From positions 32,001 through 96,000 of the IMG/VR virus record IMGVR_UViG_3300023184_000046: 64,000 bases of DNA; one strand, written 5' to 3'. The notes beneath the pieces are model-generated. The model was not told where the DNA came from, did not search any database, and saw only the letters and a program-made list of their open reading frames with translations. The position numbers were made by a program, and so were the translations under genes. The stretch is from a virus. Numbering within the stretch: position 1 is the first letter of the stretch; each line of letters opens with the position of its first letter. Shown here in pieces: positions 1 to 64,000 of the stretch.

Positions 1-2
1 TG

Positions 3-665
3 TATATATCCAAGCTTCTTTCTTTTTGTAATATATTCTGTGGCCATGAAACTATATTTGATCATTCTTCTTGGAATCAAATATTACAAAGAATTTATGG
101 AAACGAAGAATTAAATTTAAGTAAAATTGCTAAAAAAAATTATGGAGATTATTTAAAAGACAACATTATTGTTGGTGATTCAAGCTATATGGCAATGCCA
201 TATTTAGACATGAATGTTTTTAATGATTGTTTTTTTGTTCATATTATAAGAAATCCAATAGATGTTATAAATTCATTCTGTCACAATATGAATTATTTTT
301 ACGATGAACCTTATTCTAATCTTGATGAATTCAACAGAAAATATTTAAATTTTATTTATAAATATGTCCCAGACATTAAAAAATATAAAAATCCATATGA
401 AAGAGCAGCTTGCTTTTATCTTTATTGGAATGATCAAATAGAAAAAAAGCTAAAAAATAAAAATAAAATTAAAATTAAAATTGAAGAAGTTGGAATTAAA
501 AAAGATTTAGAAAACTTTTTAAATTTTAACATACCAAAAGAATTTTTAATGTTAGATAATAATATTACAAAAAATATTAATAAATTTAATATAAAATATA
601 TTAAAGACAAGAAAATAAAAGAAGACATAATTAGTTTTTGTGAAAAGCATGAATATAATTATTAA
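3..665 (+). CDS. Sulfotransferase-like protein (5'-truncated by window edge)
   Basis: Frame is open from base 3 (YISKLLSFCNIFCGHETIF...) into the listed ORF; HIIRNPIDVINS resembles the 3'-PSB motif. Confidence 0.6.
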   Translation, partial: YISKLLSFCNIFCGHETIFDHSSWNQILQRIYGNEELNLSKIAKKNYGDYLKDNIIVGDSSYMAMPYLDMNVFNDCFFVHIIRNPIDVINSFCHNMNYFYDEPYSNLDEFNRKYLNFIYKYVPDIKKYKNPYERAACFYLYWNDQIEKKLKNKNKIKIKIEEVGIKKDLENFLNFNIPKEFLMLDNNITKNINKFNIKYIKDKKIKEDIISFCEKHEYNY

Positions 666-949
666 TGAGAATAAACAATAAGAAAAACTTTAAGAAATAT
701 ATTAAATCTTGTTTTTTTTGTAATGAAAGTAATTTAAATTTACTTGATGTCCACAGGATTTATGAGGGCTGCAAAGGTGGGGAGTATTGCCACGAAAATG
801 TTTTGGTAATTTGTGCAAATTGCCATAGAAAAGTACATTGTGAAGAAATAAAAAATATTAAAAAATATAAATCTTATGGTGGCAATAGTTTGTTTCAAGT
901 AATGTATTTTATTGAAGATAAAGAATATTTTAAACCTTGTGATTATTAA
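665..949 (+). CDS. Small HNH endonuclease
   Basis: CFFC...LDVHRI...GGEYCHENVLVICANCHRKVH, HNH with Zn ribbon. Confidence 0.8.
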   Translation: MRINNKKNFKKYIKSCFFCNESNLNLLDVHRIYEGCKGGEYCHENVLVICANCHRKVHCEEIKNIKKYKSYGGNSLFQVMYFIEDKEYFKPCDY

Positions 950-1554
950 TCACTTAATTTAAATGGAGCTTTTTTCCGTGCGTTATTAAATTTTTCATTA
1001 TCTGGTTTATCTTTTCTACCTTTAATGTGTTTTATACTAAAAGGCTTATCATCCATAGCATTATTATGTTTTTCATTATCTGGTTTATCTTTTCTACCTT
1101 TAATATGTTTTATGCTAAAAGGTTTATTGTCCATAGCATTGTTATGTTTTTCATTATTGTTTCTGGGTTGGTTTGGTTTTAAATGATTTATATTAAAAAG
1201 ACCACCATCTCCAGAAGCATTGTGTTTCCAGTTATCAGTAGGTTTGCCATTTCCTTTTATGTGAGTTATTTTAAAAGGTGGTTTTTCTCCTGCTTTATTA
1301 TGTATTTCATTGTTATCATTTGGTTGTTTTGGCTTTAAATGATTAATTTTAAAAGGATTTTTTTCGCCAATATTATTCCATAAACGATCATCTTTACTTA
1401 TGTATAAAATTGCATCAGCAGAAGCTGGAATAAAATAAGCTGGTGGCAGTAGACATAATCCACCATATCCACATGGATACAGAAGAGTCTTTCCAGCAGT
1501 TGCACCCTCTAATATTTTTTGTTCTTCTTCTTTTAACCATTTTTTAAATATCAT
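946..1554 (-). CDS. Repeat protein with capsid-targeting-like N-terminus
   Basis: Starts MIFKKWLKEEEQKILE; ~23-aa repeats (PFxIxHxK...PxDNxKHNNA); AATAAATA just upstream of ATG. Confidence 0.6.
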   Translation of the reverse strand: MIFKKWLKEEEQKILEGATAGKTLLYPCGYGGLCLLPPAYFIPASADAILYISKDDRLWNNIGEKNPFKINHLKPKQPNDNNEIHNKAGEKPPFKITHIKGNGKPTDNWKHNASGDGGLFNINHLKPNQPRNNNEKHNNAMDNKPFSIKHIKGRKDKPDNEKHNNAMDDKPFSIKHIKGRKDKPDNEKFNNARKKAPFKLSD

Positions 1555-1580
1555 AATGTATTTATTATTTAAATTTTATT

Positions 1581-4500
1581 TTATGTGTAATTAGCTGGTG
1601 CATTCATATTATTTCCTGCGAATGCAGCAGACTGAAAAGCATTTCCGCCTCCTTGTCCGCTTCCTGTTCCACTATTCAAATTAATTGCTCCAGTATTTGA
1701 TGTTGAGGTATTTACATTATTGTTACTTGATTTAGCTGGAGTAATTAAGGCAGCAAGAATTCCTTGCAAGGCAGCAATCATATTTCTTTGTTGCTCTTTC
1801 ATTTTTTCAGTATTTTCTGCAGTTGTTTCTGTTGCTGGATCTGATTGTGGTTTTTGGTTTTGAACATTACTTAGTTCAACTTTAGTTTTCACGCTATCAA
1901 CACTAGTTAAATTTATTGCATTCTTTGCTTTTTCAGCTATGTTATTAGGTAATGCAGAAAGACTGCTTAAGACATTAACAATTCCAGATTGATCATTGAT
2001 ACTCATAATAGTAGTCATGCTATCTGCGATTGATTGTAAAGATTCTTTAACTGTAATTAATTTATCAGCTAGGGTTGACAATGCTTCGTCTGCTGGATTT
2101 AATTTTGTTATTAAGCTTCCAAGACTATCAACTAAATTAATTTTTTCAAAATTACCACCAATTGTTGCGTTCATTGCAGCGAATTTATTAATAAATGGTG
2201 CTAATGCATCTCCTAAATCAGTTGCTAGTTTTAATCTTTTGCTTGCTTGTGCAATAAATGCTATTGGTGGTAATTTTGTAACTGCTGGCAATATAATTCC
2301 GTAGCTTAATGTTTCTAAGAATTTTGGCAAAGTATCTTTTATGCTGTTTATGTTAGATATTGCTGCGTTTAAATTGCTGCCACTTTTTTCTTTTCCCATC
2401 TTTGGAAGTTCAGTATTAATTAATTTAAAGAATACTGGTAGACCTGCAATAAGAGTCTGCATCTGTACAAAACTTGCAGTTGCTTCATTTAGATTTTTTG
2501 ATCCACCAGAAATTCTAGCTGCAAATCGCATAGGTAGAATTATATTTACCAATAATGAATTTAAGAAACTAGAAAATGCATCGCCTTTTCCTAAATCATT
2601 AAGAACATCAGTTGCTTGTTTAAGTCTATCACCACCATTGATATTAGAAGTTGACGCTAAAGTTTTCAATTGTACTTCAATAAGAGTTATTAATCCATCA
2701 TCCCCAGAAATTACTTTAATAATATCTTTAATTCCAGTTAAAGCACCTGATATAAATTGAATATTACTAGCTCTTAACTGGGCACCACCACCAGCAATAA
2801 ATGGATCTAAAATATTATCTTTGAAGAAACTAGGTAACTTTCCAATAATAGAAAATCCTTCTTTTAATTTTGGATTTTCAAACATAGCTTTCATCTTATC
2901 GCCTTGAGTTTCAAAAGACTCTACCCATGTAGTTTTTTCTGGTATACCTGTAGGAAGAACACCAGGTCTTGTTGCATCAAAATAAGCTTGATTTGATGCA
3001 ACAAGTTTTTCTTGAGCTTTTTTTAAGTCAGCGTGAATTTCTCCCCATCCACCTTTAGTTGGTTTTCCTTTGGCATCTGGAGCTTGTGCTAGAGTAAGTT
3101 TTTCCTGAAGGCTTTTAACGGTTGCTTTATCTTTTTTTATGTTTTCGTCAAGTTGATTAATATTATTTGCAAAAAATTCTTCTCTTTGTTTAGAAGTGTC
3201 TTCGTATCTTCCATATACTTCAGTTTTTCCATCTACTTCTCTTGTTTTTCTAACTTGTTTAGTAAAGAAATCTGCTGACTTGTAAAAATTTACCGAGAAA
3301 TCTGTCAATCCAGTGCCTAGTTGTCCTAGAAGATTCATTTTGGCACTAGCTTGTTCAAGTTGAGTTTTGTTTAACGGTAAATTATTTAATTTTTCTGCAA
3401 TTTCTTTTACACTATTTAAAACAGGTATTGCGTTTTCTGTTAAAAACTTAGTCATACCAGAAATGTCAAATGAAACTAATTTTTTCTCTCCTGAATTTGG
3501 TACTGTAGCATTGCCAACTTGTGTTTTCAATGCATTCATAAAGTTATTTAAGTTACTTAATAATTCAATTGCAGATGAAGTTTTTGAATCTATGCTTAAA
3601 CCTTGTATTTTTCCCAAAGACATTATTGCAGACATAAAAGAAGGTTCGACAAGTTTATTCATTTCAACTATATAACTTTTCAAAAATCCCATTCTTTTAC
3701 TTAATTCTGCTGAATCAGTATTTGGAAATGAATCAATAAAGTTTTTCCAAAAATCAGGAGTTTTTTGAATTCCTGTCAATTTACTTAACTCACCAAAAAC
3801 ATCATTAAGTTTTTCCAAAGGTTCTTTTAAATCAGAAAAAACTTCTGACATTTTAACAAAGTCTTTTGATCCAGCCTCAACAAATTGCTTTGAATTTGCA
3901 ACCATATTTTGCAAGGCTGAAATCATACCAGTCATACTCATGCCAATTTTGCCAAATAATTTTGCTCCTCCAACTTCAGGAATTAATTCAAGATTTTTAA
4001 AAAGTTCAGTTGTTGATTTTATAATACCAACATCAAATAAATTTGAAAATTCTGCAATTACTTTCATGCCAGACATTAATCCAAGTAAAGCTACACGGGT
4101 AGCTGCCGTATCATTAACAGATGGTATAATGCTTTTATCTTGAGTAACTTTTGTCATAGCTGTAATTACAGCGAATGATTGTTTTAAAGATTCTTCTATT
4201 TTTGCAGGATTAAGTGGCGAAGTTGCTTCTTGGGCCTTCATTTGAGCTTCAAATTCTTCCTTCGCAGTTTTGTTAGCAGAAAACCATGTTCCTCCTTTAG
4301 TTATACCATAAAGTTGGTTTAGTCCTAGCCAGAAATTACCTTGAGTCATTCCTGAAGCTGAACTTTCAGGTTTTTTAAAAGTAGTTGACATTTTACCATA
4401 ACTCGACATGATATCGCCAACTGCAGAATAAAACTCAGAATAATATTTTGTTCTTGAGCTTATAGAGGCAAGATCCAATACGGAGCTTCCTTCTTCGTTA

Positions 4501-7500
4501 AATATTTTAGCAATTGAAACAGTACTTTGCATTACAGTTCTCAAAGAGTTAACCATTTCTGGGTTTCCAAAAGTATCAGAGAATTCTCTTATCTTTTTTA
4601 TACTTAAATCTTTACCAGAAATTTTTGCAGAATCTATAAATTGATTAAATAAACCAACTACACTTGTTGCAGCATCAGACCCTTCTTTTATATTTTGTAA
4701 ATTTAAATCTTTTAGTTCTTCATATACTTTTGTTGAAATATCATGGATGTTTCTTAGTACTTCGGCTAAATGTGGAGTAATATTTTTCAATACTTTTGAT
4801 GCTTTTGCAAAAGTTGCTTGTGAAGATGAAACTGTTTGGTATTCTTTACTAGAAGTAACTTGTTGGATTTTTGACAAAGCATCAAATAACGGTATTGCAT
4901 TATTAACAAGATTGTACATCATGTCTTTTAATGCATTTGTTTGAGATGTGCTGTTAGCTGCTTGATTTTTTTCTAATTCAACACCAACTATATTTATACC
5001 TTGCATTATATTGATAATGCCTCTAAATTTATTTGCAATTTCGTCTGGTGTATTTACTGGTATGCCAACAAGTTTATTAGACAAGCTTGCAATTGATACA
5101 TAAGCTGGGACAGCACTTCCAAATGATAAAGCAAAATCTTTCAATACAATGCCAGATAATTTATTTGCTTCATTAAATGATTGTAGTTTATTAAGCGATG
5201 ATATTACTTGGGCTGGTGTTAATGCTCCCATGTAAGCAACAATTGCACTATTAGTTGAATTAATTAATGAGAAGTAATGCCTTAGTGTTTCTGATATTAC
5301 AACATTAACATCACCATAATTTTTAATCATACCGCCTGATATCATGCTTACTGCTTCTCCTAGTAAGTAAGCAGATGCACCGATTGCACCACCAACTAAA
5401 CCACCAACGGCAATGCCAGCTAAAGATGCACCAATTAAAGCAACAAACCCAAGTAATTTAGAAAATGGTTCAATAATTGCCATTAATGAATTTAAACTTT
5501 TCTGAATTTGTGCTGGGTTTATATTATTAGATTTAATTGATGCATCCGAAAGATCAGCAATAGATTTTATAAATGGAGGTAAATAATTAGCAGCTGCTGC
5601 AATAATTAATGCTCCTCCTCCTAAAGCAGCAATTGTACCAATGATTCCAATTGGATTCATAAGAGCCATTGCTACATATCCTGTACCACCTATCATTAAC
5701 ACGGATGCAACAAGAGAGCCAATTAACAATGCTCCGCTTGCCATTAAGCTGCCAACATCTTGTGCTGTTTTTCCAACTTTTTCTAAATCAACATTTTGAA
5801 ATGATGCACTAGCAAAATCTGCAAGTGCCACTATGAAGGGGGGTACAAAATAAGCAGCAGCAGCTAAAATTGGTATGCCAAGTGCTAAAGCTAAAAATGA
5901 TTTAGGGTTAATTTTTCGCATCATTTTAGTCATACCTTGCATAGCCATGGTTGCAAGATATACTTCGCCCATCATTACAGTAGCAGCCCCAATTCCTATT
6001 CCTAGATATTTAACTTTACTTAACAAGTCTTCTATTTCGTCTTCAGGAACAGCCTTCATTCCTTTTAATAGTTGGAAACCACCATATAAAAGACCAGCCA
6101 TCACAAGAGTAGAAGCTGCAAATTTTAACCAGCCACCAGCAAAAGTTAATGCTCCTTGTCCTGATTCTCTTCCAAATCTAGACCATGATTTTGTTCTTCC
6201 AGCACCACCGCCAGTAGGACCACCACTGCCACGATCACCGCCACCACCGCCACCACTGCCTCCACCTCCGACATCAGCTGAAGGCTTACCTAAAAATTTC
6301 TGCATAAGTGTTGATGACATTAATTTGCCCATAATAGCTGGCATGAACAATATAGCTGCATTAGCAGCAAGTATGCCAGTAACACCTTGATTTAAAAATG
6401 AACTAAGAGGTCCAGAAATAGCATCTTGGACAGTTGCATTAAGTTTATCAATTCCAAATCTAACTGCATCTATACCTGTTAATGTACCTTTAGCATTAGC
6501 TGCACCTTTATTTTCTGCATCTTTTAAAGTAGACAATAAATCTTGATATGCTTGTGGATCTTCTAGTGCTTTTGCCATTTCAGTAGCAGATATAGAAATT
6601 TCTTTTAATCCAGCTTTGCTTAAAGCAGCATTGACACCAGTTAATGATTTATCAATTGCTTGTCTTATTATGTCTTTGTTTGATCCGCCAAGACCTAAAG
6701 CTTGCAAATCACTTTCGAATTCTTTTCTTCTTGTGCCAAATTTACTGAACGCATCGTTCATAGTTTTGGATGTTTCAGCAGCTTCACTTAAAATTCCAAG
6801 TAAATCTAAATTCTTATCTATTTTTATTTTTCTTTGCTCTTCTAAAATTGCTGATCTTTTTTCAGTGCTAATATTTTTTCCCAATTGCTTGTCTAGATCT
6901 AGTAGTTTATCAGCAAATGTTTTGCCAGATGCTTCTAATGTTTTTAACACTCCTTTTACTTGACCTAATTCAAGATCAAATGAACTTTTAAGAACTAAGT
7001 TTAATTGCATTTTTGCAGAATCTGAAAGTTGATCTATGGAATCTGCACTTTCAATACCGAATCTTTTAAAAACATTGTTAACCCCTTCGGTCAACGACTT
7101 TATTCCTTCCTTACTTCTCGTTAAAGTTCCAGCTTGTAATTCTTCTAATTTTCCAACTGAAGCAGCAGCACTGAACAATAGCATTCTTGTGCCTTCAGAA
7201 GCATCATTAAATAAATTTGTTGTACTTGCAAGTGCTTTATTAATATTATTAAATTCGTCACTAACTCCAAATTTCTCAGCATTTGCACCAAGTTCGGTTA
7301 TGTTTCTTGCAGAAGAAGCAGTTAATGTTGATGCTTTTCTCATGGCATCTACAATACCTTGCGTTGTACTAAGAACTTTTTTAAATGCTTCTCCACTTAC
7401 CCCAGTAGTTCTTGAAACTTCTCGCATGCCTCTGCCTAAATTGGCTATGGAATTTTCATTTAAAACTCCAAATCTATATAGGTCACCAAAAGTTTCTTGC

Positions 7501-8531
7501 AATGAGCCAGCTTCTAGTCCTAATTGTTTTTCTGTATTAAGAGTTGTAGTAGATAAACTTAAAAGTTTTTTCTTATATCTTTCACTATCACCATCATATT
7601 TCACGCCCATTTTTGCAAATTTAACCATTGCTTTTTGGGTTTCTTCTTGTTTAAATCCAGTTAGCTCAACTGTATTCCCAATTTTAGCCATTGATTTAAA
7701 AAGTTCAGTACTTTCTTTTGTTGCTCCAGCAGTCAAATACAATGCTTCTCGCATACTTTGTTCATATTTAAGTTGTGATTCTACTGTTCCTTCAGTTAAA
7801 ACTTGGAGTAAAGATTGATGTTCTCCTATAGCTAACAAATTCTTAGAAACACTTTGTAATTGTGCCATTATCCCTTTGAATGGGCTTTGATTTCCAAAAA
7901 TTATTTCACTTGGTGTTTTTGAGTATCCTCTCATGAAATCTGAAGGATCAAATTTATCTCCTTTTCTTAATCCAAGTAGTCTACTAACAAATGATTGACT
8001 GTCACCTGACATATCTTCAGCTATATTCGATCTTGAACTTGAACTTGAACTTGTTGAAGCTGGTGTAGTAATAGGATTAACAGGAATACCAGTTGGTATT
8101 CCATTTGTGAAAGATGTTAGAATTTGCTGTAATATATTTGTTTGTTTTTCTAATTGATTAGATTGTTCTTTATGAAAGGCTTTCATTAATTGAAACGAGG
8201 CAAGCTTTTTTTCTTCTTTTCTTAATTCTTGTTGTTTTTTTCTTAGATTTTTTATATCTCCAGCATTGATATCTTGAGCCATATTCTCCAATGACTCAGT
8301 CATATCTTTAATGTATTTTTCTTGATCTTTTTGACCTTCTTTAAATCCTTCTCCTATAGCCTTTTCTAAATCAGAAATTAAGCTTGAAAACAAATCTTTA
8401 TTTTGTTCTCGTTCTTTACGATAAGGAGTACTGGCATCAATAGCAATAGCATCTAAACTTTCCTTAAGTTGTCTGACAACTTCAGAAAAATTTTCTCCCA
8501 TTGGTTTTCCAGTTTCATCTACCGTTGCCAT
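1581..8531 (-). CDS. Tail tape-measure protein
   Basis: 2316 aa, Ala/Gly/Ser/Leu-rich helical composition, central hydrophobic Gly/Ala segments, phage context. Confidence 0.75.
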   Translation of the reverse strand: MATVDETGKPMGENFSEVVRQLKESLDAIAIDASTPYRKEREQNKDLFSSLISDLEKAIGEGFKEGQKDQEKYIKDMTESLENMAQDINAGDIKNLRKKQQELRKEEKKLASFQLMKAFHKEQSNQLEKQTNILQQILTSFTNGIPTGIPVNPITTPASTSSSSSSRSNIAEDMSGDSQSFVSRLLGLRKGDKFDPSDFMRGYSKTPSEIIFGNQSPFKGIMAQLQSVSKNLLAIGEHQSLLQVLTEGTVESQLKYEQSMREALYLTAGATKESTELFKSMAKIGNTVELTGFKQEETQKAMVKFAKMGVKYDGDSERYKKKLLSLSTTTLNTEKQLGLEAGSLQETFGDLYRFGVLNENSIANLGRGMREVSRTTGVSGEAFKKVLSTTQGIVDAMRKASTLTASSARNITELGANAEKFGVSDEFNNINKALASTTNLFNDASEGTRMLLFSAAASVGKLEELQAGTLTRSKEGIKSLTEGVNNVFKRFGIESADSIDQLSDSAKMQLNLVLKSSFDLELGQVKGVLKTLEASGKTFADKLLDLDKQLGKNISTEKRSAILEEQRKIKIDKNLDLLGILSEAAETSKTMNDAFSKFGTRRKEFESDLQALGLGGSNKDIIRQAIDKSLTGVNAALSKAGLKEISISATEMAKALEDPQAYQDLLSTLKDAENKGAANAKGTLTGIDAVRFGIDKLNATVQDAISGPLSSFLNQGVTGILAANAAILFMPAIMGKLMSSTLMQKFLGKPSADVGGGGSGGGGGGDRGSGGPTGGGAGRTKSWSRFGRESGQGALTFAGGWLKFAASTLVMAGLLYGGFQLLKGMKAVPEDEIEDLLSKVKYLGIGIGAATVMMGEVYLATMAMQGMTKMMRKINPKSFLALALGIPILAAAAYFVPPFIVALADFASASFQNVDLEKVGKTAQDVGSLMASGALLIGSLVASVLMIGGTGYVAMALMNPIGIIGTIAALGGGALIIAAAANYLPPFIKSIADLSDASIKSNNINPAQIQKSLNSLMAIIEPFSKLLGFVALIGASLAGIAVGGLVGGAIGASAYLLGEAVSMISGGMIKNYGDVNVVISETLRHYFSLINSTNSAIVAYMGALTPAQVISSLNKLQSFNEANKLSGIVLKDFALSFGSAVPAYVSIASLSNKLVGIPVNTPDEIANKFRGIINIMQGINIVGVELEKNQAANSTSQTNALKDMMYNLVNNAIPLFDALSKIQQVTSSKEYQTVSSSQATFAKASKVLKNITPHLAEVLRNIHDISTKVYEELKDLNLQNIKEGSDAATSVVGLFNQFIDSAKISGKDLSIKKIREFSDTFGNPEMVNSLRTVMQSTVSIAKIFNEEGSSVLDLASISSRTKYYSEFYSAVGDIMSSYGKMSTTFKKPESSASGMTQGNFWLGLNQLYGITKGGTWFSANKTAKEEFEAQMKAQEATSPLNPAKIEESLKQSFAVITAMTKVTQDKSIIPSVNDTAATRVALLGLMSGMKVIAEFSNLFDVGIIKSTTELFKNLELIPEVGGAKLFGKIGMSMTGMISALQNMVANSKQFVEAGSKDFVKMSEVFSDLKEPLEKLNDVFGELSKLTGIQKTPDFWKNFIDSFPNTDSAELSKRMGFLKSYIVEMNKLVEPSFMSAIMSLGKIQGLSIDSKTSSAIELLSNLNNFMNALKTQVGNATVPNSGEKKLVSFDISGMTKFLTENAIPVLNSVKEIAEKLNNLPLNKTQLEQASAKMNLLGQLGTGLTDFSVNFYKSADFFTKQVRKTREVDGKTEVYGRYEDTSKQREEFFANNINQLDENIKKDKATVKSLQEKLTLAQAPDAKGKPTKGGWGEIHADLKKAQEKLVASNQAYFDATRPGVLPTGIPEKTTWVESFETQGDKMKAMFENPKLKEGFSIIGKLPSFFKDNILDPFIAGGGAQLRASNIQFISGALTGIKDIIKVISGDDGLITLIEVQLKTLASTSNINGGDRLKQATDVLNDLGKGDAFSSFLNSLLVNIILPMRFAARISGGSKNLNEATASFVQMQTLIAGLPVFFKLINTELPKMGKEKSGSNLNAAISNINSIKDTLPKFLETLSYGIILPAVTKLPPIAFIAQASKRLKLATDLGDALAPFINKFAAMNATIGGNFEKINLVDSLGSLITKLNPADEALSTLADKLITVKESLQSIADSMTTIMSINDQSGIVNVLSSLSALPNNIAEKAKNAINLTSVDSVKTKVELSNVQNQKPQSDPATETTAENTEKMKEQQRNMIAALQGILAALITPAKSSNNNVNTSTSNTGAINLNSGTGSGQGGGNAFQSAAFAGNNMNAPANYT

Positions 8532-8554
8532 TTTTTTATTTACCTATTTAATAA

Positions 8555-9043
8555 CTATAAATTAGTAATTTGATCAGCGTTTATGTTTGTTTTCTTATTT
8601 ATTTGATTACTAATATTTGTTCTAATAATTTTAGCTTCTTTTGGATTTACCACTCTTGGAATACCTATTAGTGTCATAAATGAATCACAATCAAAAATTT
8701 TAACGCTTCTCATCCCAGCTTTTTTATATTTTCTAAAAGCTTTTATTATATATCCGCTTCCCTTTACTAAATTGTAGTTAAAAGATGGATTTTCACATGC
8801 GTTAATTTTATTCTTACTTAATAGATTTTTAATATTATAAAAAGTTAACACATGTATGTTTAAACCGCATATATATTGCGGTGTAATTTTTGTAATTATT
8901 ATAGTTGGATAAGGATCATGTTTAAAAAAATCATATTTAAAAGCAATGATTGATCCTTGCTTAATAGTTTTAGGGCCTAATCTTTTAGTTGGTTTACCAA
9001 AATCTTCTGGTAAATCACTTTTGTAAAAAGGATCTTCTGGCAT
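8555..9043 (-). CDS. T4 gp2-like DNA end protector protein
   Basis: HDPYPTIII...GLNIHVL...FRKYK resembles the gp2-family D.xPl..GlNlHyL..krY pattern. Confidence 0.5.
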   Translation of the reverse strand: MPEDPFYKSDLPEDFGKPTKRLGPKTIKQGSIIAFKYDFFKHDPYPTIIITKITPQYICGLNIHVLTFYNIKNLLSKNKINACENPSFNYNLVKGSGYIIKAFRKYKKAGMRSVKIFDCDSFMTLIGIPRVVNPKEAKIIRTNISNQINKKTNINADQITNL

Positions 9044-9546
9044 TAAATTCCAAACTTAGAGAATACTTGGTTTGCATAATCTGTACCAGCATTTCTAATA
9101 ACGATAGCTCCAGCTTTATCTCCGCCACTTTTTCCATCAATAATTTTACCCATTAATTCATCTTCGGCACTTTTAGATCTGCTAAAAAACTTTCTGATTT
9201 CTATGTTTATTTCTTTTATTAGAATTTCTGTTGCTTTAGTTTTATCGCTTTCAATTTCGCAAATTTGATCAAATAGATCGTTAACTTCTAGGCTTCTTGC
9301 TATTCCATATGGCAAAGTATCCTTTGCTTTAGAGACTTGAAAAGACATAGTTTTTCCATTTTCAAAAATTCTAATTCCTTGAAAATCTAAATTTTCCAAG
9401 GGAGCGTGGCAAAAAATATATGGCTTAGATTCTTCGAAAAATTCATCTACTCTTAAACCATCTCTTTCCAAAACTTTTTTTAATAAACCGAGTCTTCTTT
9501 CGGTTTCTTTATGTTTTGCAAAATTAAATTCTAAAAGTGTTTTCAT
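9043..9546 (-). CDS. Hypothetical phage protein
   Basis: 167-aa ORF, translationally coupled to neighbour. Confidence 0.6.
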   Translation of the reverse strand: MKTLLEFNFAKHKETERRLGLLKKVLERDGLRVDEFFEESKPYIFCHAPLENLDFQGIRIFENGKTMSFQVSKAKDTLPYGIARSLEVNDLFDQICEIESDKTKATEILIKEINIEIRKFFSRSKSAEDELMGKIIDGKSGGDKAGAIVIRNAGTDYANQVFSKFGI

Positions 9547-9550
9547 ATTA

Positions 9551-10879
9551 TTAACAATTTCTAAGCAACATTTCGGGTGCTGAAGGAATGCATCTTTGCA
9601 ATACTTTCAAGTCACTAGGGTTGCCATTATATGGTATGGATTTAATGTTTATGCCAGTAAAAGAAAATGCAGCTTCCTTGATTATTTCTTCACTAGCAAT
9701 TAAAAATAGAACTCCATCTCTTCTAGAGATAAATTCAACATTTTCTTTAATTGGCTTACCAGATTCATCTAATTGTCCCAAGTCTTTCTGATACATTATT
9801 TTAATATCAGATACTGGTATTAAATTATTTTCCTTATCAATAATTGCTTCTGAATTTGCACTTTCAAAGAATTGAACAATTAGTTTGCCTTTGTTATATG
9901 CAGCTTTTAAAGCAGTTGACAAGTCCATTCCTAACAAATATATAGTTCCATCTTCTCCAACAACATTAACTAGAAAAGCTCGTTTCTTAAAAAAGCTAGA
10001 AATACTATCAATGACAATTCTTTTTCTTAAAACATCTTTTTCTTCAGGTGCTCCGTCTTCCATTCTTTCTAATTCTGATTCTGAAAGATATTTTTCAGGT
10101 TCATCAGCTGTCATAAACCATCTACCAAGGTCTATAGAGCCAAACTTTGAATTCATTCTAGTTGATATTTTAATTGAATAATCTTTTTGATTAAAAATCA
10201 AATCTTCGTTTAGACCGCCTGAGCCAACTTGCACAGCCATTAATAATGATGCAAGGAATTTTCTATGCAGGTCACCTTTCATGCCGTGGAATCCAATTAA
10301 TTTAATAAATATATTTGCGACATCAGGACTTCTTTGAATATTATTAATAATATGATTAGTTAATGATACAGAAGGATTGTTTTGATCTAGTTCTTCTTTT
10401 ATATTTTTTCTTATTTCATTAGATACCTTTTCAATATTTGCTTGTTGTCTCAAAAAGCAAACTTGAAGATTGTCTTCTACAAATTTTTTCCTATATGGGT
10501 CAAGTTCATAGTCTCTAACTTTCTGTATCATAGCGATTAATTTATTAGTATCGCCTTTCATTGTTTCTTTGAAGTAATCACTTTCCCAAGTATCGTAGTC
10601 AAAGTCTTTAGCTTCTTCAGGCATGTCAGGAGAAGCAGGTTCAGATGATGCATTTGGTTTATCTGCTGGATTGGGTTCTGTTTCTTCTGGTGAGCTACCA
10701 ATAATTTTATTATTTAAATTTGAAACATTAGTATCTTCTGCTGGGGGCATTTTTGCACCTGCACCTGGCAAAAATGGTTGCTGGGAATCTGAAGGAACTC
10801 CAACTAAGGCTTCTGGACCACCGCCAAAACCTGGATCTTGTTCATTTAAAAGCCAAGCTTCAAGAATCGAGTAATTCAT
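9551..10879 (-). CDS. Hypothetical (probable virion) protein
   Basis: Likely start MNYSILEAWLLNE at 10879; acidic Pro-rich linker then globular domain. Confidence 0.6.
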   Translation of the reverse strand: MNYSILEAWLLNEQDPGFGGGPEALVGVPSDSQQPFLPGAGAKMPPAEDTNVSNLNNKIIGSSPEETEPNPADKPNASSEPASPDMPEEAKDFDYDTWESDYFKETMKGDTNKLIAMIQKVRDYELDPYRKKFVEDNLQVCFLRQQANIEKVSNEIRKNIKEELDQNNPSVSLTNHIINNIQRSPDVANIFIKLIGFHGMKGDLHRKFLASLLMAVQVGSGGLNEDLIFNQKDYSIKISTRMNSKFGSIDLGRWFMTADEPEKYLSESELERMEDGAPEEKDVLRKRIVIDSISSFFKKRAFLVNVVGEDGTIYLLGMDLSTALKAAYNKGKLIVQFFESANSEAIIDKENNLIPVSDIKIMYQKDLGQLDESGKPIKENVEFISRRDGVLFLIASEEIIKEAAFSFTGINIKSIPYNGNPSDLKVLQRCIPSAPEMLLRNC

Positions 10880-11345
10880 TTTTTTCCTTTTTCGCAATAT
10901 TATTCACTGCTTCAATTATTGATCTTCTATCTGTAATATGTATGTGATTCGTTTGATTTGTTGAATCTTTGGAACTATTTTTTTCTTTAATTTTTAATGA
11001 TGTCAACAAATCTGCTATTTTGGTTTTTTTATCCAAAATATCAATTTTAATTTTTGCTAAGTTAACAACTGCTTCTTTTGATGAACCAGAAACATCTCCT
11101 CCGTTAAAAACCATATCAGTGAAGTTTGATAATAGTCCATCTACTTCTATTCTATCTACTCTTATATCTTCTAGAATTTCTCTATATAAATTCAATAAAT
11201 ATTCATCTTCAACTAATACATCTTTTTGCAAAACTTTATTTTTATTACCAACAGTAACATTTACAGGTGGTGTATTAATTGCTTTATCTATAAAAATATC
11301 TTCTGCTTCAGCTTTTAGTTCAAATTCCATAGTTTTTTCTTTCAT
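10860..11345 (-). CDS. Hypothetical helical protein
   Basis: 161-aa ORF overlapping the next gene start. Confidence 0.55.
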   Translation of the reverse strand: MKEKTMEFELKAEAEDIFIDKAINTPPVNVTVGNKNKVLQKDVLVEDEYLLNLYREILEDIRVDRIEVDGLLSNFTDMVFNGGDVSGSSKEAVVNLAKIKIDILDKKTKIADLLTSLKIKEKNSSKDSTNQTNHIHITDRRSIIEAVNNIAKKEKNELLDS

Positions 11346-11400
11346 GTTATTATTTATTTTAAATTACTATAAATTTAAAAAATTTAACATAAATATAAGT

Positions 11401-11880
11401 ATGGCAATAAATAAAAAAGATCAAAATGATGATAATAGTGCCAACTACATGCAGCTAGTTGATTCTCTTAGAGACATTGCTGTTTTGATATCTAAGACTG
11501 ATATTAGACTTGAAAACATAAAAACTCAACAAGATGAATCATTCAAGAAAATTGATAAGATTGAAAATTTAATAAATAAGTTTTACAGTATAGAAAATCA
11601 AATAAAAATTATTGAAGAAAAAGATTTAGTGATAATAAACAGAGAAATTGATTTTTTGAAAAAAGATTTTGATTCTTTGAAATCTTACATTGATGACATT
11701 AATAAAAAAATGGAATTTCACAGAAGTAAAATATGGGACATAAAGAGTGATACTAAAGAAATGAAAGTATTTAAAGTTGATTTGAAAGAAAAAATCAAAT
11801 ATATCGTAGATATATGTGTTAAAATAGCAATAACTTTGTTTGTAGGCATAATGTTAGCGAAGATGGGATTAAATAAATGA
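11401..11880 (+). CDS. Coiled-coil protein with C-terminal transmembrane helix
   Basis: Start MAINKK at 11401 follows CATAAATA (11388-11395); C-terminal IVDICVKIAITLFVGIMLA. Confidence 0.6.
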   Translation: MAINKKDQNDDNSANYMQLVDSLRDIAVLISKTDIRLENIKTQQDESFKKIDKIENLINKFYSIENQIKIIEEKDLVIINREIDFLKKDFDSLKSYIDDINKKMEFHRSKIWDIKSDTKEMKVFKVDLKEKIKYIVDICVKIAITLFVGIMLAKMGLNK

Positions 11881-13157
11881 AAAACATATTTGAAAGTTCA
11901 GATTTTATTCCAAAGGTTAAATTACAAAGGAACTCTAATGTTTCTTTCTTGAAACCTTTTATAGTAAACAGTCAGATTAATTCTTCATTGAAATATATTA
12001 TAGATGCGTTTAATAGTTCCGATTCTGTCGAGGTTGGATATACGACTATTCAAAAAGACGGAAAGATAGAAAAACCTTCTTTGAAAAAGAAATCTATTTG
12101 GTTGACTGGAAATTCATTGAGAAGTCATTTGTCGAATGAAACTTTTTTTAATTATACTTGTGTTACTAATGCATCTCCAGATGAAATAAAAATGATATTA
12201 AGTAAATCTGAAAATGATTTTCAAGAAATAAAGCCTGCTGGAGAAATAGGAAGTATCGAAAAATATGCAAATCTTCCAGAAGAAATACAAAATAAATTTT
12301 CGTTTAGTGTAAGCAAAGTGGATCAAGAAAATAATGAAATGGAAATCACTGTAAATATTCACGGAACAAAAATATTTATAAGTACATTAAACAAGAATAT
12401 AAAGTTTAAACTTAATAATAATAAATTCATAGAATTTACTGCTTCTATTGTTGAAGATGCCAAAGGAAGAGATTTTTCTGTTAATGCAATATATTTGAAA
12501 TTAAAAAATAGTGATGGAGAAAATTCTGATATTTCTGATCCAGTAGGAGGCATACATGATATATCTCACAAGCAAATAAAGTTATTACATTCTCCAGAGA
12601 TGACCTACAAGGCCAATCCTTCTTTAATTATTACAACTTGCGAGCTAAGCTCAAAGTATAACAAAGATAAGAAAATAAACGCAGAATTGCTATATTCTAT
12701 AAGAAATATTATAGATGATGTTAAAGATGACTTTAAGTTGTTCAATAAAACTTTCAAGAATGCAGTAAACAAAGAATCTACACCATTATTTGGATTCCTA
12801 AATAATATGTATATTTCAAAAATGTTCAATAAAATGTTCCCAGATTTAAAAATAAGCATACCTCATATTGGATTGCCAAGATATTATGATTTTATTATTG
12901 GATATTTGTTGCACGAAAACGATAAAGATAAAATTACAGGAGTTCTTGAGCAAAATGGATTTAATAAATTTGAAATAAAAGAAGTTTTATTTGTTGTAGA
13001 TTTAACAAAATGGACTAAAACTGAAGACATCAATTCTTTAAAAGATATTTTAAATCATCAAAACGATCAATCTATTAATAAAATTTATAATTATTTGAAA
13101 GTATTTGGCAAAGATTTAATTTTTAAAAATCTAGCTAAAAAATATTTAGAAGTCTAA
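11877..13157 (+). CDS. Degenerate CCA-adding enzyme/poly(A) polymerase-like nucleotidyltransferase
   Basis: WLTGNSLRSHL, VTNASPDEI, EDAKGRDFSVNAIY, DPVGGIHDI follow class II NTase motif order; catalytic DxD replaced by NYT. Confidence 0.65.
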   Translation: MKNIFESSDFIPKVKLQRNSNVSFLKPFIVNSQINSSLKYIIDAFNSSDSVEVGYTTIQKDGKIEKPSLKKKSIWLTGNSLRSHLSNETFFNYTCVTNASPDEIKMILSKSENDFQEIKPAGEIGSIEKYANLPEEIQNKFSFSVSKVDQENNEMEITVNIHGTKIFISTLNKNIKFKLNNNKFIEFTASIVEDAKGRDFSVNAIYLKLKNSDGENSDISDPVGGIHDISHKQIKLLHSPEMTYKANPSLIITTCELSSKYNKDKKINAELLYSIRNIIDDVKDDFKLFNKTFKNAVNKESTPLFGFLNNMYISKMFNKMFPDLKISIPHIGLPRYYDFIIGYLLHENDKDKITGVLEQNGFNKFEIKEVLFVVDLTKWTKTEDINSLKDILNHQNDQSINKIYNYLKVFGKDLIFKNLAKKYLEV

Positions 13158-13169
13158 GTATTCTAATGT

Positions 13170-14009
13170 ATGGACTTTTTAGTAATAGCGGAAGACATTC
13201 CATATTATCAATGGCAAATTGAATTATTAATAGAATCATTTAAAATTCAAGGATTACAAGATAAATTAATTATTTATTTGGTTAAAACCAATGAATCAGT
13301 TGATGCTATTAAAATTAATATTAATAATCACAAAAATATTTTTTATTATAATTCTGAATCACTAAAAACAGGAACGGTTAATTTTGATTTTCACAATTGT
13401 ATTTTAGATTATAAATCTAAAAATCAAAAAAACGATTTTGCAATTATAGATCCTGATACATTTTTAAAGAAATTTGATTATAAAGTATTTGATGGAAATA
13501 ATATACTTTATCAAATAGATCAAGCTTCTAATAAAGAATTGGAATTGATATTTAAAATTTCAAAAAGTAAATATAATTTTGAATTTTATCAAGCAAGTTC
13601 TGTAATTTATTTTAATTCTACTTTTGATTTTAATTTCTTTAATTCATCTTTTAAAGTATTAGAAGACTTAATAAGAATAGCATTTTTTACTAATTTGTTT
13701 AATGAAAACTATAGACCAGATATAGATTTATATAAATACGCCTATTTATTAATAGGAATGTCTTACAGTGTTCCAATCATGCCAACTTATAAATTATTAA
13801 ATTATGTTTACGAAGGATATGATCAAGATATAAGTTTTGTTTCTTACAAACATGATATAAAACCATACTTCTATAAGAAAAATTATTATCACAAGAATTT
13901 CAAAAACTTATCTCTGCGATATCCAGATCCTTTTCAGAATCTTTTAGATTTGCCAGATTTCACTTATTGTTCTTTTGTTAAAAATATAGTTTCTAAATAT
14001 TACATTTAG
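13170..14009 (+). CDS. Glycosyltransferase, HPAT/SERGT (GT95/GT96)-like
   Basis: YYQWQIELLIESF N-terminal motif and IIDPD DxD motif. Confidence 0.5.
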   Translation: MDFLVIAEDIPYYQWQIELLIESFKIQGLQDKLIIYLVKTNESVDAIKININNHKNIFYYNSESLKTGTVNFDFHNCILDYKSKNQKNDFAIIDPDTFLKKFDYKVFDGNNILYQIDQASNKELELIFKISKSKYNFEFYQASSVIYFNSTFDFNFFNSSFKVLEDLIRIAFFTNLFNENYRPDIDLYKYAYLLIGMSYSVPIMPTYKLLNYVYEGYDQDISFVSYKHDIKPYFYKKNYYHKNFKNLSLRYPDPFQNLLDLPDFTYCSFVKNIVSKYYI

Positions 14010-15100
14010 AAACTCTCATTAGTTTTTAAGGCACTAGCAATAATTTGATCCATATTGTAATATTTATATTTTCCTAATCTGCCACCAAAAATAACTTTTT
14101 CATTTTTATTTAGAGCTAAGTATTTTTCATAAATAGCATTATTGTTTTGAGTTGGAACAGGATAATATGGTTCATTGCCTTTATAAACATCGTAATCTTG
14201 AGGATGCTCTTTAGTAATCCAAGTTCCTTCTACAGTTTCATCGTGAAAGTATTTTGATTCATAAATTCTGGTATATGGAACAGAAGCGTCTGTATAGTTT
14301 ATAATTGAATTACCTTGATAATCATTTTTGTGATATTCTTCTTCAAATCGAAGAGATCTATATTCTAAAAATCCATAACAATAGTTGTAAAATTGATCTA
14401 TTTTGCCAGAATAAATTATCCTCGAATAATTATCCATGAAATATTTTTTATTTTCTGAAAAATCAGTACTCAAAGTAACTTTGATTTTTTTATTATCTAA
14501 TAATTTTTCAAATATTGGAGTGTATCCATTTTCTGGTGTACCTTCAAACTTATCATTAAAATATCTGTCGTTGTAATTGAGTCTTATTGGTATTCTTTTT
14601 ATAATTGATACTGGTAGTTCACTTGGATGTTTGTTCCATTGTTTTTGAGTATATCCTTTGATGAAAATTTCATATAACTGCTTTCCAATATTTGCCAAGC
14701 AATATTCTTCCATGTTTTGAGGGTTTGTAATTCCTACTTTTTGTTTGTTTAATATAGCCAATGCTTCTGTTGGATTTTTAACACCATATATTTGACTTAG
14801 AGTGAATAGGTTAATTGGAAATGAATAAATTTTATCTTTGTAATTTACTTTCGTATGCTGATATTTATTTAAAAATTTAGTAAATTTATTAATGTAATTC
14901 CATATTTTTCCATCATTAGTATGAAATATATGAGGTCCATATTTATGGACTGGTATATTATCTTTTATTTCTGTATAACAGTTACCGCCCATGTGATTTC
15001 TTTTATCAATTATATCTACATAATATCCTTTTTGCACAAGCTCATGTGCTAATACAGAACCGAACAATCCAGATCCAACTATCAAAATTTTGTGTTTCAT
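14006..15100 (-). CDS. glf: UDP-galactopyranose mutase
   Basis: IVGSGLFG FAD motif, GGNCY, HKYGPHIFHT, YRSLRF, EPYYP, GRLGKYKYYNMDQ. Confidence 0.95.
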   Translation of the reverse strand: MKHKILIVGSGLFGSVLAHELVQKGYYVDIIDKRNHMGGNCYTEIKDNIPVHKYGPHIFHTNDGKIWNYINKFTKFLNKYQHTKVNYKDKIYSFPINLFTLSQIYGVKNPTEALAILNKQKVGITNPQNMEEYCLANIGKQLYEIFIKGYTQKQWNKHPSELPVSIIKRIPIRLNYNDRYFNDKFEGTPENGYTPIFEKLLDNKKIKVTLSTDFSENKKYFMDNYSRIIYSGKIDQFYNYCYGFLEYRSLRFEEEYHKNDYQGNSIINYTDASVPYTRIYESKYFHDETVEGTWITKEHPQDYDVYKGNEPYYPVPTQNNNAIYEKYLALNKNEKVIFGGRLGKYKYYNMDQIIASALKTNESF

Positions 15101-15873
15101 AATTTTTTCATTTTCAATATTGGCTTTAAAATTTTAATTAATTTTCTTGGCCCTTGGTTATAGAAGCTCTCTTCACTTGTCTCGTAATTAAAATAAATTA
15201 TATTAGATATATTTTCCATGAAAACATTGAATTTTCTAAGTATATCATTGTAATGATTTTTTTCATTCATTTTTAAAAGCGTTTTAAACAAATATAAATT
15301 ATTTGTAAATTTTATTTTCCTGCATATGTCTCGGCAAATCATTTTTCCATTTAAATAACAAAAGAATGAAAGAAATATCTCAAATCCTTTGCCGAAATTG
15401 TTTTTTTCAATGTAAAAGTTTATATGATCTGCTAGCAATTCTTTATTAAAAACAAAACATCTTGGATCAGGACATTTTGTATCATTCAATCCATAAAATT
15501 TATTATAATTAGTAAAGCTTCTATCATAAAAATGATAATACTTTGATAAATTTAAATTAAAATCTAATATACCTGCATTAGAATATTTTTGGAAATACCA
15601 TTTACTTTTTTTAATCATATAAATGATGTCTTTATAAGAATCAAAATCATTATGGAGGAAAAAACATAATTCTTCTTTTTGATTAAGAATTCTTATAAAT
15701 AATTCTTTTAAGTTATCACTTTTATATTTTATTATTTTCACATTATCTTTATTGATTTTTTTACCGAAATTCAAATAACAAAATTTAATTTTATATTTTC
15801 TAAAAAAAGCAACAAGTTTTTCGTTGATTTTTTCTTTATCTAAGCGATATATGTAAAATTTAATTCTATGCAT
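15097..15873 (-). CDS. Hypothetical protein, possibly divergent glycosyltransferase
   Basis: 258-aa ORF in glycan cluster; FFLHND. Confidence 0.4.
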   Translation of the reverse strand: MHRIKFYIYRLDKEKINEKLVAFFRKYKIKFCYLNFGKKINKDNVKIIKYKSDNLKELFIRILNQKEELCFFLHNDFDSYKDIIYMIKKSKWYFQKYSNAGILDFNLNLSKYYHFYDRSFTNYNKFYGLNDTKCPDPRCFVFNKELLADHINFYIEKNNFGKGFEIFLSFFCYLNGKMICRDICRKIKFTNNLYLFKTLLKMNEKNHYNDILRKFNVFMENISNIIYFNYETSEESFYNQGPRKLIKILKPILKMKKL

Positions 15874-16655
15874 TAGTTTAATTCTAAATAGTCCATTATT
15901 TGTTTAAGTTGATCAGTTTCTTTGATAGGATGAACAATACAAGCTTTTTTGCTTACTTCTGAAAAATGAATATTTGGCCTAAATCTCATGGCATATTTTT
16001 TACCCATTCCATTCCATTCAAATTTTTCTTCTATAAATCTACAAAGGTTTAAAACATCAAAATTATTATGCATGCAAATTGTTGGAATTAAAACCTCTGC
16101 AACATCGTATTGGTTGAAATTAGGATAAAATCCTTCTGGCATTAAAGATGTAAATGTTAAAAATTTTTCAAATACTTGGTGATATAATGCTTCCATTAAA
16201 TTTCTTTTGATAAAATAGCAGCATCCAAGCATACAGTAAAATTTTTCCATTTTCATTTCTAGGCAATTTAAAAATAAATTTTCTTCACAATGTACTTCTC
16301 TAAAATCGCTTGTTATTAAACTGTATTTTTCGTTTATATATTGAAAATCATTTTTGAATTTCTCACTTACAATAAAGTTGTCAAATTCTGTAAAAACATA
16401 CCAATCGCTATTGGGAAAATTTTCATAAGTATGTTTTAAGTTTAAAAGAACATTTTTATAAGGATTTCTTGGAAAATTATGTTTAAATCCTTCTATTGTT
16501 ATAACATCATTGAAATCTTCAATTGGCCAATTTTGATATGCACTTTTTTCAACTAAAAGAACAATATTATTAGTTACATTCTTTTTTAATAAATCAATGT
16601 TTTTTCTTGTTAATTCAGGATTATTATGAACATTTATACTGGCTGTGAAAATCAA
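15873..16655 (-). CDS. Putative GT-A fold glycosyltransferase
   Basis: DWYVFTEFD and C-terminal IVHPIK. Confidence 0.5.
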   Translation of the reverse strand: MIFTASINVHNNPELTRKNIDLLKKNVTNNIVLLVEKSAYQNWPIEDFNDVITIEGFKHNFPRNPYKNVLLNLKHTYENFPNSDWYVFTEFDNFIVSEKFKNDFQYINEKYSLITSDFREVHCEENLFLNCLEMKMEKFYCMLGCCYFIKRNLMEALYHQVFEKFLTFTSLMPEGFYPNFNQYDVAEVLIPTICMHNNFDVLNLCRFIEEKFEWNGMGKKYAMRFRPNIHFSEVSKKACIVHPIKETDQLKQIMDYLELN

Positions 16656-16676
16656 TTAATTATCTCCTTTGATTTA

Positions 16677-17240
16677 TTATATTCTTTTTAAAATCAAAAA
16701 ATTAAAGTTGTCCCTTTTTATTGCATAAATTTTCCAATTATTTTCTTCAATTAACGGTTTGATTTTATCACATAAATATTCATCCACTCCATCTATCATA
16801 ATATATTTTTTAATTTTAATATTGTTAAAAATCTCATTGTAAAGAGCATAATTTTTATCATGGTTAAAATTATTTATATACAAGAAATCAATATTAAGTG
16901 AATTAAGTCTTGGATCAAATTCTTCATATAATAATAATTCTACATTATTAATGTAATTTATTAATTCATAATAACTTAAGCTAATATTATTAGATATTTT
17001 AATTATTTTCTTTGCATTTCCAGCAAGCACACTTATGCTTGATAAATTATAAAAACAATTTATTTCAAGAATACTATTTGAATCTTCTGATAATAATTTG
17101 ATTAATCTTAAATTATTATCATATTTTTCAATAAATTCATTATTAGCAATATCACTGTTAATAAATTTTAAAATATTAAGATTATCTTTTTTAAATAAAC
17201 TTAAGTAAATATCATTTATGTTTTTTAATTCTTGCACCAT
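16677..17240 (-). CDS. Degenerate methyltransferase-like protein
   Basis: SILEINCF, IDFLYIN, YIMID pattern resembles a decayed class I methyltransferase. Confidence 0.35.
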   Translation of the reverse strand: MVQELKNINDIYLSLFKKDNLNILKFINSDIANNEFIEKYDNNLRLIKLLSEDSNSILEINCFYNLSSISVLAGNAKKIIKISNNISLSYYELINYINNVELLLYEEFDPRLNSLNIDFLYINNFNHDKNYALYNEIFNNIKIKKYIMIDGVDEYLCDKIKPLIEENNWKIYAIKRDNFNFLILKRI

Positions 17241-18319
17241 TTTTTTACTAAATTTATTACTTTGTCTAAGTCGTTATCACTTAAGTTATTATGAACTGGT
17301 AAATTAATTCCATTTTCATAAAGATTCTGACTATTATCGAAACTTCCATAGCAGTATTTTTTAAATTTTTTATTAATATGCAGAGGTGGAAATCTTAATA
17401 CTGTGTAAACATTATTTTTAAGCATGTATTTCGCAAAGTCATTTCTGTTTTCAATCGTTACTAAATATGAAAAATAAGAATGACTTTCTTTTTTATCATA
17501 TTTTTGACATATGGTAATATTTGGCAATGATTCAAATTCTTTTTGATAAGTTTCCCATATTTTCTTCCTTTTAAGCTGATTTTCTTTTAAATTTTTCAAT
17601 TGTTCTAAGGCGAATATGCATGAAATATCATTTGGAAGATATTTCACATTATCACTTATATAAGAAAAATCCCACCACATTTTACCGCTATCTTTAGAAT
17701 TTCTAATAATTCCATAATTCCTAAATGCTAAAGCTCTTTCAATTTTATCATCATCAAAGCAAATTCCTCCTAAATCTGGAGTTGCTATATTTTTTATAGG
17801 ATCAAAGCTAAATGTTCCTACATTTCCAATAGCACCACAATAAAAATTATTTTTCTTTGTGTCTACTACCTGAGCAGCATCTTCTAATATTTTTACATTA
17901 TAATCTTTAAAGCTTTCAATGTCTTGTGTACATTTACCGCCATAATGAACTGCCATTATTCCTTTTATATCTTTTTTAAATATGGCATCAATCTTATCAC
18001 AGCTTAAATTTGCATCTTGTTCAACATCACAAATTACTGGGATTAACTTTGCAGCAAATATAGCTTGTATACAACCAAAAAAAGTAAATGAAGGCAGTAA
18101 TACCTTGCTTCCTTCTTTTAAATCTAATAAATGCAAGCCTAAATGAAGTGCGTTAGTTCCATTGTTTACGGTAATGAATTTTCTACCTATTCTTTTTGAG
18201 AATTTTTCTTCAAAATCTTTAGTGTGATCTCCAATGCCTATCCATCCTTTGGAAACGCAATTTTTTATATTTTTTTCAATAATTTCATAATTATGGTTAG
18301 AACTAGATATATTAATCAT
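17225..18319 (-). CDS. DegT/DnrJ/EryC1/StrS PLP-dependent sugar aminotransferase
   Basis: NNGTNALHL, VHYGG, ILEDAAQ, FSFDPIKNI, INLPVH. Confidence 0.9.
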   Translation of the reverse strand: MINISSSNHNYEIIEKNIKNCVSKGWIGIGDHTKDFEEKFSKRIGRKFITVNNGTNALHLGLHLLDLKEGSKVLLPSFTFFGCIQAIFAAKLIPVICDVEQDANLSCDKIDAIFKKDIKGIMAVHYGGKCTQDIESFKDYNVKILEDAAQVVDTKKNNFYCGAIGNVGTFSFDPIKNIATPDLGGICFDDDKIERALAFRNYGIIRNSKDSGKMWWDFSYISDNVKYLPNDISCIFALEQLKNLKENQLKRKKIWETYQKEFESLPNITICQKYDKKESHSYFSYLVTIENRNDFAKYMLKNNVYTVLRFPPLHINKKFKKYCYGSFDNSQNLYENGINLPVHNNLSDNDLDKVINLVKKWCKN

Positions 18320-18332
18320 AGATTATAATAAT

Positions 18333-19136
18333 ATGTTTAAGCTTAATTTTGAAAATATAAAGTTTTCAATTAGAATGATTACTTATCCGAGAAACGGTAG
18401 AACTAAAGATATATTGCCTAAAACTTTAGAATCTATCTTAAAACAATCCTATAAAAACTGGGAAATTTATCTATTTGGAGATAACTATCATCCGAAAGAA
18501 GAGCTAATTGAAATTTCGAATTTAATCCCAGAAAAGAGATTGAAATTAAGAAATTTAGATGTGAATTCTGAAAGATATCACTACAAAGGCATTGATTTGT
18601 GGTATTGTGGCGGTGTTAATGCATGCAATTATGTTCTTGATTGGATGCAAAAAGATAAAGTGAAATATGTCGCTTTGTGTAACGATGATGATATCTGGTT
18701 GCCTAATCACTTGGAAACATTAGCAATGGCTTATCATCAATGGCCAAAAGCAAGCTTTGTTTACACAAGAGGAAATCATTTGCAAATGGGAAATTTGCCA
18801 ATTGAAGAAATCCATAATATTGATTACAACAATAAACCAGTTTCCGAATATAACACTATATTTTCAGCAGTTAGCTGGAAGTTAAATGAAATAAATCTTA
18901 GATTTAAAAACTGTGCTAAAGAAAAAGTTCCATCTGATGCTGATCTATGGATTAGAATGAAAGAATATTGCTTTAATAAAAAATTAAATTTTTTATATAT
19001 TCCAAAAATTACTGTATTACATGAATCTCATAAACCAAATGAAAATATTCAACCTGAAATGTGTATTAAAAAAACAGAAGAAAATTTAAATTATTCGACT
19101 GCTAAATTTAAATCTAAGAAAGATTTGTTATTTTAA
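18333..19136 (+). CDS. Glycosyltransferase family 2
   Basis: LESILKQSYKNWE, CNDDDIWLPNHL, DADLW. Confidence 0.85.
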   Translation: MFKLNFENIKFSIRMITYPRNGRTKDILPKTLESILKQSYKNWEIYLFGDNYHPKEELIEISNLIPEKRLKLRNLDVNSERYHYKGIDLWYCGGVNACNYVLDWMQKDKVKYVALCNDDDIWLPNHLETLAMAYHQWPKASFVYTRGNHLQMGNLPIEEIHNIDYNNKPVSEYNTIFSAVSWKLNEINLRFKNCAKEKVPSDADLWIRMKEYCFNKKLNFLYIPKITVLHESHKPNENIQPEMCIKKTEENLNYSTAKFKSKKDLLF

Positions 19137-19155
19137 TATATCTGAAAAAAATATT

Positions 19156-20409
19156 ATGAAAAAAAACATACTGGTGTTTCCAAGTGCTTCAAACTTAGCA
19201 ATAGAGATATATTATTCTTTAAATAAAGATAAAAATATAAATCTAATTGGCTGTTCTTCTATTGAAAATGAAATAACTAAAATTTTTAAAGATAATGTGA
19301 AAATTAAAAGTTTCATGGGAGATAAGGATTTTTTAAATAAATTTAATAACATAATTAAAAAACATAAAATTGATTTGATATATCCTTTGAGTGATGATGT
19401 TAGCTTGTATTTTTCAAAAAATATCAATAAATTTAAATGTGGAATAATATCTTCTTGTTATGAAACTAATGCAATTTTAAGATCTAAATATAAAACTTAC
19501 AAATATTTCAATGGCATAATAAATGTCCCAGTAATCTATGAAAACATTAATTTGATTAATAAATTTCCTGTTTTTATAAAACCACAAAAAGGAAGTTCCT
19601 CAAAAGATTGTTATATTGTTAAAAACAAAAAAGAATTAAATTTCTTCATTGATAAGATTGAAAATCCAATTGTATTGGAGTATTTATCTGGACCCGAATT
19701 TACTGTTGATTGTTTTACTGATTTCAATGGTAATCTTTTATTTGCACAACCACGACTTAGAATATTTAAAAGCTTAGGTGCATCTTCTTATACTAAAATA
19801 TCTCAAAACGAAGAATTAAAAGAATGGGCAGTTAAAATAAATAAAAAAATTAAATTCAATGGAGCTTGGTTTTTTCAAACAAAAATAAATAATAAAGGAG
19901 AACAATCCTTACTTGAAATTGCACCAAGAATAGGTGCTTCATCTGGTGTAAACAGGATAAACGATGTTAATCTTCCATTGCTTAATGTTTACAATCATTG
20001 CAAAAATATTGTTGAAATAGACAAAAATGATTTTCATGTAACTGGTTATAGATATTTAAATTATGAGTTTGATTTTGATTTTAATTTTTATAAAAATATT
20101 TATTTTGACTTTGATGATACATTATTGATTAATGGTAAATTAAATACAGATTTAATTAAGTTTGTTATTAAGTGTATTAATGCAAAAGCTAATATAATAT
20201 TGATATCAAAACACGAAGGGAATCTTAATAAAAAACTTAAAAAATTTAAAATAAAAAATCTGTTTGGAAAAATTATTCATATAGATAAAAATGAAGATAA
20301 AGCCATGTACATGAAGAAGAATTCTATATTAATTGATGATAGTTTTTCAGAAAGAAAAAAGGCAAGAGAAAAAGGATTTCCTGCTTTCCCACCAGAAGCA
20401 TTTAATTAA
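19156..20409 (+). CDS. ATP-grasp protein with C-terminal HAD-like domain
   Basis: FPVFIKPQKGSSSK, EYLSGPEFTVD, LEIAPR; YFDFDDTL and ILIDDSFSER. Confidence 0.8.
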   Translation: MKKNILVFPSASNLAIEIYYSLNKDKNINLIGCSSIENEITKIFKDNVKIKSFMGDKDFLNKFNNIIKKHKIDLIYPLSDDVSLYFSKNINKFKCGIISSCYETNAILRSKYKTYKYFNGIINVPVIYENINLINKFPVFIKPQKGSSSKDCYIVKNKKELNFFIDKIENPIVLEYLSGPEFTVDCFTDFNGNLLFAQPRLRIFKSLGASSYTKISQNEELKEWAVKINKKIKFNGAWFFQTKINNKGEQSLLEIAPRIGASSGVNRINDVNLPLLNVYNHCKNIVEIDKNDFHVTGYRYLNYEFDFDFNFYKNIYFDFDDTLLINGKLNTDLIKFVIKCINAKANIILISKHEGNLNKKLKKFKIKNLFGKIIHIDKNEDKAMYMKKNSILIDDSFSERKKAREKGFPAFPPEAFN

Positions 20410-21161
20410 AATAATTTTAAACTTTTATTAAATTTTGCAATATTTTCTTTTCTTTTTGATTGGTATTCATTTGCTTTTGATGCATTGGCTGAAATCATTC
20501 TATTTGGGTCTAAACTAACAATATTATAACTTTTGTTTGCGAAGTATGCTACTGTTAGTCTTTCGTAAAAATAAGAACAATTTACATGAGGTTTGTAATT
20601 TGGACATTGCTCGCTATCATATTCATATTTGTATTCATATTTTCCAAAAAAATAATCAAATTCTTTTCTCCACCATTTTAAAAATTCTACTAATATGCTT
20701 TTTTTACAAATAAAGTTATTGCTGTAAAAGCTAGTTCCTGTTCTTTTAAAATTATTTCTTATTAATAACTCATCAATATAAACTTCCATCCCAACATGAT
20801 TAGAAATTGATTCTTCGTACCAGCTTTCCTCTACAAGTGCTGGTGCATAAATAAAGCTTTTTTTGAAGTTACTAACTAATTCTGGTAATTTTTCTAATTT
20901 AAAAACACTGCTATCTTCTTCATTTGTTTTGTATTTTGAATTCCAGCTTGCAGAACAAATACCAACATACTCGTAATCTGACAATAAACTTGTATTATTT
21001 GATAAATGAATCAAAAATCTATTTTCTGCTAATTTGTTATTTTTATATTTTTCATCTAATTCAAGGTTGTTTAAATTTATTTTTTTAATAAATTTGCCAG
21101 AATTAACTTTGTTTAATAATTCTTCTTCATTGTGTATAACAAAAATTTGTATTTCTTTCAT
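20406..21161 (-). CDS. Glycosyltransferase-like protein (DUF4422-like)
   Basis: LAENRF, YEYVGI, NNFICKK, YFYERL. Confidence 0.45.
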   Translation of the reverse strand: MKEIQIFVIHNEEELLNKVNSGKFIKKINLNNLELDEKYKNNKLAENRFLIHLSNNTSLLSDYEYVGICSASWNSKYKTNEEDSSVFKLEKLPELVSNFKKSFIYAPALVEESWYEESISNHVGMEVYIDELLIRNNFKRTGTSFYSNNFICKKSILVEFLKWWRKEFDYFFGKYEYKYEYDSEQCPNYKPHVNCSYFYERLTVAYFANKSYNIVSLDPNRMISANASKANEYQSKRKENIAKFNKSLKLF

Positions 21162-21164
21162 GAT

Positions 21165-21956
21165 TTAAATAAATATTTTTTCTGTAAAAGGGTCATTGAT
21201 ATATACATTTTCCTTAATCTTAATTCCATTTCTTTCATTTAACTCTCCATATGAAGAGCCAAATAAAAAATTATTATTTGCGTATTTTTGTTTAAAATAA
21301 GCAGAATAAATTTTTTTAATTTGAATTATTTTATCATGAACATTACTTGCGTAAATTGCATGATGCATTATTGCTTCTTGTGTTACAGGAGCATGAGGTC
21401 CATTTATGAAGAATTCTCTTGGCATAAAACCATGGTTTATATTAGCTTTGTGAATAAATTTGTTTAGAATATCTTGATCAGCATAAGTAGGCTTGTTTAC
21501 TTTTAATTCTTCTTTTATAGAATCTATGAACTTAATTGTATTTGGGGTATTTCTTAAAATATAATAACCGCCATTATAATGTTCGTAGTAATCATTAGAA
21601 TCATGCTCCATAATACCACAAAAATCTAACTTTTTATCTTCCATAAAACTGAACACTCTAAAAATGTTCATGGGGTTTAAATATTGAATATCTAAATCAT
21701 TAAATACCAATAATTCTCTTGGTTTTAATTTGTTTAAATTTTTATTTATAAAATCTAATTTTTGTATTCCCGCTTCATACCAAGAAGGAGTTCCAAATCC
21801 AAATGAATCAAAATTTTTAAAATCAAGCTTATGCAAGCAAATTTCAAAATAATCCAAATGTTTCTTTATTGATTTATGATAAATATCATAAAGTCTCTTA
21901 ATATTACCAGACCAAACTCCTACAAGTTTTATTTTTTTATTTTTGTGTGTAATCAT
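21165..21956 (-). CDS. Nucleotide-diphospho-sugar transferase (GT77-like)
   Basis: VFNDLDI, YNGGYYILR, DQDILN, MHHA. Confidence 0.7.
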   Translation of the reverse strand: MITHKNKKIKLVGVWSGNIKRLYDIYHKSIKKHLDYFEICLHKLDFKNFDSFGFGTPSWYEAGIQKLDFINKNLNKLKPRELLVFNDLDIQYLNPMNIFRVFSFMEDKKLDFCGIMEHDSNDYYEHYNGGYYILRNTPNTIKFIDSIKEELKVNKPTYADQDILNKFIHKANINHGFMPREFFINGPHAPVTQEAIMHHAIYASNVHDKIIQIKKIYSAYFKQKYANNNFLFGSSYGELNERNGIKIKENVYINDPFTEKIFI

Positions 21957-22006
21957 AAATATATAAATAATATATTAAAAAAGAAATTGTTTTATTAGAT
22001 TAAATT

Positions 22007-22750
22007 ATGAAAAACATATTATATTTTCTGCATATACCAAAAACGGCAGGTACATCACTTAATAGACTTTTAAAATCTAATTTTGAAAGTGATAAAATTT
22101 ATCCTTTTTCAACTTATCATCAACTTTTCACTAATTCGAAATTAGATTTAGATTCATATGACTTTATACATGGACACTTTACGATGTCTTTAATTCAAAA
22201 TATTAAATCTACAGCAAATACTATAACAGTTTTTAGAAATCCAATAAGCAGGGTAGTTTCTGCTTATAACCATTTTATGAGAGAACCAGAAGCCAATTTC
22301 GAATTTAATTATTTTAAAAAATGTAATATCAAACAAGCTTTGAAAACTTATCCTTGGCTTTTTTCAAATCAACAAGTAAAACATTTGGGTTGGGATACAA
22401 ATGTTTTAAATGTTCCAAGATATAAAATCAAAATTCCTTTTAGTATTGAAAATTGGAATGAATTTTATCAAAATGTTAAAATGAATGAAATTTATGAAAA
22501 AGCATGTAATAATTTAGAAAAATTATTTTTATTTGGTTTTACAGATCGAATTGAAGAATTTATTAATAATTTATTTGTGAAAATGAATTGGGAATTGCCT
22601 TTGGAAATTCCAAGCCAAAATAAAGCTAAAGATAATCAAATTACTGAAACTGATTTAAGTCCAGATATTATTGAAGTAATAGAAAAATTAAATGAATATG
22701 ATATTAGACTTTATCAACATGCAAGAAAAAGATATAAAGAAATTAAATAA
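22007..22750 (+). CDS. Sulfotransferase family 2
   Basis: FLHIPKTAGTS (5'-PSB), FRNPISRVVSAY (3'-PB), NEYDIRLY. Confidence 0.85.
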   Translation: MKNILYFLHIPKTAGTSLNRLLKSNFESDKIYPFSTYHQLFTNSKLDLDSYDFIHGHFTMSLIQNIKSTANTITVFRNPISRVVSAYNHFMREPEANFEFNYFKKCNIKQALKTYPWLFSNQQVKHLGWDTNVLNVPRYKIKIPFSIENWNEFYQNVKMNEIYEKACNNLEKLFLFGFTDRIEEFINNLFVKMNWELPLEIPSQNKAKDNQITETDLSPDIIEVIEKLNEYDIRLYQHARKRYKEIK

Positions 22751-23252
22751 TCCCATAAATAGACCACAAACACTCATCATCAACTTTAGCATTGTTGATC
22801 TTTTCGAAGTAATTAATTAAATCATCTAGACTTCCAAACATGTTTTTGTGTGATAGCATTCCATAATACCAAACTGGAACTAATTCTTTTCCCTCTGGAC
22901 AAACTATGTAGGTTGGTTTATTAGCTTTTATACTTTGAAGTATTTCGCAAGGAACGCCATGAGTTGCAACTTTATAAGGCAAGTAAGCAATTAATCCATC
23001 AACTTTATCGACCATTAAACAATCTTTTATGTAAAATTTTCTAGCTATACTTGCTATCCTATCATAATCTTTTTCTTTTCTTGCTTCTGCTATTTGCTCT
23101 TTCCATTGTTGTTTTGGATCTAAAAATGGATCATAAATATTTAAATCAAATTTTTTTATAATATTATCTTTGAATTCATATCTCCAATTATCTGTTCCAA
23201 ATTCAATTGGAGCAGATAAATAAAATGTCTTTTTTGAAAGAAGGTTATTCAT
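22743..23252 (-). CDS. Nucleoside 2-deoxyribosyltransferase-like protein
   Basis: FYLSAPI, WR, IYDP, D..MVDKVD, THGVPCE. Confidence 0.65.
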   Translation of the reverse strand: MNNLLSKKTFYLSAPIEFGTDNWRYEFKDNIIKKFDLNIYDPFLDPKQQWKEQIAEARKEKDYDRIASIARKFYIKDCLMVDKVDGLIAYLPYKVATHGVPCEILQSIKANKPTYIVCPEGKELVPVWYYGMLSHKNMFGSLDDLINYFEKINNAKVDDECLWSIYGII

Positions 23253-23317
23253 ATATCCTTTTTAATTTATTTTTGCAAAAATGCAACAATATTTATTTTT
23301 TTTTAATATATTATTGT

Positions 23318-23881
23318 ATGAAAACGCTGCTTACTAAAAATCGCAAAGAAAAATTAGATATTTACATTAAGTTGGCAAATTTACTAGATGGAGATTTTGC
23401 TGAAGTTGGTGTTTATAAAGGTGGCAGTGCTGAAATAATAGCAAAAAATAAAAATGAAAATAAAAGCCTTTATCTATTTGATACTTTTGAAGGAATGCCA
23501 GAAGTAAACTTAGATGTTGATAATTTTCATAAAAAAAATGATTTTAATGATGTGTCTTATTCAGATGTTTGTTTGGAATTACGACAGTATAAAAATGTTT
23601 TCATTTACAAGGGACTATTTCCAATTGACCATGGTCATAAAATAAAAGATAGAAAATTCTGTTTGGTTCATATAGATGTTGATATTTATAAAAGTTATAT
23701 TGATTGCTTAAATTTTTTCTATCCAAAAATGGTAGATGGTGGAATTATTGTTTTAGATGATTATGCTTCTCCAACTTGCAAAGGTGCAAAACTAGCAACT
23801 GATGAATTCTTCGCAAATAAACCTGAAAAACCAATATGGGAAGTAAAGCCTCAAGTTTGCATTATTAAACAACCAAAATGA
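23318..23881 (+). CDS. TylF/NovP-family O-methyltransferase
   Basis: GDFAEVGVYKGGS, LFDTFEGMP, VHIDVDIY, GGIIVLDDY; start moved to MKTLL. Confidence 0.85.
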   Translation: MKTLLTKNRKEKLDIYIKLANLLDGDFAEVGVYKGGSAEIIAKNKNENKSLYLFDTFEGMPEVNLDVDNFHKKNDFNDVSYSDVCLELRQYKNVFIYKGLFPIDHGHKIKDRKFCLVHIDVDIYKSYIDCLNFFYPKMVDGGIIVLDDYASPTCKGAKLATDEFFANKPEKPIWEVKPQVCIIKQPK

Positions 23882-24540
23882 TAATAAAAACAAAGTTTAA
23901 AATTTATCCTTCTATTTTCATACACATTCCTAAATGTGCTGGTAGTTCAATTAAAGAAATGTTACAAGATTTAAACGAAGCATCTGATATACATTCTAAA
24001 CTTAAAGATGATATTAAAATATTGAAAAATAAAGAAATTGATATAAAAAGATATTTCATTTTTACAGTTTTAAGAAATCCTTGGGATAGAATGGTTTCTT
24101 ATTATTTTTTTTACAGAGACATTGTTAAAAGAAATGAAAAAATAGCAAATAAAGCTAAGAAATTTGATTTCAAAGATTGGGTTTCTTACATTTATGATAA
24201 TCCGAAAATTTTTAATTTTATTCACGATAATTGTTTAGACTATTTAACATGCGAAGATAAAGTAATTGTTGATTATATTATAAACTTCCATAATTTCTCA
24301 GAAGACATTGATGATTTGAAAAATATTTTACATTTAAAATTGCCTACATTGCATGTTAATTCTTCTAAACATGATTTTTACAAAGACTATTATTCAGAAA
24401 AAGAAATTGAAATAATATCAAAAATTTATAAAAGAGACATTGATTATTTTAATTTTGATTTTGAAAAAACAACTCAAATGAGTAAAATAATAAATGAAGA
24501 AAAAATTAATATTATTAGAAATAAAAAAATTAGTTTATAA
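23878..24540 (+). CDS. Sulfotransferase family 2
   Basis: FIHIPKCAGSSI, LRNPWDRMVSYY, YKRDIDYFNF. Confidence 0.85.
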   Translation: MIIKTKFKIYPSIFIHIPKCAGSSIKEMLQDLNEASDIHSKLKDDIKILKNKEIDIKRYFIFTVLRNPWDRMVSYYFFYRDIVKRNEKIANKAKKFDFKDWVSYIYDNPKIFNFIHDNCLDYLTCEDKVIVDYIINFHNFSEDIDDLKNILHLKLPTLHVNSSKHDFYKDYYSEKEIEIISKIYKRDIDYFNFDFEKTTQMSKIINEEKINIIRNKKISL

Positions 24541-24549
24541 AGGTAAAAT

Positions 24550-24750
24550 ATGATAATTATTCCAACTGAAATCAAATTAAGTGTAAAATTTTTAACTATT
24601 GATGCCAATACTGAGTCAGTAGTCGAAACTAATGATTTTTCATTAGATTTTCAAAAAATTGATAAAACCCTTTTCATAGAAGCTTATGAAGCATTAGAAA
24701 AAATTAAGCAAGAATTGATTGAAAAAAGCAAAAAACTAAATCAATCTTAA
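24550..24750 (+). CDS. Hypothetical protein
   Basis: 66-aa ORF with AAGGT SD. Confidence 0.5.
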   Translation: MIIIPTEIKLSVKFLTIDANTESVVETNDFSLDFQKIDKTLFIEAYEALEKIKQELIEKSKKLNQS

Positions 24751-24761
24751 TACATATTTTT

Positions 24762-25349
24762 ATGAACTTTGCTTTATGGTTAGAAAAAAAAGATATAGAA
24801 CTATATGAATCTATTTTAAATGAAATGGATCGCAGAGAATTTTTAAAAGCTGCTGGTCTTGGATTAGCTGGATTAACTGGTTCTAATGCAGAAGCTGCTC
24901 CTGAAGAAGAACCCAGTAGAAAAAAAGAAATAACTATAAAGCCAATGACAGCTTCTTTGCAAAATGATTCTCCAAATGGCATGTTTTCTATAACAATAGA
25001 AAATGCCAAAGGTAAAAAAACTCATGATATTCAATTTTTAATAAAAAAACAAATTGAGAAATTTTTAAACAACAGACAATTGAAGCTAAAAGATCCTTAT
25101 GTAAATATAGATGTCTATTCTTATTTGACAAATAAAACAAAAGATGATGTTCATGAAAAATTTATTACCACGAAAGATTTATTTATTTCTTATCCTCATG
25201 GTTCTTCATCAAATAAACTAGAAGCTTTTTTAATGAATAATAAGGATGCATATGATAATGATTCTTTAACATTTGTATTTAAATATACAGAGAAAAGACC
25301 TAAAGGTAATGGACAAGGCAATCCTTTGCAAAATCCTTTAAGAAAATAA
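24762..25349 (+). CDS. Tagged protein with internal twin-arginine signal
   Basis: MNFALWLE...ILNE followed by MDRREFLKAAGLGLAGLTGSNAEA. Confidence 0.6.
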   Translation: MNFALWLEKKDIELYESILNEMDRREFLKAAGLGLAGLTGSNAEAAPEEEPSRKKEITIKPMTASLQNDSPNGMFSITIENAKGKKTHDIQFLIKKQIEKFLNNRQLKLKDPYVNIDVYSYLTNKTKDDVHEKFITTKDLFISYPHGSSSNKLEAFLMNNKDAYDNDSLTFVFKYTEKRPKGNGQGNPLQNPLRK

Positions 25350-25544
25350 TTAATTACCTTCAGTTTTTTCTTCTAACCATTCTTTAAAAGATTTAAATTT
25401 CTTCTTTTTTTTCTTGTGCTTAACAACTTTATCAGGCAATTTTGAATAATCAGTTTTCCTTGACCATTCCCCACAATCTACTTTTCCTCCAAATCCGTTA
25501 CTTGCAAAACAAGCCTTCATTTGTGCTTTACTAGAAAATGGCAT
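25350..25544 (-). CDS. Small basic protein with C-terminal FKSFKEWLEE motif
   Basis: Start MPFSSKAQ with GGAG SD. Confidence 0.55.
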   Translation of the reverse strand: MPFSSKAQMKACFASNGFGGKVDCGEWSRKTDYSKLPDKVVKHKKKKKKFKSFKEWLEEKTEGN

Positions 25545-25598
25545 AATTACTCCTAATTTTAAAATTAATAATGATATATATTTGAAAAGGAGATAAAA

Positions 25599-25907
25599 AT
25601 GAAAGATAAATACTTGCTTTACTTGTCTGGAGTTATAAATGAAGAAACTTTTATTAAACAATCAAAAAATATAAAAGAATCCGAAAACAAAGAACTTAAC
25701 AATTATATGTTTTTTCAAAACTTAAATGTTATTAAAAAGTGTATAGAAGATGTGTTAAATATGAATCAGGAAGATGTAGATAATTTATTGGAAGATGGTC
25801 ATGATTGGGCTAACGATCATATTTCTGGAGCAAAGAATTCTATTGAACAAGTATGTGATTGGCTTAGAAATTCAACTAATAAAGATAAAAATATGGAGAA
25901 TATGTAA
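25599..25907 (+). CDS. Hypothetical protein (LLYLSGVINE motif)
   Basis: AGGAG SD; HDWANDHIS. Confidence 0.6.
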   Translation: MKDKYLLYLSGVINEETFIKQSKNIKESENKELNNYMFFQNLNVIKKCIEDVLNMNQEDVDNLLEDGHDWANDHISGAKNSIEQVCDWLRNSTNKDKNMENM

Positions 25908-26683
25908 TGGGAGGCAGTGAATCTATTGTAACTTGTGCAGATAGGAATAATCCAAATTTTCAAGTTTGGGGTGCAATGTCCGATCTTGGATGTAATAAAA
26001 AAAAGAAATATAAATTTAAATCATTCAAAGAATGGATTTCGACAAATAAAATACATCTTGAAGCTATAACTCTAGGAACTGAAGAAGTTGATGAAAGTCA
26101 AATAGATTCTGCTTATCAAAATGCAAAATACGCAGTTCAATTAGTAAAATTATATGATTTGACATTTCCTAAAGGCCAGAAGTTACTTGCAAACATAAGT
26201 ACCATAGCGACTTTAAACCAAGGAGTTTATGGTCTTTATAATTCTAAGGAAAATAAAGAAGTTATATTAAACCAACTTGCTATAAAACCAGAACAGCTTA
26301 ATAAAATTAAAATGACTTTTGGTCAAGATGCAATTGGAAAAGAAAATATTGATGGATTGCCTAGAGATGTAGTAAAAGGTGTATCTCTTAATGTTATTAA
26401 GAAATACATTCCCGAAATTAATGTTTCAAATTTTTCGCCATCTAGTGTCATACATGTAAATGTTCAAAAACATTTGCAAAATCATAAAGATCCAATATCA
26501 GCAGTAATAGAATTAGCAAGCACCATCGTACACGAAGCAACTCACGAATTAGATTTCACAAATACTAATGCAACATCAGAATCAAGTGCTGTAGCAGCAG
26601 AAGGTAAATTCAAAAATTGGGTTAAAAATAACTGGAATATGATAACTCAAAAAATAAAATTTTTTTCAGAAAAGGTAAAGTAA
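25907..26683 (+). CDS. HExxH metallopeptidase-like protein
   Basis: TIVHEATHELD...SESSA; internal FKSFKEW tag. Confidence 0.6.
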   Translation: MGGSESIVTCADRNNPNFQVWGAMSDLGCNKKKKYKFKSFKEWISTNKIHLEAITLGTEEVDESQIDSAYQNAKYAVQLVKLYDLTFPKGQKLLANISTIATLNQGVYGLYNSKENKEVILNQLAIKPEQLNKIKMTFGQDAIGKENIDGLPRDVVKGVSLNVIKKYIPEINVSNFSPSSVIHVNVQKHLQNHKDPISAVIELASTIVHEATHELDFTNTNATSESSAVAAEGKFKNWVKNNWNMITQKIKFFSEKVK

Positions 26684-26686
26684 AAT

Positions 26687-28516
26687 ATGAAAAAATATAA
26701 AAAAATCTTTATTCTTGGTTCAACAGAGCCTCCAATTACTACAACACCAGAACCAACGACCACAACACCAGAACCTACGACCACAACACCAGAACCTACT
26801 ACCACAACAACGGTTGCACCTACTACTACAGAAGCACCTACAACAACAACGACTACTACAGAAGCACCTACAACAACAACGACTACAGAAGCACCTACAA
26901 CAACGACTACTACAGAAGCACCTACAACAACGACTACTACAGAAGCACCTACAACAACGACTACTACAGAAGCACCTACAACAACAACGACTACAGAAGC
27001 ACCTACAACGACTACTACAGAAGCACCTACAACAACAACAACAACGACTACTACAGAAGCACCTACAACAACAACGACTACTACAGAAGCACCTACAACA
27101 ACAACGACTACTACAGAAGCACCTACAACAACAACGACTACAGAAGCACCTACAACAACGACTACTACAGAAGCACCTACAACAACGACTACTACAGAAG
27201 CACCTACAACAACAACGACTACTACAGAAGCACCTACAACAACGACTACTACAGAAGCACCTACAACAACGACTACTACAGAAGCACCTACAACAACAAC
27301 GACTACTACAGAAGCACCTACAACAACAACGACTACAGAAGCACCTACAACGACTACTACAGAAGCACCTACAACAACAACGACTACTACAGAAGCACCT
27401 ACAACAACAACGACTACTACAGAAGCACCTACAACAACAACGACTACTACAGAAGCACCTACAACAACAACGACTACTACAGAAGCACCTACAACAACGG
27501 TTGCACCTACGACAACGGTTGCACCTACGACAACGGTTGCACCTACGACAACGGTTGCACCTACGACAACGGTTGCACCTACGACAACGGTTGCACCTAC
27601 TACGACTACATCAACTACTACCACACCAGAAGTTTGTCCTGCACTTTTTAATAGATTGGCTAATCTTAAAATTAGAAAAAGAAAAATTAAAGAATCTTTA
27701 AAAAACAATAAAGAAATTTATTCTAAAAATGATAAAAATTATAATTATAAATCTTTAAGGAATATGATTGAAGAAATTAAAGATAAAATTAAAAAAATCA
27801 AAAAACAAATTATAGACAATTGTCCAGGTCCAAAATGTGATGCTGCTAAAAAAGCTGTAAGTGACAAAAAAGAAGAAAATAAAAAAAATGAAGCAGATTT
27901 GAAAAGTACACAAGAAGGAATTTTAAAATTAGAAAAATTGGTCAAGGCAAACTTTACTAAAAAAGGAGATGCAGTAGATGAAACAGTTTGTGTAAATAAA
28001 TGTGAAAGCAGCAAAACAGCTTGTTTGAATAATTGTGGTAAAAACCAAAAATGTAAAGTCAACTGTGAAAATAATAGAAAAACTTGTGTTACTAATTGTA
28101 TAGAAACAAATGTACTTGCAAATTTTAAAGTAATCGACAACGCTGTTTTAAAAATTGATCCAATTAATAAAAATATTGCAAAATTAAATTTTGACCTTGA
28201 TGTTTTAAATGATCTGCAAGAAGAAAATCCAACAAATTCTAGGAAAAAAGAAATTGAAAATGTTAAGATAGAAATTGAAAATAAAAATAAAGAATATACA
28301 CAAAAATTGGATGAACTTGGTAACTTGTGTAAAAAAGGTATAAAAAAACATGGAAAAGAATATTCTCCTTTTAAAACTCCAGCTATAAGTTTTAATAATA
28401 TTAAAGATATATTAGCAAAGAAAAGGCTAGCAGAAAAATTACAACTTTATGTAGATAAAGGACGAAAAGAACTAAAGGATTTAGAAGCAAAAAAGAAAGA
28501 GATTTGTGGCAATTGA
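26687..28516 (+). CDS. Mucin-like Thr/Pro-rich protein with Cys-rich coiled-coil C-terminus
   Basis: ~300 aa of EAPTTTTT(T) and VAPTTT repeats; CVNKC...CLNNC...CKVNC...CVTNC. Confidence 0.8.
   Translation: MKKYKKIFILGSTEPPITTTPEPTTTTPEPTTTTPEPTTTTTVAPTTTEAPTTTTTTTEAPTTTTTTEAPTTTTTTEAPTTTTTTEAPTTTTTTEAPTTTTTTEAPTTTTTEAPTTTTTTTTTEAPTTTTTTTEAPTTTTTTTEAPTTTTTTEAPTTTTTTEAPTTTTTTEAPTTTTTTTEAPTTTTTTEAPTTTTTTEAPTTTTTTTEAPTTTTTTEAPTTTTTEAPTTTTTTTEAPTTTTTTTEAPTTTTTTTEAPTTTTTTTEAPTTTVAPTTTVAPTTTVAPTTTVAPTTTVAPTTTVAPTTTTSTTTTPEVCPALFNRLANLKIRKRKIKESLKNNKEIYSKNDKNYNYKSLRNMIEEIKDKIKKIKKQIIDNCPGPKCDAAKKAVSDKKEENKKNEADLKSTQEGILKLEKLVKANFTKKGDAVDETVCVNKCESSKTACLNNCGKNQKCKVNCENNRKTCVTNCIETNVLANFKVIDNAVLKIDPINKNIAKLNFDLDVLNDLQEENPTNSRKKEIENVKIEIENKNKEYTQKLDELGNLCKKGIKKHGKEYSPFKTPAISFNNIKDILAKKRLAEKLQLYVDKGRKELKDLEAKKKEICGN
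26745..27630 (+). repeat. Coding tandem repeat (GAAGCACCT + ACN codons, 24-39 bp units; then 18-bp GTTGCACCTACGACAACG)
   Basis: Directly visible. Confidence 0.95.
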
Positions 28517-28558
28517 TTTATTTATGAATTTATGTTATAATTAAAAAAAGGAAGAAAT

Positions 28559-28894
28559 ATGGATCTTGATGATTTACAAAAAGTTAAAATTATTGTTGAT
28601 TTGGGTAATGGAATTAAATGGACTTATGAAAATATAAATGCTATTATTGCTGAAGATAAGTTAGTAAGTTTAGAAAATCCAAATTCAACAATTCATGTTT
28701 TAAATATAGAAGCTTCATTGGTTACTGTTACAAAAAGTGAAGGCGATGAAGAAAAAAATAAAAAATGCATCGAGAAAATTAAAAATTTAATTCAAGAATT
28801 AAATCCAATTTATACTGATGTTTCATCAGAAGTCAGCTGCACAAAAGATTGCGTTAATTGTGAAAATGGCTGTAACGGAAATTGTTGTTGTTAA
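28559..28894 (+). CDS. Hypothetical protein with Cys-rich tail
   Basis: CTKDCVNCENGCNGNCCC. Confidence 0.6.
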   Translation: MDLDDLQKVKIIVDLGNGIKWTYENINAIIAEDKLVSLENPNSTIHVLNIEASLVTVTKSEGDEEKNKKCIEKIKNLIQELNPIYTDVSSEVSCTKDCVNCENGCNGNCCC

Positions 28895-28923
28895 TTTATT
28901 AAACTACAATCATATATAAATAC

Positions 28924-29118
28924 ATGAAGACTTTTATAGAATTTGTAAAAGATTTGTATGGAGAAGAAATAGTTGGAATATATCCACCTTTATATAACGG
29001 AGTTGGACAATATCCTCCTCTTGCTAATCAAACTGGCTCAGATATGATTTATGTTAAAGCAAGTAGAGATAGCTTAAAAAAGAAAAAGAAAAAGAAAAAG
29101 AAAAAGAAAATTAATTAA
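28924..29118 (+). CDS. Small tagged protein with poly-Lys tail
   Basis: MKTFIEFVKDLYGEE; TATAAATA at 28915-28922. Confidence 0.6.
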   Translation: MKTFIEFVKDLYGEEIVGIYPPLYNGVGQYPPLANQTGSDMIYVKASRDSLKKKKKKKKKKKIN

Positions 29119-29755
29119 ACATTTTCTTAGTTATAAATTTTTTAAATATATCATATTTTTCTTTATTTATAACTCTATCAAAATCAGAATAATATTTATC
29201 ATCAAAATTAAACTTGAAGTAATCAATGTCTTTCTTGAATATTTCAGAAACCATTTTTATATTATCATCATTTTTATAATAATTTTTATAATACTCATGA
29301 TTGCTTTTGTTAACATGAAGCAAATTATCTTTTCTATTTATTATATTTCTTATAAATTCAAAATCTTTCTTTATAGTATGAAGATTACAAATATAATCAA
29401 CAATTATATTATTGTCTTCAGAAATCCAATCAAGTACTGTTCTAATATGAGAATTACTATTTAAGAAAGCATTATATTCATTTTTCAAATAAGTGTCAAA
29501 ACATGGATTTTCATGAATGAACAATTCTTTGGTTTGAAATGAATTACCTGACTTAATCTGATAAAAATAAGACGAAACAATTCTTGTCCAAGGGTTCCTC
29601 GTGCAAGCAAAAACTAAATATTTTTCATATATTCTAGGAAATGATTTTTTGTAATAAGAAGCAGCACGATGCTCTTGATTACTTTTGAAATATTTAGTAA
29701 TAGAAGACCCACCAGTTTTTGGAATATGTATAAATATAAAAGGATTTGTTATCAT
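29111..29755 (-). CDS. Sulfotransferase family 2
   Basis: FIHIPKTGGSSI, RNPWTRIVSSY, KKDIDYFKF. Confidence 0.85.
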   Translation of the reverse strand: MITNPFIFIHIPKTGGSSITKYFKSNQEHRAASYYKKSFPRIYEKYLVFACTRNPWTRIVSSYFYQIKSGNSFQTKELFIHENPCFDTYLKNEYNAFLNSNSHIRTVLDWISEDNNIIVDYICNLHTIKKDFEFIRNIINRKDNLLHVNKSNHEYYKNYYKNDDNIKMVSEIFKKDIDYFKFNFDDKYYSDFDRVINKEKYDIFKKFITKKMFN

Positions 29756-29814
29756 ATTTTATTTATACTTTTAAAATAAAAATTAATATTTTAAAATTAA
29801 CTAGTAAATAAATT

Positions 29815-30267
29815 ATGAAGTTTAAATTTTGGATAATGACAGAAGAATTAATTTCATCTTTACCAAGAGATGATTATGGATCTCCAATTGCATGGGAAGA
29901 AGATAACTACAGAATAACACTTTATAATACTAGCAATTACTTTAATGCTTATTTGATGCACAATGAAAACAATTGGAAACAAATTGGTTCATTGAAAACA
30001 AAAATATCTACAAAAAAAATAAATGGCACTAAAATTAAATACGCTGAAGTTTCTACTATCTCTCTTCATAAAGAACACCAAAATAAAGGCTTTGGAACTC
30101 AGCTTTATAAAATATTATTAAAATATTTGCCAGATGATATTGTTGGTATTGGATCAAATTTACAATACAGACTAAATAAAAAAGAAATACCTAAAATATA
30201 TCAAAAATTAGGATATGAATCTTATAATGATGGTGATTTTCAATTAATAAAAAAAAATACAATTTAA
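29815..30267 (+). CDS. GNAT acetyltransferase with N-terminal tag
   Basis: LHKEHQNKGFGTQLY acetyl-CoA motif A; YQKLGY; MKFKFWIMTEE. Confidence 0.7.
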   Translation: MKFKFWIMTEELISSLPRDDYGSPIAWEEDNYRITLYNTSNYFNAYLMHNENNWKQIGSLKTKISTKKINGTKIKYAEVSTISLHKEHQNKGFGTQLYKILLKYLPDDIVGIGSNLQYRLNKKEIPKIYQKLGYESYNDGDFQLIKKNTI

Positions 30268-30290
30268 AATTTTATTTTATGTAGGTATAA

Positions 30291-30944
30291 ATGAAAATTC
30301 TTAAATTTAGCCATATTACAAAAACTGCTGGATCTACAATAGTGTGGATTGCACATTTAGATAATGTAAAATGGGGCTGGGGCGATGAACAATTCTGGAA
30401 GAATCTTATAGTTTCTTCAAGATATAAGTATAAAGGTTGCATTTGGCATTTTCCAATAAGTTTTTGTGAAAACAAGTTATTAAATGAAACACTTTTAAAG
30501 TATAATTTTTTTACAGTAGTTAGAAACCCATATGAGCGATGTATCAGTGAATATTATTGCAAATGGGGAGGGCCAGAAATTAAATCTAAAGAAAAAAAAG
30601 ATTTCAACTCTTATATTCAAAAAAATCTAATAGATATTAAAAATTTTAAATTTACATCTGGTCATTTTATTCCGCAATTTTTTTATGCATATGACGAAAA
30701 TAATAAAAGAATTATTGAAGATGTATTGAAATATGAAAATATAGAAACTGAATTTAATAATTTGATGAATAAATATAATTATAAATTTAAATTTTTTTAC
30801 GATAAAAATAAAAATTTAATTAAAAAATTCAAACAATGTGATTTTTCAAAAGAAACTATAAAGTTAATACAAGAAGTTTATTATAAAGATTTTATTTTTT
30901 TTAACTATGATTTAGAACCTGTAATAAATACATGTGATTTTTAA
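30291..30944 (+). CDS. Sulfotransferase family 2
   Basis: FSHITKTAGSTI, VRNPYERCISEY, HFIPQ, YYKDFIFFNY. Confidence 0.85.
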   Translation: MKILKFSHITKTAGSTIVWIAHLDNVKWGWGDEQFWKNLIVSSRYKYKGCIWHFPISFCENKLLNETLLKYNFFTVVRNPYERCISEYYCKWGGPEIKSKEKKDFNSYIQKNLIDIKNFKFTSGHFIPQFFYAYDENNKRIIEDVLKYENIETEFNNLMNKYNYKFKFFYDKNKNLIKKFKQCDFSKETIKLIQEVYYKDFIFFNYDLEPVINTCDF

Positions 30945-30969
30945 TTAATAAAATATAAACTTTGAATTT

Positions 30970-31209
30970 TTATTTATCAAGCATTTTTCTTACTCTCATT
31001 AATGATTGTAGATCATTAAACTCATTTTCTGTTAATGGATCTAAACTTGGGCCTGTTGAAATCTTATCTATCATTTTTTCTATAGTTTTAACTATTTCTA
31101 CTTTTATACTATATGCTTTGCTACTGTAAAAACCTGATAAATATGACATTACTGAAAAAAATAAAACTATGAAGAAAATCATTAAAATATCATTGTCATC
31201 TTTTTCCAT
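30970..31209 (-). CDS. Small membrane protein
   Basis: N-terminal hydrophobic helix; AAGGA SD. Confidence 0.55.
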   Translation of the reverse strand: MEKDDNDILMIFFIVLFFSVMSYLSGFYSSKAYSIKVEIVKTIEKMIDKISTGPSLDPLTENEFNDLQSLMRVRKMLDK

Positions 31210-31225
31210 TGTAATATTCCTTTGG

Positions 31226-31810
31226 TTAAATTTTTTGTTTCTCCCTTATTAATATAAACTTGTATTTTTCTATATTCTTCATTGAATCTTCACACCATTC
31301 TTTATGTATTACTAATTTTTTATTTATTAAATAATTTAATTGATCTTTGTAAATTCTTACTGCAATATCATTAGGAGAAAATCCAGAATATATTTTGTGA
31401 GGTAGATTTTCTAGCATCCATTCCAATGATGCTTTGCCAAATATAAAATATTCCTTGCATTTAGTTAACGCTACTTTTGCATTTTGTTCACATGCCTTCT
31501 TTATTGAAAAAACTTTGAATGAATAAAAACTATCTAAGAATTCTGGAGCAGTTTTTATTTCTATTAATTCCTCTTCATCGCCTATTATGTATTTCTTGTC
31601 AACATTATGATTATTTAGATTGTTTTCTATTAAATTACCTGAATTATCAATTCCGTTTTCACTTAATATTACTTTGACTTTCATCCTACTCTCAAATTCA
31701 ATTCTTAAACATTCACCATATATTGATTCTCTCTGAGTATAATCATAAATATTACTCGCAAATACCTCTTCTGATCTATTGTCTTTTCTAAAATACAATG
31801 AATTATTCAT
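31226..31810 (-). CDS. PD-(D/E)xK nuclease-like protein
   Basis: E...NVD...LIEIKT pattern. Confidence 0.5.
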   Translation of the reverse strand: MNNSLYFRKDNRSEEVFASNIYDYTQRESIYGECLRIEFESRMKVKVILSENGIDNSGNLIENNLNNHNVDKKYIIGDEEELIEIKTAPEFLDSFYSFKVFSIKKACEQNAKVALTKCKEYFIFGKASLEWMLENLPHKIYSGFSPNDIAVRIYKDQLNYLINKKLVIHKEWCEDSMKNIEKYKFILIREKQKI

Positions 31811-31875
31811 TATAATATTCTAATATTTAAGTGCTTAAATAGCAATAAAATACAAAGCAAATCATAAATAAATAT

Positions 31876-33330
31876 ATGAACTTTAAAAACTGGCTATTAT
31901 TATCTGAAGGTTCAATTAAAATTCCTTACAAGGTAATTCAACCTATTGTTAATGATTATTTTGATTTTTACAAAAATGTTAACTTGGGTAAATCAAAATT
32001 TAGAGATGAAGAACACATATACACACTTGATCTTTCAGATACAAACTACAATTTCCCTAATATAATTCCAAAATTAAAAGTAACTTACAAAGGCATTAAG
32101 GGTAAAACTACTATAGGAGGCTTTACACCATCTAAAACTAAAATTGAATACCCACCGTTACCTTATAATCCTACAAGAGATCCAATTACTGTAATTGGAG
32201 ATATTATATTAAAAAAAGATTTACCTTCTAACGAATCTCCTGTTAAATTAATTGAACATGAAGTCATACATTTTATACAAGACCTTATAAATATTCACAT
32301 GTCACACAATAAAGGAATTTACAAAAATGATGGTCAATTAGGTAGTGGCAAAAGACCTGATTTCGGTGGCAGCGGACCAAGAAAATTAACACAAGATTTA
32401 ATGAATAAATTAAATGTTGATTTTCTTGGTGATAATAAAAAACATGGAAGAAGAATAGATCACGAAAAAATAGCAACTGAATATCAAACTAACTTAAGTT
32501 CTATTATAATTTTATTATATCAACAATTTACAAGTACATTTTTAAATGGAAATTTAAACCCAGATTATTATTCTTATCCTTATGACATTATAAAAAATAT
32601 CAAAACTAAAGAAGATTTTGAAAAAAACAAAGATGTAATTATTGAATTTTTAAATAATCAAACCGCAAAAAAGAAATTTATTCAAAAAATTAATATTAAT
32701 AAATTAACAAAAATTAAAGATTTCAATAAAGAATTGTATAATTGGTACTTAAGTGAAATTTATAAAAACTTTGTAATAAAAGATATTGAAGAATATAAAC
32801 TAAATCAAATTGTAGATGAATATTTCTTTGTTAAAAATAAATCATCTAATGAAGATAAATATTTTGCAAATAACATAACTTTAAGAAATTTTATAAAACT
32901 ATTTAAAAATACAGATTCTAATAGTTATACTATAAATCACAGTAATTCTTTGCAAGAAATACCTTATCACAAAACCATTGAAAATGTTAGTTCAAGTTAT
33001 TTATTTGATTTTGCAAAAAGAATAATTGATAAGTTTTATCAAGTTAAAGCAAAAGACATGGATTTGAAAGATTATAGATATGGACCAGAAGTTTCTAAGA
33101 AAACTATCAATCGCAATGACTTAAAAATTATTTTTAATTTTATTAAAAAGTTAAAAGAAAAATCCAATACTTATGCACCAGAAGGCTTTGTTGGATTAGA
33201 AGAACTTTCAAGAGAACTTGTTGTATTCTTAGCAGAAGATATCGCATGGTCATATGAACAACATTATAGAAATAAAAAAATAGATAAAATTCCACCTACA
33301 ACATATGATATAATAGAAGACTTTTTATGA
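31876..33330 (+). CDS. Tagged protein with HExxH motif
   Basis: MNFKNWLLLSE; LIEHEVIHFIQD...TEYQTN; CATAAATA upstream. Confidence 0.6.
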   Translation: MNFKNWLLLSEGSIKIPYKVIQPIVNDYFDFYKNVNLGKSKFRDEEHIYTLDLSDTNYNFPNIIPKLKVTYKGIKGKTTIGGFTPSKTKIEYPPLPYNPTRDPITVIGDIILKKDLPSNESPVKLIEHEVIHFIQDLINIHMSHNKGIYKNDGQLGSGKRPDFGGSGPRKLTQDLMNKLNVDFLGDNKKHGRRIDHEKIATEYQTNLSSIIILLYQQFTSTFLNGNLNPDYYSYPYDIIKNIKTKEDFEKNKDVIIEFLNNQTAKKKFIQKININKLTKIKDFNKELYNWYLSEIYKNFVIKDIEEYKLNQIVDEYFFVKNKSSNEDKYFANNITLRNFIKLFKNTDSNSYTINHSNSLQEIPYHKTIENVSSSYLFDFAKRIIDKFYQVKAKDMDLKDYRYGPEVSKKTINRNDLKIIFNFIKKLKEKSNTYAPEGFVGLEELSRELVVFLAEDIAWSYEQHYRNKKIDKIPPTTYDIIEDFL

Positions 33331-34841
33331 ACTTTAAACAATGGTTATTACTAACTGAATCTGTATCAATTTCTCAATCTTTAAAGAAATTTAAAAATAA
33401 TAAAGATTTCGAAAAAACATATAATATTGCTTTTAAAAAAATCAGCAGTTTACCTCCTAATGTGCCAGATAAATTAAAAAGAATTTATGTAAATTATTTT
33501 GCGTGGAATACTTTCAATGCAAAAGAATTAACTGGCATGCCAAGTGTAAAGATTATGATTGATGATAAGATAAATAGTAATATAGATGATGTTAAAGATT
33601 ATTTAGTTGCAAATAAAGACAACAATGTTTTGACATCTAAATTAAATAACCCTGAGTTTTCATTAGAAGAATTAAAAAAATTAAGTGAAGTTTGGCATGA
33701 AGAATTAAAATCTAAAAAATTAACGCCAGCTAAAGAAGGAGAAACACTTATTGATTTATCTAATTTGGGATCTCAATGGCAAGGATGGAGATGGGTTTCT
33801 TTAAACGAAAAATATTGCAACCAAGAAGCAAATGCTATGGGTCACTGTGGAAATGCTGCATACAAAACAGGAGATAATATACTTTCTCTGAGAGATTCAC
33901 AAAATGTACCACACCTTACATTTATTGAAAACAGAGGTGTTTTAGGAGAAATGAAGGGAAGAAATAATTCTAAACCTTCACCTAAATATCATTTGCCAGT
34001 TATAGAATTGCTTAAAAGCAATAAAATACTATCAGTAAGAGGTGGTGGACATGCCCCAGAGAGTAATTTTTCATTAGATGATTTAATTAACAAAGAAGCT
34101 TTATTAAAAATAAAACCAAAGTTAGATTTTAACATTTATAAAAAAGAATTTATCAATTCCTTGCTGAAGCTTCCTGATAATGAAAAAATTAATGAAATAG
34201 AAAACATCTTAGATGAAAGATTTACTTTAGATGAGCATGAAGATTTTGTTTATAGCAAATTTAAAAGCACTGAAGAATTTTTATCTTGGATGAATAAATT
34301 TACTAGTTCGAATATAAAAAGAAACCTTAACTTTGGATTTTTAGATGAAATGATGGATCATATAGATATAGATATATCAGGCGAAGAAATAAAAGAAGCA
34401 ATTGAATATATTGATGAATTTAATTTTGAAAAAATTAAAAAACTAGCAAAAAATGAAAATGTTTCTTTAGAAGAACCAAAAGATATTCTAGAATTAACAG
34501 ATTCATCTTTTAAAGATGATATCATGCAGCACATTACTGATGCTTTAAGAAACACATATGAACAAAGTATGTTAGATGAAATTTGGGATGATTTTAAATC
34601 TTCTTTTGAAAGCAATGAAGACAAAAATTATTTGCTGAATAGAATCTATCATTCAAATGACATAAGAATTGTTTTAAACAAAAAATTACTAAATGATATT
34701 TTAACTAAATTTTCAAGTGAATCAAATACTGAAAATTTTCAAAATTTGTTAGAAGAAATAAAATACACTTATTATCCAGCAGATGTTTACCCTAGTTTAA
34801 ACAAAGAATCTTTTAATGAATATCTAAAAAGTTTAATTTAA
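33327..34841 (+). CDS. Tagged protein with PcfJ-like domain
   Basis: MNFKQWLLLTE; EANAMGHCG...ILSLRD...PHLTF...EMKGRNNSKP. Confidence 0.55.
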   Translation: MNFKQWLLLTESVSISQSLKKFKNNKDFEKTYNIAFKKISSLPPNVPDKLKRIYVNYFAWNTFNAKELTGMPSVKIMIDDKINSNIDDVKDYLVANKDNNVLTSKLNNPEFSLEELKKLSEVWHEELKSKKLTPAKEGETLIDLSNLGSQWQGWRWVSLNEKYCNQEANAMGHCGNAAYKTGDNILSLRDSQNVPHLTFIENRGVLGEMKGRNNSKPSPKYHLPVIELLKSNKILSVRGGGHAPESNFSLDDLINKEALLKIKPKLDFNIYKKEFINSLLKLPDNEKINEIENILDERFTLDEHEDFVYSKFKSTEEFLSWMNKFTSSNIKRNLNFGFLDEMMDHIDIDISGEEIKEAIEYIDEFNFEKIKKLAKNENVSLEEPKDILELTDSSFKDDIMQHITDALRNTYEQSMLDEIWDDFKSSFESNEDKNYLLNRIYHSNDIRIVLNKKLLNDILTKFSSESNTENFQNLLEEIKYTYYPADVYPSLNKESFNEYLKSLI

Positions 34842-34896
34842 ATTAATAAACTATAAACTTTAAGTATAAATATATTACTACCCAAAGGAAGCAATT

Positions 34897-35916
34897 ATGA
34901 ACATAGCAATACTCGGAGCAATAGACGAACCAACTTGGCTTGAAGACATTCAAACTAAATTGATGGCAACTAATAAATTTCAATTAGTTGATATTGTTGA
35001 TGTTATAGAGTCTACACCAACTCTTTCAACTTTGTTGAATTATGACTCGTTATTGGTCTTTAATGATATAGATTACTATGACAATCTAGAATTGGGAAAT
35101 ATAATTGCTGATTACATTGATACTGGAAGAGGAGTAGTCACTTCGGTTTTTGAAACAGCAGGGGAAATGGGCTATTTGCAAGGAAGATGGAGTAGCGAAG
35201 GATACTATGTGATCGACCCATCTGGACAGGAAGATGGTATTCAATTATATCTTGGAACTGTATTTATTCCATCTCATCCCATCATGGTTGGAGTTACTAC
35301 ATTTGATGGCGGTTCTAGTAGTTATTATGGATCAGGAAGTCTTTCTCTTTACACTACGCTAATCGCTAATTGGACTAATGGATCACCTCTCATTGCAGAA
35401 AAATCAAATAAGGATAATGGCGATCCAATAGCTGGCAAATGTGTTGCTTTAAATTTTTACCCGCCTTCTTCAGATGTTAGAGTTGATTTTTGGAATCCTG
35501 CTACTGATGGTGCAACAATAATGGCTAATGCTTTGGAATACGCAGCAGGAGGAGTAGTAGTAAATTACACAGTTAAATTGACTCCAGATGAAGTTAATAT
35601 TGGAACCGAAGGGTACTTAGATACTTCTGTTGTTAATGGTGTATCCAAACAAAGAACTATTGGGCCTGTTGAAACTGTATTTTCTAATGGTGATCGAAAA
35701 GTTGTAGGAAACTTAAAAGATGGAGATAATTTTGATAATCAAGTACAAAATTTAGCTGACATTATTGGATTGATTGAATTAACTACAACGACAACGACTC
35801 CAGAACCTACAACAACTACTACAACTACAACACCTGCACCAACTACTTCAACTACCACAACTACCACAACTACTCCTGCACCAACGACTACAACGACAAC
35901 AACTGTTGCACCATAA
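34897..35916 (+). CDS. Putative structural/surface protein with Thr-rich tail
   Basis: TATAAATA 34865-34872; alpha/beta domain (PTLSTLLNYDSLLVF...IADYIDTGRGVV); C-terminal TTTTTPEP/PAPTTT. Confidence 0.6.
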   Translation: MNIAILGAIDEPTWLEDIQTKLMATNKFQLVDIVDVIESTPTLSTLLNYDSLLVFNDIDYYDNLELGNIIADYIDTGRGVVTSVFETAGEMGYLQGRWSSEGYYVIDPSGQEDGIQLYLGTVFIPSHPIMVGVTTFDGGSSSYYGSGSLSLYTTLIANWTNGSPLIAEKSNKDNGDPIAGKCVALNFYPPSSDVRVDFWNPATDGATIMANALEYAAGGVVVNYTVKLTPDEVNIGTEGYLDTSVVNGVSKQRTIGPVETVFSNGDRKVVGNLKDGDNFDNQVQNLADIIGLIELTTTTTTPEPTTTTTTTTPAPTTSTTTTTTTTPAPTTTTTTTVAP

Positions 35917-35923
35917 ATAAATT

Positions 35924-36445
35924 ATGAAATTTAAACTTTGGCTGGAAAATGAATCTAATGATCTTTTAAATTGGTTGAAAAGTAAACCGCAATCAACCTT
36001 AACAAAATCTTGGGAAGATGAATCTTCTACAGATTATTTGATTACAACTAAATTAAAAGATGATTCATTTATTCATTTTACTTTAAAAGATAGAGCATTG
36101 AAAATACTAGAAACTAAAAAAATATTGGCTAAACCACCACACGAAAGATATTTGTATTTCGGTGCTTATGCTATATCAGTAAACTTTGGATATCTTGTAG
36201 AAGATGTACAAATTAATCATGTTAAAGAAAATGAAACAAAAGAAAACCCAGCAGTTGCTATTAAGTTTAAAACTAATACTTTCCCACATAGAAAAATTGG
36301 ACACCCAGAAGAGATAAATTGGGATCGAGATGTTAGTATTATTGGTGCTGAAATTATTAAAGTTTCAGATGCATTAAATATGCTTAAAAATAATAAACCA
36401 AATCTTAAAGAAAACGATGGCTACTCAATAGAGTATACAAAGTAA
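35924..36445 (+). CDS. Tagged protein, possible ADP-ribosyltransferase fold
   Basis: MKFKLWLENE; FIHFT...LKILE...AYAIS...PEEI. Confidence 0.4.
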   Translation: MKFKLWLENESNDLLNWLKSKPQSTLTKSWEDESSTDYLITTKLKDDSFIHFTLKDRALKILETKKILAKPPHERYLYFGAYAISVNFGYLVEDVQINHVKENETKENPAVAIKFKTNTFPHRKIGHPEEINWDRDVSIIGAEIIKVSDALNMLKNNKPNLKENDGYSIEYTK

Positions 36446-36448
36446 ACT

Positions 36449-37048
36449 ATGAAATTTAAACTTTGGTTGGAAAATGAAGATTACAGAGGTACACATCAAC
36501 CTCCAACCAAAGAAGATGCTCCACTTCATGATTTAACTAATACTTATCCAGATGATATTTATGGTCCAAATGGTGCAAGATATTATGGGCATGGTGACCC
36601 TAATATAGATAACTATACCATTAGTATTATTCAATCTGCTAGAAATAAACCAAATATGCAAGTTAAAATTTATAGAGCTATGCCAAAAGTACTTTCTAGT
36701 CAAGAAAAAATAAATGATCTGGAAAAACAAAAAAAGTACATACAAAAAACAGGAAAAATACCTCCTGCTGCTATGGATTATCTTGGCTCTGCTAGTTCTT
36801 ATTTTAATCCTTCTAAATATTATGAAATTCTTAACAAGGAATTAGAAAAAATAAACTCTAAACCTCTTGTTGAAAAAGAAAAAATTAAAATAAACTCTGG
36901 TGATTGGGTTTCAATAAATAGACAATATGCAGTCGAACATGGACAAAGCAGCTTAAGAAATAATTACAGGATTTTAACTAAAACTGTTCCAGCTAGAACA
37001 CTTTTTACTAATGGCGATTCAATCCACGAATGGGGTTATAATCCTTAA
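36449..37048 (+). CDS. Tagged protein, probable ADP-ribosyltransferase fold
   Basis: MKFKLWLENE; VKIYRA...GDWVS...YA..HG...GDSIHEWGY (R-S-E-like arrangement). Confidence 0.5.
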   Translation: MKFKLWLENEDYRGTHQPPTKEDAPLHDLTNTYPDDIYGPNGARYYGHGDPNIDNYTISIIQSARNKPNMQVKIYRAMPKVLSSQEKINDLEKQKKYIQKTGKIPPAAMDYLGSASSYFNPSKYYEILNKELEKINSKPLVEKEKIKINSGDWVSINRQYAVEHGQSSLRNNYRILTKTVPARTLFTNGDSIHEWGYNP

Positions 37049-37092
37049 TTTATAAAAAATTAAATTTTTTGAATTACTATTATAAATAAACT

Positions 37093-37881
37093 ATGGAACT
37101 TGAAACTGTTATTTTTACATGTACAACATTTTTTGATTTTGAAAATAAAGATAATCAAAACAAATGGAATTGTTTTTGCAATGCTATTGACAGTATTTTA
37201 GAAAAACATACACAAGATGATTTAAATAAAATAAAAAAATGGATAATTGTCAATGAATATTCAGAATCCCCAAAAAGAGATTGGGTAGCTGCTGTTCATG
37301 AAAAATATCCATTTATTGAAGTAATTCAAAAGACTAAAGAAAATATAGGACAAGCCCGTTCACTTAATATTATTCTTGAAAAAATTAAAAAATATACATA
37401 TTGGATTCATTGGGAAGAATCATGGTATTGCAAATTACCATGTTTAAATCGCATGTTTGATGTTATGCATAATACTAACATTACGCAATTGCAATGTACG
37501 CAGGAGAATGGAATGCCAAGTTGGATTAGATCAAATCCTAATCTTCATCCTCTAAGTAAAACTATAAATGGAACTGAATTTTACGAACTTAATCCTAATT
37601 CTGCTGAAACATATGAGAATCTTAATAAAAAAATCTCTGAATTTTACAAAAATTTTAGTTCTTTTATTAATAATTGGCCTCTATATTCATTACGACCTTC
37701 TACAAATCGTGTAAGTGGCTATAAATTTGGAGATTTTTCCACACAACCAGAATATTGGCCGTTTAGGTTTGAATGGGATTTTGGTAGACGATGGCTGTTG
37801 GCAGGAAATACAAAAGCAGTACTTCCAGATGGACCAATTATGAGAAATGAAGAAAGCCATGTAAGTACATGGTCTGTATAA
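37093..37881 (+). CDS. GT-A fold glycosyltransferase-like protein
   Basis: WIIVNE, GQARSLN, YWIHWEESW, YSLRPS; TATAAATA 37081-37088. Confidence 0.55.
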   Translation: MELETVIFTCTTFFDFENKDNQNKWNCFCNAIDSILEKHTQDDLNKIKKWIIVNEYSESPKRDWVAAVHEKYPFIEVIQKTKENIGQARSLNIILEKIKKYTYWIHWEESWYCKLPCLNRMFDVMHNTNITQLQCTQENGMPSWIRSNPNLHPLSKTINGTEFYELNPNSAETYENLNKKISEFYKNFSSFINNWPLYSLRPSTNRVSGYKFGDFSTQPEYWPFRFEWDFGRRWLLAGNTKAVLPDGPIMRNEESHVSTWSV

Positions 37882-37930
37882 TTGTATAGTATTAAAAACT
37901 CAAATAATTTTTTAATTGCATAAATAAACT

Positions 37931-38764
37931 ATGAACTTCAAACATTGGCTTAATGAAGAAAATACAGATAGTCAATCCAAACTCATGGATAGACTAAAGC
38001 ACATAAACGATACATCCAATTATAGTGATGGATTTGGAAATGATGGAGGAAACCACTTTCTTCTAACTCTATATTCAGCAGCCATGGGATATCCAAAAGG
38101 CACTAAAATCGTATCCATTCTCAATAGTAATTTAAATTATTGGAAAGATCCTGATGTAAAAAATCTCATGGATAGTCTCGTCAGTGATGGCAAACTAAAA
38201 ATTATTAATAAAAACGAAAACTTATTTGTTGGTGAACCAAATGCCGTAAATGCAATAGTTAAAGAATGGGAATATATTAGTAAATTTAAATGGGATAGCG
38301 AAAATCCAAGAATGAGTGAAAACCTTAAAAATGCACATAGAAGAATCGGGGTTTTACTTGGATACAAACCAGATGTAACTGAGGATTTTCTTGTGCATGC
38401 TGATAACTTGCACCACAATGTCCCAGAAACAATTCTCATCGGCTCTGCTAGGATATACCTCATCGGAAATACTTTGATGATTAATGGGGAAAAGCAAAAA
38501 TTTAATATAAAAATAACACCAGATCAAGTTGATATGCTAAAAAATATGGGAACCCTTAGCACTTTACAAAAAGAAAATATTATCGGAATAATGCCTCCTA
38601 ATAAATCTGATTTTAGTAGTTCTCCAAGACCTGCTGGACAGGAATTCATTAACCTTGGGGTTGCAAGAGTACAATTATCCAAGGATTCCATACATTTAAA
38701 CAAAACAGTGATACCATTAACTAAACAGCAAGTCCAAGATATAAAAGATATGCTTGAAATATAA
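37931..38764 (+). CDS. Tagged hypothetical protein
   Basis: MNFKHWLNEE; HRRIGVLLGYKPD; CATAAATA upstream. Confidence 0.6.
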   Translation: MNFKHWLNEENTDSQSKLMDRLKHINDTSNYSDGFGNDGGNHFLLTLYSAAMGYPKGTKIVSILNSNLNYWKDPDVKNLMDSLVSDGKLKIINKNENLFVGEPNAVNAIVKEWEYISKFKWDSENPRMSENLKNAHRRIGVLLGYKPDVTEDFLVHADNLHHNVPETILIGSARIYLIGNTLMINGEKQKFNIKITPDQVDMLKNMGTLSTLQKENIIGIMPPNKSDFSSSPRPAGQEFINLGVARVQLSKDSIHLNKTVIPLTKQQVQDIKDMLEI

Positions 38765-38776
38765 AAATATAACTAA

Positions 38777-39952
38777 TTAAACAACGGTTATTGCCATAGT
38801 AACCTCATAACCTGCATCTACACTTATAAATCCTTTTTTTGTTCCAAATGCTCTTATTGGATTTAGGTTTCCCTTTTTTTGGAAATCATTACCGAATTTA
38901 TTATTTCCAAATTGTCCAAAGGTATTAGTACCCCAACAAAACAATTGACCAGCTTTTATCGCTGCTGTGTGACTCCATCCACAAGAGACTTGTTTCCAAT
39001 TTGTTCCATATGTTGTTGTTTGTACTGGTGATGATTTTGGTTGAAGTCCAGGTTTGCCAGTACCAAGCTGACCATGATCATTATTACCCCAACACCATAA
39101 TGTTCCGTCTGTCTTTATTGCTGCTGTGTGCCTATTACCACAAGAAACTTGTTTCCAATTTGTTCCAAATGCAATTGTTTGAACTGGCGAGCTTCTATTT
39201 GTTCTTGTGTTATCGCCCAATTGCCCATAAGGATTTTCTCCCCAACACCATAATGTTCCGTCTGTTTTTATCGCAGCTGTGTGAAGACCACCACAAGATA
39301 CTTGATTCCAATTTGTTCCAAGTGCTGTTGTTTGAACTGGTGAGTTTTTGTAACCATTTGTATTGTCGCCAAGTTGACCATCGAAGTTTATTCCCCAACA
39401 CCATAATGTTCCGTCTGTCTTTATTGCTGCTGTGTGTGCCCCACCACTAGCAGAAACTTGCTTCCAATTTGTTCCAAAGGTAACTGTTTGAACTGGTGAA
39501 CTTCTAGAAGAGGTTAAGGTGTTGACAACGCCTAATTGACCATAGCCGTTATCACCCCACAACCATAATGTTCCGTCTGTCTTTATTGCTGCTGTATGTG
39601 CACCTCCACAAGAAACCTGTTTCCAGTTATTACCTCTAGTAATTGTTTGTACTGGTGATGATTTACCAACTACTGTATTATCACCAAGCTTTCCAGTCGT
39701 TGTTCTTTTTATTAGTGGTTCATAACCCCACAACCATAATGTTCCGTCACTTTTTATACCTGCTGTATGTCCAAATCCACAAGAAACCTGTTTCCAGTTA
39801 TTACCTCTAGCAATTGTTTGTACTGGTGAGCTTCTATGTACTATTGTGTTATCTCCAAGTTTTCCATTGTGGTTTGCTTGATCTCCTTTTGGTGGGAAAC
39901 CACCATCATTTAAACCAGAACCAAATAAAAAACCGCTAGTATTTAATGTCAT
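38777..39952 (-). CDS. RCC1-repeat beta-propeller protein
   Basis: Repeated WKQVSCG..HTAAIKTDGTLWCWG.N..GQLGDNT...SSPVQT. Confidence 0.92.
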   Translation of the reverse strand: MTLNTSGFLFGSGLNDGGFPPKGDQANHNGKLGDNTIVHRSSPVQTIARGNNWKQVSCGFGHTAGIKSDGTLWLWGYEPLIKRTTTGKLGDNTVVGKSSPVQTITRGNNWKQVSCGGAHTAAIKTDGTLWLWGDNGYGQLGVVNTLTSSRSSPVQTVTFGTNWKQVSASGGAHTAAIKTDGTLWCWGINFDGQLGDNTNGYKNSPVQTTALGTNWNQVSCGGLHTAAIKTDGTLWCWGENPYGQLGDNTRTNRSSPVQTIAFGTNWKQVSCGNRHTAAIKTDGTLWCWGNNDHGQLGTGKPGLQPKSSPVQTTTYGTNWKQVSCGWSHTAAIKAGQLFCWGTNTFGQFGNNKFGNDFQKKGNLNPIRAFGTKKGFISVDAGYEVTMAITVV

Positions 39953-40009
39953 AGTTTACTCTTTTCTTTGTTGATATTTTTTAAAAACAACATAATATAT
40001 ATTAATTAT

Positions 40010-40369
40010 TTAATAATTCACAAATACATTTTTACCATTTGTTTTTAATGTATCGTAATGCTCGCCATCTATATCCGTTCCTTTTTCATCATACCAATAT
40101 GGATTTACTCTTGGATTGTAAAATATACACTTGCCACTAATATCTGTTGCAGACTCTATCTTTACCCACTCACATTTAATCCAAGAACATACAGTTTTAC
40201 TACCACCCTTGTAAATCTTATTAGCTGTTTTTTTACTATTGCACAAAACACAATTATATAAAGTTAACTTTACGGCCATAGGATCAAAATAACTTTTAAT
40301 ACCATCGTCATCTGTTATTTGCCACTTCTTAAAATTCTTGCCTTTAGCTAAATGAAATCTAATCTTCAT
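40010..40369 (-). CDS. Hypothetical phage protein
   Basis: 119-aa ORF, RFHLAKG...KTVCSWIKC...YNPR. Confidence 0.6.
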   Translation of the reverse strand: MKIRFHLAKGKNFKKWQITDDDGIKSYFDPMAVKLTLYNCVLCNSKKTANKIYKGGSKTVCSWIKCEWVKIESATDISGKCIFYNPRVNPYWYDEKGTDIDGEHYDTLKTNGKNVFVNY

Positions 40370-40736
40370 TATTTTTACCTTTGTTTTTTATTAATAACTC
40401 GCCTACAACTTCTATTTTACCTACTAACTTTTGAAAATCAGATTGATCCATCTCAGAAATATTATTCATGTATGAATGAAGCTCAGAACATAACTCCTTG
40501 TATTCCTCTTGAAATTTCTTGCGATTAAACTTACCTTCTGATGCTTTTTTGTAATATGCTAACTTAACATGAAAATGATCATAAGTCAATAATGCAAGTC
40601 CACCTTTTTCTTTTGCATTAGAAGCAATTTTGCCTGCTCCCTCTTCCCTCTTCTTTGCAAATTCTTCTATTGATAATTCTTCTTGCTCTGTAAGCAAACC
40701 AGATAATCTTAACAGTTGTTCGTTTAACTTATTCAT
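40359..40736 (-). CDS. Hypothetical protein (LLRLSGLLTE motif)
   Basis: GAGG SD, AATAAATA upstream. Confidence 0.6.
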   Translation of the reverse strand: MNKLNEQLLRLSGLLTEQEELSIEEFAKKREEGAGKIASNAKEKGGLALLTYDHFHVKLAYYKKASEGKFNRKKFQEEYKELCSELHSYMNNISEMDQSDFQKLVGKIEVVGELLIKNKGKNNED

Positions 40737-40855
40737 TTGTCCTCTTTTCTTAAAATTTCATCACAATACTATTTATTGCTTTTTCTAAAAAAAAAACGGA
40801 ACTAATTTGCCTCGCTATTGCATAAATAACTTATTGATTTTAAACAAGGAACATT

Positions 40856-41323
40856 ATGAAAACATTTAAAGAATTCTTAAAACAAAAAATTAACGAACAA
40901 ATGGATATGCAAGAGCCACCAGCTATGGTTAGCCCATCAAAATACGATAAATACGAAAATTTAAAACAAGAAAAGCTAAAATATTTTAATGAAAAATTTC
41001 AAAATGCAAGACCTGATGCTAAAGAAGCTATACAATACTGGGTATTTGATAGAGATGTTAGCATGGAAAATTTTAAATCAATAGCTAATCGCATTCAAGA
41101 TTTAACTGCTAATAATAAATGTAAATTTTTAACTCTTGATATTGGTGTAGCAATTATATGGTTTGATAAAGAAAAAGGAAAATTTGTAACCTCTTTTGCC
41201 CAGTCTGAGTTTGATAAATTTGTAAAATTATTAGAAAAAATAATTCCATCATCTCCTGATTCTACTATGCAATCAAATCCTATGCCATCAAATATTGGAG
41301 ATTATTTGCCTAAGCGGAACTAA
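40856..41323 (+). CDS. Tagged hypothetical protein
   Basis: MKTFKEFLKQKINE. Confidence 0.65.
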   Translation: MKTFKEFLKQKINEQMDMQEPPAMVSPSKYDKYENLKQEKLKYFNEKFQNARPDAKEAIQYWVFDRDVSMENFKSIANRIQDLTANNKCKFLTLDIGVAIIWFDKEKGKFVTSFAQSEFDKFVKLLEKIIPSSPDSTMQSNPMPSNIGDYLPKRN

Positions 41324-41373
41324 TTTGCCTCGCTATTACATAAATAACTTATTAATTTAAAACAAGGAGTATC

Positions 41374-41583
41374 ATGAGTGAATTTTTAAATTGGCTAGAA
41401 CAAAAAGATAACATGCTTTTCATCTCTATAACAGAAGGAAAGAAAAAACATAAAAAAGATATTACTGGAGATGGCAAATCTGATTTTGCCGATGTTATAA
41501 AAGCTAGAGTCTTAGCTAGTGGCAAATCTGAAAAAGAAGCTCAAGGAATTGCTAAAAAGTATCATAAAAACAATGACAAATAA
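41374..41583 (+). CDS. Small tagged protein with EF-hand/dockerin-like loop
   Basis: MSEFLNWLE; DITGDGKSDFADV. Confidence 0.55.
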   Translation: MSEFLNWLEQKDNMLFISITEGKKKHKKDITGDGKSDFADVIKARVLASGKSEKEAQGIAKKYHKNNDK

Positions 41584-41639
41584 GTAAATATAAACAAAAT
41601 TATTTGCTGTGAACTTATTAATTAAAAACAAGGAATACG

Positions 41640-41897
41640 ATGAAAACAATTAAAGAATATTTAAAAGAAAATAATTTACTTGATTCTAATCATAAATTGT
41701 CAACAGATCATAGTTTTAAGGATTTAATTATAGATTCAATTCCAACTGATGCACTTAAAAATTTAAATCAATATAATTTAAACCATGGATCTGATCTTAA
41801 ATATTTATTTAAAAATAAAAATTGGTCTATAAATATACCTGATGAACATTGGGAAAATAGTTTTAATTTTCTTAAAAACAATAATTTCATTAAATAA
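41640..41897 (+). CDS. Tagged hypothetical protein
   Basis: MKTIKEYLKE; AAGGA SD. Confidence 0.55.
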   Translation: MKTIKEYLKENNLLDSNHKLSTDHSFKDLIIDSIPTDALKNLNQYNLNHGSDLKYLFKNKNWSINIPDEHWENSFNFLKNNNFIK

Positions 41898-41936
41898 AAG
41901 CGGAACTAATTCGCCTCGCTACCGCATAAATAAACT

Positions 41937-42479
41937 ATGAAAACATTTATTGAATATATTAACGAAATAGAAAATAATAAAAGCGGAACTAATTCGCCCT
42001 ATGATTACAATCATGAATTTAAAAAATGGACTGTTTTCCTTGAAAAAAGAGATGCTTGCTATCATAAAGTAAAAAGCAGATACCATGTGTGGCCTTCGGC
42101 CTACGGTTCTGGGGCCCTGGTTAAATGTAGAAAAGTAGGTGCGAAAAATTGGGGCAATTCTAGAAGAAATGAAAATACTGAAACTACTGAATTAAATGAA
42201 GATATCTTTAAATCAGAAAAAGAAAAAGGATTACGAGGCTGGTTCAATAGAAATAAAGGAAAAGGATGGATAGACTGCAAAGCTAGCAAAAAAGGAAAAC
42301 TCGTTTCTTGTGGCCGTAAAAAAGCTGGCAAAGGTACTGAAAGAAAATATCCAGCATGTAGACCAACTTTATCAGCATGTAATAAAACTGGAATTAAAAG
42401 AAAAATAAGCAGTAAAGCTATTTCTTGGAAAAAGAAAATACTTGAAATGATAACATCTAAGATAGAAACAATAGAATAA
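41937..42479 (+). CDS. Tagged Cys/Lys-rich protein of a type recalled from T4-like cyanophages
   Basis: MKTFIEYINE; DACYHKVKSRY..WPSAY.SGALVKCRK; GW.DC...CGR...YPACRPT. Confidence 0.6.
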   Translation: MKTFIEYINEIENNKSGTNSPYDYNHEFKKWTVFLEKRDACYHKVKSRYHVWPSAYGSGALVKCRKVGAKNWGNSRRNENTETTELNEDIFKSEKEKGLRGWFNRNKGKGWIDCKASKKGKLVSCGRKKAGKGTERKYPACRPTLSACNKTGIKRKISSKAISWKKKILEMITSKIETIE

Positions 42480-42517
42480 AACGGAACTAATTCGCCCCGC
42501 TATTGCATAAATACACC

Positions 42518-43321
42518 ATGGATACTTTTGAAAATGCTACATCTTGGCTTCACCCTAATGGAACTTTCCATCCAATTAAAAAATATGGTAGCCATTCAAA
42601 CTGGGCTTATCACAATAATAAAAAACTAGAAGAACTTTTTGCATCTGGATGGATGAGAGTAACTTTTATAGGCGATACTATCTATGTTAGCAATGATCTT
42701 TCTGTTCTTCCAACTTTTAAACAAAAAAAATCAATAATGGATTTGTCAATAGAAAGTAACGAAAGATTTAAAAAAGCAATCTATGAAAATGGCAAAGGAA
42801 AAGAAACTACATTATTCTCATCTTATGACTTCTCAGAATCAAATAATCACATCAACTTTAAAAACTGGCTACTACTCTCTGAAACTAGAGAAGGACTTCT
42901 ACGATACCTTAAAGAAAAATTACCACATGTTCCTGAATATGTCTTATTTGATTTATTTTATAGAACTATTAAAAATTCTAAACCTGAAGAAATAGAAGAA
43001 TTTATAGAAACATATAAAGATTATAAATGGGAACTTAAAACAAATTTTCCTATAAACTACGAAATATTTGATACTAACACTATCCGTAATTTTAAGGAAA
43101 GAAAAGGTGGATCAGAAAACCCTTATGGAGTTCCTAACGATAAACAAAGACATGATAAACAAAAAGAATTAATCGCAATTACAATTCCTAAAGAACCAAT
43201 CATATTAATAAAAAATGGTACTAAATATTCACTTGCAGAAGGATGGCATAGAACCATTCAATTATTTGAAAAATATCCAAAAGGATTTGTATACCCACAA
43301 GTTTATATAGGTATACCATGA
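42518..43321 (+). CDS. Two-module tagged protein with C-terminal ParB/Srx-like domain
   Basis: Internal INFKNWLLLSE; EPIILIK...YSLAEGWHRT. Confidence 0.6.
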   Translation: MDTFENATSWLHPNGTFHPIKKYGSHSNWAYHNNKKLEELFASGWMRVTFIGDTIYVSNDLSVLPTFKQKKSIMDLSIESNERFKKAIYENGKGKETTLFSSYDFSESNNHINFKNWLLLSETREGLLRYLKEKLPHVPEYVLFDLFYRTIKNSKPEEIEEFIETYKDYKWELKTNFPINYEIFDTNTIRNFKERKGGSENPYGVPNDKQRHDKQKELIAITIPKEPIILIKNGTKYSLAEGWHRTIQLFEKYPKGFVYPQVYIGIP

Positions 43322-45150
43322 ACTTTAAAAACTGGCTAATACTCTCTGAAGAACAACTTTTAAATGAGGACTTCAAAACTCAAAGAGAAAAATTCATCCA
43401 ACAAGGCATAGAACCAGATGCCGTTGACTATTACCTCAATACATTTAAAACTATCAAAGATAAAAAATACAAACAAATAAATGACCCAATACCAAATCTT
43501 GAACATATCAAAGATAAAACCAATATAGATGCTTTTAAAATATGGAAAGAACTAGAAGACTTCGTTGATTATGTGAAAAGCCAAGTAGATGTTTCTGGTA
43601 AAACTAGTTACAAGAATATCAAAGTAGACGCAATACCAATTTATGAAGATAACGACCTGATAATTTATTACGCAGATACTCCTCAAGCATGCGTTACTTA
43701 CAAAGGCAATGTTCCATATTCTTGGTGTGTTGCCCGAACCGATGCAAGTAATATGTTTTATCACTATAGATTTGGAACACATAAACCATCATTCTATTTT
43801 GTAAAAAACAAGGAACGAACCAATAAAGAACTTGAAACATTTAAAGGAGGAACATTCACTGATGAATATCACTTCTTCGTAATCCAAGTAATAAAATATG
43901 CTAAACCTGAAAATAAAGATGATCAACAATACATTGTAACTTCTGCACAAAATATTGGTGATCAACAAATGTCATGGAATGATATATTAAAACTAGAACC
44001 TAAATTAACTAATAAAGAAAATATATTTATCAGCAAGCCTCTTGGAATTAAAGAAGAAGAACTATACAAAAAATTCATAAATGGTATTTCTGATGAAGAA
44101 TTTGAAAACTTACCTTTTGATGAAAAAGATATGTACTTAAATATTTATGTTAGACAAAACCGACCACTAACCGACAACCAATTTAAATTTTTACCACCTG
44201 ATTTAAAAAATAAGTATATTGGCTTTGGAGTTGGTTTGTCTGATGAACAAGTTGAAATGATTGATTCTAAATTATATAAAAGATATGAAGATGTCACAAA
44301 AACTAAAATAGAAAAAACTATTGGAACTGACGAATTTAAATTTACACCAAGCGAAGTTAATATATTATTAAAAAATATAAATGAATTTGATTTTAACAAG
44401 CTTTCTTATGCGAATGTTGCATATTTGCTTAAATACGCAACCGATACAGACAATATAGACAACATGGCAAAGTTAATTATACAAAAGAAACAAGAACTTA
44501 ATGGTATTGATGTTTTTAATTTGCTTGATAATGCAACCGATAAAGAAGAAATAGCAGAACTATTACAAAAAGATAAAAAAGATAAAAAAGATAACATTAG
44601 TAAACTTAAAAACAATGATATTGTTACATTGCTTGATAATGCAACCGATAAAGACAAAATGGCAGAACTACTTATAAAATATAAAACAAAACTTCATGAT
44701 CCATGGACCTCGAGTATTTGGCATTTGATGAATAAGGCAAAAGACAAAGACAAAATAGCAGAACTAATTATCCAAAAAGAAACAGAACTTTCTAGCTTAA
44801 ATCTCGTTCCTGAGAGTGGTATCGAAGCGTTACTTTATGATTCAAACGACACAGAAAAAATAGCAACCTTGCTAGGAACAGATAACATAAATAGACTTGA
44901 AAGTAGAAATATTCAAAATTTGATTACAAAATTAGAGGGCAGACCTTTAAAACTAGAAATAATTGCTAAAATATTAGGAGAAAAAAATATAAGTAAACTT
45001 ACTTATGATTCTATTAAGTTAATGCTTAGCAAATCATATCCCAAAAAAGAAAATACCGCAAAAATACTAAATCAATATTACGCAAATAAAACACCACAAA
45101 TAAAAAGATTAATTAATAAACATTTAAAAACAAAAACCCCTCCTGAATAA
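43318..45150 (+). CDS. Large tagged protein with helical repeats
   Basis: MNFKNWLILSEEQLLNE; ACVTY...SWCVAR; C-terminal LLDNATDKDKMAELLI repeats. Confidence 0.65.
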   Translation: MNFKNWLILSEEQLLNEDFKTQREKFIQQGIEPDAVDYYLNTFKTIKDKKYKQINDPIPNLEHIKDKTNIDAFKIWKELEDFVDYVKSQVDVSGKTSYKNIKVDAIPIYEDNDLIIYYADTPQACVTYKGNVPYSWCVARTDASNMFYHYRFGTHKPSFYFVKNKERTNKELETFKGGTFTDEYHFFVIQVIKYAKPENKDDQQYIVTSAQNIGDQQMSWNDILKLEPKLTNKENIFISKPLGIKEEELYKKFINGISDEEFENLPFDEKDMYLNIYVRQNRPLTDNQFKFLPPDLKNKYIGFGVGLSDEQVEMIDSKLYKRYEDVTKTKIEKTIGTDEFKFTPSEVNILLKNINEFDFNKLSYANVAYLLKYATDTDNIDNMAKLIIQKKQELNGIDVFNLLDNATDKEEIAELLQKDKKDKKDNISKLKNNDIVTLLDNATDKDKMAELLIKYKTKLHDPWTSSIWHLMNKAKDKDKIAELIIQKETELSSLNLVPESGIEALLYDSNDTEKIATLLGTDNINRLESRNIQNLITKLEGRPLKLEIIAKILGEKNISKLTYDSIKLMLSKSYPKKENTAKILNQYYANKTPQIKRLINKHLKTKTPPE

Positions 45151-45153
45151 AAT

Positions 45154-45699
45154 CTAACAACGCCAATCATCTGAATACATCCACTTGAAACCACCTGATG
45201 TATTAAAACTCTTTCTTCCACTGCAAACACTTGATATATTTGCCTTTCTACATCCACTTTCTTTTTCAGCAACCTCTAATGACTCGTACTCTTCTATAAA
45301 CTCACCTTCTATACTTAATTTTACCACTCCTTTCTTACCACTCCTGAATCCTAATTCTTCTATCGCATGCCTTGTGTTCATGTAATTACTACACCATTCT
45401 AAATTCCCAATCTCGTTATCACCTTTTATACCATTCTTGTGATTTACTTGATCATATCCATTTGGATTAGGTATAAATGCAATTGCCACCAAACGATGAA
45501 CCTTCATCTTATGCGACTTGCCTAACTTATGCAGATAACAATACTGGTAACCTTTATCTGTATAGTGTTGAATACAGATCTTCTCTCTGTCTTTAAAATA
45601 CAACTTTTTTAACCTGCCGAAATTACTAATTAAATATGATTCAAATCCAGCCACTTCTCTCCACTCTTCGTTTAAATCTTTAATTTCTAATTTACTCAT
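45154..45699 (-). CDS. NUMOD4/HNH/NUMOD1 homing endonuclease
   Basis: EEWREVAGFESYLISNFGR; VHRLVAIAFIPNP...VNHKNGIKGDN..NLEWC; SLEVAEK...NISSVC..GGFKW; AGGAG SD before 45699. Confidence 0.9.
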   Translation of the reverse strand: MSKLEIKDLNEEWREVAGFESYLISNFGRLKKLYFKDREKICIQHYTDKGYQYCYLHKLGKSHKMKVHRLVAIAFIPNPNGYDQVNHKNGIKGDNEIGNLEWCSNYMNTRHAIEELGFRSGKKGVVKLSIEGEFIEEYESLEVAEKESGCRKANISSVCSGRKSFNTSGGFKWMYSDDWRC

Positions 45700-46030
45700 A
45701 TTTAACTCCTTTCTTTTAATATACTGAATTTTATTAAACCTTGTCAAACCTGAAAAAATATCACCGCCCTTTTTTTTACCAAACCTCTTTTTATAAATAC
45801 TACTTTTTTGTACACTAATATACATTTACTTAGTATCCAATTTTGCAACAACACAGCACACACCAAAAAATATAGTTCATTAAACAAACAAAGGGAGTGA
45901 TGATACCACAGGCTATATAGGGAGTACCCAACTCTCTAATGTTTTTTATTTTTAATTTATTAATTTTTAATTTTGCAACAATTATTTTTTATGATAATGA
46001 AATATATTCATACTACTTGTGTAGCTAGTT

Positions 46031-46134
46031 CCCAGTCCCAGTCCCAGTCCCAGTCCCAGTCCCAGTCCCAGTCCCAGTCCCAGTCCCAGTCCCAGTCCCA
46101 GTCCCAGTCCCAGTCCCAGTCCCAGTCCCAGTCC
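46031..46134. repeat. (CCCAGT)x17 perfect hexamer tandem repeat
   Basis: Directly visible; abuts the first AAGTACATCCGTGCAATA motif. Confidence 0.95.
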
Positions 46135-46168
46135 TAAGTACATCCGTGCAATACGAAACACTAGGCAC

Positions 46169-46204
46169 AAAAAAATACCCTACACCAAACTGGTGTAGGG
46201 TATT
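46169..46204 (-). terminator. Intrinsic terminator
   Basis: AATACCCTACACCA/TGGTGTAGGGTATT stem with T-run on minus strand. Confidence 0.85.
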
Positions 46205-46220
46205 AAGTTTATTACTTTGC

Positions 46221-46589
46221 TCATGTATGTCTCTCAAAGATTTCGCTTAACTCTTTAAGGAAGGTTGACCTTATGTTCTTGATAAACTCACTAAACTGTT
46301 CGGTAATATCCTGACTATTACCTTCATCATCAGGTATACCACAGAACAAAACATCACCTACAAGGTAGTCATTAAACTTAGTTAGCTTATTAGCACGATG
46401 CCAAACAGCCGTAGCAATTATATTATCACGCAAGCCTTTAAGCTTGCCTTCTTCATTAACAAACCCAGAACCAATATTGCCAGCTTCGATGGCTTCTATG
46501 TAGCCACCAACTGCTCTTTGAATTTCTTTCAGGCCTTCAGCCTGAACTTCAATGATTTCGCCAGAAGTCTTTACAATAACTGCCTTCAT
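46221..46589 (-). CDS. DUF3846-like protein
   Basis: LKEIQRAVGGYIE, VNEEGKLKGL..N..AT, DYLVGDVLF.G; start MKAVIVK with GGAG SD. Confidence 0.7.
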   Translation of the reverse strand: MKAVIVKTSGEIIEVQAEGLKEIQRAVGGYIEAIEAGNIGSGFVNEEGKLKGLRDNIIATAVWHRANKLTKFNDYLVGDVLFCGIPDDEGNSQDITEQFSEFIKNIRSTFLKELSEIFERHT

Positions 46590-46603
46590 GATTATCTCCA
46601 ACA

Positions 46604-46657
46604 TAGCTGGAATTGGTTGTTTATAAATGATTAAGTCACCAGCAATGACTAACATCA
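46604..46657 (-). ncRNA. Conserved 5'-leader hairpin/pseudoknot, copy 1
   Basis: AGTCA-TTGCTGG-TGACT hairpin; loop complementary to downstream CCAGC just before SD. Confidence 0.6.
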
Positions 46658-46687
46658 TCAGCAATGTTTATAACTTGCTTACTGTAC

Positions 46688-46716
46688 TATCGGTTTAAAA
46701 GCTGTGCCATTTTCAA
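46688..46716 (-). promoter_or_regulatory. TTGAAA-N17-CCGATA promoter, copy 1
   Basis: One of nine identically spaced copies upstream of minus-strand genes. Confidence 0.75.
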
Positions 46717-46745
46717 CTATTTAAAAAATATTTTATAAGATTGTT

Positions 46746-46934
46746 CTTAAGTACAACTGTGCAATAGGAAATCTTAAGTACAACTGTGCAATAGGAAATC
46801 TTAAGTACAACTGTGCAATAGGAAATCTTAAGTACAACTGTGCAATAGGAAATCTTAAGTACAACTGTGCAATGGGAAATCTTAAGTACATCTGTGCAAT
46901 AGGAAATCTTAAGTACATCTGTGCAATGGGAAAC
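46746..46934 (+). repeat. 7 x 27-bp tandem repeat CTTAAGTACA(A/T)CTGTGCAAT(A/G)GGAAAT
   Basis: Directly visible; contains the 18-bp core. Confidence 0.95.
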
Positions 46935-46943
46935 ACTAGGCAC

Positions 46944-46983
46944 AAAAAAATACCCTACACCATTTTGTTTGGTGTAGGGTATT
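46944..46983 (-). terminator. Intrinsic terminator
   Basis: Near-identical to 46169-46204. Confidence 0.85.
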
Positions 46984-47000
46984 AAGTTTACTTACATGGT

Positions 47001-47456
47001 TTACATGGCCTTGGATGATTCGATCTCGGCAAAGCTGGCCTGCACCTTTACAGTTTGCTTGCCTGATACCGATACCTTTGGTATCGTTTCGGCAAAGACT
47101 TCTTTGATTGTATCCATCTTTGCTTTCATTTTCTTTGACAGGATTACCAGCTTACCATCTTCTTTTTTCTCAAGCATTGCAGCCATGGCCTTCGCAGCCT
47201 TCTCGACTGCTTCATCACCATAGCTACCAAACTCGGCAGCAAATGCAGCAGCAAACTCATAGATGCTTACAGAGACAGTACCAGTCCTCTCGTAATCTTC
47301 GCCTTTATTGATTGAACCAGAAACATCAATGTTCTGGATATCACCAGAAATATTATCAAGGATTGTTATCGAGCAATCAATTTTATGATTACCCGTGTTA
47401 AGCTTTTCTTCTTTTTCTCCAAATACCTTCTGGACTGCGATAAAAATCTCATTCAT
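47001..47456 (-). CDS. Hypothetical protein, paralog of 62793-63248
   Basis: Shared KVFGE, NKGEDYER..TVSV..YEF, LSKK, VFAET.PK.SVSGK. Confidence 0.75.
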   Translation of the reverse strand: MNEIFIAVQKVFGEKEEKLNTGNHKIDCSITILDNISGDIQNIDVSGSINKGEDYERTGTVSVSIYEFAAAFAAEFGSYGDEAVEKAAKAMAAMLEKKEDGKLVILSKKMKAKMDTIKEVFAETIPKVSVSGKQTVKVQASFAEIESSKAM

Positions 47457-47472
47457 AGCACTATCTCCATCA

Positions 47473-47525
47473 TAGCTGGCATTGATTGTTTATAAGTGAT
47501 TGTCACCAGCAATAACGAATCACTT
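47473..47525 (-). ncRNA. Conserved 5'-leader hairpin/pseudoknot, copy 2
   Basis: AAGTGATT(C)GTTA-TTGCTGG-TGACAATCACTT...CCAGCTA..GGAG. Confidence 0.6.
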
Positions 47526-47541
47526 TGTTTGTCTAATGTAT

Positions 47542-47570
47542 TATCGGTTTAAAAGCTGTGCCATTTTCAT
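47542..47570 (-). promoter_or_regulatory. ATGAAA-N17-CCGATA promoter, copy 2
   Basis: Spacer identical to copy 1. Confidence 0.7.
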
Positions 47571-47600
47571 CTATTTAGAAAATATTTTATAATTTATGAT

Positions 47601-47852
47601 TCTTAAGTACATCTGTGCAATAGGAAATAAGTTTATGATAATAATTCTTAAGTACATCCGTCCAATGGGAAATAAGTTTATGGTTTATGATTCTTAAGTA
47701 CATCCGTCCAATGGGAAATAAGCTTATGGTTTATGATTCTTAAGTACATCTGTGCAATAGGAAATCTTACGGCAATGGTAAATCCTAAGTACATCTGTGC
47801 AATAGGAAATCTTACGGCAATGGTAAATCCTAAGTACATCTGTGCAATAGGG
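47601..47852 (+). repeat. 6 copies of the AAGTACATC(C/T)GT(G/C)CAAT motif, ~45-46 bp period
   Basis: Directly visible. Confidence 0.9.
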
Positions 47853-47949
47853 ATTGCATTACATTGTGTTTTAAAGCGTTTGTTCTTTACTTGACCTAAG
47901 ACTCATCTTAGCAAGAGATCGTTGAAAATAGACGCATTGTGTGGGTGCT

Positions 47950-48031
47950 GGTGATGATATGCGGGTGATGATATGCGGGTGATGATATGCGGGTGATGAT
48001 ATGCGGGTGATGATATGCTGGTGATGATATG
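47950..48031 (+). repeat. 6 x 14-bp GGTGATGATATGC(G/T) array
   Basis: Directly visible; abuts terminator. Confidence 0.9.
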
Positions 48032-48037
48032 GAAACG

Positions 48038-48076
48038 AAAAAATCCCCTACACCATTTTTAGTGGTGTAGGGGATT
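48038..48076 (-). terminator. Intrinsic terminator
   Basis: AATCCCCTACACCA/TGGTGTAGGGGATT stem plus T-run. Confidence 0.85.
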
Positions 48077-48084
48077 AGGTTTAT

Positions 48085-48282
48085 TTACTTGGCCAGCTTT
48101 TTTAATTCTACTGGGTCAAGGTGGTTCTTTTCAACATGATCGACCAGCTTAACTTTAATTTCCTTCAACTTCTCTTTGAGAACTTCGATTGTTTTCTCGA
48201 TTGCATCTTTTTTGGAATCTAATGCAATCCATTCAGCAACAGGAAAGCAATCACCAGCATAGTTATAATTTTCAGCTTCCAT
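48085..48282 (-). CDS. Small hypothetical protein
   Basis: Start MEAENY with GAGGA SD. Confidence 0.6.
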   Translation of the reverse strand: MEAENYNYAGDCFPVAEWIALDSKKDAIEKTIEVLKEKLKEIKVKLVDHVEKNHLDPVELKKLAK

Positions 48283-48296
48283 AACATTAATCCTCG

Positions 48297-48350
48297 TAGC
48301 TGGAAGTAAATGGTTGTAAATGATTGTCACCAGCAATAACGAATCATTTA
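48297..48350 (-). ncRNA. Conserved 5'-leader hairpin/pseudoknot, copy 3
   Basis: TAAATGATT(C)GTTA-TTGCTGG-TGACAATCATTTA...CCAGCTA-C-GAGGA. Confidence 0.6.
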
Positions 48351-48364
48351 TGTAGGTTTAATAA

Positions 48365-48397
48365 TCCCCTTGCACCATGTTAATTGGTGCAAGGGGA
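48365..48397 (-). terminator. Strong hairpin after vWA gene (terminator or processing site)
   Basis: TCCCCTTGCACCA/TGGTGCAAGGGGA 13-bp stem; weak U-tract. Confidence 0.6.
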
Positions 48398-48404
48398 GAT
48401 AAGT

Positions 48405-50252
48405 TTATTTAGTAACTAACTTTTTGATGGCCCTGCAAAGTAGTGGCAGGGATGACATCGTATCAGCAAGCGTAACCCAGTTACCTTGGCCGTAAAGCTT
48501 GTCGCCTATTCGATGATCGAAAGCATTAGCAATCCCGATTCCGAATACTCCAACTCCCGATTTTCTAGCTTCAACTACACATTTGTTTGTGTGATTTACT
48601 CCTAGACTTCCATCGTAACAGTTAGCACTTGGTTGACCATCTGAAATAACAAACAGATGATGAATCGAGTTAGCATTTGCTGGATTGGTTTCTATCATTT
48701 TTTGAGATATAAACCTCACGGCAAATCCATCTGCATTGTTTGCAATTCCATCTGCAACTGCCAAGTTTTTAGTGTTGTCGAAACCTTTCCCAAAATATGG
48801 GAACATTTGGACAACATTGGCAACTCCACCAGAATCAGCGGTATGACCATAAACAACTAAGTCTATGCCCCTAATGCCTTTTATGGCTTCGACAAGCTGC
48901 AAGCAAACTGTTCTTGCATCTGTAATGTTTCGGCCCATCATACTGCCTGACTGGTCAAGCAATAATCCAATGGTGTACTGTTTTCCTTTAGGCACTTCCT
49001 TTGTCTCAAATAGGCGAATCTTTTCACCCATTTGAAATTTATGAAGTCCATTAACATCGAGATCGCCAAGCGTTTTACCAAAGTCTGGCCTTGCAAGCTT
49101 TACCGATTTAAACGCAAAGCTATTTTTAATAGCTTCGATTGCTCTGCGATTTTTTATTAGAAAATCTCGGTAAGCATCTTTGGTTTTTGGCTTCATCCTA
49201 GCGTTTGTAACTTGATACTTGACCTTGGCTGGATCACCTTCCTTGGCTTCTGGTTCTTCGAGTTTTACTTCTTCTGGTTTTTCATCACCAGAGGAAAGCT
49301 TGTTTAACTCTGCAAGAACTGGTGAATGTTCTTCTGGTACTGGCGAATCTAAGAGTCTTTCAGCAGGTGTTTTAAATGGCGAACCATGGCCCTTGCACTT
49401 TTTATCTTTTCCTTCACCTTCACCATCGCCACCTTCAGCTTCTCCTTCACCATCTTCACCTTCACCACCTTCACCACCTTCACCATCGCCATCTTCACCT
49501 TCACCATCTTCTGGTGGTGCTGGTGGTGCTGGTGGTGCTGGTGGTTTTTCTTCTTCTTCCAATTCGATTATTTTGTCCTTAATCGTCTTGTAGATTCGTT
49601 CTGCGACTTCCAGTCTTTCATATCCCTCTGGACTATGATTGACTTTGAAATCCTCGGAAACATGGTCAAGAATCTCTTTAAATTCTTCCCAATGTTCTTG
49701 GATACCAGTATCACCAAAGTCTACTTCTGATTGTGGCAATGTCCACTTTTCCATGATTGCGTTTACTTTTTCTGTCATGCTAGTTTTCTGGTTCACTTGT
49801 TTTTCGCATGAAATAGATTCTTGAAAAGCTTCAACTTCTGGTGTGAAACCAGTCCACTTTTCTTTGACTTTATCAAAGCTATTTTTGGTCAAGATTCCGT
49901 TGAAAATACTAATGCCTGTTTTACTTACCATGTCACCAGTTTGACTGGTAAATCCTGTTACTGACATTTTCTCTTTGCTGGTCTTGCTTCTTAGCATTTC
50001 TTGCTTCGCAAGTATTCTACCCTTTTCTTCAAGCATGGCCTGTTCTACTTGTTCGACCTTTTTGCCATCAGCACTAATAAATTTACCAGCATCAATCACG
50101 ATACTGTTTGAAGCACTTGCACCAGTAGCTTGTGTGAACCGAACTTCAATATTCTTTTCTGATCCATCTGAACTGTTCTGGATTAAATTGGCGGTGTTTG
50201 CCAATTCCCTAAGAATATCCATGCCAACATCTTTGTTATTACTCATGTTCAA
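48405..50252 (-). CDS. vWA-domain protein (CobT/NorD-like MoxR partner), copy 1
   Basis: MIDAS LLDQSGSM, YGHT, NNADG, VISDGQP; acidic Gly/Glu linker. Confidence 0.85.
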   Translation of the reverse strand: MNMSNNKDVGMDILRELANTANLIQNSSDGSEKNIEVRFTQATGASASNSIVIDAGKFISADGKKVEQVEQAMLEEKGRILAKQEMLRSKTSKEKMSVTGFTSQTGDMVSKTGISIFNGILTKNSFDKVKEKWTGFTPEVEAFQESISCEKQVNQKTSMTEKVNAIMEKWTLPQSEVDFGDTGIQEHWEEFKEILDHVSEDFKVNHSPEGYERLEVAERIYKTIKDKIIELEEEEKPPAPPAPPAPPEDGEGEDGDGEGGEGGEGEDGEGEAEGGDGEGEGKDKKCKGHGSPFKTPAERLLDSPVPEEHSPVLAELNKLSSGDEKPEEVKLEEPEAKEGDPAKVKYQVTNARMKPKTKDAYRDFLIKNRRAIEAIKNSFAFKSVKLARPDFGKTLGDLDVNGLHKFQMGEKIRLFETKEVPKGKQYTIGLLLDQSGSMMGRNITDARTVCLQLVEAIKGIRGIDLVVYGHTADSGGVANVVQMFPYFGKGFDNTKNLAVADGIANNADGFAVRFISQKMIETNPANANSIHHLFVISDGQPSANCYDGSLGVNHTNKCVVEARKSGVGVFGIGIANAFDHRIGDKLYGQGNWVTLADTMSSLPLLCRAIKKLVTK

Positions 50253-50365
50253 TCATCCTTTAAAAAACTACAAAAACAAAAAGCTTGCAAAACATTTGCA
50301 AGCTTGATTACCACAATCAAATTTAACCCCCCTAATTCTTTGATTAGAGGGGTTTAAAAGGTTTA

Positions 50366-51610
50366 CTAGGCTAATCCCGCACCCTTCAACAACTCCCGAA
50401 TTTTAGCCCTTTCGGATTCCTTAGAACCATCATCTGTAAAATGGTTCACGATAGAAAATTCCAAACTGCTATTCCCGATTACTGCAAGCTTGGAAGCTGC
50501 GTTTTCCAGCAATCTGGTACTTAAGCTTTTGGTGTAAACTTCGCAAGCTTTATGTTTTGCACGAACTGTTCGGGCAATCATTGCAAGCTTATCTGACCTT
50601 GCAGCATCTAGGCCATGCTTACGCTGCAATAGCAAGCTTTCATCCTTTTCATCGAGATAATCGACTTCGATTATATCGGAGAACCGATCACTAATTGCAC
50701 CATCCATTTGATCTGTTCCCGTGAATTGCGATCCTTCATTCATCGTAGCAAAGAATGTAACTCCCGCTGCAACTGTGATAAACTCGCCAGTATCATCGAG
50801 AAAAGTTTGCCCCCTTGAATCTGCCATGGGAAGAAAAGTATTCATTGCCATTGGACTAAGGCGGTTGATTTCATCCAAGATGACTACCATCCTTGGCACT
50901 CTAATAGCGTTTACAAATTGGGAATAAATCCATCGTATTCCCTTGTCATCCGCTGTTTTGAAACCAAACAAATCTTTGGCTTCACGCAAGGTAGGGCAAT
51001 CAATTATTACTGCTGGTCTTTTTGCCTTGGCAGCAAATTGTAAGGCCAGCATTGTTTTCCCGCATCCAGCAGGGCCGACCAAACGAATCTTTGCACTAGG
51101 TTTACCCGCTGCGAAATCCCTGCGAGATAACTTTTCAATCCCATTCAAATATTCCTTCAACTTTGGGTTGAAGGTAAAGTGGGGATCAATTGTTGGTATT
51201 GGAACTGGTGCAACTACTGGTGCAACCTTGGGAACAACTGGTGCTGGTGCTGGTTTAACTGCAACTGGTGCTGATTCCAATTCAGCATCTTTTGGCACTT
51301 CATAACCATCATCTAGGCCATCATCGTATTCACTCATACTCTCAATATCCTCCATAAAGTTTTCTTCTTCAACTGGTGCAACTGGAACAACAACTACTGG
51401 TTTAACTGGTGCTACTGGTGTTTCACCAGCTTTAACTGCTTCCTTATACTGATGTCTTACTGCTGACCACTCAGCCTTTGTGATTTCGATACAAGCATCT
51501 TGGCAAGTCTTATGACAAGCTTCAAAGCTTGCCAAACCCTTTGAGTTTACCATTACTTCCCTAAGTAATTTGTACTTTTCGCTTCTTGCTTCACGGCTGA
51601 AAAAACTCAT
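50366..51610 (-). CDS. MoxR/CbbQ/NirQ-type AAA+ ATPase, copy 1
   Basis: Walker A GPAGCGKT, Walker B ILDEINR, ATMN, DRF, STRLL; start MSFFSRE with AGGAG SD. Confidence 0.9.
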   Translation of the reverse strand: MSFFSREARSEKYKLLREVMVNSKGLASFEACHKTCQDACIEITKAEWSAVRHQYKEAVKAGETPVAPVKPVVVVPVAPVEEENFMEDIESMSEYDDGLDDGYEVPKDAELESAPVAVKPAPAPVVPKVAPVVAPVPIPTIDPHFTFNPKLKEYLNGIEKLSRRDFAAGKPSAKIRLVGPAGCGKTMLALQFAAKAKRPAVIIDCPTLREAKDLFGFKTADDKGIRWIYSQFVNAIRVPRMVVILDEINRLSPMAMNTFLPMADSRGQTFLDDTGEFITVAAGVTFFATMNEGSQFTGTDQMDGAISDRFSDIIEVDYLDEKDESLLLQRKHGLDAARSDKLAMIARTVRAKHKACEVYTKSLSTRLLENAASKLAVIGNSSLEFSIVNHFTDDGSKESERAKIRELLKGAGLA

Positions 51611-51689
51611 AATCAAACTCCTAAATTTAAAAAAAACAACAAAAAACCACATGGCAACAAAACCCTGTGGTGTGATAAGCTTATTGGTA

Positions 51690-51718
51690 TATCGGTTTGA
51701 AACTCGATCCATTTTCAA
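51690..51718 (-). promoter_or_regulatory. TTGAAA-N17-CCGATA promoter, copy 3
   Basis: Upstream of MoxR copy 1. Confidence 0.75.
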
Positions 51719-51742
51719 CTATTTTTTTTTATTTTGAAAATA

Positions 51743-51973
51743 TTAATTTTCATCATCATCTTCACAATTAAAAGGCAGTTTACCAAGGTATAACTTATAC
51801 CCTGCCTTTAATAATGTTTCTTTCACTTCCTCATTAGTTCCGAATATGTGTGCCTTATTATTGTTTTTATCAAAATACACGGCTTCAACGATATCATCCG
51901 TGAAAAACATTGGCAATCCTAGTGCTTTAACATCGAAACCCATTACATCTGGCATCAAATCAAATGTTTCCAT
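51743..51973 (-). CDS. Small hypothetical protein
   Basis: 76-aa ORF with AAGGT SD, own promoter. Confidence 0.6.
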   Translation of the reverse strand: METFDLMPDVMGFDVKALGLPMFFTDDIVEAVYFDKNNNKAHIFGTNEEVKETLLKAGYKLYLGKLPFNCEDDDEN

Positions 51974-52020
51974 GACATAACCTTTCAGTTAAATAAAGGG
52001 GCAACAAATTACTATTGTTG

Positions 52021-52049
52021 TATCGGTTTAAATTTTGATCCATTTTCAA
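52021..52049 (-). promoter_or_regulatory. TTGAAA-N17-CCGATA promoter, copy 4
   Basis: Same spacing. Confidence 0.75.
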
Positions 52050-52108
52050 CTATTTTTTTTTATTTTAAAAGTATTTTAAGATTACAAAGTTTATAACCTT
52101 ACATTTCT

Positions 52109-52720
52109 TATTGTACGGATGTACTTTAGGATAAGCTTATTTCCTATTGTGCGGATGTACTTTAGGATAAGCTTATTTCCTATTGTGCGGATGTACTTGC
52201 AGGCGGATGTAATTATAAAAAAATAAGTTTACAAGTACATCCGTATAATAAGTTTATAAGTACATCCGTGCAATAAGTTTATAAGTACATCCGTGCAATA
52301 AGTTATTAAGTTGAATTGTTTTAAGTACATCCGTGCAATAAGGAAAAGCTTATTTTGTTTTATTTCGTATTGCACGGATGTACTTAATAAAGTTTAAGGT
52401 CACAAATTGTGACCTTAAGTACATCCGTCCAATGGGAAATAAGTTTATAGTTTATAATTCTTAAGTACATCCGTGCAATGGGACACAATTCTGGGACATA
52501 AATTATTTTGTAAGTACATCTGTGCAATAGGAAATAAGTTTATAGTTTATGATTCTTAAGTACATCCGTGCAATCGGAAATCTTAAGTACATCTGTGCAA
52601 TAGGAAATAAGTTTATGGTTTATGATTCTTAAGTACATCCGTGCAATGTGAAATAAGTTTATATTTATAATTCTTAAGTACATCCGTGCAATGTGAAATA
52701 AGTTTATGATAATAAGTTTA
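52109..52720. repeat. ~14 copies of AAGTACATCCGTGCAATA-like motif in both orientations
   Basis: Reverse copies ~52109, 52145, 52181, 52368; forward ~52233-52340 and ~52417-52695. Confidence 0.9.
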
Positions 52721-52899
52721 TAAACTTGGTAAACTTTATTAATAAGTTTAATTAAATTGATTTTAATGTTTAGTAATTAAGTAATCTTTATTATTAGTTT
52801 GAATTAAAAGATCGCATTAGATTGCGTTTTAAAGAACTTTGTTTATTGGTTGAGTCTTTAGTCGTCTTTAGTATAGATCGTTAATTTTAAGCTTATCCT

Positions 52900-53342
52900 G
52901 TTACGCCTTAACCTGCTGGGCGTTAACCTGCTGTGCCTGCTACGCCTTAACCTGCTGGGCGTTGAACCTACCTGAACCTGCTGTGCCTTAACCTGCTGGC
53001 TGGGCGTTGAACCTGCTGGGCGTTGAACCTGCTGTGCCTGCTACGCCTTAACCTGCTACGCCTTAACCTGCTGGGCGTTGAACCTGCTGGCGTTGAACCT
53101 GCTGTGCCTGCTACGCCTTAACCTGCTGGCGTTGAACCTGCTGTGCCTGCTACGCCTTAACCTGCTACGCCTTAACCTGCTGGGCGTTGAACCTGCTGTG
53201 TCTGCTACGCCTTAACCTGCTACGCCTTAACCTGCTACGCCTTAACCTGCTGGGCGTTGAACCTGCTGGCGTTGAACCTGCCTGAACCTGCTACGCCTGA
53301 ACCTGCTGGCGTTGAACCTACCTGAACCTGCTATGCCTGAAC
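52900..53342 (+). repeat. GC-rich mosaic repeat of AACCTGCT + (GGGCGTTG | ACGCCTT | GTGCCTGCT)
   Basis: Directly visible; no long ORF. Confidence 0.9.
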
Positions 53343-53376
53343 ACTACTAAAAAGAGACAATGATTGTATTAAATAG

Positions 53377-53458
53377 TGCTGATATGGAATTGCTGATATG
53401 TGATGCTGATATGGAAGATGCTGATATGCGGTTGATGATATGCAAGATGCTGATATGT
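53377..53458 (+). repeat. 6 x TG(C/A)TGATATG array
   Basis: Copies at ~53377, 53391, 53404, 53419, 53433, 53448. Confidence 0.85.
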
Positions 53459-53463
53459 AAACG

Positions 53464-53501
53464 AAAAAATACCCCATACCATTTTATTGGCATGGGGTAT
53501 T
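53464..53501 (-). terminator. Intrinsic terminator
   Basis: AATACCCCATACCA/TGGCATGGGGTATT stem plus T-run. Confidence 0.8.
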
Positions 53502-53511
53502 AAGTTTAAAA

Positions 53512-55314
53512 TCAAGATGTAATTAGTTTTTTGATCTCTCGGCAAAGCAAAGGTAAAGAACTAATTGTATCCTTTAGGATTACATAATTTCCCGAACCGT
53601 AAAGAGAAGTGCCAACGGAATTGTCAAAGGCGTTTTGAATGCCAATTCCAAAAACATTAATCTTTCTTTCGGTAGACTGTTTCACGCATTTAGCCGTGTG
53701 TCTAATACCATTGTTTCCCGCATAGCAGATTGCTGCTGGTTGACCATCTGAGATGACAAACAGGTGGTGTACGCTGTTTGCATTTGCAGGATTGGTTTCC
53801 AACATTCTCTCTGATATAAATCGGACAGCAAATCCATCTGCATTGTTTGACAATGCTTGTGCATTTGCTAGTCCAATGGTATTATCAGCACCCTTCTGAT
53901 AATAAGGAATCATCTCTAGTGTGTTACCTTCGCCACGATCTGCGGAGTGTCCATAAACTACTAGGTCGATTCCTTTTATGCTTTTTATAGCTTCCACTAA
54001 AGCAAGGCAAACTGTAGAAGCATCTTTTATCTTACTTCCACACATACTGCCTGATTGGTCTAGTAAAATTCCAATGGTATATTTCTTACCCTTGGGGATT
54101 TCCTTTTCTTCAAACAGGCGAATCTTTTCACCCATATGAAATTTGTGTAAACCGTTGATATCAAGATCACCGACTGTCTTGCCAAAATTTGGTCTAGACA
54201 AGTGAACCGATTTAAAAGCAAACGATTGTTTTATAGCTTCAATCATTCTGCGATTGGTAATCATAAAACTACGATAAGTTTCCTTGTCTCTATTTGTTGG
54301 TTTAAACTTATGAACCCTTACTTTTATTTTTGCAGGGTCATAAGCTTCAGCGGATGAGGGAATATCTTTTGGAGTATCGTTGTTTGCCTTTAGATCCTGA
54401 AAACCTTGTGGGCTTGCAGAATTATCAGGTCGTTCAATAATTCTATCTCCAATGTTTTTAGAATCTCTTAAAGGCTTTTTACCTTCAGGATTTTCACCTT
54501 CACCTTCACCTTCACCTTCACCTTCACCTTCACCTTCACCTTCACCTTCACCTTCACCTTCACCTTCAGGTGCTTCAGGCGTTTCATCTTCACCTTCTGG
54601 CGTTTCAGGTGTTTCAGGCGTTTCATCTTCTACTTCTGTAATCCTAGAAGCGATTTCATCGTAGATTCTTTTTGAGATTTTTAACCTCTCGTTTTTTGCC
54701 GTTGGCTTTTTAAATTCTTCAGCTACATGATCGAGAATCTTTTCAAAATCTTCAAAGTGTTCGCCAAGGCCAGTATCACCAAAATCAATGTTAGAATTTG
54801 GTAGTGTCCATTTTTCGATTATGGATTCTACCTTTTCTTCCATTCTAGATTCTTTGGTAACTGAAATATCCTGACCAATAGAATCTTTAAAAGATTCAAT
54901 CTCAGGTGCAAAGCCTGACCATTTTTCTTTAACACTATCAATTGCATTTTTAGCAGATACACCATTAAAGATTGTTTTTATCTCAGGTGTAGCTAACTCA
55001 GTAGATTCTTCTGAAAATCCACTAAGCGTCATTCGTTCATGTTGCGTAGTGGTTTTGAGTAATTCTTGTCTAGTCAAGATTCTACCCTTTTCCTCAGATA
55101 AAGCTTTATCATTAAGAACCAAGCTTCCATCTTCTGCTGTAAACTTAGATAGATCAGCAACTAAATCTGTACGATCTGTTGTAGATTTAAATCCAACCGA
55201 CAAGGTTTTCTCTTTATCACCCTCGCAACCATTTGATAAAAGGTTTGCGGTTTTGGTCAATTCTGCCAAAATTTCTTGTCCGATTACGATGCTTTCTTTA
55301 GTCTTAGTATTCAT
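53512..55314 (-). CDS. vWA-domain protein (CobT/NorD-like), copy 2
   Basis: LLDQSGSM, YGHS, NNADG, VISDGQP; (EG)n linker; start MNTKTK with GAGG SD. Confidence 0.85.
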   Translation of the reverse strand: MNTKTKESIVIGQEILAELTKTANLLSNGCEGDKEKTLSVGFKSTTDRTDLVADLSKFTAEDGSLVLNDKALSEEKGRILTRQELLKTTTQHERMTLSGFSEESTELATPEIKTIFNGVSAKNAIDSVKEKWSGFAPEIESFKDSIGQDISVTKESRMEEKVESIIEKWTLPNSNIDFGDTGLGEHFEDFEKILDHVAEEFKKPTAKNERLKISKRIYDEIASRITEVEDETPETPETPEGEDETPEAPEGEGEGEGEGEGEGEGEGEGEGEGENPEGKKPLRDSKNIGDRIIERPDNSASPQGFQDLKANNDTPKDIPSSAEAYDPAKIKVRVHKFKPTNRDKETYRSFMITNRRMIEAIKQSFAFKSVHLSRPNFGKTVGDLDINGLHKFHMGEKIRLFEEKEIPKGKKYTIGILLDQSGSMCGSKIKDASTVCLALVEAIKSIKGIDLVVYGHSADRGEGNTLEMIPYYQKGADNTIGLANAQALSNNADGFAVRFISERMLETNPANANSVHHLFVISDGQPAAICYAGNNGIRHTAKCVKQSTERKINVFGIGIQNAFDNSVGTSLYGSGNYVILKDTISSLPLLCREIKKLITS

Positions 55315-55378
55315 ATTATCCTCATTTGAAAAAAGTAAAAAGGTAAAGCCCCACCACATTGGCAGGGCTTTGAAACAA

Positions 55379-56569
55379 CTACTCTGAAAGTCCTGAACCC
55401 TTAAGCAATTCCCGAATTTTTGATCTTTCCGAATCTTTGCTACCATCGTCAACAAAATGGCTAACAAGAGAATACTCAAGAGAACAAGCACCAATTTTAG
55501 CAAGCTTTTTAGCTGCGTTTTCCAGCAATCTGGTGCTTATGCTTTTAGTATAAACTTCACTAGCCATAAATTTAGCCCTGACCGTTTTTGCAACCAATGC
55601 AAGCTTATCCGATCTAATTTTATCAAGACCATGTTTTCTTTGCAGGAGCAAACTTTCATCAGGTTCTGATAAATAATTGATAGGAATCAAATCACAAAAT
55701 CTATCGCATAAAGCGGAGTCCATTTGATCCGTTCCAGTAAACTGCGATCCTTCATTGCAGGTACTGAAAATCGTCACGCCTGCTGCAACCTTTATTTCCT
55801 CTTTGCTTTCGTCAAGATATGTTTCACCCCTAGAATCTAGCAAAGGCAATAAAGTATTCATGGTCATAGGGGATAATCTGTTTATTTCATCCATTACGAT
55901 TACCATGCGGGGTATTCGTATTGCATTGACGAATAAACTATTAACCCATTTAAGACCATCTTTATCTACTGTTTTATTACCGAATAAACTTAGCCCTTCT
56001 CTAAGTGTCATGCAGTCGATTATGACACATGGGCGTTTGGTTTTAGCTGCAAACTGAATTGCCATGCTGGTTTTACCACAACCTTGATGGCCAACCAACC
56101 TGATAGCTGCACTAGGTTTGCCTGCTGCAAAGTCATCTCTCGACATTTGTTCAATGCCATTGAGATAATTTTTAAGATTGGTATCAAAGGTAAAATGAGG
56201 GTCAATCTGGTGCATAAATTTAGCTTTAACCCACTCAGGGTATTCTGCTTTTTTAGGTGCAGGTGCAGGAACAAATTCTTCCATTTCAGGTTCATCCATA
56301 GGTTCAGGTTCTTCCATTACAGGAGCAGGAGCAGGTTCTTCCATTACAGGTATTGGTGCAGGTGCAGGTATTGGTGTTTCACCTGCTGCGATAGCATTTT
56401 TATACTGGTGTTTGATAGCACTCCAGTCTGCCTTAGATACTACAATGCCAACTGCTGCCAATGATTTATGGCAATGTTCAAAAGATGCTTCACCTTTAGT
56501 ATTAACGAATATTTCCCTAAGTAAACGATACTTAGTAGTCCTAGCTTCTCTGCTGAAAAAATTACTCAT
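55379..56569 (-). CDS. MoxR/CbbQ/NirQ-type AAA+ ATPase, copy 2
   Basis: GHQGCGKT, VMDEINR, STCN, DRF, STRLL; start MSNFFSRE. Confidence 0.9.
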   Translation of the reverse strand: MSNFFSREARTTKYRLLREIFVNTKGEASFEHCHKSLAAVGIVVSKADWSAIKHQYKNAIAAGETPIPAPAPIPVMEEPAPAPVMEEPEPMDEPEMEEFVPAPAPKKAEYPEWVKAKFMHQIDPHFTFDTNLKNYLNGIEQMSRDDFAAGKPSAAIRLVGHQGCGKTSMAIQFAAKTKRPCVIIDCMTLREGLSLFGNKTVDKDGLKWVNSLFVNAIRIPRMVIVMDEINRLSPMTMNTLLPLLDSRGETYLDESKEEIKVAAGVTIFSTCNEGSQFTGTDQMDSALCDRFCDLIPINYLSEPDESLLLQRKHGLDKIRSDKLALVAKTVRAKFMASEVYTKSISTRLLENAAKKLAKIGACSLEYSLVSHFVDDGSKDSERSKIRELLKGSGLSE

Positions 56570-56600
56570 CGTTTCTAATCCTTCTAAGACATGAGACATG

Positions 56601-56711
56601 ACTATCAATTAATCTGCCGTTTCTAATCGGCATGAAAACTAACTGATATTAAAATCTATACTATCAATTAATCTGTCATTTGCAATCGGCATGAAAACTA
56701 ATTGATATTAA
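56601..56711. repeat. Tandem pair of ~52-bp hairpin-forming repeats in MoxR2 leader
   Basis: ACTATCAATTAATCTG....CGGCATGAAAACTAA(C/T)TGATATTAA at 56601 and 56660. Confidence 0.8.
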
Positions 56712-56713
56712 CC

Positions 56714-56742
56714 TATCGGTTTGAAACCTCACCCATTTTCAA
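56714..56742 (-). promoter_or_regulatory. TTGAAA-N17-CCGATA promoter, copy 5
   Basis: Upstream of MoxR copy 2. Confidence 0.75.
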
Positions 56743-56799
56743 CTATTTTTTTTTATTTTGAAAATATTTTAACATTACAAAGTTTATAAACTTACATTT

Positions 56800-57090
56800 C
56801 CTATTGCACGGATGTACTTGATAATCATAAACTATAAGTTTATTTCCTATTGCACGGATGTACTTGATAATCATAAACCATAAGTTTATTTCCTATTGTG
56901 CGGATGTACTTAAAATTTCCCGTTGTCCCATTGCCCGTTGTCCCATTGCACGGATGTACTTAATATTTAAATAAATAAATTCAGTTAAAGTTATAAGTAC
57001 ATCCGTGCAGTAAATTTATAAGTACATCCGTGCAATAAAATTATAAGTACATCCGTGCAATAAGTTTATAAACTTATAAGTTTATAAGTT
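56800..57090. repeat. 7 copies of the 18-bp motif (4 reverse then 3 forward) plus TAAGTTTA/TAAACTTA palindromes
   Basis: Directly visible. Confidence 0.9.
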
Positions 57091-57144
57091 TATATTTTAT
57101 AAACTTATAATGTTTTTTCAGGCGGAGATTTGAACTTATAAAAA

Positions 57145-57684
57145 TTATTTTTTCTTAAAGGTAATAGGAAGCTTACAGGCAGGACATCTATAAGTAAAAA
57201 TTTTCGCTGGTTTCTTATAACGATAGAACTTTTTATTACAGCACTCAGCAACTAATGGTGCATCATTGTGAAAATCATCACTTACAGACTTGCAACGGTT
57301 TGGTTTTGCTCCAATTTTAACACACATAGATTTCCAAACATTATCATGCCAGTGATTTGGGCCAACAAGGGCGTGAGCTACTTCGTGCAAAATTGTGTCA
57401 ATGATTTCACATTCTTTATCTAAATCTAAGTGGCGTTTAGAAAGTGTAATTGTTTTTTTGTTATATTTACAGCAACCTAGTCTACTTCTGGCATTATCAA
57501 TTACAAGATTCCATTCTTCCAATCCATGATCATTCATAATTTCTCTTGCTTTTTTAGACATACTTTTTCTTTTTATGGCATTTTTCCAAGTAGAACTAAT
57601 GTTTAACAATGATTTTGCCAAGTTTAATGTCTTTTCAATGATTAGTTTTATTGCGTCAATGTTTTTGCTCCTTAGTATTAACAC
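57145..57684 (-). CDS. SprT-like zinc metalloprotease (start uncertain)
   Basis: RLGCC, ITLS, DTILHEVAHAL, HDNVWK..C..IG, C-terminal CC/CPAC. Confidence 0.85.
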   Translation of the reverse strand: MLILRSKNIDAIKLIIEKTLNLAKSLLNISSTWKNAIKRKSMSKKAREIMNDHGLEEWNLVIDNARSRLGCCKYNKKTITLSKRHLDLDKECEIIDTILHEVAHALVGPNHWHDNVWKSMCVKIGAKPNRCKSVSDDFHNDAPLVAECCNKKFYRYKKPAKIFTYRCPACKLPITFKKK

Positions 57685-58151
57685 TTACTTTTTGTTTTAC
57701 TACTTATTATTCGTTGGCATTTAAAAAGATTTCACAAAATTATTTTAATTTATTAGGTAGTATAACCATTTTCTTGATTCCACGAAAATGGTCGATGTCG
57801 GTAAAACATTTTGGCGTACAGGAGTTGATTGATATTATCATAATCTTATAAGATTATTTTATTAGGAATTCCAGGTCGCACTGGAGCTACCGTTAGACTG
57901 GAGGAGCATAGCAGGAGCAGGATCAGGGACTCGTGGCGTATTGGGACTCGTGCGTCAGAAGTTAAATTATAAACTTATAAGTTTATAAGTTTATAAGTTT
58001 ATTTTAATGGTTTAACTGGTGCTACAGGTTCAACTGGAGCTACAGGTGAGACTGGACATACTGGAGACAGGTTAGACAGGTGAGACTGGTGCAACTGGTA
58101 CTACTGGAGCTACGGGACAAACAGGATCAGATAATTTTATAAGATTATGCC

Positions 58152-58253
58152 TGCTGATATGCGGTGATGATATGTGGTGATGATATGTAGCTGCTGATAT
58201 GGAAGGTGCTGATATGGAAGGTTTTTTAATTTTTAAAAGGTTTAATGATATGG
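58152..58253 (+). repeat. 5-6 x TG(C/A)TGATATG array
   Basis: Copies at ~58152, 58165, 58178, 58192, 58207 and partial ~58246. Confidence 0.85.
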
Positions 58254-58287
58254 AAAAAGCTCACTTGTATAAACAAGCGAGCTTTTT
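58254..58287 (-). terminator. Intrinsic terminator (possibly bidirectional)
   Basis: AAAAAGCTCACTTGT/ACAAGCGAGCTTTTT. Confidence 0.8.
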
Positions 58288-58304
58288 GATTAGTGTAAGA
58301 TATG

Positions 58305-58580
58305 TTATTCAAACATTTTTATAATTTCTGGTTGAGAATCAATTAACTTTCCTTCTTTATCTGCAAGGACAAGGTATGAGTAGGCAATGCTTGATCTTTT
58401 CACAAGGCAATCGCCATCAATCACAACATAAACATTAACTCTGTAATGATTACCAAAGACATTAATTGCTTTGGCCTTCATAAAGTTAGGCGGTGTGCCT
58501 AACTGTTTCATTACTGCTACTTCTACTCTTTCACAGACATCTGTTTTCACAGACACAGGCATTTCAGTTGTTGTTGACAT
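58305..58580 (-). CDS. Hypothetical protein
   Basis: GGAGG SD; LGTPPN...HYRVNVY...SYLV.AD.EG. Confidence 0.7.
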   Translation of the reverse strand: MSTTTEMPVSVKTDVCERVEVAVMKQLGTPPNFMKAKAINVFGNHYRVNVYVVIDGDCLVKRSSIAYSYLVLADKEGKLIDSQPEIIKMFE

Positions 58581-58637
58581 TCTACTATCCTCCTTTGAAA
58601 AGGTTCTAACATTATTTATCCTTCACACCTATTACTA

Positions 58638-58666
58638 TATCGGTAAAAATTATAACAAAGTTTCAA
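58638..58666 (-). promoter_or_regulatory. TTGAAA-N17-CCGATA promoter, copy 6
   Basis: Same spacing, different spacer sequence. Confidence 0.75.
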
Positions 58667-58671
58667 CTTTT

Positions 58672-60135
58672 TTAAAATTTAAAAAAGGTTTGTTCCTTTT
58701 TAATTCTATTAGCAACCAAACTTCTAACATAGTATTGTTGTTTTTCTGTTATTCTTTGTTTAAATCTTTCAATATGGTGCTTGTAATTGGATTTAATATC
58801 ATCATCAACAGAGTTTATATTTGTCTCTGCTTCTTTGAATCTAATATCTAATGCTAGTGCATATTCCATTGATGCTAATCTATCAGTAAGAATAAGTTTT
58901 TTTAATTTATCGCTTTTAGAATTACCAAATTTAATTTCTTTATTTCTAATTAAATAAGATAATAGTTTTGCATTAGAAGATTCAACTATTAAGTCTGCTA
59001 TTTTGTCATTGAAACTTGAAGCTTTTGTACTATCAACATAGTATCTTATATTTTGGAAAAAGTTACTTACTTTATTTTCATCTCCATAAGGATTAAATGT
59101 AATTACTTTCTTTAATTCTTCAATGACTGATTTTTCAAATAATTCTATGCGGTTATTTTTTTTGTTTGAAATTACTCTTGATAAATAAGAATACACATCA
59201 TCGTTATCATTGCACAGATGAGATGCAAACAGTTCTTTCTCTAGGACTTCCCATCTTTCCCAGTTACCAGATGATCTATAAGTGGTTTTATTAATTTGAA
59301 AAGCAATTTCATGGTATTCAACCATGCTTGTTATATCATTACTTAGCAAGTGTTCAAACTCTGGTATTCTTTTATCTTTACAATAAGCTAAAGTTAATCT
59401 TGCTAATAATTGAGGTTCTAATTTTTTACTATTTTTAATAAAATCATAACTCAAAATTGCATTAGGTGAATGTCGCATATAACTAATTAATTCTTGTGCA
59501 TCTTTTGAATTTGTAATTTCTAAATCAAAATCTTTAATGATAAATTTTTCTATTAACTTATATGAATTATCTACAAGAGACATGATATATGGTGATTTAT
59601 TTTTAATTGCATATTCTTCTAATTCCTTCCATTTTTTACTACCATACACATTGTTTATGTAATTTGCAAGATATCTTGTACTAATGTGTTTTATTATTTT
59701 CTCAAGTGGCATACTAAGCAATTCTTTTTCAAGATTACTTTCTTTTTTTGAACCAATGTTAAATCTATTTTTTTCAAAATAATCTAAAAATGCAAAGGAA
59801 ATCTTATCATACTTAATAAACGCAGAAATTAGTTTATTTAATTCATCTTTAGAGAATTGGTGGTTTCTACCAGCATATCCATATGTAAGCTTATGTAAGA
59901 AATCATTCACTTCATTTTCTGGTACTTCTGTAGAATTTAAACTTAGAAATTCCACAATGAAGTCAACCCAAGTTTCTCGTTTTATTTGATAAGAGTGAGT
60001 CAAAGTTTTTTTAAGTAAGTTAAAGAAACCTTTTGGGTGTTTCTTAATTTTATCAAGTGCTTCATCTTTAGTGATAGCATTGTCATTTGCAATCAAGAAT
60101 CTTTCTACTTGAGAGAGGTTAATTTTTTTAGCCAT
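58672..60135 (-). CDS. Hypothetical helical-repeat protein
   Basis: 487 aa; recurring Y...R.xEfE motifs; ends FFKF. Confidence 0.7.
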   Translation of the reverse strand: MAKKINLSQVERFLIANDNAITKDEALDKIKKHPKGFFNLLKKTLTHSYQIKRETWVDFIVEFLSLNSTEVPENEVNDFLHKLTYGYAGRNHQFSKDELNKLISAFIKYDKISFAFLDYFEKNRFNIGSKKESNLEKELLSMPLEKIIKHISTRYLANYINNVYGSKKWKELEEYAIKNKSPYIMSLVDNSYKLIEKFIIKDFDLEITNSKDAQELISYMRHSPNAILSYDFIKNSKKLEPQLLARLTLAYCKDKRIPEFEHLLSNDITSMVEYHEIAFQINKTTYRSSGNWERWEVLEKELFASHLCNDNDDVYSYLSRVISNKKNNRIELFEKSVIEELKKVITFNPYGDENKVSNFFQNIRYYVDSTKASSFNDKIADLIVESSNAKLLSYLIRNKEIKFGNSKSDKLKKLILTDRLASMEYALALDIRFKEAETNINSVDDDIKSNYKHHIERFKQRITEKQQYYVRSLVANRIKKEQTFFKF

Positions 60136-60146
60136 TGTAATATCCT

Positions 60147-60530
60147 TTAGAATTTAAAAAAGAAAGGTTTATCTGGTGGTTGTTTGTGATAGTCTAAAAG
60201 AATAGTTAGACATTCACCAGTAGCAAGTTCTATTGCTTTTTTACATTCTATACCTTTGAAGTTATCAGTTAAGTATCTTACTATATCTGTTTGGTTATTT
60301 TTAACCGCTTCCTTCAAAGCTGGTTCTAGTTGTTTTGCATCAAAGCTACCAACTTCGACTAATGATTTTAATATAAACAATCTTCCGTAGTGTGCTGCAA
60401 ACTTTATACAATTGGTAAAATTATTTGCACCAAAGTCTAATGATTCTTCTACTTTGTTTATATTATCTTCTAATACAGCGTTGAACATTTGTTCATTAAG
60501 TTGTTTAATTGTAATGCGTTCTTCGTCCAT
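60147..60530 (-). CDS. Ankyrin-repeat-like protein
   Basis: FAAHYGRLFILKSLVE.G, ALKEAVKNNQTDIVRYL; ends FFKF. Confidence 0.7.
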   Translation of the reverse strand: MDEERITIKQLNEQMFNAVLEDNINKVEESLDFGANNFTNCIKFAAHYGRLFILKSLVEVGSFDAKQLEPALKEAVKNNQTDIVRYLTDNFKGIECKKAIELATGECLTILLDYHKQPPDKPFFFKF

Positions 60531-60534
60531 GTGA

Positions 60535-61137
60535 TTAACCTTTAATCAAGGTACTGAGGTAGTGCATCAATAAAAGACCGCCAATGTTTCTGCCAGCTTC
60601 GCATATTTGGTGTTCGTGATTATCTTCCCAAGTAAACTTATTTTTTTCTTCATCATAGACGGAGTTATTGTAAATCCAATCAAACAATTCATTATTAAGT
60701 TTGCAGAAGATTATTACTTCTGGTTCTTGTGATAGAGGAACATATTTAGCGGGATTTCTTTTATCAAGTGGGTGTTTGCCATCAATCATTATAAAGAGTA
60801 ATTCATCTTCTTTATCTTCTTGTGGTGTTGGGTCATAAATTTCACCTGTTGGAGATTTATAGATAATATGTGGTTCAAAGTTTAAATAAAGTTCTTTTGC
60901 CCCTAGCCAGCAAATATAACCATGAATGGCTTCTCCCCCATGTTTTTCAATTATCTTTGCTATATTTCTATTTGATGATAGCATTTCGCAATCTTCTTGT
61001 GGTTTTAAAGTAACCACAATTGGAGTGCCTATTTTAGCCAATTCATCTTTATATTTTTCTTGGAATATTTTCTTAGTTGGAATCACACCATTTTCGTGTG
61101 AAATTTCAAATAAGTTATCTGCCATGCTATTAATCAT
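60535..61137 (-). CDS. Transglutaminase/papain-like fold protein (possibly inactive)
   Basis: HGYICW...FEPHIIYKSPTGEIYDPTP. Confidence 0.45.
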   Translation of the reverse strand: MINSMADNLFEISHENGVIPTKKIFQEKYKDELAKIGTPIVVTLKPQEDCEMLSSNRNIAKIIEKHGGEAIHGYICWLGAKELYLNFEPHIIYKSPTGEIYDPTPQEDKEDELLFIMIDGKHPLDKRNPAKYVPLSQEPEVIIFCKLNNELFDWIYNNSVYDEEKNKFTWEDNHEHQICEAGRNIGGLLLMHYLSTLIKG

Positions 61138-61157
61138 GTTTTGTTCTCCTGTTATTA

Positions 61158-61186
61158 GATCGGTAATTAAGTTGGCAAAATTCCAA
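61158..61186 (-). promoter_or_regulatory. TTGGAA-N17-CCGATC promoter variant, copy 7
   Basis: Same spacing, upstream of 60535-61137. Confidence 0.6.
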
Positions 61187-61192
61187 CTATTT

Positions 61193-61609
61193 TCAAAATT
61201 CTATATCAAATCCAGATGCTGTAAGACAGAAGGTATAGAAAACTCCTAGAAGAATAGCGTTTAGTATTTCAATTTTTACACTTGGGTTTTGAATACTATC
61301 TTCAAATTCTTCTTTGATTTCATCATCTATTTTAAATAACATTTCTTCTTCCATTTCTTCAAACAAGCAATTCAGATCATTTGAAGTTTTCAGTCGTTCA
61401 CATAAATCAAAGTAATTATCTAATATTTCTTTGAATTGTTTATTATATTTACTGGAAACTAAAACATCTTCATTGCCAGTAATTTGATAAGTTAATTTTC
61501 TTATTAATGCTTTAATCTTATCAGATTCCATGTCATTAATATTAATTAACGGCCTAATGTTATCATCATAGGCTTTTCTAATTTGATTTAATAGTGCTTG
61601 TTCTTCCAT
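61193..61609 (-). CDS. Hypothetical acidic protein
   Basis: 138-aa ORF. Confidence 0.6.
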   Translation of the reverse strand: MEEQALLNQIRKAYDDNIRPLININDMESDKIKALIRKLTYQITGNEDVLVSSKYNKQFKEILDNYFDLCERLKTSNDLNCLFEEMEEEMLFKIDDEIKEEFEDSIQNPSVKIEILNAILLGVFYTFCLTASGFDIEF

Positions 61610-61651
61610 GACTTATAATATCATGGAAGAAGGCACGAAATCAAGAGGGTA

Positions 61652-62242
61652 TTAACTGTTAATTTTTGTAATTACCTCAACGATTTTATCTACAGTTTGT
61701 TTAACTGCTTTTTCATTTACATTTTCTTTATTGGAAGTTAACCAGCTTATAAGAAAGCCTGTTATTTTTGTTCTTAATCCATCAACATCTTTATCGTTAC
61801 GATACTCTTTTATAGCATTTTCAACTTCACCACTATCACCAAAATCAACTTCATTAGTTGGTTCTTCAAGTTCATATTTCTCAATGCAATATTGGAATAT
61901 TTTCTTTGAGAAATGGTCAATCATAAACTTAACTTTTAAATTATTATATTTTTCACTATTAATCTTATAGTTTTCTTTTACATTATCAGAAATATCTTTA
62001 TCAGAAGTAACTTCTATGAGATTTTCAAAATATTGCATTAAATCTGTAACTTGGTCTTTTCTTGTACTTACACCTTTTACAATTAAATCTTCATCTCCGA
62101 AATTACGATAAAGACACATATCAACATTTCTTGCTAGGTTTGAAATGTTTTCAAAGCTTGTATCTTGTTGGTTAGCAACCCTTTTAATAAAAGGTTCAAT
62201 TGTACTCTGTAAGCATTTCTTGAAATCACTTGCACTAATCAT
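61652..62242 (-). CDS. Hypothetical protein
   Basis: AAGGA SD; EKYELEEPTNEVDFGDSG resembles EKWTLP.S.VDFGDTG of the vWA N-domains. Confidence 0.65.
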   Translation of the reverse strand: MISASDFKKCLQSTIEPFIKRVANQQDTSFENISNLARNVDMCLYRNFGDEDLIVKGVSTRKDQVTDLMQYFENLIEVTSDKDISDNVKENYKINSEKYNNLKVKFMIDHFSKKIFQYCIEKYELEEPTNEVDFGDSGEVENAIKEYRNDKDVDGLRTKITGFLISWLTSNKENVNEKAVKQTVDKIVEVITKINS

Positions 62243-62285
62243 GGTATCATCCTTTATGTAAAAAACTTATTAGCCACACACTTAC

Positions 62286-62314
62286 TATCGGAATTTAAAC
62301 AACCAAAATTTCAA
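62286..62314 (-). promoter_or_regulatory. TTGAAA-N17-CCGATA promoter, copy 8
   Basis: Same spacing. Confidence 0.75.
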
Positions 62315-62793
62315 CTTTTACACATTAATTTTTCTAAAGTTTTTGCAACTTCATCTTTTATTTGTTCAATTGAAAGATCATCTACTTTTATATTGTATAA
62401 AACTGCCATGTGTACAACATTAAGCCATTCTTGATTAATAGGTGTAAAATACTTATTTTTAGATATAATGTTAGTGAGTACATCTACTTTTTCGTATATC
62501 TTATAGCACATTATTTGTGGCATAGAAGATAAAGTTATATCATAGTGAACATCATTTTCATCTACTACCCAAGCATGAGTTATTGGAAGTCCTATACTGG
62601 TAACTACTATTCCTTCTGCATATCGTAGTTTATGCAGGTTCTGCATTACAATTCTTTGGGAATTTGCAAAGCATTGTTTAGCTTGTGGTCTAAAATTAGC
62701 AGCTTTAATAGATTCTTTAATGTGTTTTGGATGGTGTTTGTAAGGAACAGGACACCACCCATTCTTCATTAACTTATTAAAAACATCGTTCAT
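62311..62793 (-). CDS. Transglutaminase/papain-like (Cys-His-Asp) protein
   Basis: KQCFANS, YAEG, PITHAWVVD, YDIT. Confidence 0.6.
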   Translation of the reverse strand: MNDVFNKLMKNGWCPVPYKHHPKHIKESIKAANFRPQAKQCFANSQRIVMQNLHKLRYAEGIVVTSIGLPITHAWVVDENDVHYDITLSSMPQIMCYKIYEKVDVLTNIISKNKYFTPINQEWLNVVHMAVLYNIKVDDLSIEQIKDEVAKTLEKLMCKS

Positions 62794-63248
62794 TACATTG
62801 CTTCCTTATCCTGAGAAAACATTGATCTAACTTTTACAGTTGTTTTGCCAGATACAGATGTTTTTGGCAATGTTTCTGCAAACACATCTTTGATATCATC
62901 AACTTTATCTTTAATTTTCTTAGAAAGTGTTGTTGCTTTGCCATCAAGTTTTTTAGCAACCACTTTACCCATAGCTAACGCAGCTTTTTCAATAGCTACT
63001 GCATCAGAGATGCCAAGTTCGGTTGAATATTGTGCAATAAATTCGTAAAGGGCAACTGAAACAGTTGCAAGTCTTTCGTAATCTTCGCCTTTATTGACAG
63101 TTCCCTTAATATCTGCATTAACAATTGCATCATTTTTGTTGTCCACTACTGTGATAGTAAGGTCAACATCATGGCTGCCAGTAGCCAATTTAGTGATTTG
63201 TTCTCCAAAAACCTTTTCGATTGCTGCACAGGCTACTTCATTTAACAT
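62793..63248 (-). CDS. Hypothetical protein, paralog of 47001-47456
   Basis: Colinear 151-aa similarity. Confidence 0.75.
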   Translation of the reverse strand: MLNEVACAAIEKVFGEQITKLATGSHDVDLTITVVDNKNDAIVNADIKGTVNKGEDYERLATVSVALYEFIAQYSTELGISDAVAIEKAALAMGKVVAKKLDGKATTLSKKIKDKVDDIKDVFAETLPKTSVSGKTTVKVRSMFSQDKEAM

Positions 63249-63292
63249 GATATACTTCCTTTATGTTGTATTACTTAGTTTCCCTATCATAC

Positions 63293-63321
63293 TATCGGAA
63301 AGTTATTCGTTTGAATTTCAA
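63293..63321 (-). promoter_or_regulatory. TTGAAA-N17-CCGATA promoter, copy 9
   Basis: Same spacing. Confidence 0.75.
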
Positions 63322-63428
63322 CTATCTTGCAAAAAATCTTAAATTTTTTAAAAGTATTTTGAAAATCATATAAGTTTATATTTGTCCGCAGGTTAACTAA
63401 ACGCCTACAGGCAGGCAAGTAAATTTAT

Positions 63429-63521
63429 AAGTACATCCGTGCAGTAAAGTTATAAGTACATCCGTACAATAAAGTTATAAGTACATCCGTGTAATAAGTT
63501 TATAAGTACATCCGTGCAAAA
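63429..63521 (+). repeat. 4 x 25-bp repeat with AAGTACATCCGT core
   Basis: Copies at ~63429, 63454, 63479, 63504. Confidence 0.9.
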
Positions 63522-63650
63522 ATTAAGATTTCAGGTAAGTTTAAAGAAAGATTTTAATATTTCAGGAAGATTTTAAGATGCTTGACAAATATAATTATTC
63601 AAATACTCTTGTATATTAGATTGGTTTTGTGATAGGTTAATTACTATAAG

Positions 63651-63866
63651 TTGATTATGAATAATAACATTGAAGTGAAAATTAAGCAAAATAATAGAAA
63701 CCCAGAAGATTTGTATTTGGAAAAATACAAAGATATTCTTCTTTCTGGAAAGGCAAAAAAGTGTACTGGTTGTAAATGCATTACTCTTGGTAGATTGCCT
63801 GAAGCAGAACTTCTGTGTTATTTTTGCTGGTTAATTGAAAATAATTATATAAGCAATAAGCTTTAA
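63651..63866 (+). CDS. Small CxxC..CxxC protein
   Basis: CTGC...CYFC; TTGACA at 63582 upstream. Confidence 0.5.
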   Translation: MIMNNNIEVKIKQNNRNPEDLYLEKYKDILLSGKAKKCTGCKCITLGRLPEAELLCYFCWLIENNYISNKL

Positions 63867-63901
63867 TTGAATATTTCTGTTTTTAATAAGGAGAAGGAAA
63901 A

Positions 63902-64000
63902 ATGGATACTTTTGAAAACGCTTCCCCACCTCATGAACAACCTGAAAAAGTCCTTGCAAGATGTTGGGAATGCGGTGAAGCTAAAATGTGTTTTGAACAT
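63902..64000 (+). CDS. Partial ORF (MDTFENASPP...CWECG), runs off window
   Basis: AGGAGAAGGA SD before ATG. Confidence 0.55.
   Translation, partial: MDTFENASPPHEQPEKVLARCWECGEAKMCFEH

Follow-up and report, generated by a model that had tools for sequence, protein, structure and literature searches.

The stretch of DNA analyzed here (the window, 64,000 nucleotides) corresponds to positions 32,001-96,000 of the virus record IMGVR_UViG_3300023184_000046, whose full contig (G000, 120,029 bp) amounts to about 24% of the genome by the CheckV estimate and derives most likely from an uncultivated huge tailed phage. A second fragment of 101 kb (G001) is adjacent to it via a bridging metagenome contig, and the domain searches covered both (221 kb, about half of the genome being missing). 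The region of interest belongs to what appears to be a roughly 49-kb block of small accessory genes transcribed leftward. All on the minus strand, it includes a DUF3846 gene (46221-46664), a gene for a 151-aa protein (47001-47456) whose product is 54% identical to that of a second paralog (62793-63248), and two paralogous AAA/VWA pairs, one at 48405-51718 (MoxR-type AAA at 50366-51718, VWA/CobT-like at 48405-50252) and the other at 53512-56608 (MoxR-AAA at 55379-56608, VWA at 53512-55503). These DUF3846, 151-aa protein, MoxR-AAA and VWA genes, together with SprT-like genes, are the neighbors of the repeat arrays described below.

An 18-bp sequence, AAGTACATCCGTGCAATA (motif A), occurs 40 times in the window with up to three mismatches, against 0.04 expected (mean of 100 shuffles, maximum 1). 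The same 40 copies were retrieved when four mismatches were allowed over all 120,029 bp of G000, so the family has a sharp boundary, and all of them lie between 78136 and 95521 of the contig, that is, within 17.4 kb. All 40 copies agree at 11 positions, including AAGTACA (positions 1-7), C9, G11 and A15, while 13 copies have T at position 10 and five have A at position 8. The conserved positions form two blocks with centers about 11.5 bp apart, a spacing that may represent one helical turn, as would be expected of two major-groove contacts on one face. The motif is non-palindromic, is found in both orientations at seven loci and forms repeat units of 25, 27, 36 and 45-46 bp. The spacers (7-28 bp, some units being only 7 bp apart) are of several types that recur within and between arrays. 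A CRISPR array, which needs repeats of ~23-50 bp and unique spacers of similar length, does not fit these features, as the first-pass annotation had already recognized. Motif A arrays were absent from 185,579 species genomes, where only 19 single chance matches appeared, which indicates that the site is specific to this phage lineage.

The copies in the window are distributed in six places. A single forward copy (46136-46153) directly adjoins the terminator that closes the DUF3846 cassette, and its terminator-to-motif junction is identical to that of the last copy in array I. Array I (46749-46928, seven copies with a period of 27 bp) and array II (47605-47849, six copies with a period of 45-46 bp) are entirely forward and start 33 and 35 bp upstream of the promoter-like sites P46716 and P47570, respectively (sites are named for the position where their -35 element ends). 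Array III (52109-52693), 60 bp upstream of P52049, has 15 copies over 585 bp on both strands, in the order three reverse (36 bp), four forward (25/40 bp), one reverse (52368) and seven forward (27/45-49 bp). Array IV (56802-57062), also on both strands and 60 bp upstream of P56742, has seven copies, four reverse (46-50 bp) and then three forward (25 bp). Array V (63429-63521), in a divergent intergenic region, consists of four forward copies with a period of 25 bp and starts 108 bp upstream of P63321. A seventh array, with no adjacent promoter, was located in a convergent gap of L029/G001, about 6 kb past the end of G000. The first-pass annotation had recorded the six places and the reverse-before-forward order at 52.1 and 56.8 kb correctly, missing only the reverse copy at 52368. 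Its counts needed small corrections (~39 copies in total and ~14 at 52.1 kb become 40 and 15), and its array starts were 1-4 bp off, flanking bases having been counted in. The genome-wide confinement that it proposed to check holds for every copy in G000, itself only a part of the genome; the seventh array lies beyond it.

The promoter-like pattern TTGAAA-N17-CCGATA has seven exact matches in the window (0.00 in shuffles) and 13 in G000 with at most one mismatch, every one of them on the minus strand. Inspection of the flanks of each of the 13 sites revealed a purine-rich Shine-Dalgarno-like stretch and a start codon within about 30-130 nt. Five sites in the window stand next to arrays: P46716 (46688-46716) before the DUF3846 gene, P47570 (47542-47570, where ATGAAA-N17-CCGATA departs from the pattern at one base) before the gene for the 151-aa protein, P52049 (52021-52049) before a 76-aa gene and an AAA/VWA operon, P56742 (56714-56742) before the second AAA/VWA operon and P63321 (63293-63321) ahead of the other 151-aa paralog, whose gene comes first behind array V. 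Three others have no array, one internal to a unit before the MoxR-AAA gene (51690-51718) and two more at 58638-58666 and 62286-62314. The fuller pattern is (TAG)TTGAAA-N17-CCGATA, with CCGATA exact in all 13 sites and preceded by A or T, not G. We take CCGATA to be the core of the sigma-28 (FliA/SigD) -10 consensus GCCGATAA. In that consensus the -35 TAAA lies 15 nt upstream of the -10, whereas here, differing from sigma-28/ECF-type promoters, the -35 reads TAGTTGAAA, with GAAA at 16 nt. This putative promoter class is phage-specific and not of the sigma-70 type. Sigma-70-like sites were not enriched (61 vs 72.5 in shuffles), weak sigma-70-like hexamers point into two of the arrays, and no Sigma70_r2 domain was found in the 221 kb of G000 and G001. 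Motif A and the promoter class are co-extensive, from 78 kb of G000 over the junction to 94-98 kb of G001.

Arrays stand ahead of the first promoter that follows a terminator, with a gap of 33-108 bp at five of the six G000 loci (five of seven if the extra array in relatives is counted), and the internal promoters 51718, 58666 and 62314 have none. The first-pass annotation had placed a promoter next to every array, which is true of the five multi-copy arrays in the window but of neither the lone copy at 46136 nor the seventh array. Eight of the 13 promoter-like sites have no array and their hexamers are equally good, so the arrays appear dispensable for promoter recognition. Were transcription to start some 7 nt past CCGATA, the proximal motif A sites would be centered near -78 to -105. 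Their distance to the promoter varies, they occur in both orientations and no common helical phase was observed.

Duplicated cassettes are made up of an array, a promoter, a leader and a terminator. From one cassette to another the promoter, the A/T region upstream of it, the leader and the terminator are near-identical. Terminator-like hairpins of the intrinsic type on the minus strand close the DUF3846 cassette (46174-46204, AATACCCTACACC...), the 151-aa cassette (46949-46983, near-identical to the former) and the first and second AAA/VWA operons (48042-48076 and 53468-53501). Four modules have a common duplicated promoter and upstream region, and the gene that follows the fifth is paralogous to the one behind the second, so that the five array-promoter associations are not independent. 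Another repeat, TG[A/C]TGATATG (motif B, 17 copies vs 0.34 expected), forms three forward arrays, each beside a terminator-like hairpin. Two have six copies, at 47952-48031 (period 14, adjoining the terminator at 48042-48076) and at 53377-53457 (adjoining that at 53468-53501). The third, with five copies, is at 58152-58216, where the hairpin and T-run at about 58258-58290 were seen by eye only and are absent from the hairpin scan. Other tandem repeats in the same intergenic regions are (TCCCAG)x17.5, a 14-bp unit repeated six times and units of 15-109 bp over 450 bp.

The genes enclosed in the cassettes vary among close relatives. The arrays persist in relatives at 82-94% identity and were kept in every one examined. 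Array III has 15 copies in G000 and in L062, 14 in L030 and 13 in L020, with the same architecture and indels of whole units; array IV has seven in G000, L062 and L037, six in L050 and five in L020. In L031 and L057 the flanks are 92-98% identical, different genes replace the DUF3846 cassette and the HNH gene is missing. Conservation of motif A cores and spacers in three comparisons was 95 vs 91%, 91 vs 84% and 96 vs 95%, and in two of the three the cores were not better conserved than the flanks.

These observations taken together lead us to prefer, with roughly even confidence, the view that motif A arrays are upstream control sites for one putative DNA-binding regulator. A single protein reading a single non-palindromic site would fit the 11 invariant positions, the varied spacers and the presence of both orientations at seven loci. 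Three roles had been offered in the first-pass annotation for such a protein: the position next to promoters at five of seven loci favors the activator or regulator, and the initiator and the partition protein found no support, with no Rep3_N or ParB_N domain detected in the 221 kb. The layout recalls rrnB P1, in which Fis sites lie upstream of an UP element followed by the promoter. Here, likewise, several putative protein sites are followed by an A/T-rich tract and then the -35, with the difference that there are up to 15 sites over 585 bp, in both orientations and with no fixed helical phase. Against upstream control stand the eight promoter-like sites without an array, the lack of a common helical phase, the interdependence of the five array-promoter associations and three further results. 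Two of the seven loci (the 46136 copy and the seventh array, that of L029/G001) have no promoter, the cores are only slightly more conserved than the spacers, and the Pfam screens (150 ORFs of G000, 115 of G001 and a further 51) gave no candidate binding protein among the families listed (25 of 65, 25 of 92 and all 22, respectively). No transcription-factor family is among them, and the only domains of DNA-binding type are AP2, HNH-type nuclease domains and one treble-clef zinc-finger family.

The alternative that survives best, unlikely as it is, is that the arrays are tandem repeats born by slippage, with no dedicated binder, which travel with a duplicating cassette and provide homology for recombination of accessory genes. 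The abundance of other tandem repeats in the same intergenic regions, the near-identity of the cassettes outside their genes, the gene replacement in L031 and L057 and the scant difference between cores and spacers all speak for it. Gene shuffling of this kind is mediated in T4-type phages by the promoter-early stem-loop (PeSL) cassettes (PMC2839356), which are repeated modules of promoter and terminator, A/T-rich upstream, that flank small accessory genes, with close relatives differing by replacement of the enclosed genes. The cassettes described here have the repeated promoter and stem-loop modules and the gene replacement, but lack the sigma-70 early promoter. PeSL promoters follow the sigma-70 consensus and are not known to carry arrays of an extra motif, whereas the phage sites have CCGATA as their -10 and their modules contain motif A arrays, sometimes motif B arrays, and long hypervariable repeats. 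Slippage would copy unit and spacer together in one direction, but the same 18-mer appears at seven loci, on both strands and with four or more different spacer contexts, and no relative examined has lost the arrays. An origin by slippage and recombination is, in any case, compatible with a role as regulator sites.

We consider it quite improbable that the arrays serve a partition or DNA-positioning system as centromere-like sites, possibly doubling as operators (as for omega of pSM19035 or KorB). Several mixed-orientation arrays of non-palindromic repeats at promoters are the pattern of pSM19035. There, six parS sites of 7-10 heptads, natively in mixed orientation, overlap promoter regions and are read by one protein, the RHH ParB omega, on one mobile element, the short repeats being arranged directly and inverted at the promoters of different genes (PMC9499535). 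In the phage the units are of 18 bp with spacers of 7-28 bp rather than 7-bp heptads that adjoin one another, the arrays are placed upstream of the -35 without overlapping the promoter, the element is a huge phage, and neither an RHH protein nor a ParA was identified. G000 does encode an actin-like protein (Pfam Volactin, E 1e-61), but its gene sits in a compact string of genes with no repeats, the nearest array being about 73 kb away. Some plasmid centromeres are similar in length to the 585 bp of array III. None of the genes adjacent to arrays matches a partition family, no ParB_N domain was found in the 221 kb, and the hallmark of a partition centromere, a gene for the binding protein plus a ParA, ParM or TubZ motor beside the array, was not found either, the domain specifically searched for being ParB_N.

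Little credit can be given to a third possibility, that bound arrays, perhaps with motif B, are roadblocks at the boundaries between units against read-through transcription or replication forks. Each array is indeed downstream of the strong terminator-like hairpin of the preceding unit, the three motif B arrays all adjoin such hairpins, and this would also explain the two promoter-less loci, which are directly behind terminators. Roadblocks such as Tus-Ter are polar, however, and motif A occurs in both orientations; the hairpins already look strong, and we know of no precedent for arrays of up to 15 sites acting in this way.

It is very doubtful that the arrays are iterons, whether of a single replication origin or of several, or copy-control sites at which an initiator is titrated. 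The iterons of theta plasmids and P1 (incC/incA) are 17-22 bp long, asymmetric and in tandem, with extra clusters away from the first. The clustered arrays of motif A in two orientations, with 4-15 copies of an asymmetric 18-bp repeat each, resemble the origin and control iterons of P1-type replicons, and one 100-bp window with at least 86% A+T lies beside array III (at 52700). Unlike in those replicons, no initiator gene or DnaA boxes were found: no Rep3_N domain (the sole initiator domain searched) was detected in the 221 kb, no gene adjacent to an array matches an initiator family, and the five near-matches to DnaA boxes in 20 kb form no cluster, are not enriched and are never in or beside an array. 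Cumulative GC skew tracks gene orientation and does not turn in the array region, the periods are an irregular 25-46 bp instead of a regular ~22 bp, and seven sites, each before unrelated genes, are not the layout of an origin. That the arrays act as RNA (for instance CRISPR-like, as a repeat mimic, or as a sponge for CsrA or another RNA-binding protein) is hardly credible, in spite of the reverse complement of motif A presumably resembling the CsrA SELEX site around GGAUGU and of the weak sigma-70-like hexamers facing two arrays, given that GGA is not conserved (positions 10 and 8), the spacers are short and recurrent, sigma-70-like sites are not enriched and Rfam gave no match at gathering score (weak rows, E up to 1, were all far below it).

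Returning to upstream control, motif A would be recognized by one sequence-specific DNA-binding protein, most likely encoded by the phage, and the arrays would be control regions placed between the terminator of one unit and the A/T-rich region and promoter of the next. The occupation of the 4-15 sites of an array may then activate or cooperatively repress the first promoter of each unit and in this way set its level or timing. Together with the promoter, the leader and the terminator, the array would make up a regulatory cassette that is duplicated and exchanges the genes it carries.

Motif A, the 18-bp non-palindromic repeat, is a real and highly non-random feature of G000, the IMG/VR contig of which the window covers bases 32001-96000. 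With up to three mismatches it has 40 matches against 0.04 expected, and allowing four mismatches over the whole of G000 added no further copy. The first-pass annotation had counted about 39 copies in six places; the six places stand and the exact count is 40, laid out as 1 + 7 + 6 + 15 + 7 + 4 copies (32 forward and eight reverse), all of them within 46136-63521. AAGTACA at positions 1-7, C at 9, G at 11 and A at 15 are the same in all 40 copies; the bases at 10, 13, 14 and 18 differ among copies, for the most part as transitions. The core is combined with AGTTTAT in a 25-bp unit, with GGAAATCTT in a 27-bp unit and with longer spacers in units of 36 and 45-46 bp. A single core that is placed in either orientation and next to different spacers has the pattern of a protein recognition site and is unlike a plain slippage product. 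The spacers are short and recurring, which discards a CRISPR array, in agreement with the first-pass annotation.

A promoter-like sequence, TTGAAA-N17-CCGATA, accompanies the arrays. Seven exact matches occur in the window, and 100 shuffles gave none; the whole of G000 contains 11 exact sites and two with one mismatch, each of the 13 being a minus-strand site at 78.7-112.9 kb of the contig. Reading the flanks by eye, a purine-rich Shine-Dalgarno-like stretch and then a start codon follow within ca. 30-130 nt of each site, and nine of the 13 are directly preceded by ATAG. The -10 hexamer, CCGATA, is unlike TATAAT and is identical to the sigma-28 consensus in its core; a search for Sigma70_r2 domains in G000 and the second phage fragment, G001, detected none. 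Arrays I and II start 33 and 35 bp upstream of the -35 of the promoters at 46716 and 47570, arrays III and IV each 60 bp upstream of those at 52049 and 56742, and array V 108 bp upstream of that at 63321, with an A/T-rich tract between each multi-copy array and its -35. The claim that every array precedes such a promoter is thus correct for the five multi-copy arrays of the window but not for the single copy at 46136, which has none. This copy and the last one of array I share the same terminator junction, and the single copy thus resembles a remnant of a cassette duplication. Array-bearing promoters are the first ones after a terminator-like hairpin; those inside gene strings (51718, 58666, 62314 and five more beyond the window) have no array, and their hexamers are as good as those downstream of arrays.

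In the leader behind the promoter at 56742 (56610-56712, minus strand) two copies of a unit of ca. 60 nt were recognized by eye, carrying the inverted repeat ATCAATTA...TAATTGAT, and in the metagenomic stretch L061 the leader behind one promoter contains three hairpin plus T-run elements ahead of the gene. Control by attenuation or antitermination through these elements is possible. On the other side of array V, and transcribed away from it on the plus strand, are two genes for small CxxC...CxxC proteins (63651-63866 and 63867 onward), with a sigma-70-like TTGACA promoter identified by eye. These proteins gave no family match, and by their position they could be candidate regulators.

Taken together, these data are best described by arrays that would act as upstream control sites for one putative DNA-binding regulator at a phage-specific promoter class, both carried on shufflable regulatory cassettes, a reading that we hold with moderate confidence; the arrays may activate, repress or insulate. 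The DUF3846 unit (gene at 46221-46664) and the 151-aa unit (gene at 47001-47456, behind array II) have promoter, leader and terminator nearly letter for letter the same; the two MoxR-AAA/VWA operons are paralogous, with promoter and upstream region in common; and the products behind array V (62793-63248) and array II are 54% identical. Given these duplications, the five array-promoter pairs do not represent five independent events. The enclosed genes differ among relatives. In two metagenomic stretches, L031 and L057, the flanks are 92-98% identical to those of G000, yet the HNH endonuclease gene is missing and unrelated small genes occupy the DUF3846 position. The missing gene, for a free-standing NUMOD4/HNH_3 endonuclease (45154-45825, minus strand; 93-98% identity of the flanks in the two stretches without it), looks like a recent homing-endonuclease insertion. 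Gene replacement of this kind is described for the promoter-early stem-loop (PeSL) cassettes of T4-type phages (PMC2839356); the cassettes studied here differ from these in having a promoter that does not belong to the sigma-70 type and in the added motif arrays.

Relatives were sought in several collections. An exact 17-mer scan of IMG/VR retrieved one further contig, G001 (101 kb), with one array of five copies. A metagenomic stretch, L029, bridges the right end of G000 (95.3% identity) and the inverted right end of G001 (97.1%), indicating that both are neighbours in one kind of genome and that the G001 array is a seventh locus, ca. 6 kb past the end of G000. Confinement of the motif to the region therefore holds for all copies of G000 but has to be widened to include this array, which is found in the gap between convergent genes, behind a terminator and the gene for tRNA-Leu (L029 9674-9757), with no adjoining promoter of the class. 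The metagenome scan with motif A gave 67 stretches, of which the 12 with at least three exact copies were examined and the other 55, single hits, were treated as chance. Eight of the 12 can be aligned to parts of the region, with 82-95% identity in their longest pieces (up to 98% in short flanks), and keep the arrays. Copy numbers in G000 and relatives were 15/15/14/13 for array III and 7/7/7/6/5 for array IV; the order of array III (three reverse, four forward, one reverse, then forward) was maintained and the indels comprised whole units. Cores were barely more conserved than spacers; these relatives are too close to show selection. L061 (2.4 kb) has eight motif-A copies and two promoters and no other DNA in common with G000, and may be a distant relative or another part of the same genome. 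Among viral contigs, the promoter pattern with a TAG prefix gave 42 stretches, all single matches, only one of which (L009) came from a contig that also carries motif A; degenerate motif A gave 37, with L009 as the only multi-copy one. Searching at the protein level with the AAA protein did not reveal a relative, the 17-mer had only 19 single matches, in unrelated taxa, among 185,579 species genomes and gave no clue to the host, and a literature search for similar phage features found no paper.

In the phage DNA examined, about half of the genome, no candidate for a protein binding motif A was found among the Pfam families listed. The 151-aa protein was examined as a candidate autoregulator, with results that bear neither for nor against DNA binding. 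An atlas search gave no usable match and a word-index search only close homologs, while a profile search retrieved 31 distant ones. The structural model improved from a pLDDT of 35 with nine sequences to 80 (pTM 0.45) with 32, and showed no recognisable fold in structure searches: nothing at E <= 0.001 in PDB with Foldseek, a best BFVD match to an uncharacterised phage protein (E 0.014) and a best VIA-align Z of 4.0. A PDB sequence profile matched designed helical repeats only (E 0.001 or weaker), and Pfam and PHROGs on the 32 family members gave nothing useful. Pfam detected no DNA-binding family in the genes adjoining the arrays or to the left of the region. Regarding expression, four metatranscriptome contigs (151-270 nt, depth 2-4) from one lake run fell within 48040-52230, on or between the 83-aa, VWA and AAA genes, and have no bearing on arrays or promoters; three other runs gave no contigs there.

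A second repeat family, motif B (TG(A/C)TGATATG), occurs in three plus-strand arrays (47952-48031, 53377-53457 and 58152-58216), with 17 copies against 0.34 expected, five or six per array at 13-15 bp, each array directly adjoining the terminator-like hairpin of a minus-strand unit. The same gaps contain non-coding tandem repeats, (TCCCAG)x17.5 at 46030-46134, G+C-rich units of 15-109 bp over 450 bp at 52897-53347 and 18-bp units that would read Gly-X-Y at 58009-58113, whose lengths vary among relatives. Also non-coding, an element of ca. 85 nt (GCATTA.ATTG.GTTTTAAAG...AGATCGTT) was seen by eye in two copies (47850-47930 and 52806-52890), between motif-A arrays and other repeats; of the two, the one at 52.8 kb shows good conservation in the relatives L062, L020 and L030. 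Perfect or near-perfect tandem repeats are found within coding regions as well (26741-27600, 35785-35904, 49411-49545 and 54493-54625; e.g., 24 copies of a 27-30-bp unit, and TTCACC x12.7 in a VWA gene), and an abundance of tandem repeats seems characteristic of this genome. A broader and more tentative reading, in which we have little confidence, would have an accessory block of ca. 50 kb made of insulated, shufflable expression units separated by composite boundary modules, ordered as intrinsic terminator, motif-B array, hypervariable tandem repeats, motif-A array, A/T tract and alternative-type promoter. One or two dedicated, putative DNA-binding proteins of the phage would recognize both motifs and allow the phage to turn the whole block on or off and to prevent interference between units, while the repeated modules would drive fast exchange of gene cassettes between strains. 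Several genes of the block carry domains known from anti-restriction regions.

The arrays could instead be recombination repeats needing no dedicated protein, which is unlikely because plain slippage would not give the one-core, two-orientation arrangement described. A centromere, or a dual function, is quite unlikely. The omega system of pSM19035 is the nearest formal parallel, with mixed-orientation arrays at several promoters, as here (PMC9499535); against it, and against the partition protein of the first-pass annotation, no ParB_N domain was found in G000 and G001, and the actin-like gene lies at a distance of ca. 73 kb, where genes are closely packed and repeats are absent. The latter gene (G000 4955-5962, minus strand, locus L016, outside the window) encodes 336 aa matching Pfam Volactin above the curated cut-off (E 1e-61), and such a protein is unusual for a phage. 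That the arrays are roadblocks at the unit boundaries we consider very unlikely. Origin iterons, with the initiator also suggested at first, are highly improbable: G000 and G001 have no Rep3_N domain, there is no DnaA-box cluster or skew inflection, the copies are irregularly spaced and each array is followed by unrelated genes. At the RNA level, Rfam gave no match at gathering scores (weak rows at E up to 1 were far below them), and a CsrA-type site was rejected as the required GGA is not conserved.

G000 itself (linear, 120,029 bp, completeness ca. 24% as estimated by CheckV) is read as part of the genome of a huge tailed phage, with a gp25-like baseplate protein by Pfam, tRNAs nearby and many ORFs without any family. 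No close DNA relative was found among deposited phages, and PHROGs gave no family match for ten large ORFs. Its G+C content is 34-40% at 46-58 kb versus 23-31% over most of the contig. Genes for tRNA-Asn, -Met and -Thr lie at L018 3507-5119 (G000 99.5-101.1 kb). Two adjacent proteins of ca. 28-aa repeats (..YSYxYAxxVLxAPFPLGExAIA..; G000 118706-119870, minus strand, locus L019), with another at G001 100173-100667, are among the few genes common to the ends of both contigs; HTH_35 matches in Pfam were weak, repeated matches inside two such repeat proteins, unconvincing as DNA binders.

To our knowledge, almost nothing has been established about regulation in huge uncultivated phages. Here two cis-elements, the promoter class and the 18-bp site, can be read directly from sequence, and they provide handles for finding the regulator, defining a temporal gene class and explaining the exchange of cassettes between strains. 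Arrays that prove to be strong and portable as control elements would make useful parts; should they be no more than scars of recombination, the region would still be a record of PeSL-like shuffling in a phage outside the T4 group.

Follow-up and report, generated by a model that had tools for sequence, protein, structure and literature searches.

A repeated hairpin leader beside the Shine-Dalgarno sequence in gene cassettes of an uncultured freshwater giant phage

Three unrelated genes of an uncultured freshwater giant phage (IMGVR_UViG_3300023184_000046) are preceded by copies of one leader, in which a hairpin with the loop UUGCUGG is followed, after a linker, by the box CCAGCUA next to the Shine-Dalgarno (SD) sequence. 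The leader looks like a new lineage-specific control element, and it is one part of larger repeated cassettes with a likeness to the PeSL (promoter-early stem-loop) cassettes of T4-type phages (PMC2839356, PMC4122927). The window analysed here comprises 64,000 nt, positions 32,001 to 96,000 of the virus record, which itself spans 120 kb, or about 24% of the phage genome.

Results

Three leader copies in the window

The features of the three leaders that the earlier note had described, namely a common UUGCUGG-loop hairpin and an SD-adjacent CCAGCUA in front of three unrelated genes, are all present in the sequence. The pattern TTGCTGG-N26/28-CCAGCTA has three exact matches, all on the minus strand and each 5′ of an unrelated gene. 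With the looser pattern TTGCTGG-N15-45-CCAGCTA three matches were observed in the 64 kb versus 0.03 expected, a number attained by none of 100 dinucleotide shuffles. No fourth copy was found in the whole 120-kb record by pattern or covariance-model search.

All coordinates below are on the minus strand. Copy 1 (48297..48350; covariance model score 98 bits) lies 5′ of a gene for a 65-aa ORFan (48085..48282; SD GAGGA at 48295-48291, ATG at 48282, 14 nt from box to AUG). Its hairpin (48350-48317) is built of an outer stem (48350-48342/48325-48317), a bulged C (48341) and an inner stem (48340-48337/48329-48326) that closes the loop UUGCUGG (48336-48330), and the linker (48316-48304) leads to the box CCAGCUA (48303-48297). 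Copy 2 (47473..47525; 90.2 bits) precedes the gene for a 151-aa ORFan (47001..47456; SD GGAG at 47468-47465, ATG at 47456, 16 nt from box to AUG) and has the same organization: hairpin 47525-47494, outer stem 47525-47518/47501-47494, bulged C at 47517, inner stem 47516-47513/47505-47502, loop 47512-47506, linker 47493-47480 and box 47479-47473. Copy 3 (46604..46659; 73.8 bits) stands 5′ of a gene encoding a DUF3846 protein of 122 aa (46221..46589; SD GGAG at 46599-46596, ATG at 46589, 14 nt from box to AUG). In its hairpin (46659-46626) the outer stem (46659-46654/46631-46626) is displaced by one base relative to copies 1 and 2, and a small internal loop takes the place of their single bulged C; it is followed by the inner stem AGUCA/UGACU (46650-46646/46638-46634), the loop (46645-46639), the linker (46625-46611) and the box (46610-46604). 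The earlier note quoted the stem differences of these copies correctly: the inner stem has U-G replaced by C-G, and the outer stem has A-U replaced by G-C.

The DUF3846 assignment proposed earlier was borne out (Pfam, E=1.4e-16), while no family was matched by the 151-aa and 65-aa proteins. A search of IMG/VR for relatives of the 151-aa, DUF3846 and VWA proteins found none, tblastn of the 151-aa protein against 50,697 phage records gave no match, and a MoxR ATPase compared with the same records gave matches only at <=32% identity. In a full-text literature search DUF3846 turned up only in unrelated work. One metatranscriptome contig of 402 nt, less than 90% alike and from a library that may hold DNA, covers only 47001-47264 inside the 151-aa gene and no part of the leader.

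Two ORFs are called from a TTG within a leader: for leader 1 this TTG belongs to the loop, and for leader 3 to a TTGCTGA immediately 5′ of the hairpin. Only in copy 1 does the TTG of the loop share the reading frame of the AUG. As linker lengths differ by non-multiples of three, we rejected a leader peptide or N-terminal extension and regard the leader as non-coding.

Relatives in metagenomes

Relatives were recovered by scanning metagenomes with the promoter-like box that lies upstream of copies 2 and 3 (described below). The window and four metagenome contigs hold 13 leader copies, ten of them distinct, 5′ of five gene families, among which BLASTP detected no mutual similarity at E<=1e-3. 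Gene content differs between the window and contigs L185/L178. Since the copies were initially gathered with a pattern that demands both loop and box, part of the invariance of these elements is built in; a covariance-model search found no copies with altered loop or box either, and partial leader variants at loose contig ends in other runs also retain both. Runs with small word shares were left out of statements on habitat.

Several further candidates were rejected. The 14-base pattern matched at least 118 stretches in IMG/VR, most of them in apparent coding DNA, and we rated them as chance, with zero to three pairs flanking the loop in all 117 matched stretches (L088 yielded no match in the filter). 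The loop plus TGAC pattern gave 55 stretches there, of which 54 were open to checking, all of them lacking the hairpin; searches of IMG/VR with the promoter-box pattern and with a loop-free stem pattern had zero matches each. A scan of genome contigs returned one match, in a high-GC MAG contig, which the covariance model left unscored and which we ascribe to chance. A 24-bit covariance-model match (L180:7319-7407, L183:12387-12475), which falls within a 127-aa ORF and is not followed by a start codon, is probably chance or a relic; its counterpart in the window scores 16 bits at 60287-60372.

The hairpin is conserved as a paired structure

The hairpin comprises 13 bp, with a one-base bulge four pairs below the 7-nt loop. 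Over these 13 pairs, 92.9% or 94.9% of the cells are paired, the latter value versus 18.7-53.5% when the partners are slid by one to three columns; support was computed for a MAFFT alignment blind to structure as well as for a covariance-model (CM) alignment. Two of the pairs change on both sides (AU 4/GC 4/GU 2 and AU 9/GC 1), and a third varies between UG (8) and CG (2). The covariation score, 0.123 against 0.087-0.088 in shuffled alignments, was attained by 0/500 and 2/500 shuffles. Pairing is thus kept in the homologues via two compensatory pairs and G-U intermediates, in line with the covarying stems that the earlier note had described. With only ten sequences, all close relatives, this evidence amounts to about two independent compensatory events. 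The hairpin is part of the minimum-energy fold in all seven leaders of one run and all ten of another, and the folding z-scores of the whole leaders are weak, from -2.1 to +0.2. The bulge column holds C in five of the ten rows and A in the other five; the A of copy 3 pairs inside the small internal loop.

These data support the bulged 13-bp hairpin as an RNA structure. The G-U pairs argue for an RNA rather than a DNA element, as does the placement of all copies on the sense strand just 5′ of the SD.

Loop and box may form a pseudoknot

The loop UUGCUGG and the box CCAGCUA are identical in all ten distinct copies, with a linker between hairpin and box that is unstructured, G-poor and different in length (9-16 nt) and sequence. 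The box lies 1-4 nt 5′ of the SD. Its distance to the AUG is tight (13-16 nt), whereas the spacing between loop and box is variable (22-28 nt), which agrees with a pairing partner that is tethered and has its anchor at the ribosome-binding site (RBS).

The GCUGG of the loop and the CCAGC of the box can form five Watson-Crick pairs in ten of ten copies, and the chance of at least five complementary bases between two random 7-mers is 0.8-1.6%. The putative H-type pseudoknot would have a loop 1 of 2 nt (UU), a loop 2 of zero and a loop 3 of 9-16 nt across 13 bp, lengths that we take to be feasible under the geometric rules for this fold. Nearest-neighbour parameters assign the 5-bp duplex -6.8 kcal/mol including initiation, and releasing loop and box from their nested alternatives costs 3.7-9.3 kcal/mol (mean 6.0), so that the modelled pairing energies are marginal, at about break-even. 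ViennaRNA closes the loop into a triloop by two U-G pairs, a rival to the pseudoknot. As the five pairs never vary, no covariation can be counted in this helix. The pseudoknot suggested earlier is possible: complementarity in every copy and a supported stem 1 speak for it, whereas stem 2 is invariant and its energies break even.

When the box was modelled as engaged, the RBS opened more easily in six of the ten leaders and not in the other four. As the copies disagree, we rejected a switch based on alternate sequestration of the RBS by the box.

The leader is embedded in larger repeated cassettes

A larger repeated cassette, made up of terminator, tandem repeats, promoter-like box, leader and gene, had been overlooked in the earlier note. 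Terminator, promoter-like box and leader recur around the three genes of the window and around five gene families overall. Terminator-like hairpins with a T run follow the 65-aa gene (48042..48076), the 151-aa gene (46949..46983) and the DUF3846 gene (46174..46204), and by their form these three would stop upstream transcription. The conserved box AATAGaTGAAAATGG-N7-TTTAAACCGATA is located 16 nt upstream of hairpin 2 (47542..47575) and 28 nt upstream of hairpin 3 (46688..46720). It contains TTGAAA, with CCGATA as the downstream conserved element, and a promoter scan made no sigma-70-like call; it is a putative promoter. Upstream of the box of cassette 2 stands a tandem array with a 45/46-nt period and the core unit TTGCACAG(A/T)TGTACTTA (47578..47864), and in cassette 3 an array with a 27-nt period, whose unit includes the same element, occupies 46745..46945, between terminator and promoter-like box. 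All of these features are on the minus strand, like the leaders.

The hairpin starts 7 nt after the promoter-like box in four of the six box-proximal copies and 16-28 nt after it in the other two. Copy 1 has no promoter box upstream and follows the stop of the VWA gene and a GC-rich hairpin; leaders of the copy 1 types begin 10-15 nt after a GC-rich 3′ hairpin. Both the 7-nt distance and the position of the copy 1 types after a GC-rich hairpin fit a protector of the 5′ end.

Copies 2 and 3 are 90-91% identical across the promoter and linker blocks, and contigs from two DNA runs connect the same terminator and leader across 168, 320 or 381 other letters; joints of this kind, at a likeness under 95, can arise from repeats. 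Recombination between cassettes is no more than hinted at by these joints.

The leader in Rfam and in the literature

At the gathering thresholds of Rfam 15 there were no matches in the whole window. Searching 46200-48500 at E<=10 returned 17 weak matches, all under their thresholds. Those that extend over leaders 1 and 3 are two long matches, U4 (17.3 bits; gathering threshold 46) and, on the opposite strand, RsaOG (20.3 bits; gathering threshold 50); the remaining 15 lie in promoter-like boxes, terminator hairpins or coding DNA. The leader is represented by no Rfam family, as had been supposed. A full-text literature search for the heptamer as a hairpin loop in phages met it only in animal-virus work.

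Of the proposal that this is a new cis-regulatory RNA, the part that holds is an RNA-level, strand-specific element outside Rfam. A translational operator and a nuclease-blocking leader are both viable, while the riboswitch-like variant is unlikely, since the linker varies and ORFans are the genes served.

Discussion

Possible role of the leader

The account we prefer, to which we give slightly less than an even chance, is that the leader is a portable post-transcriptional module inside PeSL-like cassettes, tuning translation or mRNA stability, possibly via a trans-acting factor. An RNA module of about 55 nt would be co-transcribed with the gene downstream; GCUGG of the loop and CCAGC of the box would pair into an H-type pseudoknot with the linker as loop 3, and this compact fold would sit directly 5′ of the RBS, leaving it uncovered. 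There it could shield the original or processed 5′ end from entry of endonucleases or exonucleases and insulate or tune ribosome loading, and unrelated cassette genes, whether promoter-proximal or operon-internal, would thereby be expressed alike. A trans-acting factor may also read loop and box, as all 14 letters are strictly invariant.

That invariance may also point to an operator for a protein or other trans-acting factor that involves no pseudoknot, with hairpin and box as two sites for one RNA-binding regulator that jointly represses or activates the translation of a regulon of small accessory genes; we consider this rather unlikely, but it has a precedent in the shared logic of phage coat-protein, RegA and gp43-type operators. 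All 14 letters are fixed, even the UU and UA, which are dispensable for the 5-bp pairing, while stems and linker drift; the bulge is kept 4 bp below the loop with a variable base, the distance from box to AUG is fixed, and the element is common to five unrelated genes. The phage also encodes at least one RNA-binding translational regulator, a homologue of CsrA. Under an operator, however, the loop-box complementarity becomes a 1-2% coincidence, and the binder is still only hypothetical with 24% of the genome at hand. The canonical CsrA core motif is GGA, which is missing from the loop and present in the SD of only three of the ten copies, and we therefore rejected the CsrA homologue as reader of the leader. 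A bolder proposal, which we find improbable, sees in the leader a phage-specific 'translation tag', a pseudoknot anchored at a set distance from the AUG and read by the ribosome itself or by a phage-encoded or phage-modified factor, for privileged or timed translation of swappable accessory-gene cassettes in the course of infection. Ribosomal protein S21 and S1 domains went undetected in the 120 kb, a result of little weight as this is only 24% of the genome.

The repetition might also be chiefly a matter of DNA exchange, and we hold it to be unlikely, a shade more so than the operator, that the cassette mainly serves recombination. The leader would then be copied or homogenized as a crossover point for gene swapping, the hairpin at most a generic 5′ stabilizer and the loop-box match functionless. 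This would accommodate the recurrence of promoter box, leader and terminator around different genes, the 90-91% identity of copies 2 and 3 across promoter and linker blocks, the terminator-leader joints of the contigs, with their possible origin in repeats, and the G-U pair in copy d of L185 where the 5′ half of one leader type is joined to the 3′ half of a second, the pattern that a crossover within the loop should leave. It would also follow the PeSL precedent (PMC2839356, PMC4122927). Yet the conservation is patterned, with a short invariant loop and box beside a variable linker, and drift plus gene conversion does not predict stem changes that preserve pairing; the longest run common to all copies is under about 12 nt, short for homologous recombination, and the copy 1 types carry the leader without a promoter box, which suggests that it is retained as a unit of its own. 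An operator acting in DNA, in which the stem arms or TTGCTGG/CCAGCTA are inverted repeats bound as dsDNA by a dimeric regulator, would suit the location of copies 2 and 3 just downstream of the promoter-like box, but it is very improbable: the retained G-T (G-U) pairs, UG in eight of ten copies at one position, are asymmetric in DNA, the half-sites of loop and box are spaced by a variable 22 to 28 bp, the copy 1 types have no promoter box, and every copy has the sense orientation and keeps a fixed distance to the AUG. We give the least credence to a small pseudoknot riboswitch sensing a metabolite. Size and H-type topology beside the SD recall the small pseudoknot classes; Rfam, even when searched at E<=10, gave no threshold-level match, the linker, as the lining of the supposed pocket, differs between copies in both length and sequence, the SD lies outside both helices, and the five unrelated ORFan families have no metabolic link.

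In giant phages, small genes of unknown function number in the hundreds, and how their expression is organized is little understood. A compact leader reused without change before unrelated genes, next to promoters as well as within operons, would be a natural portable 'part' for translation or stability, with use as an insulator in synthetic biology, and would flag co-regulated accessory genes in an uncultured phage lineage. Confirmation of the pseudoknot or of a trans-acting reader would place a new class beside the few phage translational operators known so far and extend the PeSL idea of mobile regulatory cassettes beyond transcription to the post-transcriptional level. The 'translation tag', if true, would be a modular signal of a post-transcriptional regulon that moves with the cassettes.

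Comparison with known systems

The leader of T4 gene 32 holds an H-type pseudoknot that takes part in translational control and is followed by an unstructured, A/U-rich stretch and then by the RBS. The two cases share the phage mRNA leader and the H-type pseudoknot, only putative here. Gene 32 is a single autoregulated gene with its pseudoknot well upstream of the RBS, whereas the 3′ strand of the putative helix 2 adjoins the SD here and at least five unrelated genes are served. The E. coli ompA leader and the 5′ stem-loops of T7 late transcripts are 5′-terminal stabilizers that need no conserved loop or complementary box. They resemble our leader in having a stable hairpin at or near the 5′ end, in several transcripts, with an open RBS, and differ from it in that 16-28 nt precede the hairpin in two of the six promoter-box-proximal copies. 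The coat-protein operators of the RNA phages MS2 and PP7 are likewise hairpins in which one base bulges out of the 5′ strand, a few base pairs under a loop of specific sequence. They take in the RBS or the initiation codon of a single gene, whereas the hairpin here lies 35-45 nt upstream of the AUG and its binding protein is only hypothetical. The preQ1, SAM-II/V, fluoride and guanidine-III riboswitches are of similar size with a possible H-type fold beside the SD, and the leader departs from them in having no covariance-model match, a variable loop 3, a free SD and non-metabolic genes.

The cassettes as a whole resemble the PeSL cassettes (PMC2839356, PMC4122927). Both are short, conserved, composite intergenic motifs flanking unrelated small ORFans in a plastic region, and both combine a promoter, putative here, with stem-loop, SD and start codon. 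The stem-loop of a PeSL serves as terminator and is placed at or inside a sigma-70-like promoter, whereas our cassettes have their terminator as a hairpin apart and the scan did not call the upstream box sigma-70-like. A second, transcribed hairpin, with its invariant loop and complementary SD-adjacent box, makes up the leader of our cassettes. There is no sequence similarity between the two systems, and recombination that swaps the enclosed genes, as in PeSL, is only hinted at here.

Leader copies in the window and in related contigs

The genes for a 65-aa ORFan (48085-48282, minus strand), a 151-aa ORFan (47001-47456, minus) and a DUF3846 protein (46221-46589, minus; an HNH endonuclease gene follows) share a leader composed of a bulged hairpin, a linker and the box CCAGCUA, followed by SD and AUG. 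Reading of the minus strand bore out every sequence detail that the earlier note had given for it. Copy 1, before the 65-aa gene (hairpin 48350-48317, loop 48336-48330, box 48303-48297, AUG 48282; minus), folds into an outer stem of 9 bp, a bulged C, an inner stem of 4 bp and the loop UUGCUGG, with a linker of 13 nt and the SD GAGGA 1 nt past the box. Copy 2, before the 151-aa gene (hairpin 47525-47494, loop 47512-47506, box 47479-47473, AUG 47456; minus), follows the same plan with an outer stem of 8 bp and a G-C in place of copy 1's A-U; its linker is 14 nt long and the SD GGAG lies 4 nt past the box. Copy 3, before the DUF3846 gene (hairpin 46659-46626, loop 46645-46639, box 46610-46604, AUG 46589; minus), has an inner stem of 5 bp (AGUCA/UGACU), a small internal loop, an outer stem of 6 bp, a linker of 15 nt and GGAG 4 nt past the box. 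The pattern TTGCTGG-N15-45-CCAGCTA matched only these copies in the 64 kb (three matches, 0.03 expected; three were reached in 0 of 100 shuffles), and neither a pattern search nor the covariance model found a further good copy in the 120 kb of the record.

The leader is outside every Rfam family: Rfam 15 gave no match over the window at gathering thresholds. Seventeen weak matches at E<=10 were all below their own thresholds; two of them, both long, fall across leaders 1 and 3, and the others lie on terminators, coding DNA and promoter-like boxes. A weak match to the covariance model (16-24 bits), either chance or a decayed leader copy, lies at 60287-60372 (minus), within a 127-aa ORF, and in two metagenome contigs (L180:7319-7407 and L183:12387-12475); its hairpin loop holds GUUGG, CCAGC comes about 20 nt on, and no start codon follows.

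The window, positions 32001-96000 of an IMG/VR virus record of 120,029 bp, has a G+C content of 30%, and CheckV estimates the source record to be 24% complete, so that it represents only part of a very large phage genome. Searches of IMG/VR and of 50,697 deposited phage genomes turned up no close relative of its proteins. Within IMG/VR, leader and box patterns hit by chance or not at all, and the conserved promoter-like box described below had no match. We scanned metagenomes with this promoter box, chosen to leave the leader unbiased, and obtained nine contigs, of which seven look related and two look like chance. The leader is present in four of the nine (L178, L179, L183 and L185), widening the earlier three copies to 13, ten of them distinct; all 13 score 74-98 bits with R1, the covariance model. 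More variants, with loop and box both kept, were seen at loose contig ends in other sequencing runs. The genes served fall into five families without mutual BLASTP similarity: 65-aa, 151-aa, DUF3846, 81-aa basic and 58-aa hydrophobic, the last two without a Pfam family. Among orthologues the N-terminus is conserved starting with the annotated AUG, and since indels in the leader are not multiples of three, it is non-coding.

Pairing in the hairpin and between loop and box

Pairing and covariation counts were the same on a structure-blind MAFFT alignment and on a model-fitted one. The hairpin comprises 13 pairs, in which 92.9% of cells pair; for the whole structure the figure is 94.9%, falling to 18.7-53.5% once the 3′ partners are shifted by 1-3 columns. 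One pair is A-U in four sequences, G-C in four and G-U in two; the loop-closing pair is A-U in nine and G-C in one, and a third varying pair is U-G in eight and C-G in two. The bulge is found in every copy, its column being C in five of ten and A in five, and copy 3's A pairs within the small internal loop. The covariation score of 0.123 was reached by 0/500 and 2/500 shuffles; covariation is modest because the sequence set is small and closely related, and it probably goes back to some two compensatory changes that arose independently. A real RNA hairpin is supported by this covariation, by the G-U pairs that persist and by a position strictly on the sense strand. The hairpin part of the structure claimed earlier holds, pairing being kept through compensatory and G-U changes, while none of the five loop/box pairs varies, so that covariation says nothing for or against the pseudoknot helix.

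Neither the seven letters of the loop nor the seven of the box vary among the ten distinct copies. Loop GCUGG and box CCAGC could form five Watson-Crick pairs; such complementarity arises between two random 7-mers in 0.8-1.6% of cases and is therefore unlikely to be accidental. The G-poor linker varies in sequence and length (free linker 9-16 nt, loop-to-box gap 22-28 nt) and the box-to-AUG spacing is constrained to 13-16 nt; a variable tether with a fixed RBS anchor is what loop-box pairing predicts, and not what a rigid DNA-bound dimer predicts. By the usual geometric rules the layout fits a classical H-type fold: the second helix would have 2 nt ahead of it and none behind, and the third loop, 9-16 nt long, would span the 13-bp stem. 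ViennaRNA favours a loop closed by two U-G pairs. To release loop and box from nested alternatives would cost 3.7-9.3 kcal/mol, for a duplex of about -6.8 kcal/mol with initiation, and whole-leader folding z-scores are weak. On balance, the odds that the pseudoknot forms are judged roughly even; it is plausible but unproven.

Genomic surroundings of the leaders

A strong terminator-like hairpin with a T run lies 3′ of each of the three leader genes. Past the terminator, cassettes 2 and 3 hold a TTGCACRGATGTACTTA-bearing unit in tandem arrays, after which comes the conserved box AATAGTTGAAAATGG-N7-TTYAAACCGATA. The 17-nt TTGCACRGATGTACTTA core has 29 copies in the genome, 27 on the minus strand, grouped in five intergenic regions (46745-46945, 47578-47864, 52257-52691, 57019-57060 and 63503-63519; mostly minus) as tandem arrays of period 27 or 45 nt upstream of promoter-like boxes; they look like binding sites of a putative DNA-binding regulator. 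The conserved box, about 28 nt long with the form TGAAAATGG-N7-TTYAAACCGATA and preceded by an A-rich tract, lies upstream of five window genes, with a leader at 46688-46720 and 47542-47575 (minus) and without one at about 52048-52021, 51717-51690 and 56741-56714 (minus). It was not called in a sigma-70 consensus scan and is probably a phage-specific promoter. From box to hairpin the distance is 16 nt for hairpin 2 and 28 nt for hairpin 3. Copy 1 lacks the box; upstream of it come the VWA stop codon and, 15 A/U-rich bases before the leader, a GC-rich hairpin, so the copy would be operon-internal in the transcript.

Directly 3′ of terminator hairpins, and in each case on the strand of the gene, lie tandem repeats of 13-15 nt that share the core CATATCAKCA (47952-48031, 53377-53457, 58152-58216, and 64583-64706 just past the window end, G000:C1:96583-96706 in the whole record), and microsatellite-like arrays lie near them (6-nt unit, 46030-46140; 15-nt-like unit, 52900-53330). 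Directly 3′ of the cassette row is an HNH/NUMOD4 homing-endonuclease-like gene (45154-45825, minus), at whose position L185 has instead a fifth leader-bearing cassette, with the 58-aa gene.

Two tandem paralogous pairs of MoxR-type AAA ATPase and VWA/CobT-like genes (50366-51718 with 48405-50252, and 55379-56608 with 53512-55503; minus) each have their own promoter-like box and their own kind of structured leader. The first MoxR-type gene starts at ATG 51609, the ORF finder having listed TTG 51718. Between its promoter-like box and SD, a terminator-like hairpin with a long T run (51640-51672, minus), kept in L177, L178 and L183, looks like a putative leader attenuator. The second has a different leader at 56620-56712 (minus), a duplicated nested hairpin with an outer stem of 8 bp and an inner one of 5 bp; L177 carries a single copy in which one outer and one inner pair have changed on both sides, suggesting compensation.

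Possible function of the leader

The leader best fits a portable post-transcriptional module, in which a stable, perhaps pseudoknotted, fold would immediately precede an open RBS. Of the six box-proximal copies, four have a hairpin that starts 7 nt past the conserved box and, if this box is a promoter, would be at or near the transcript 5′ end. In operon-internal copies a 3′ hairpin and then a brief A/U-rich stretch come just before the leader hairpin, which processing at such a site would turn into the new 5′ end. Such placement would shield the message and free ribosome loading from upstream context.

The main rival is that a trans-acting factor reads the loop and box, whose full invariance exceeds the need of a 5-bp pairing and so leaves room for such a reader. 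We considered a 56-aa CsrA-family RNA-binding protein (PF02599, 52.9 bits, above cut-off) encoded outside the window at G000:C1:106590-106736 (minus; L194:1495-1665); the loop is without the canonical motif of that family, so protein and leader are not linked. An alternating switch, with the box trapping the RBS in one state, gave inconsistent results, fitting six of ten leaders and not the other four, and as SD and AUG are in neither helix the leader is not a sequestering switch. The riboswitch-like function entertained earlier is unlikely, since the third loop is variable, the SD is free and the gene context is of another kind than in small pseudoknot riboswitches. Were translation through the portable module shown to depend on the pseudoknot or on a factor, the leader would be considerably more interesting.

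Comparison with T4-type cassettes

Each promoter-early stem-loop (PeSL) of T4-type phages unites a promoter with a terminator stem-loop and finishes with an SD and a start codon; genes are shuffled by way of these cassettes (PMC2839356, PMC4122927). The cassette here, made up of terminator, promoter-like box, SD and small ORFan and repeated many times, is a close parallel. Gene content differs between the window (three cassettes) and its relatives (five in L185), and contigs of two DNA runs join the same terminator to the same leader with 168, 320 or 381 intervening letters, joints that may stem from repeats; both are consistent with PeSL-like shuffling. The leader is a new lineage-restricted motif within PeSL-like cassettes, and it is this transcribed hairpin-plus-box element, absent from PeSLs as those accounts portray them, that distinguishes the cassettes of this phage.
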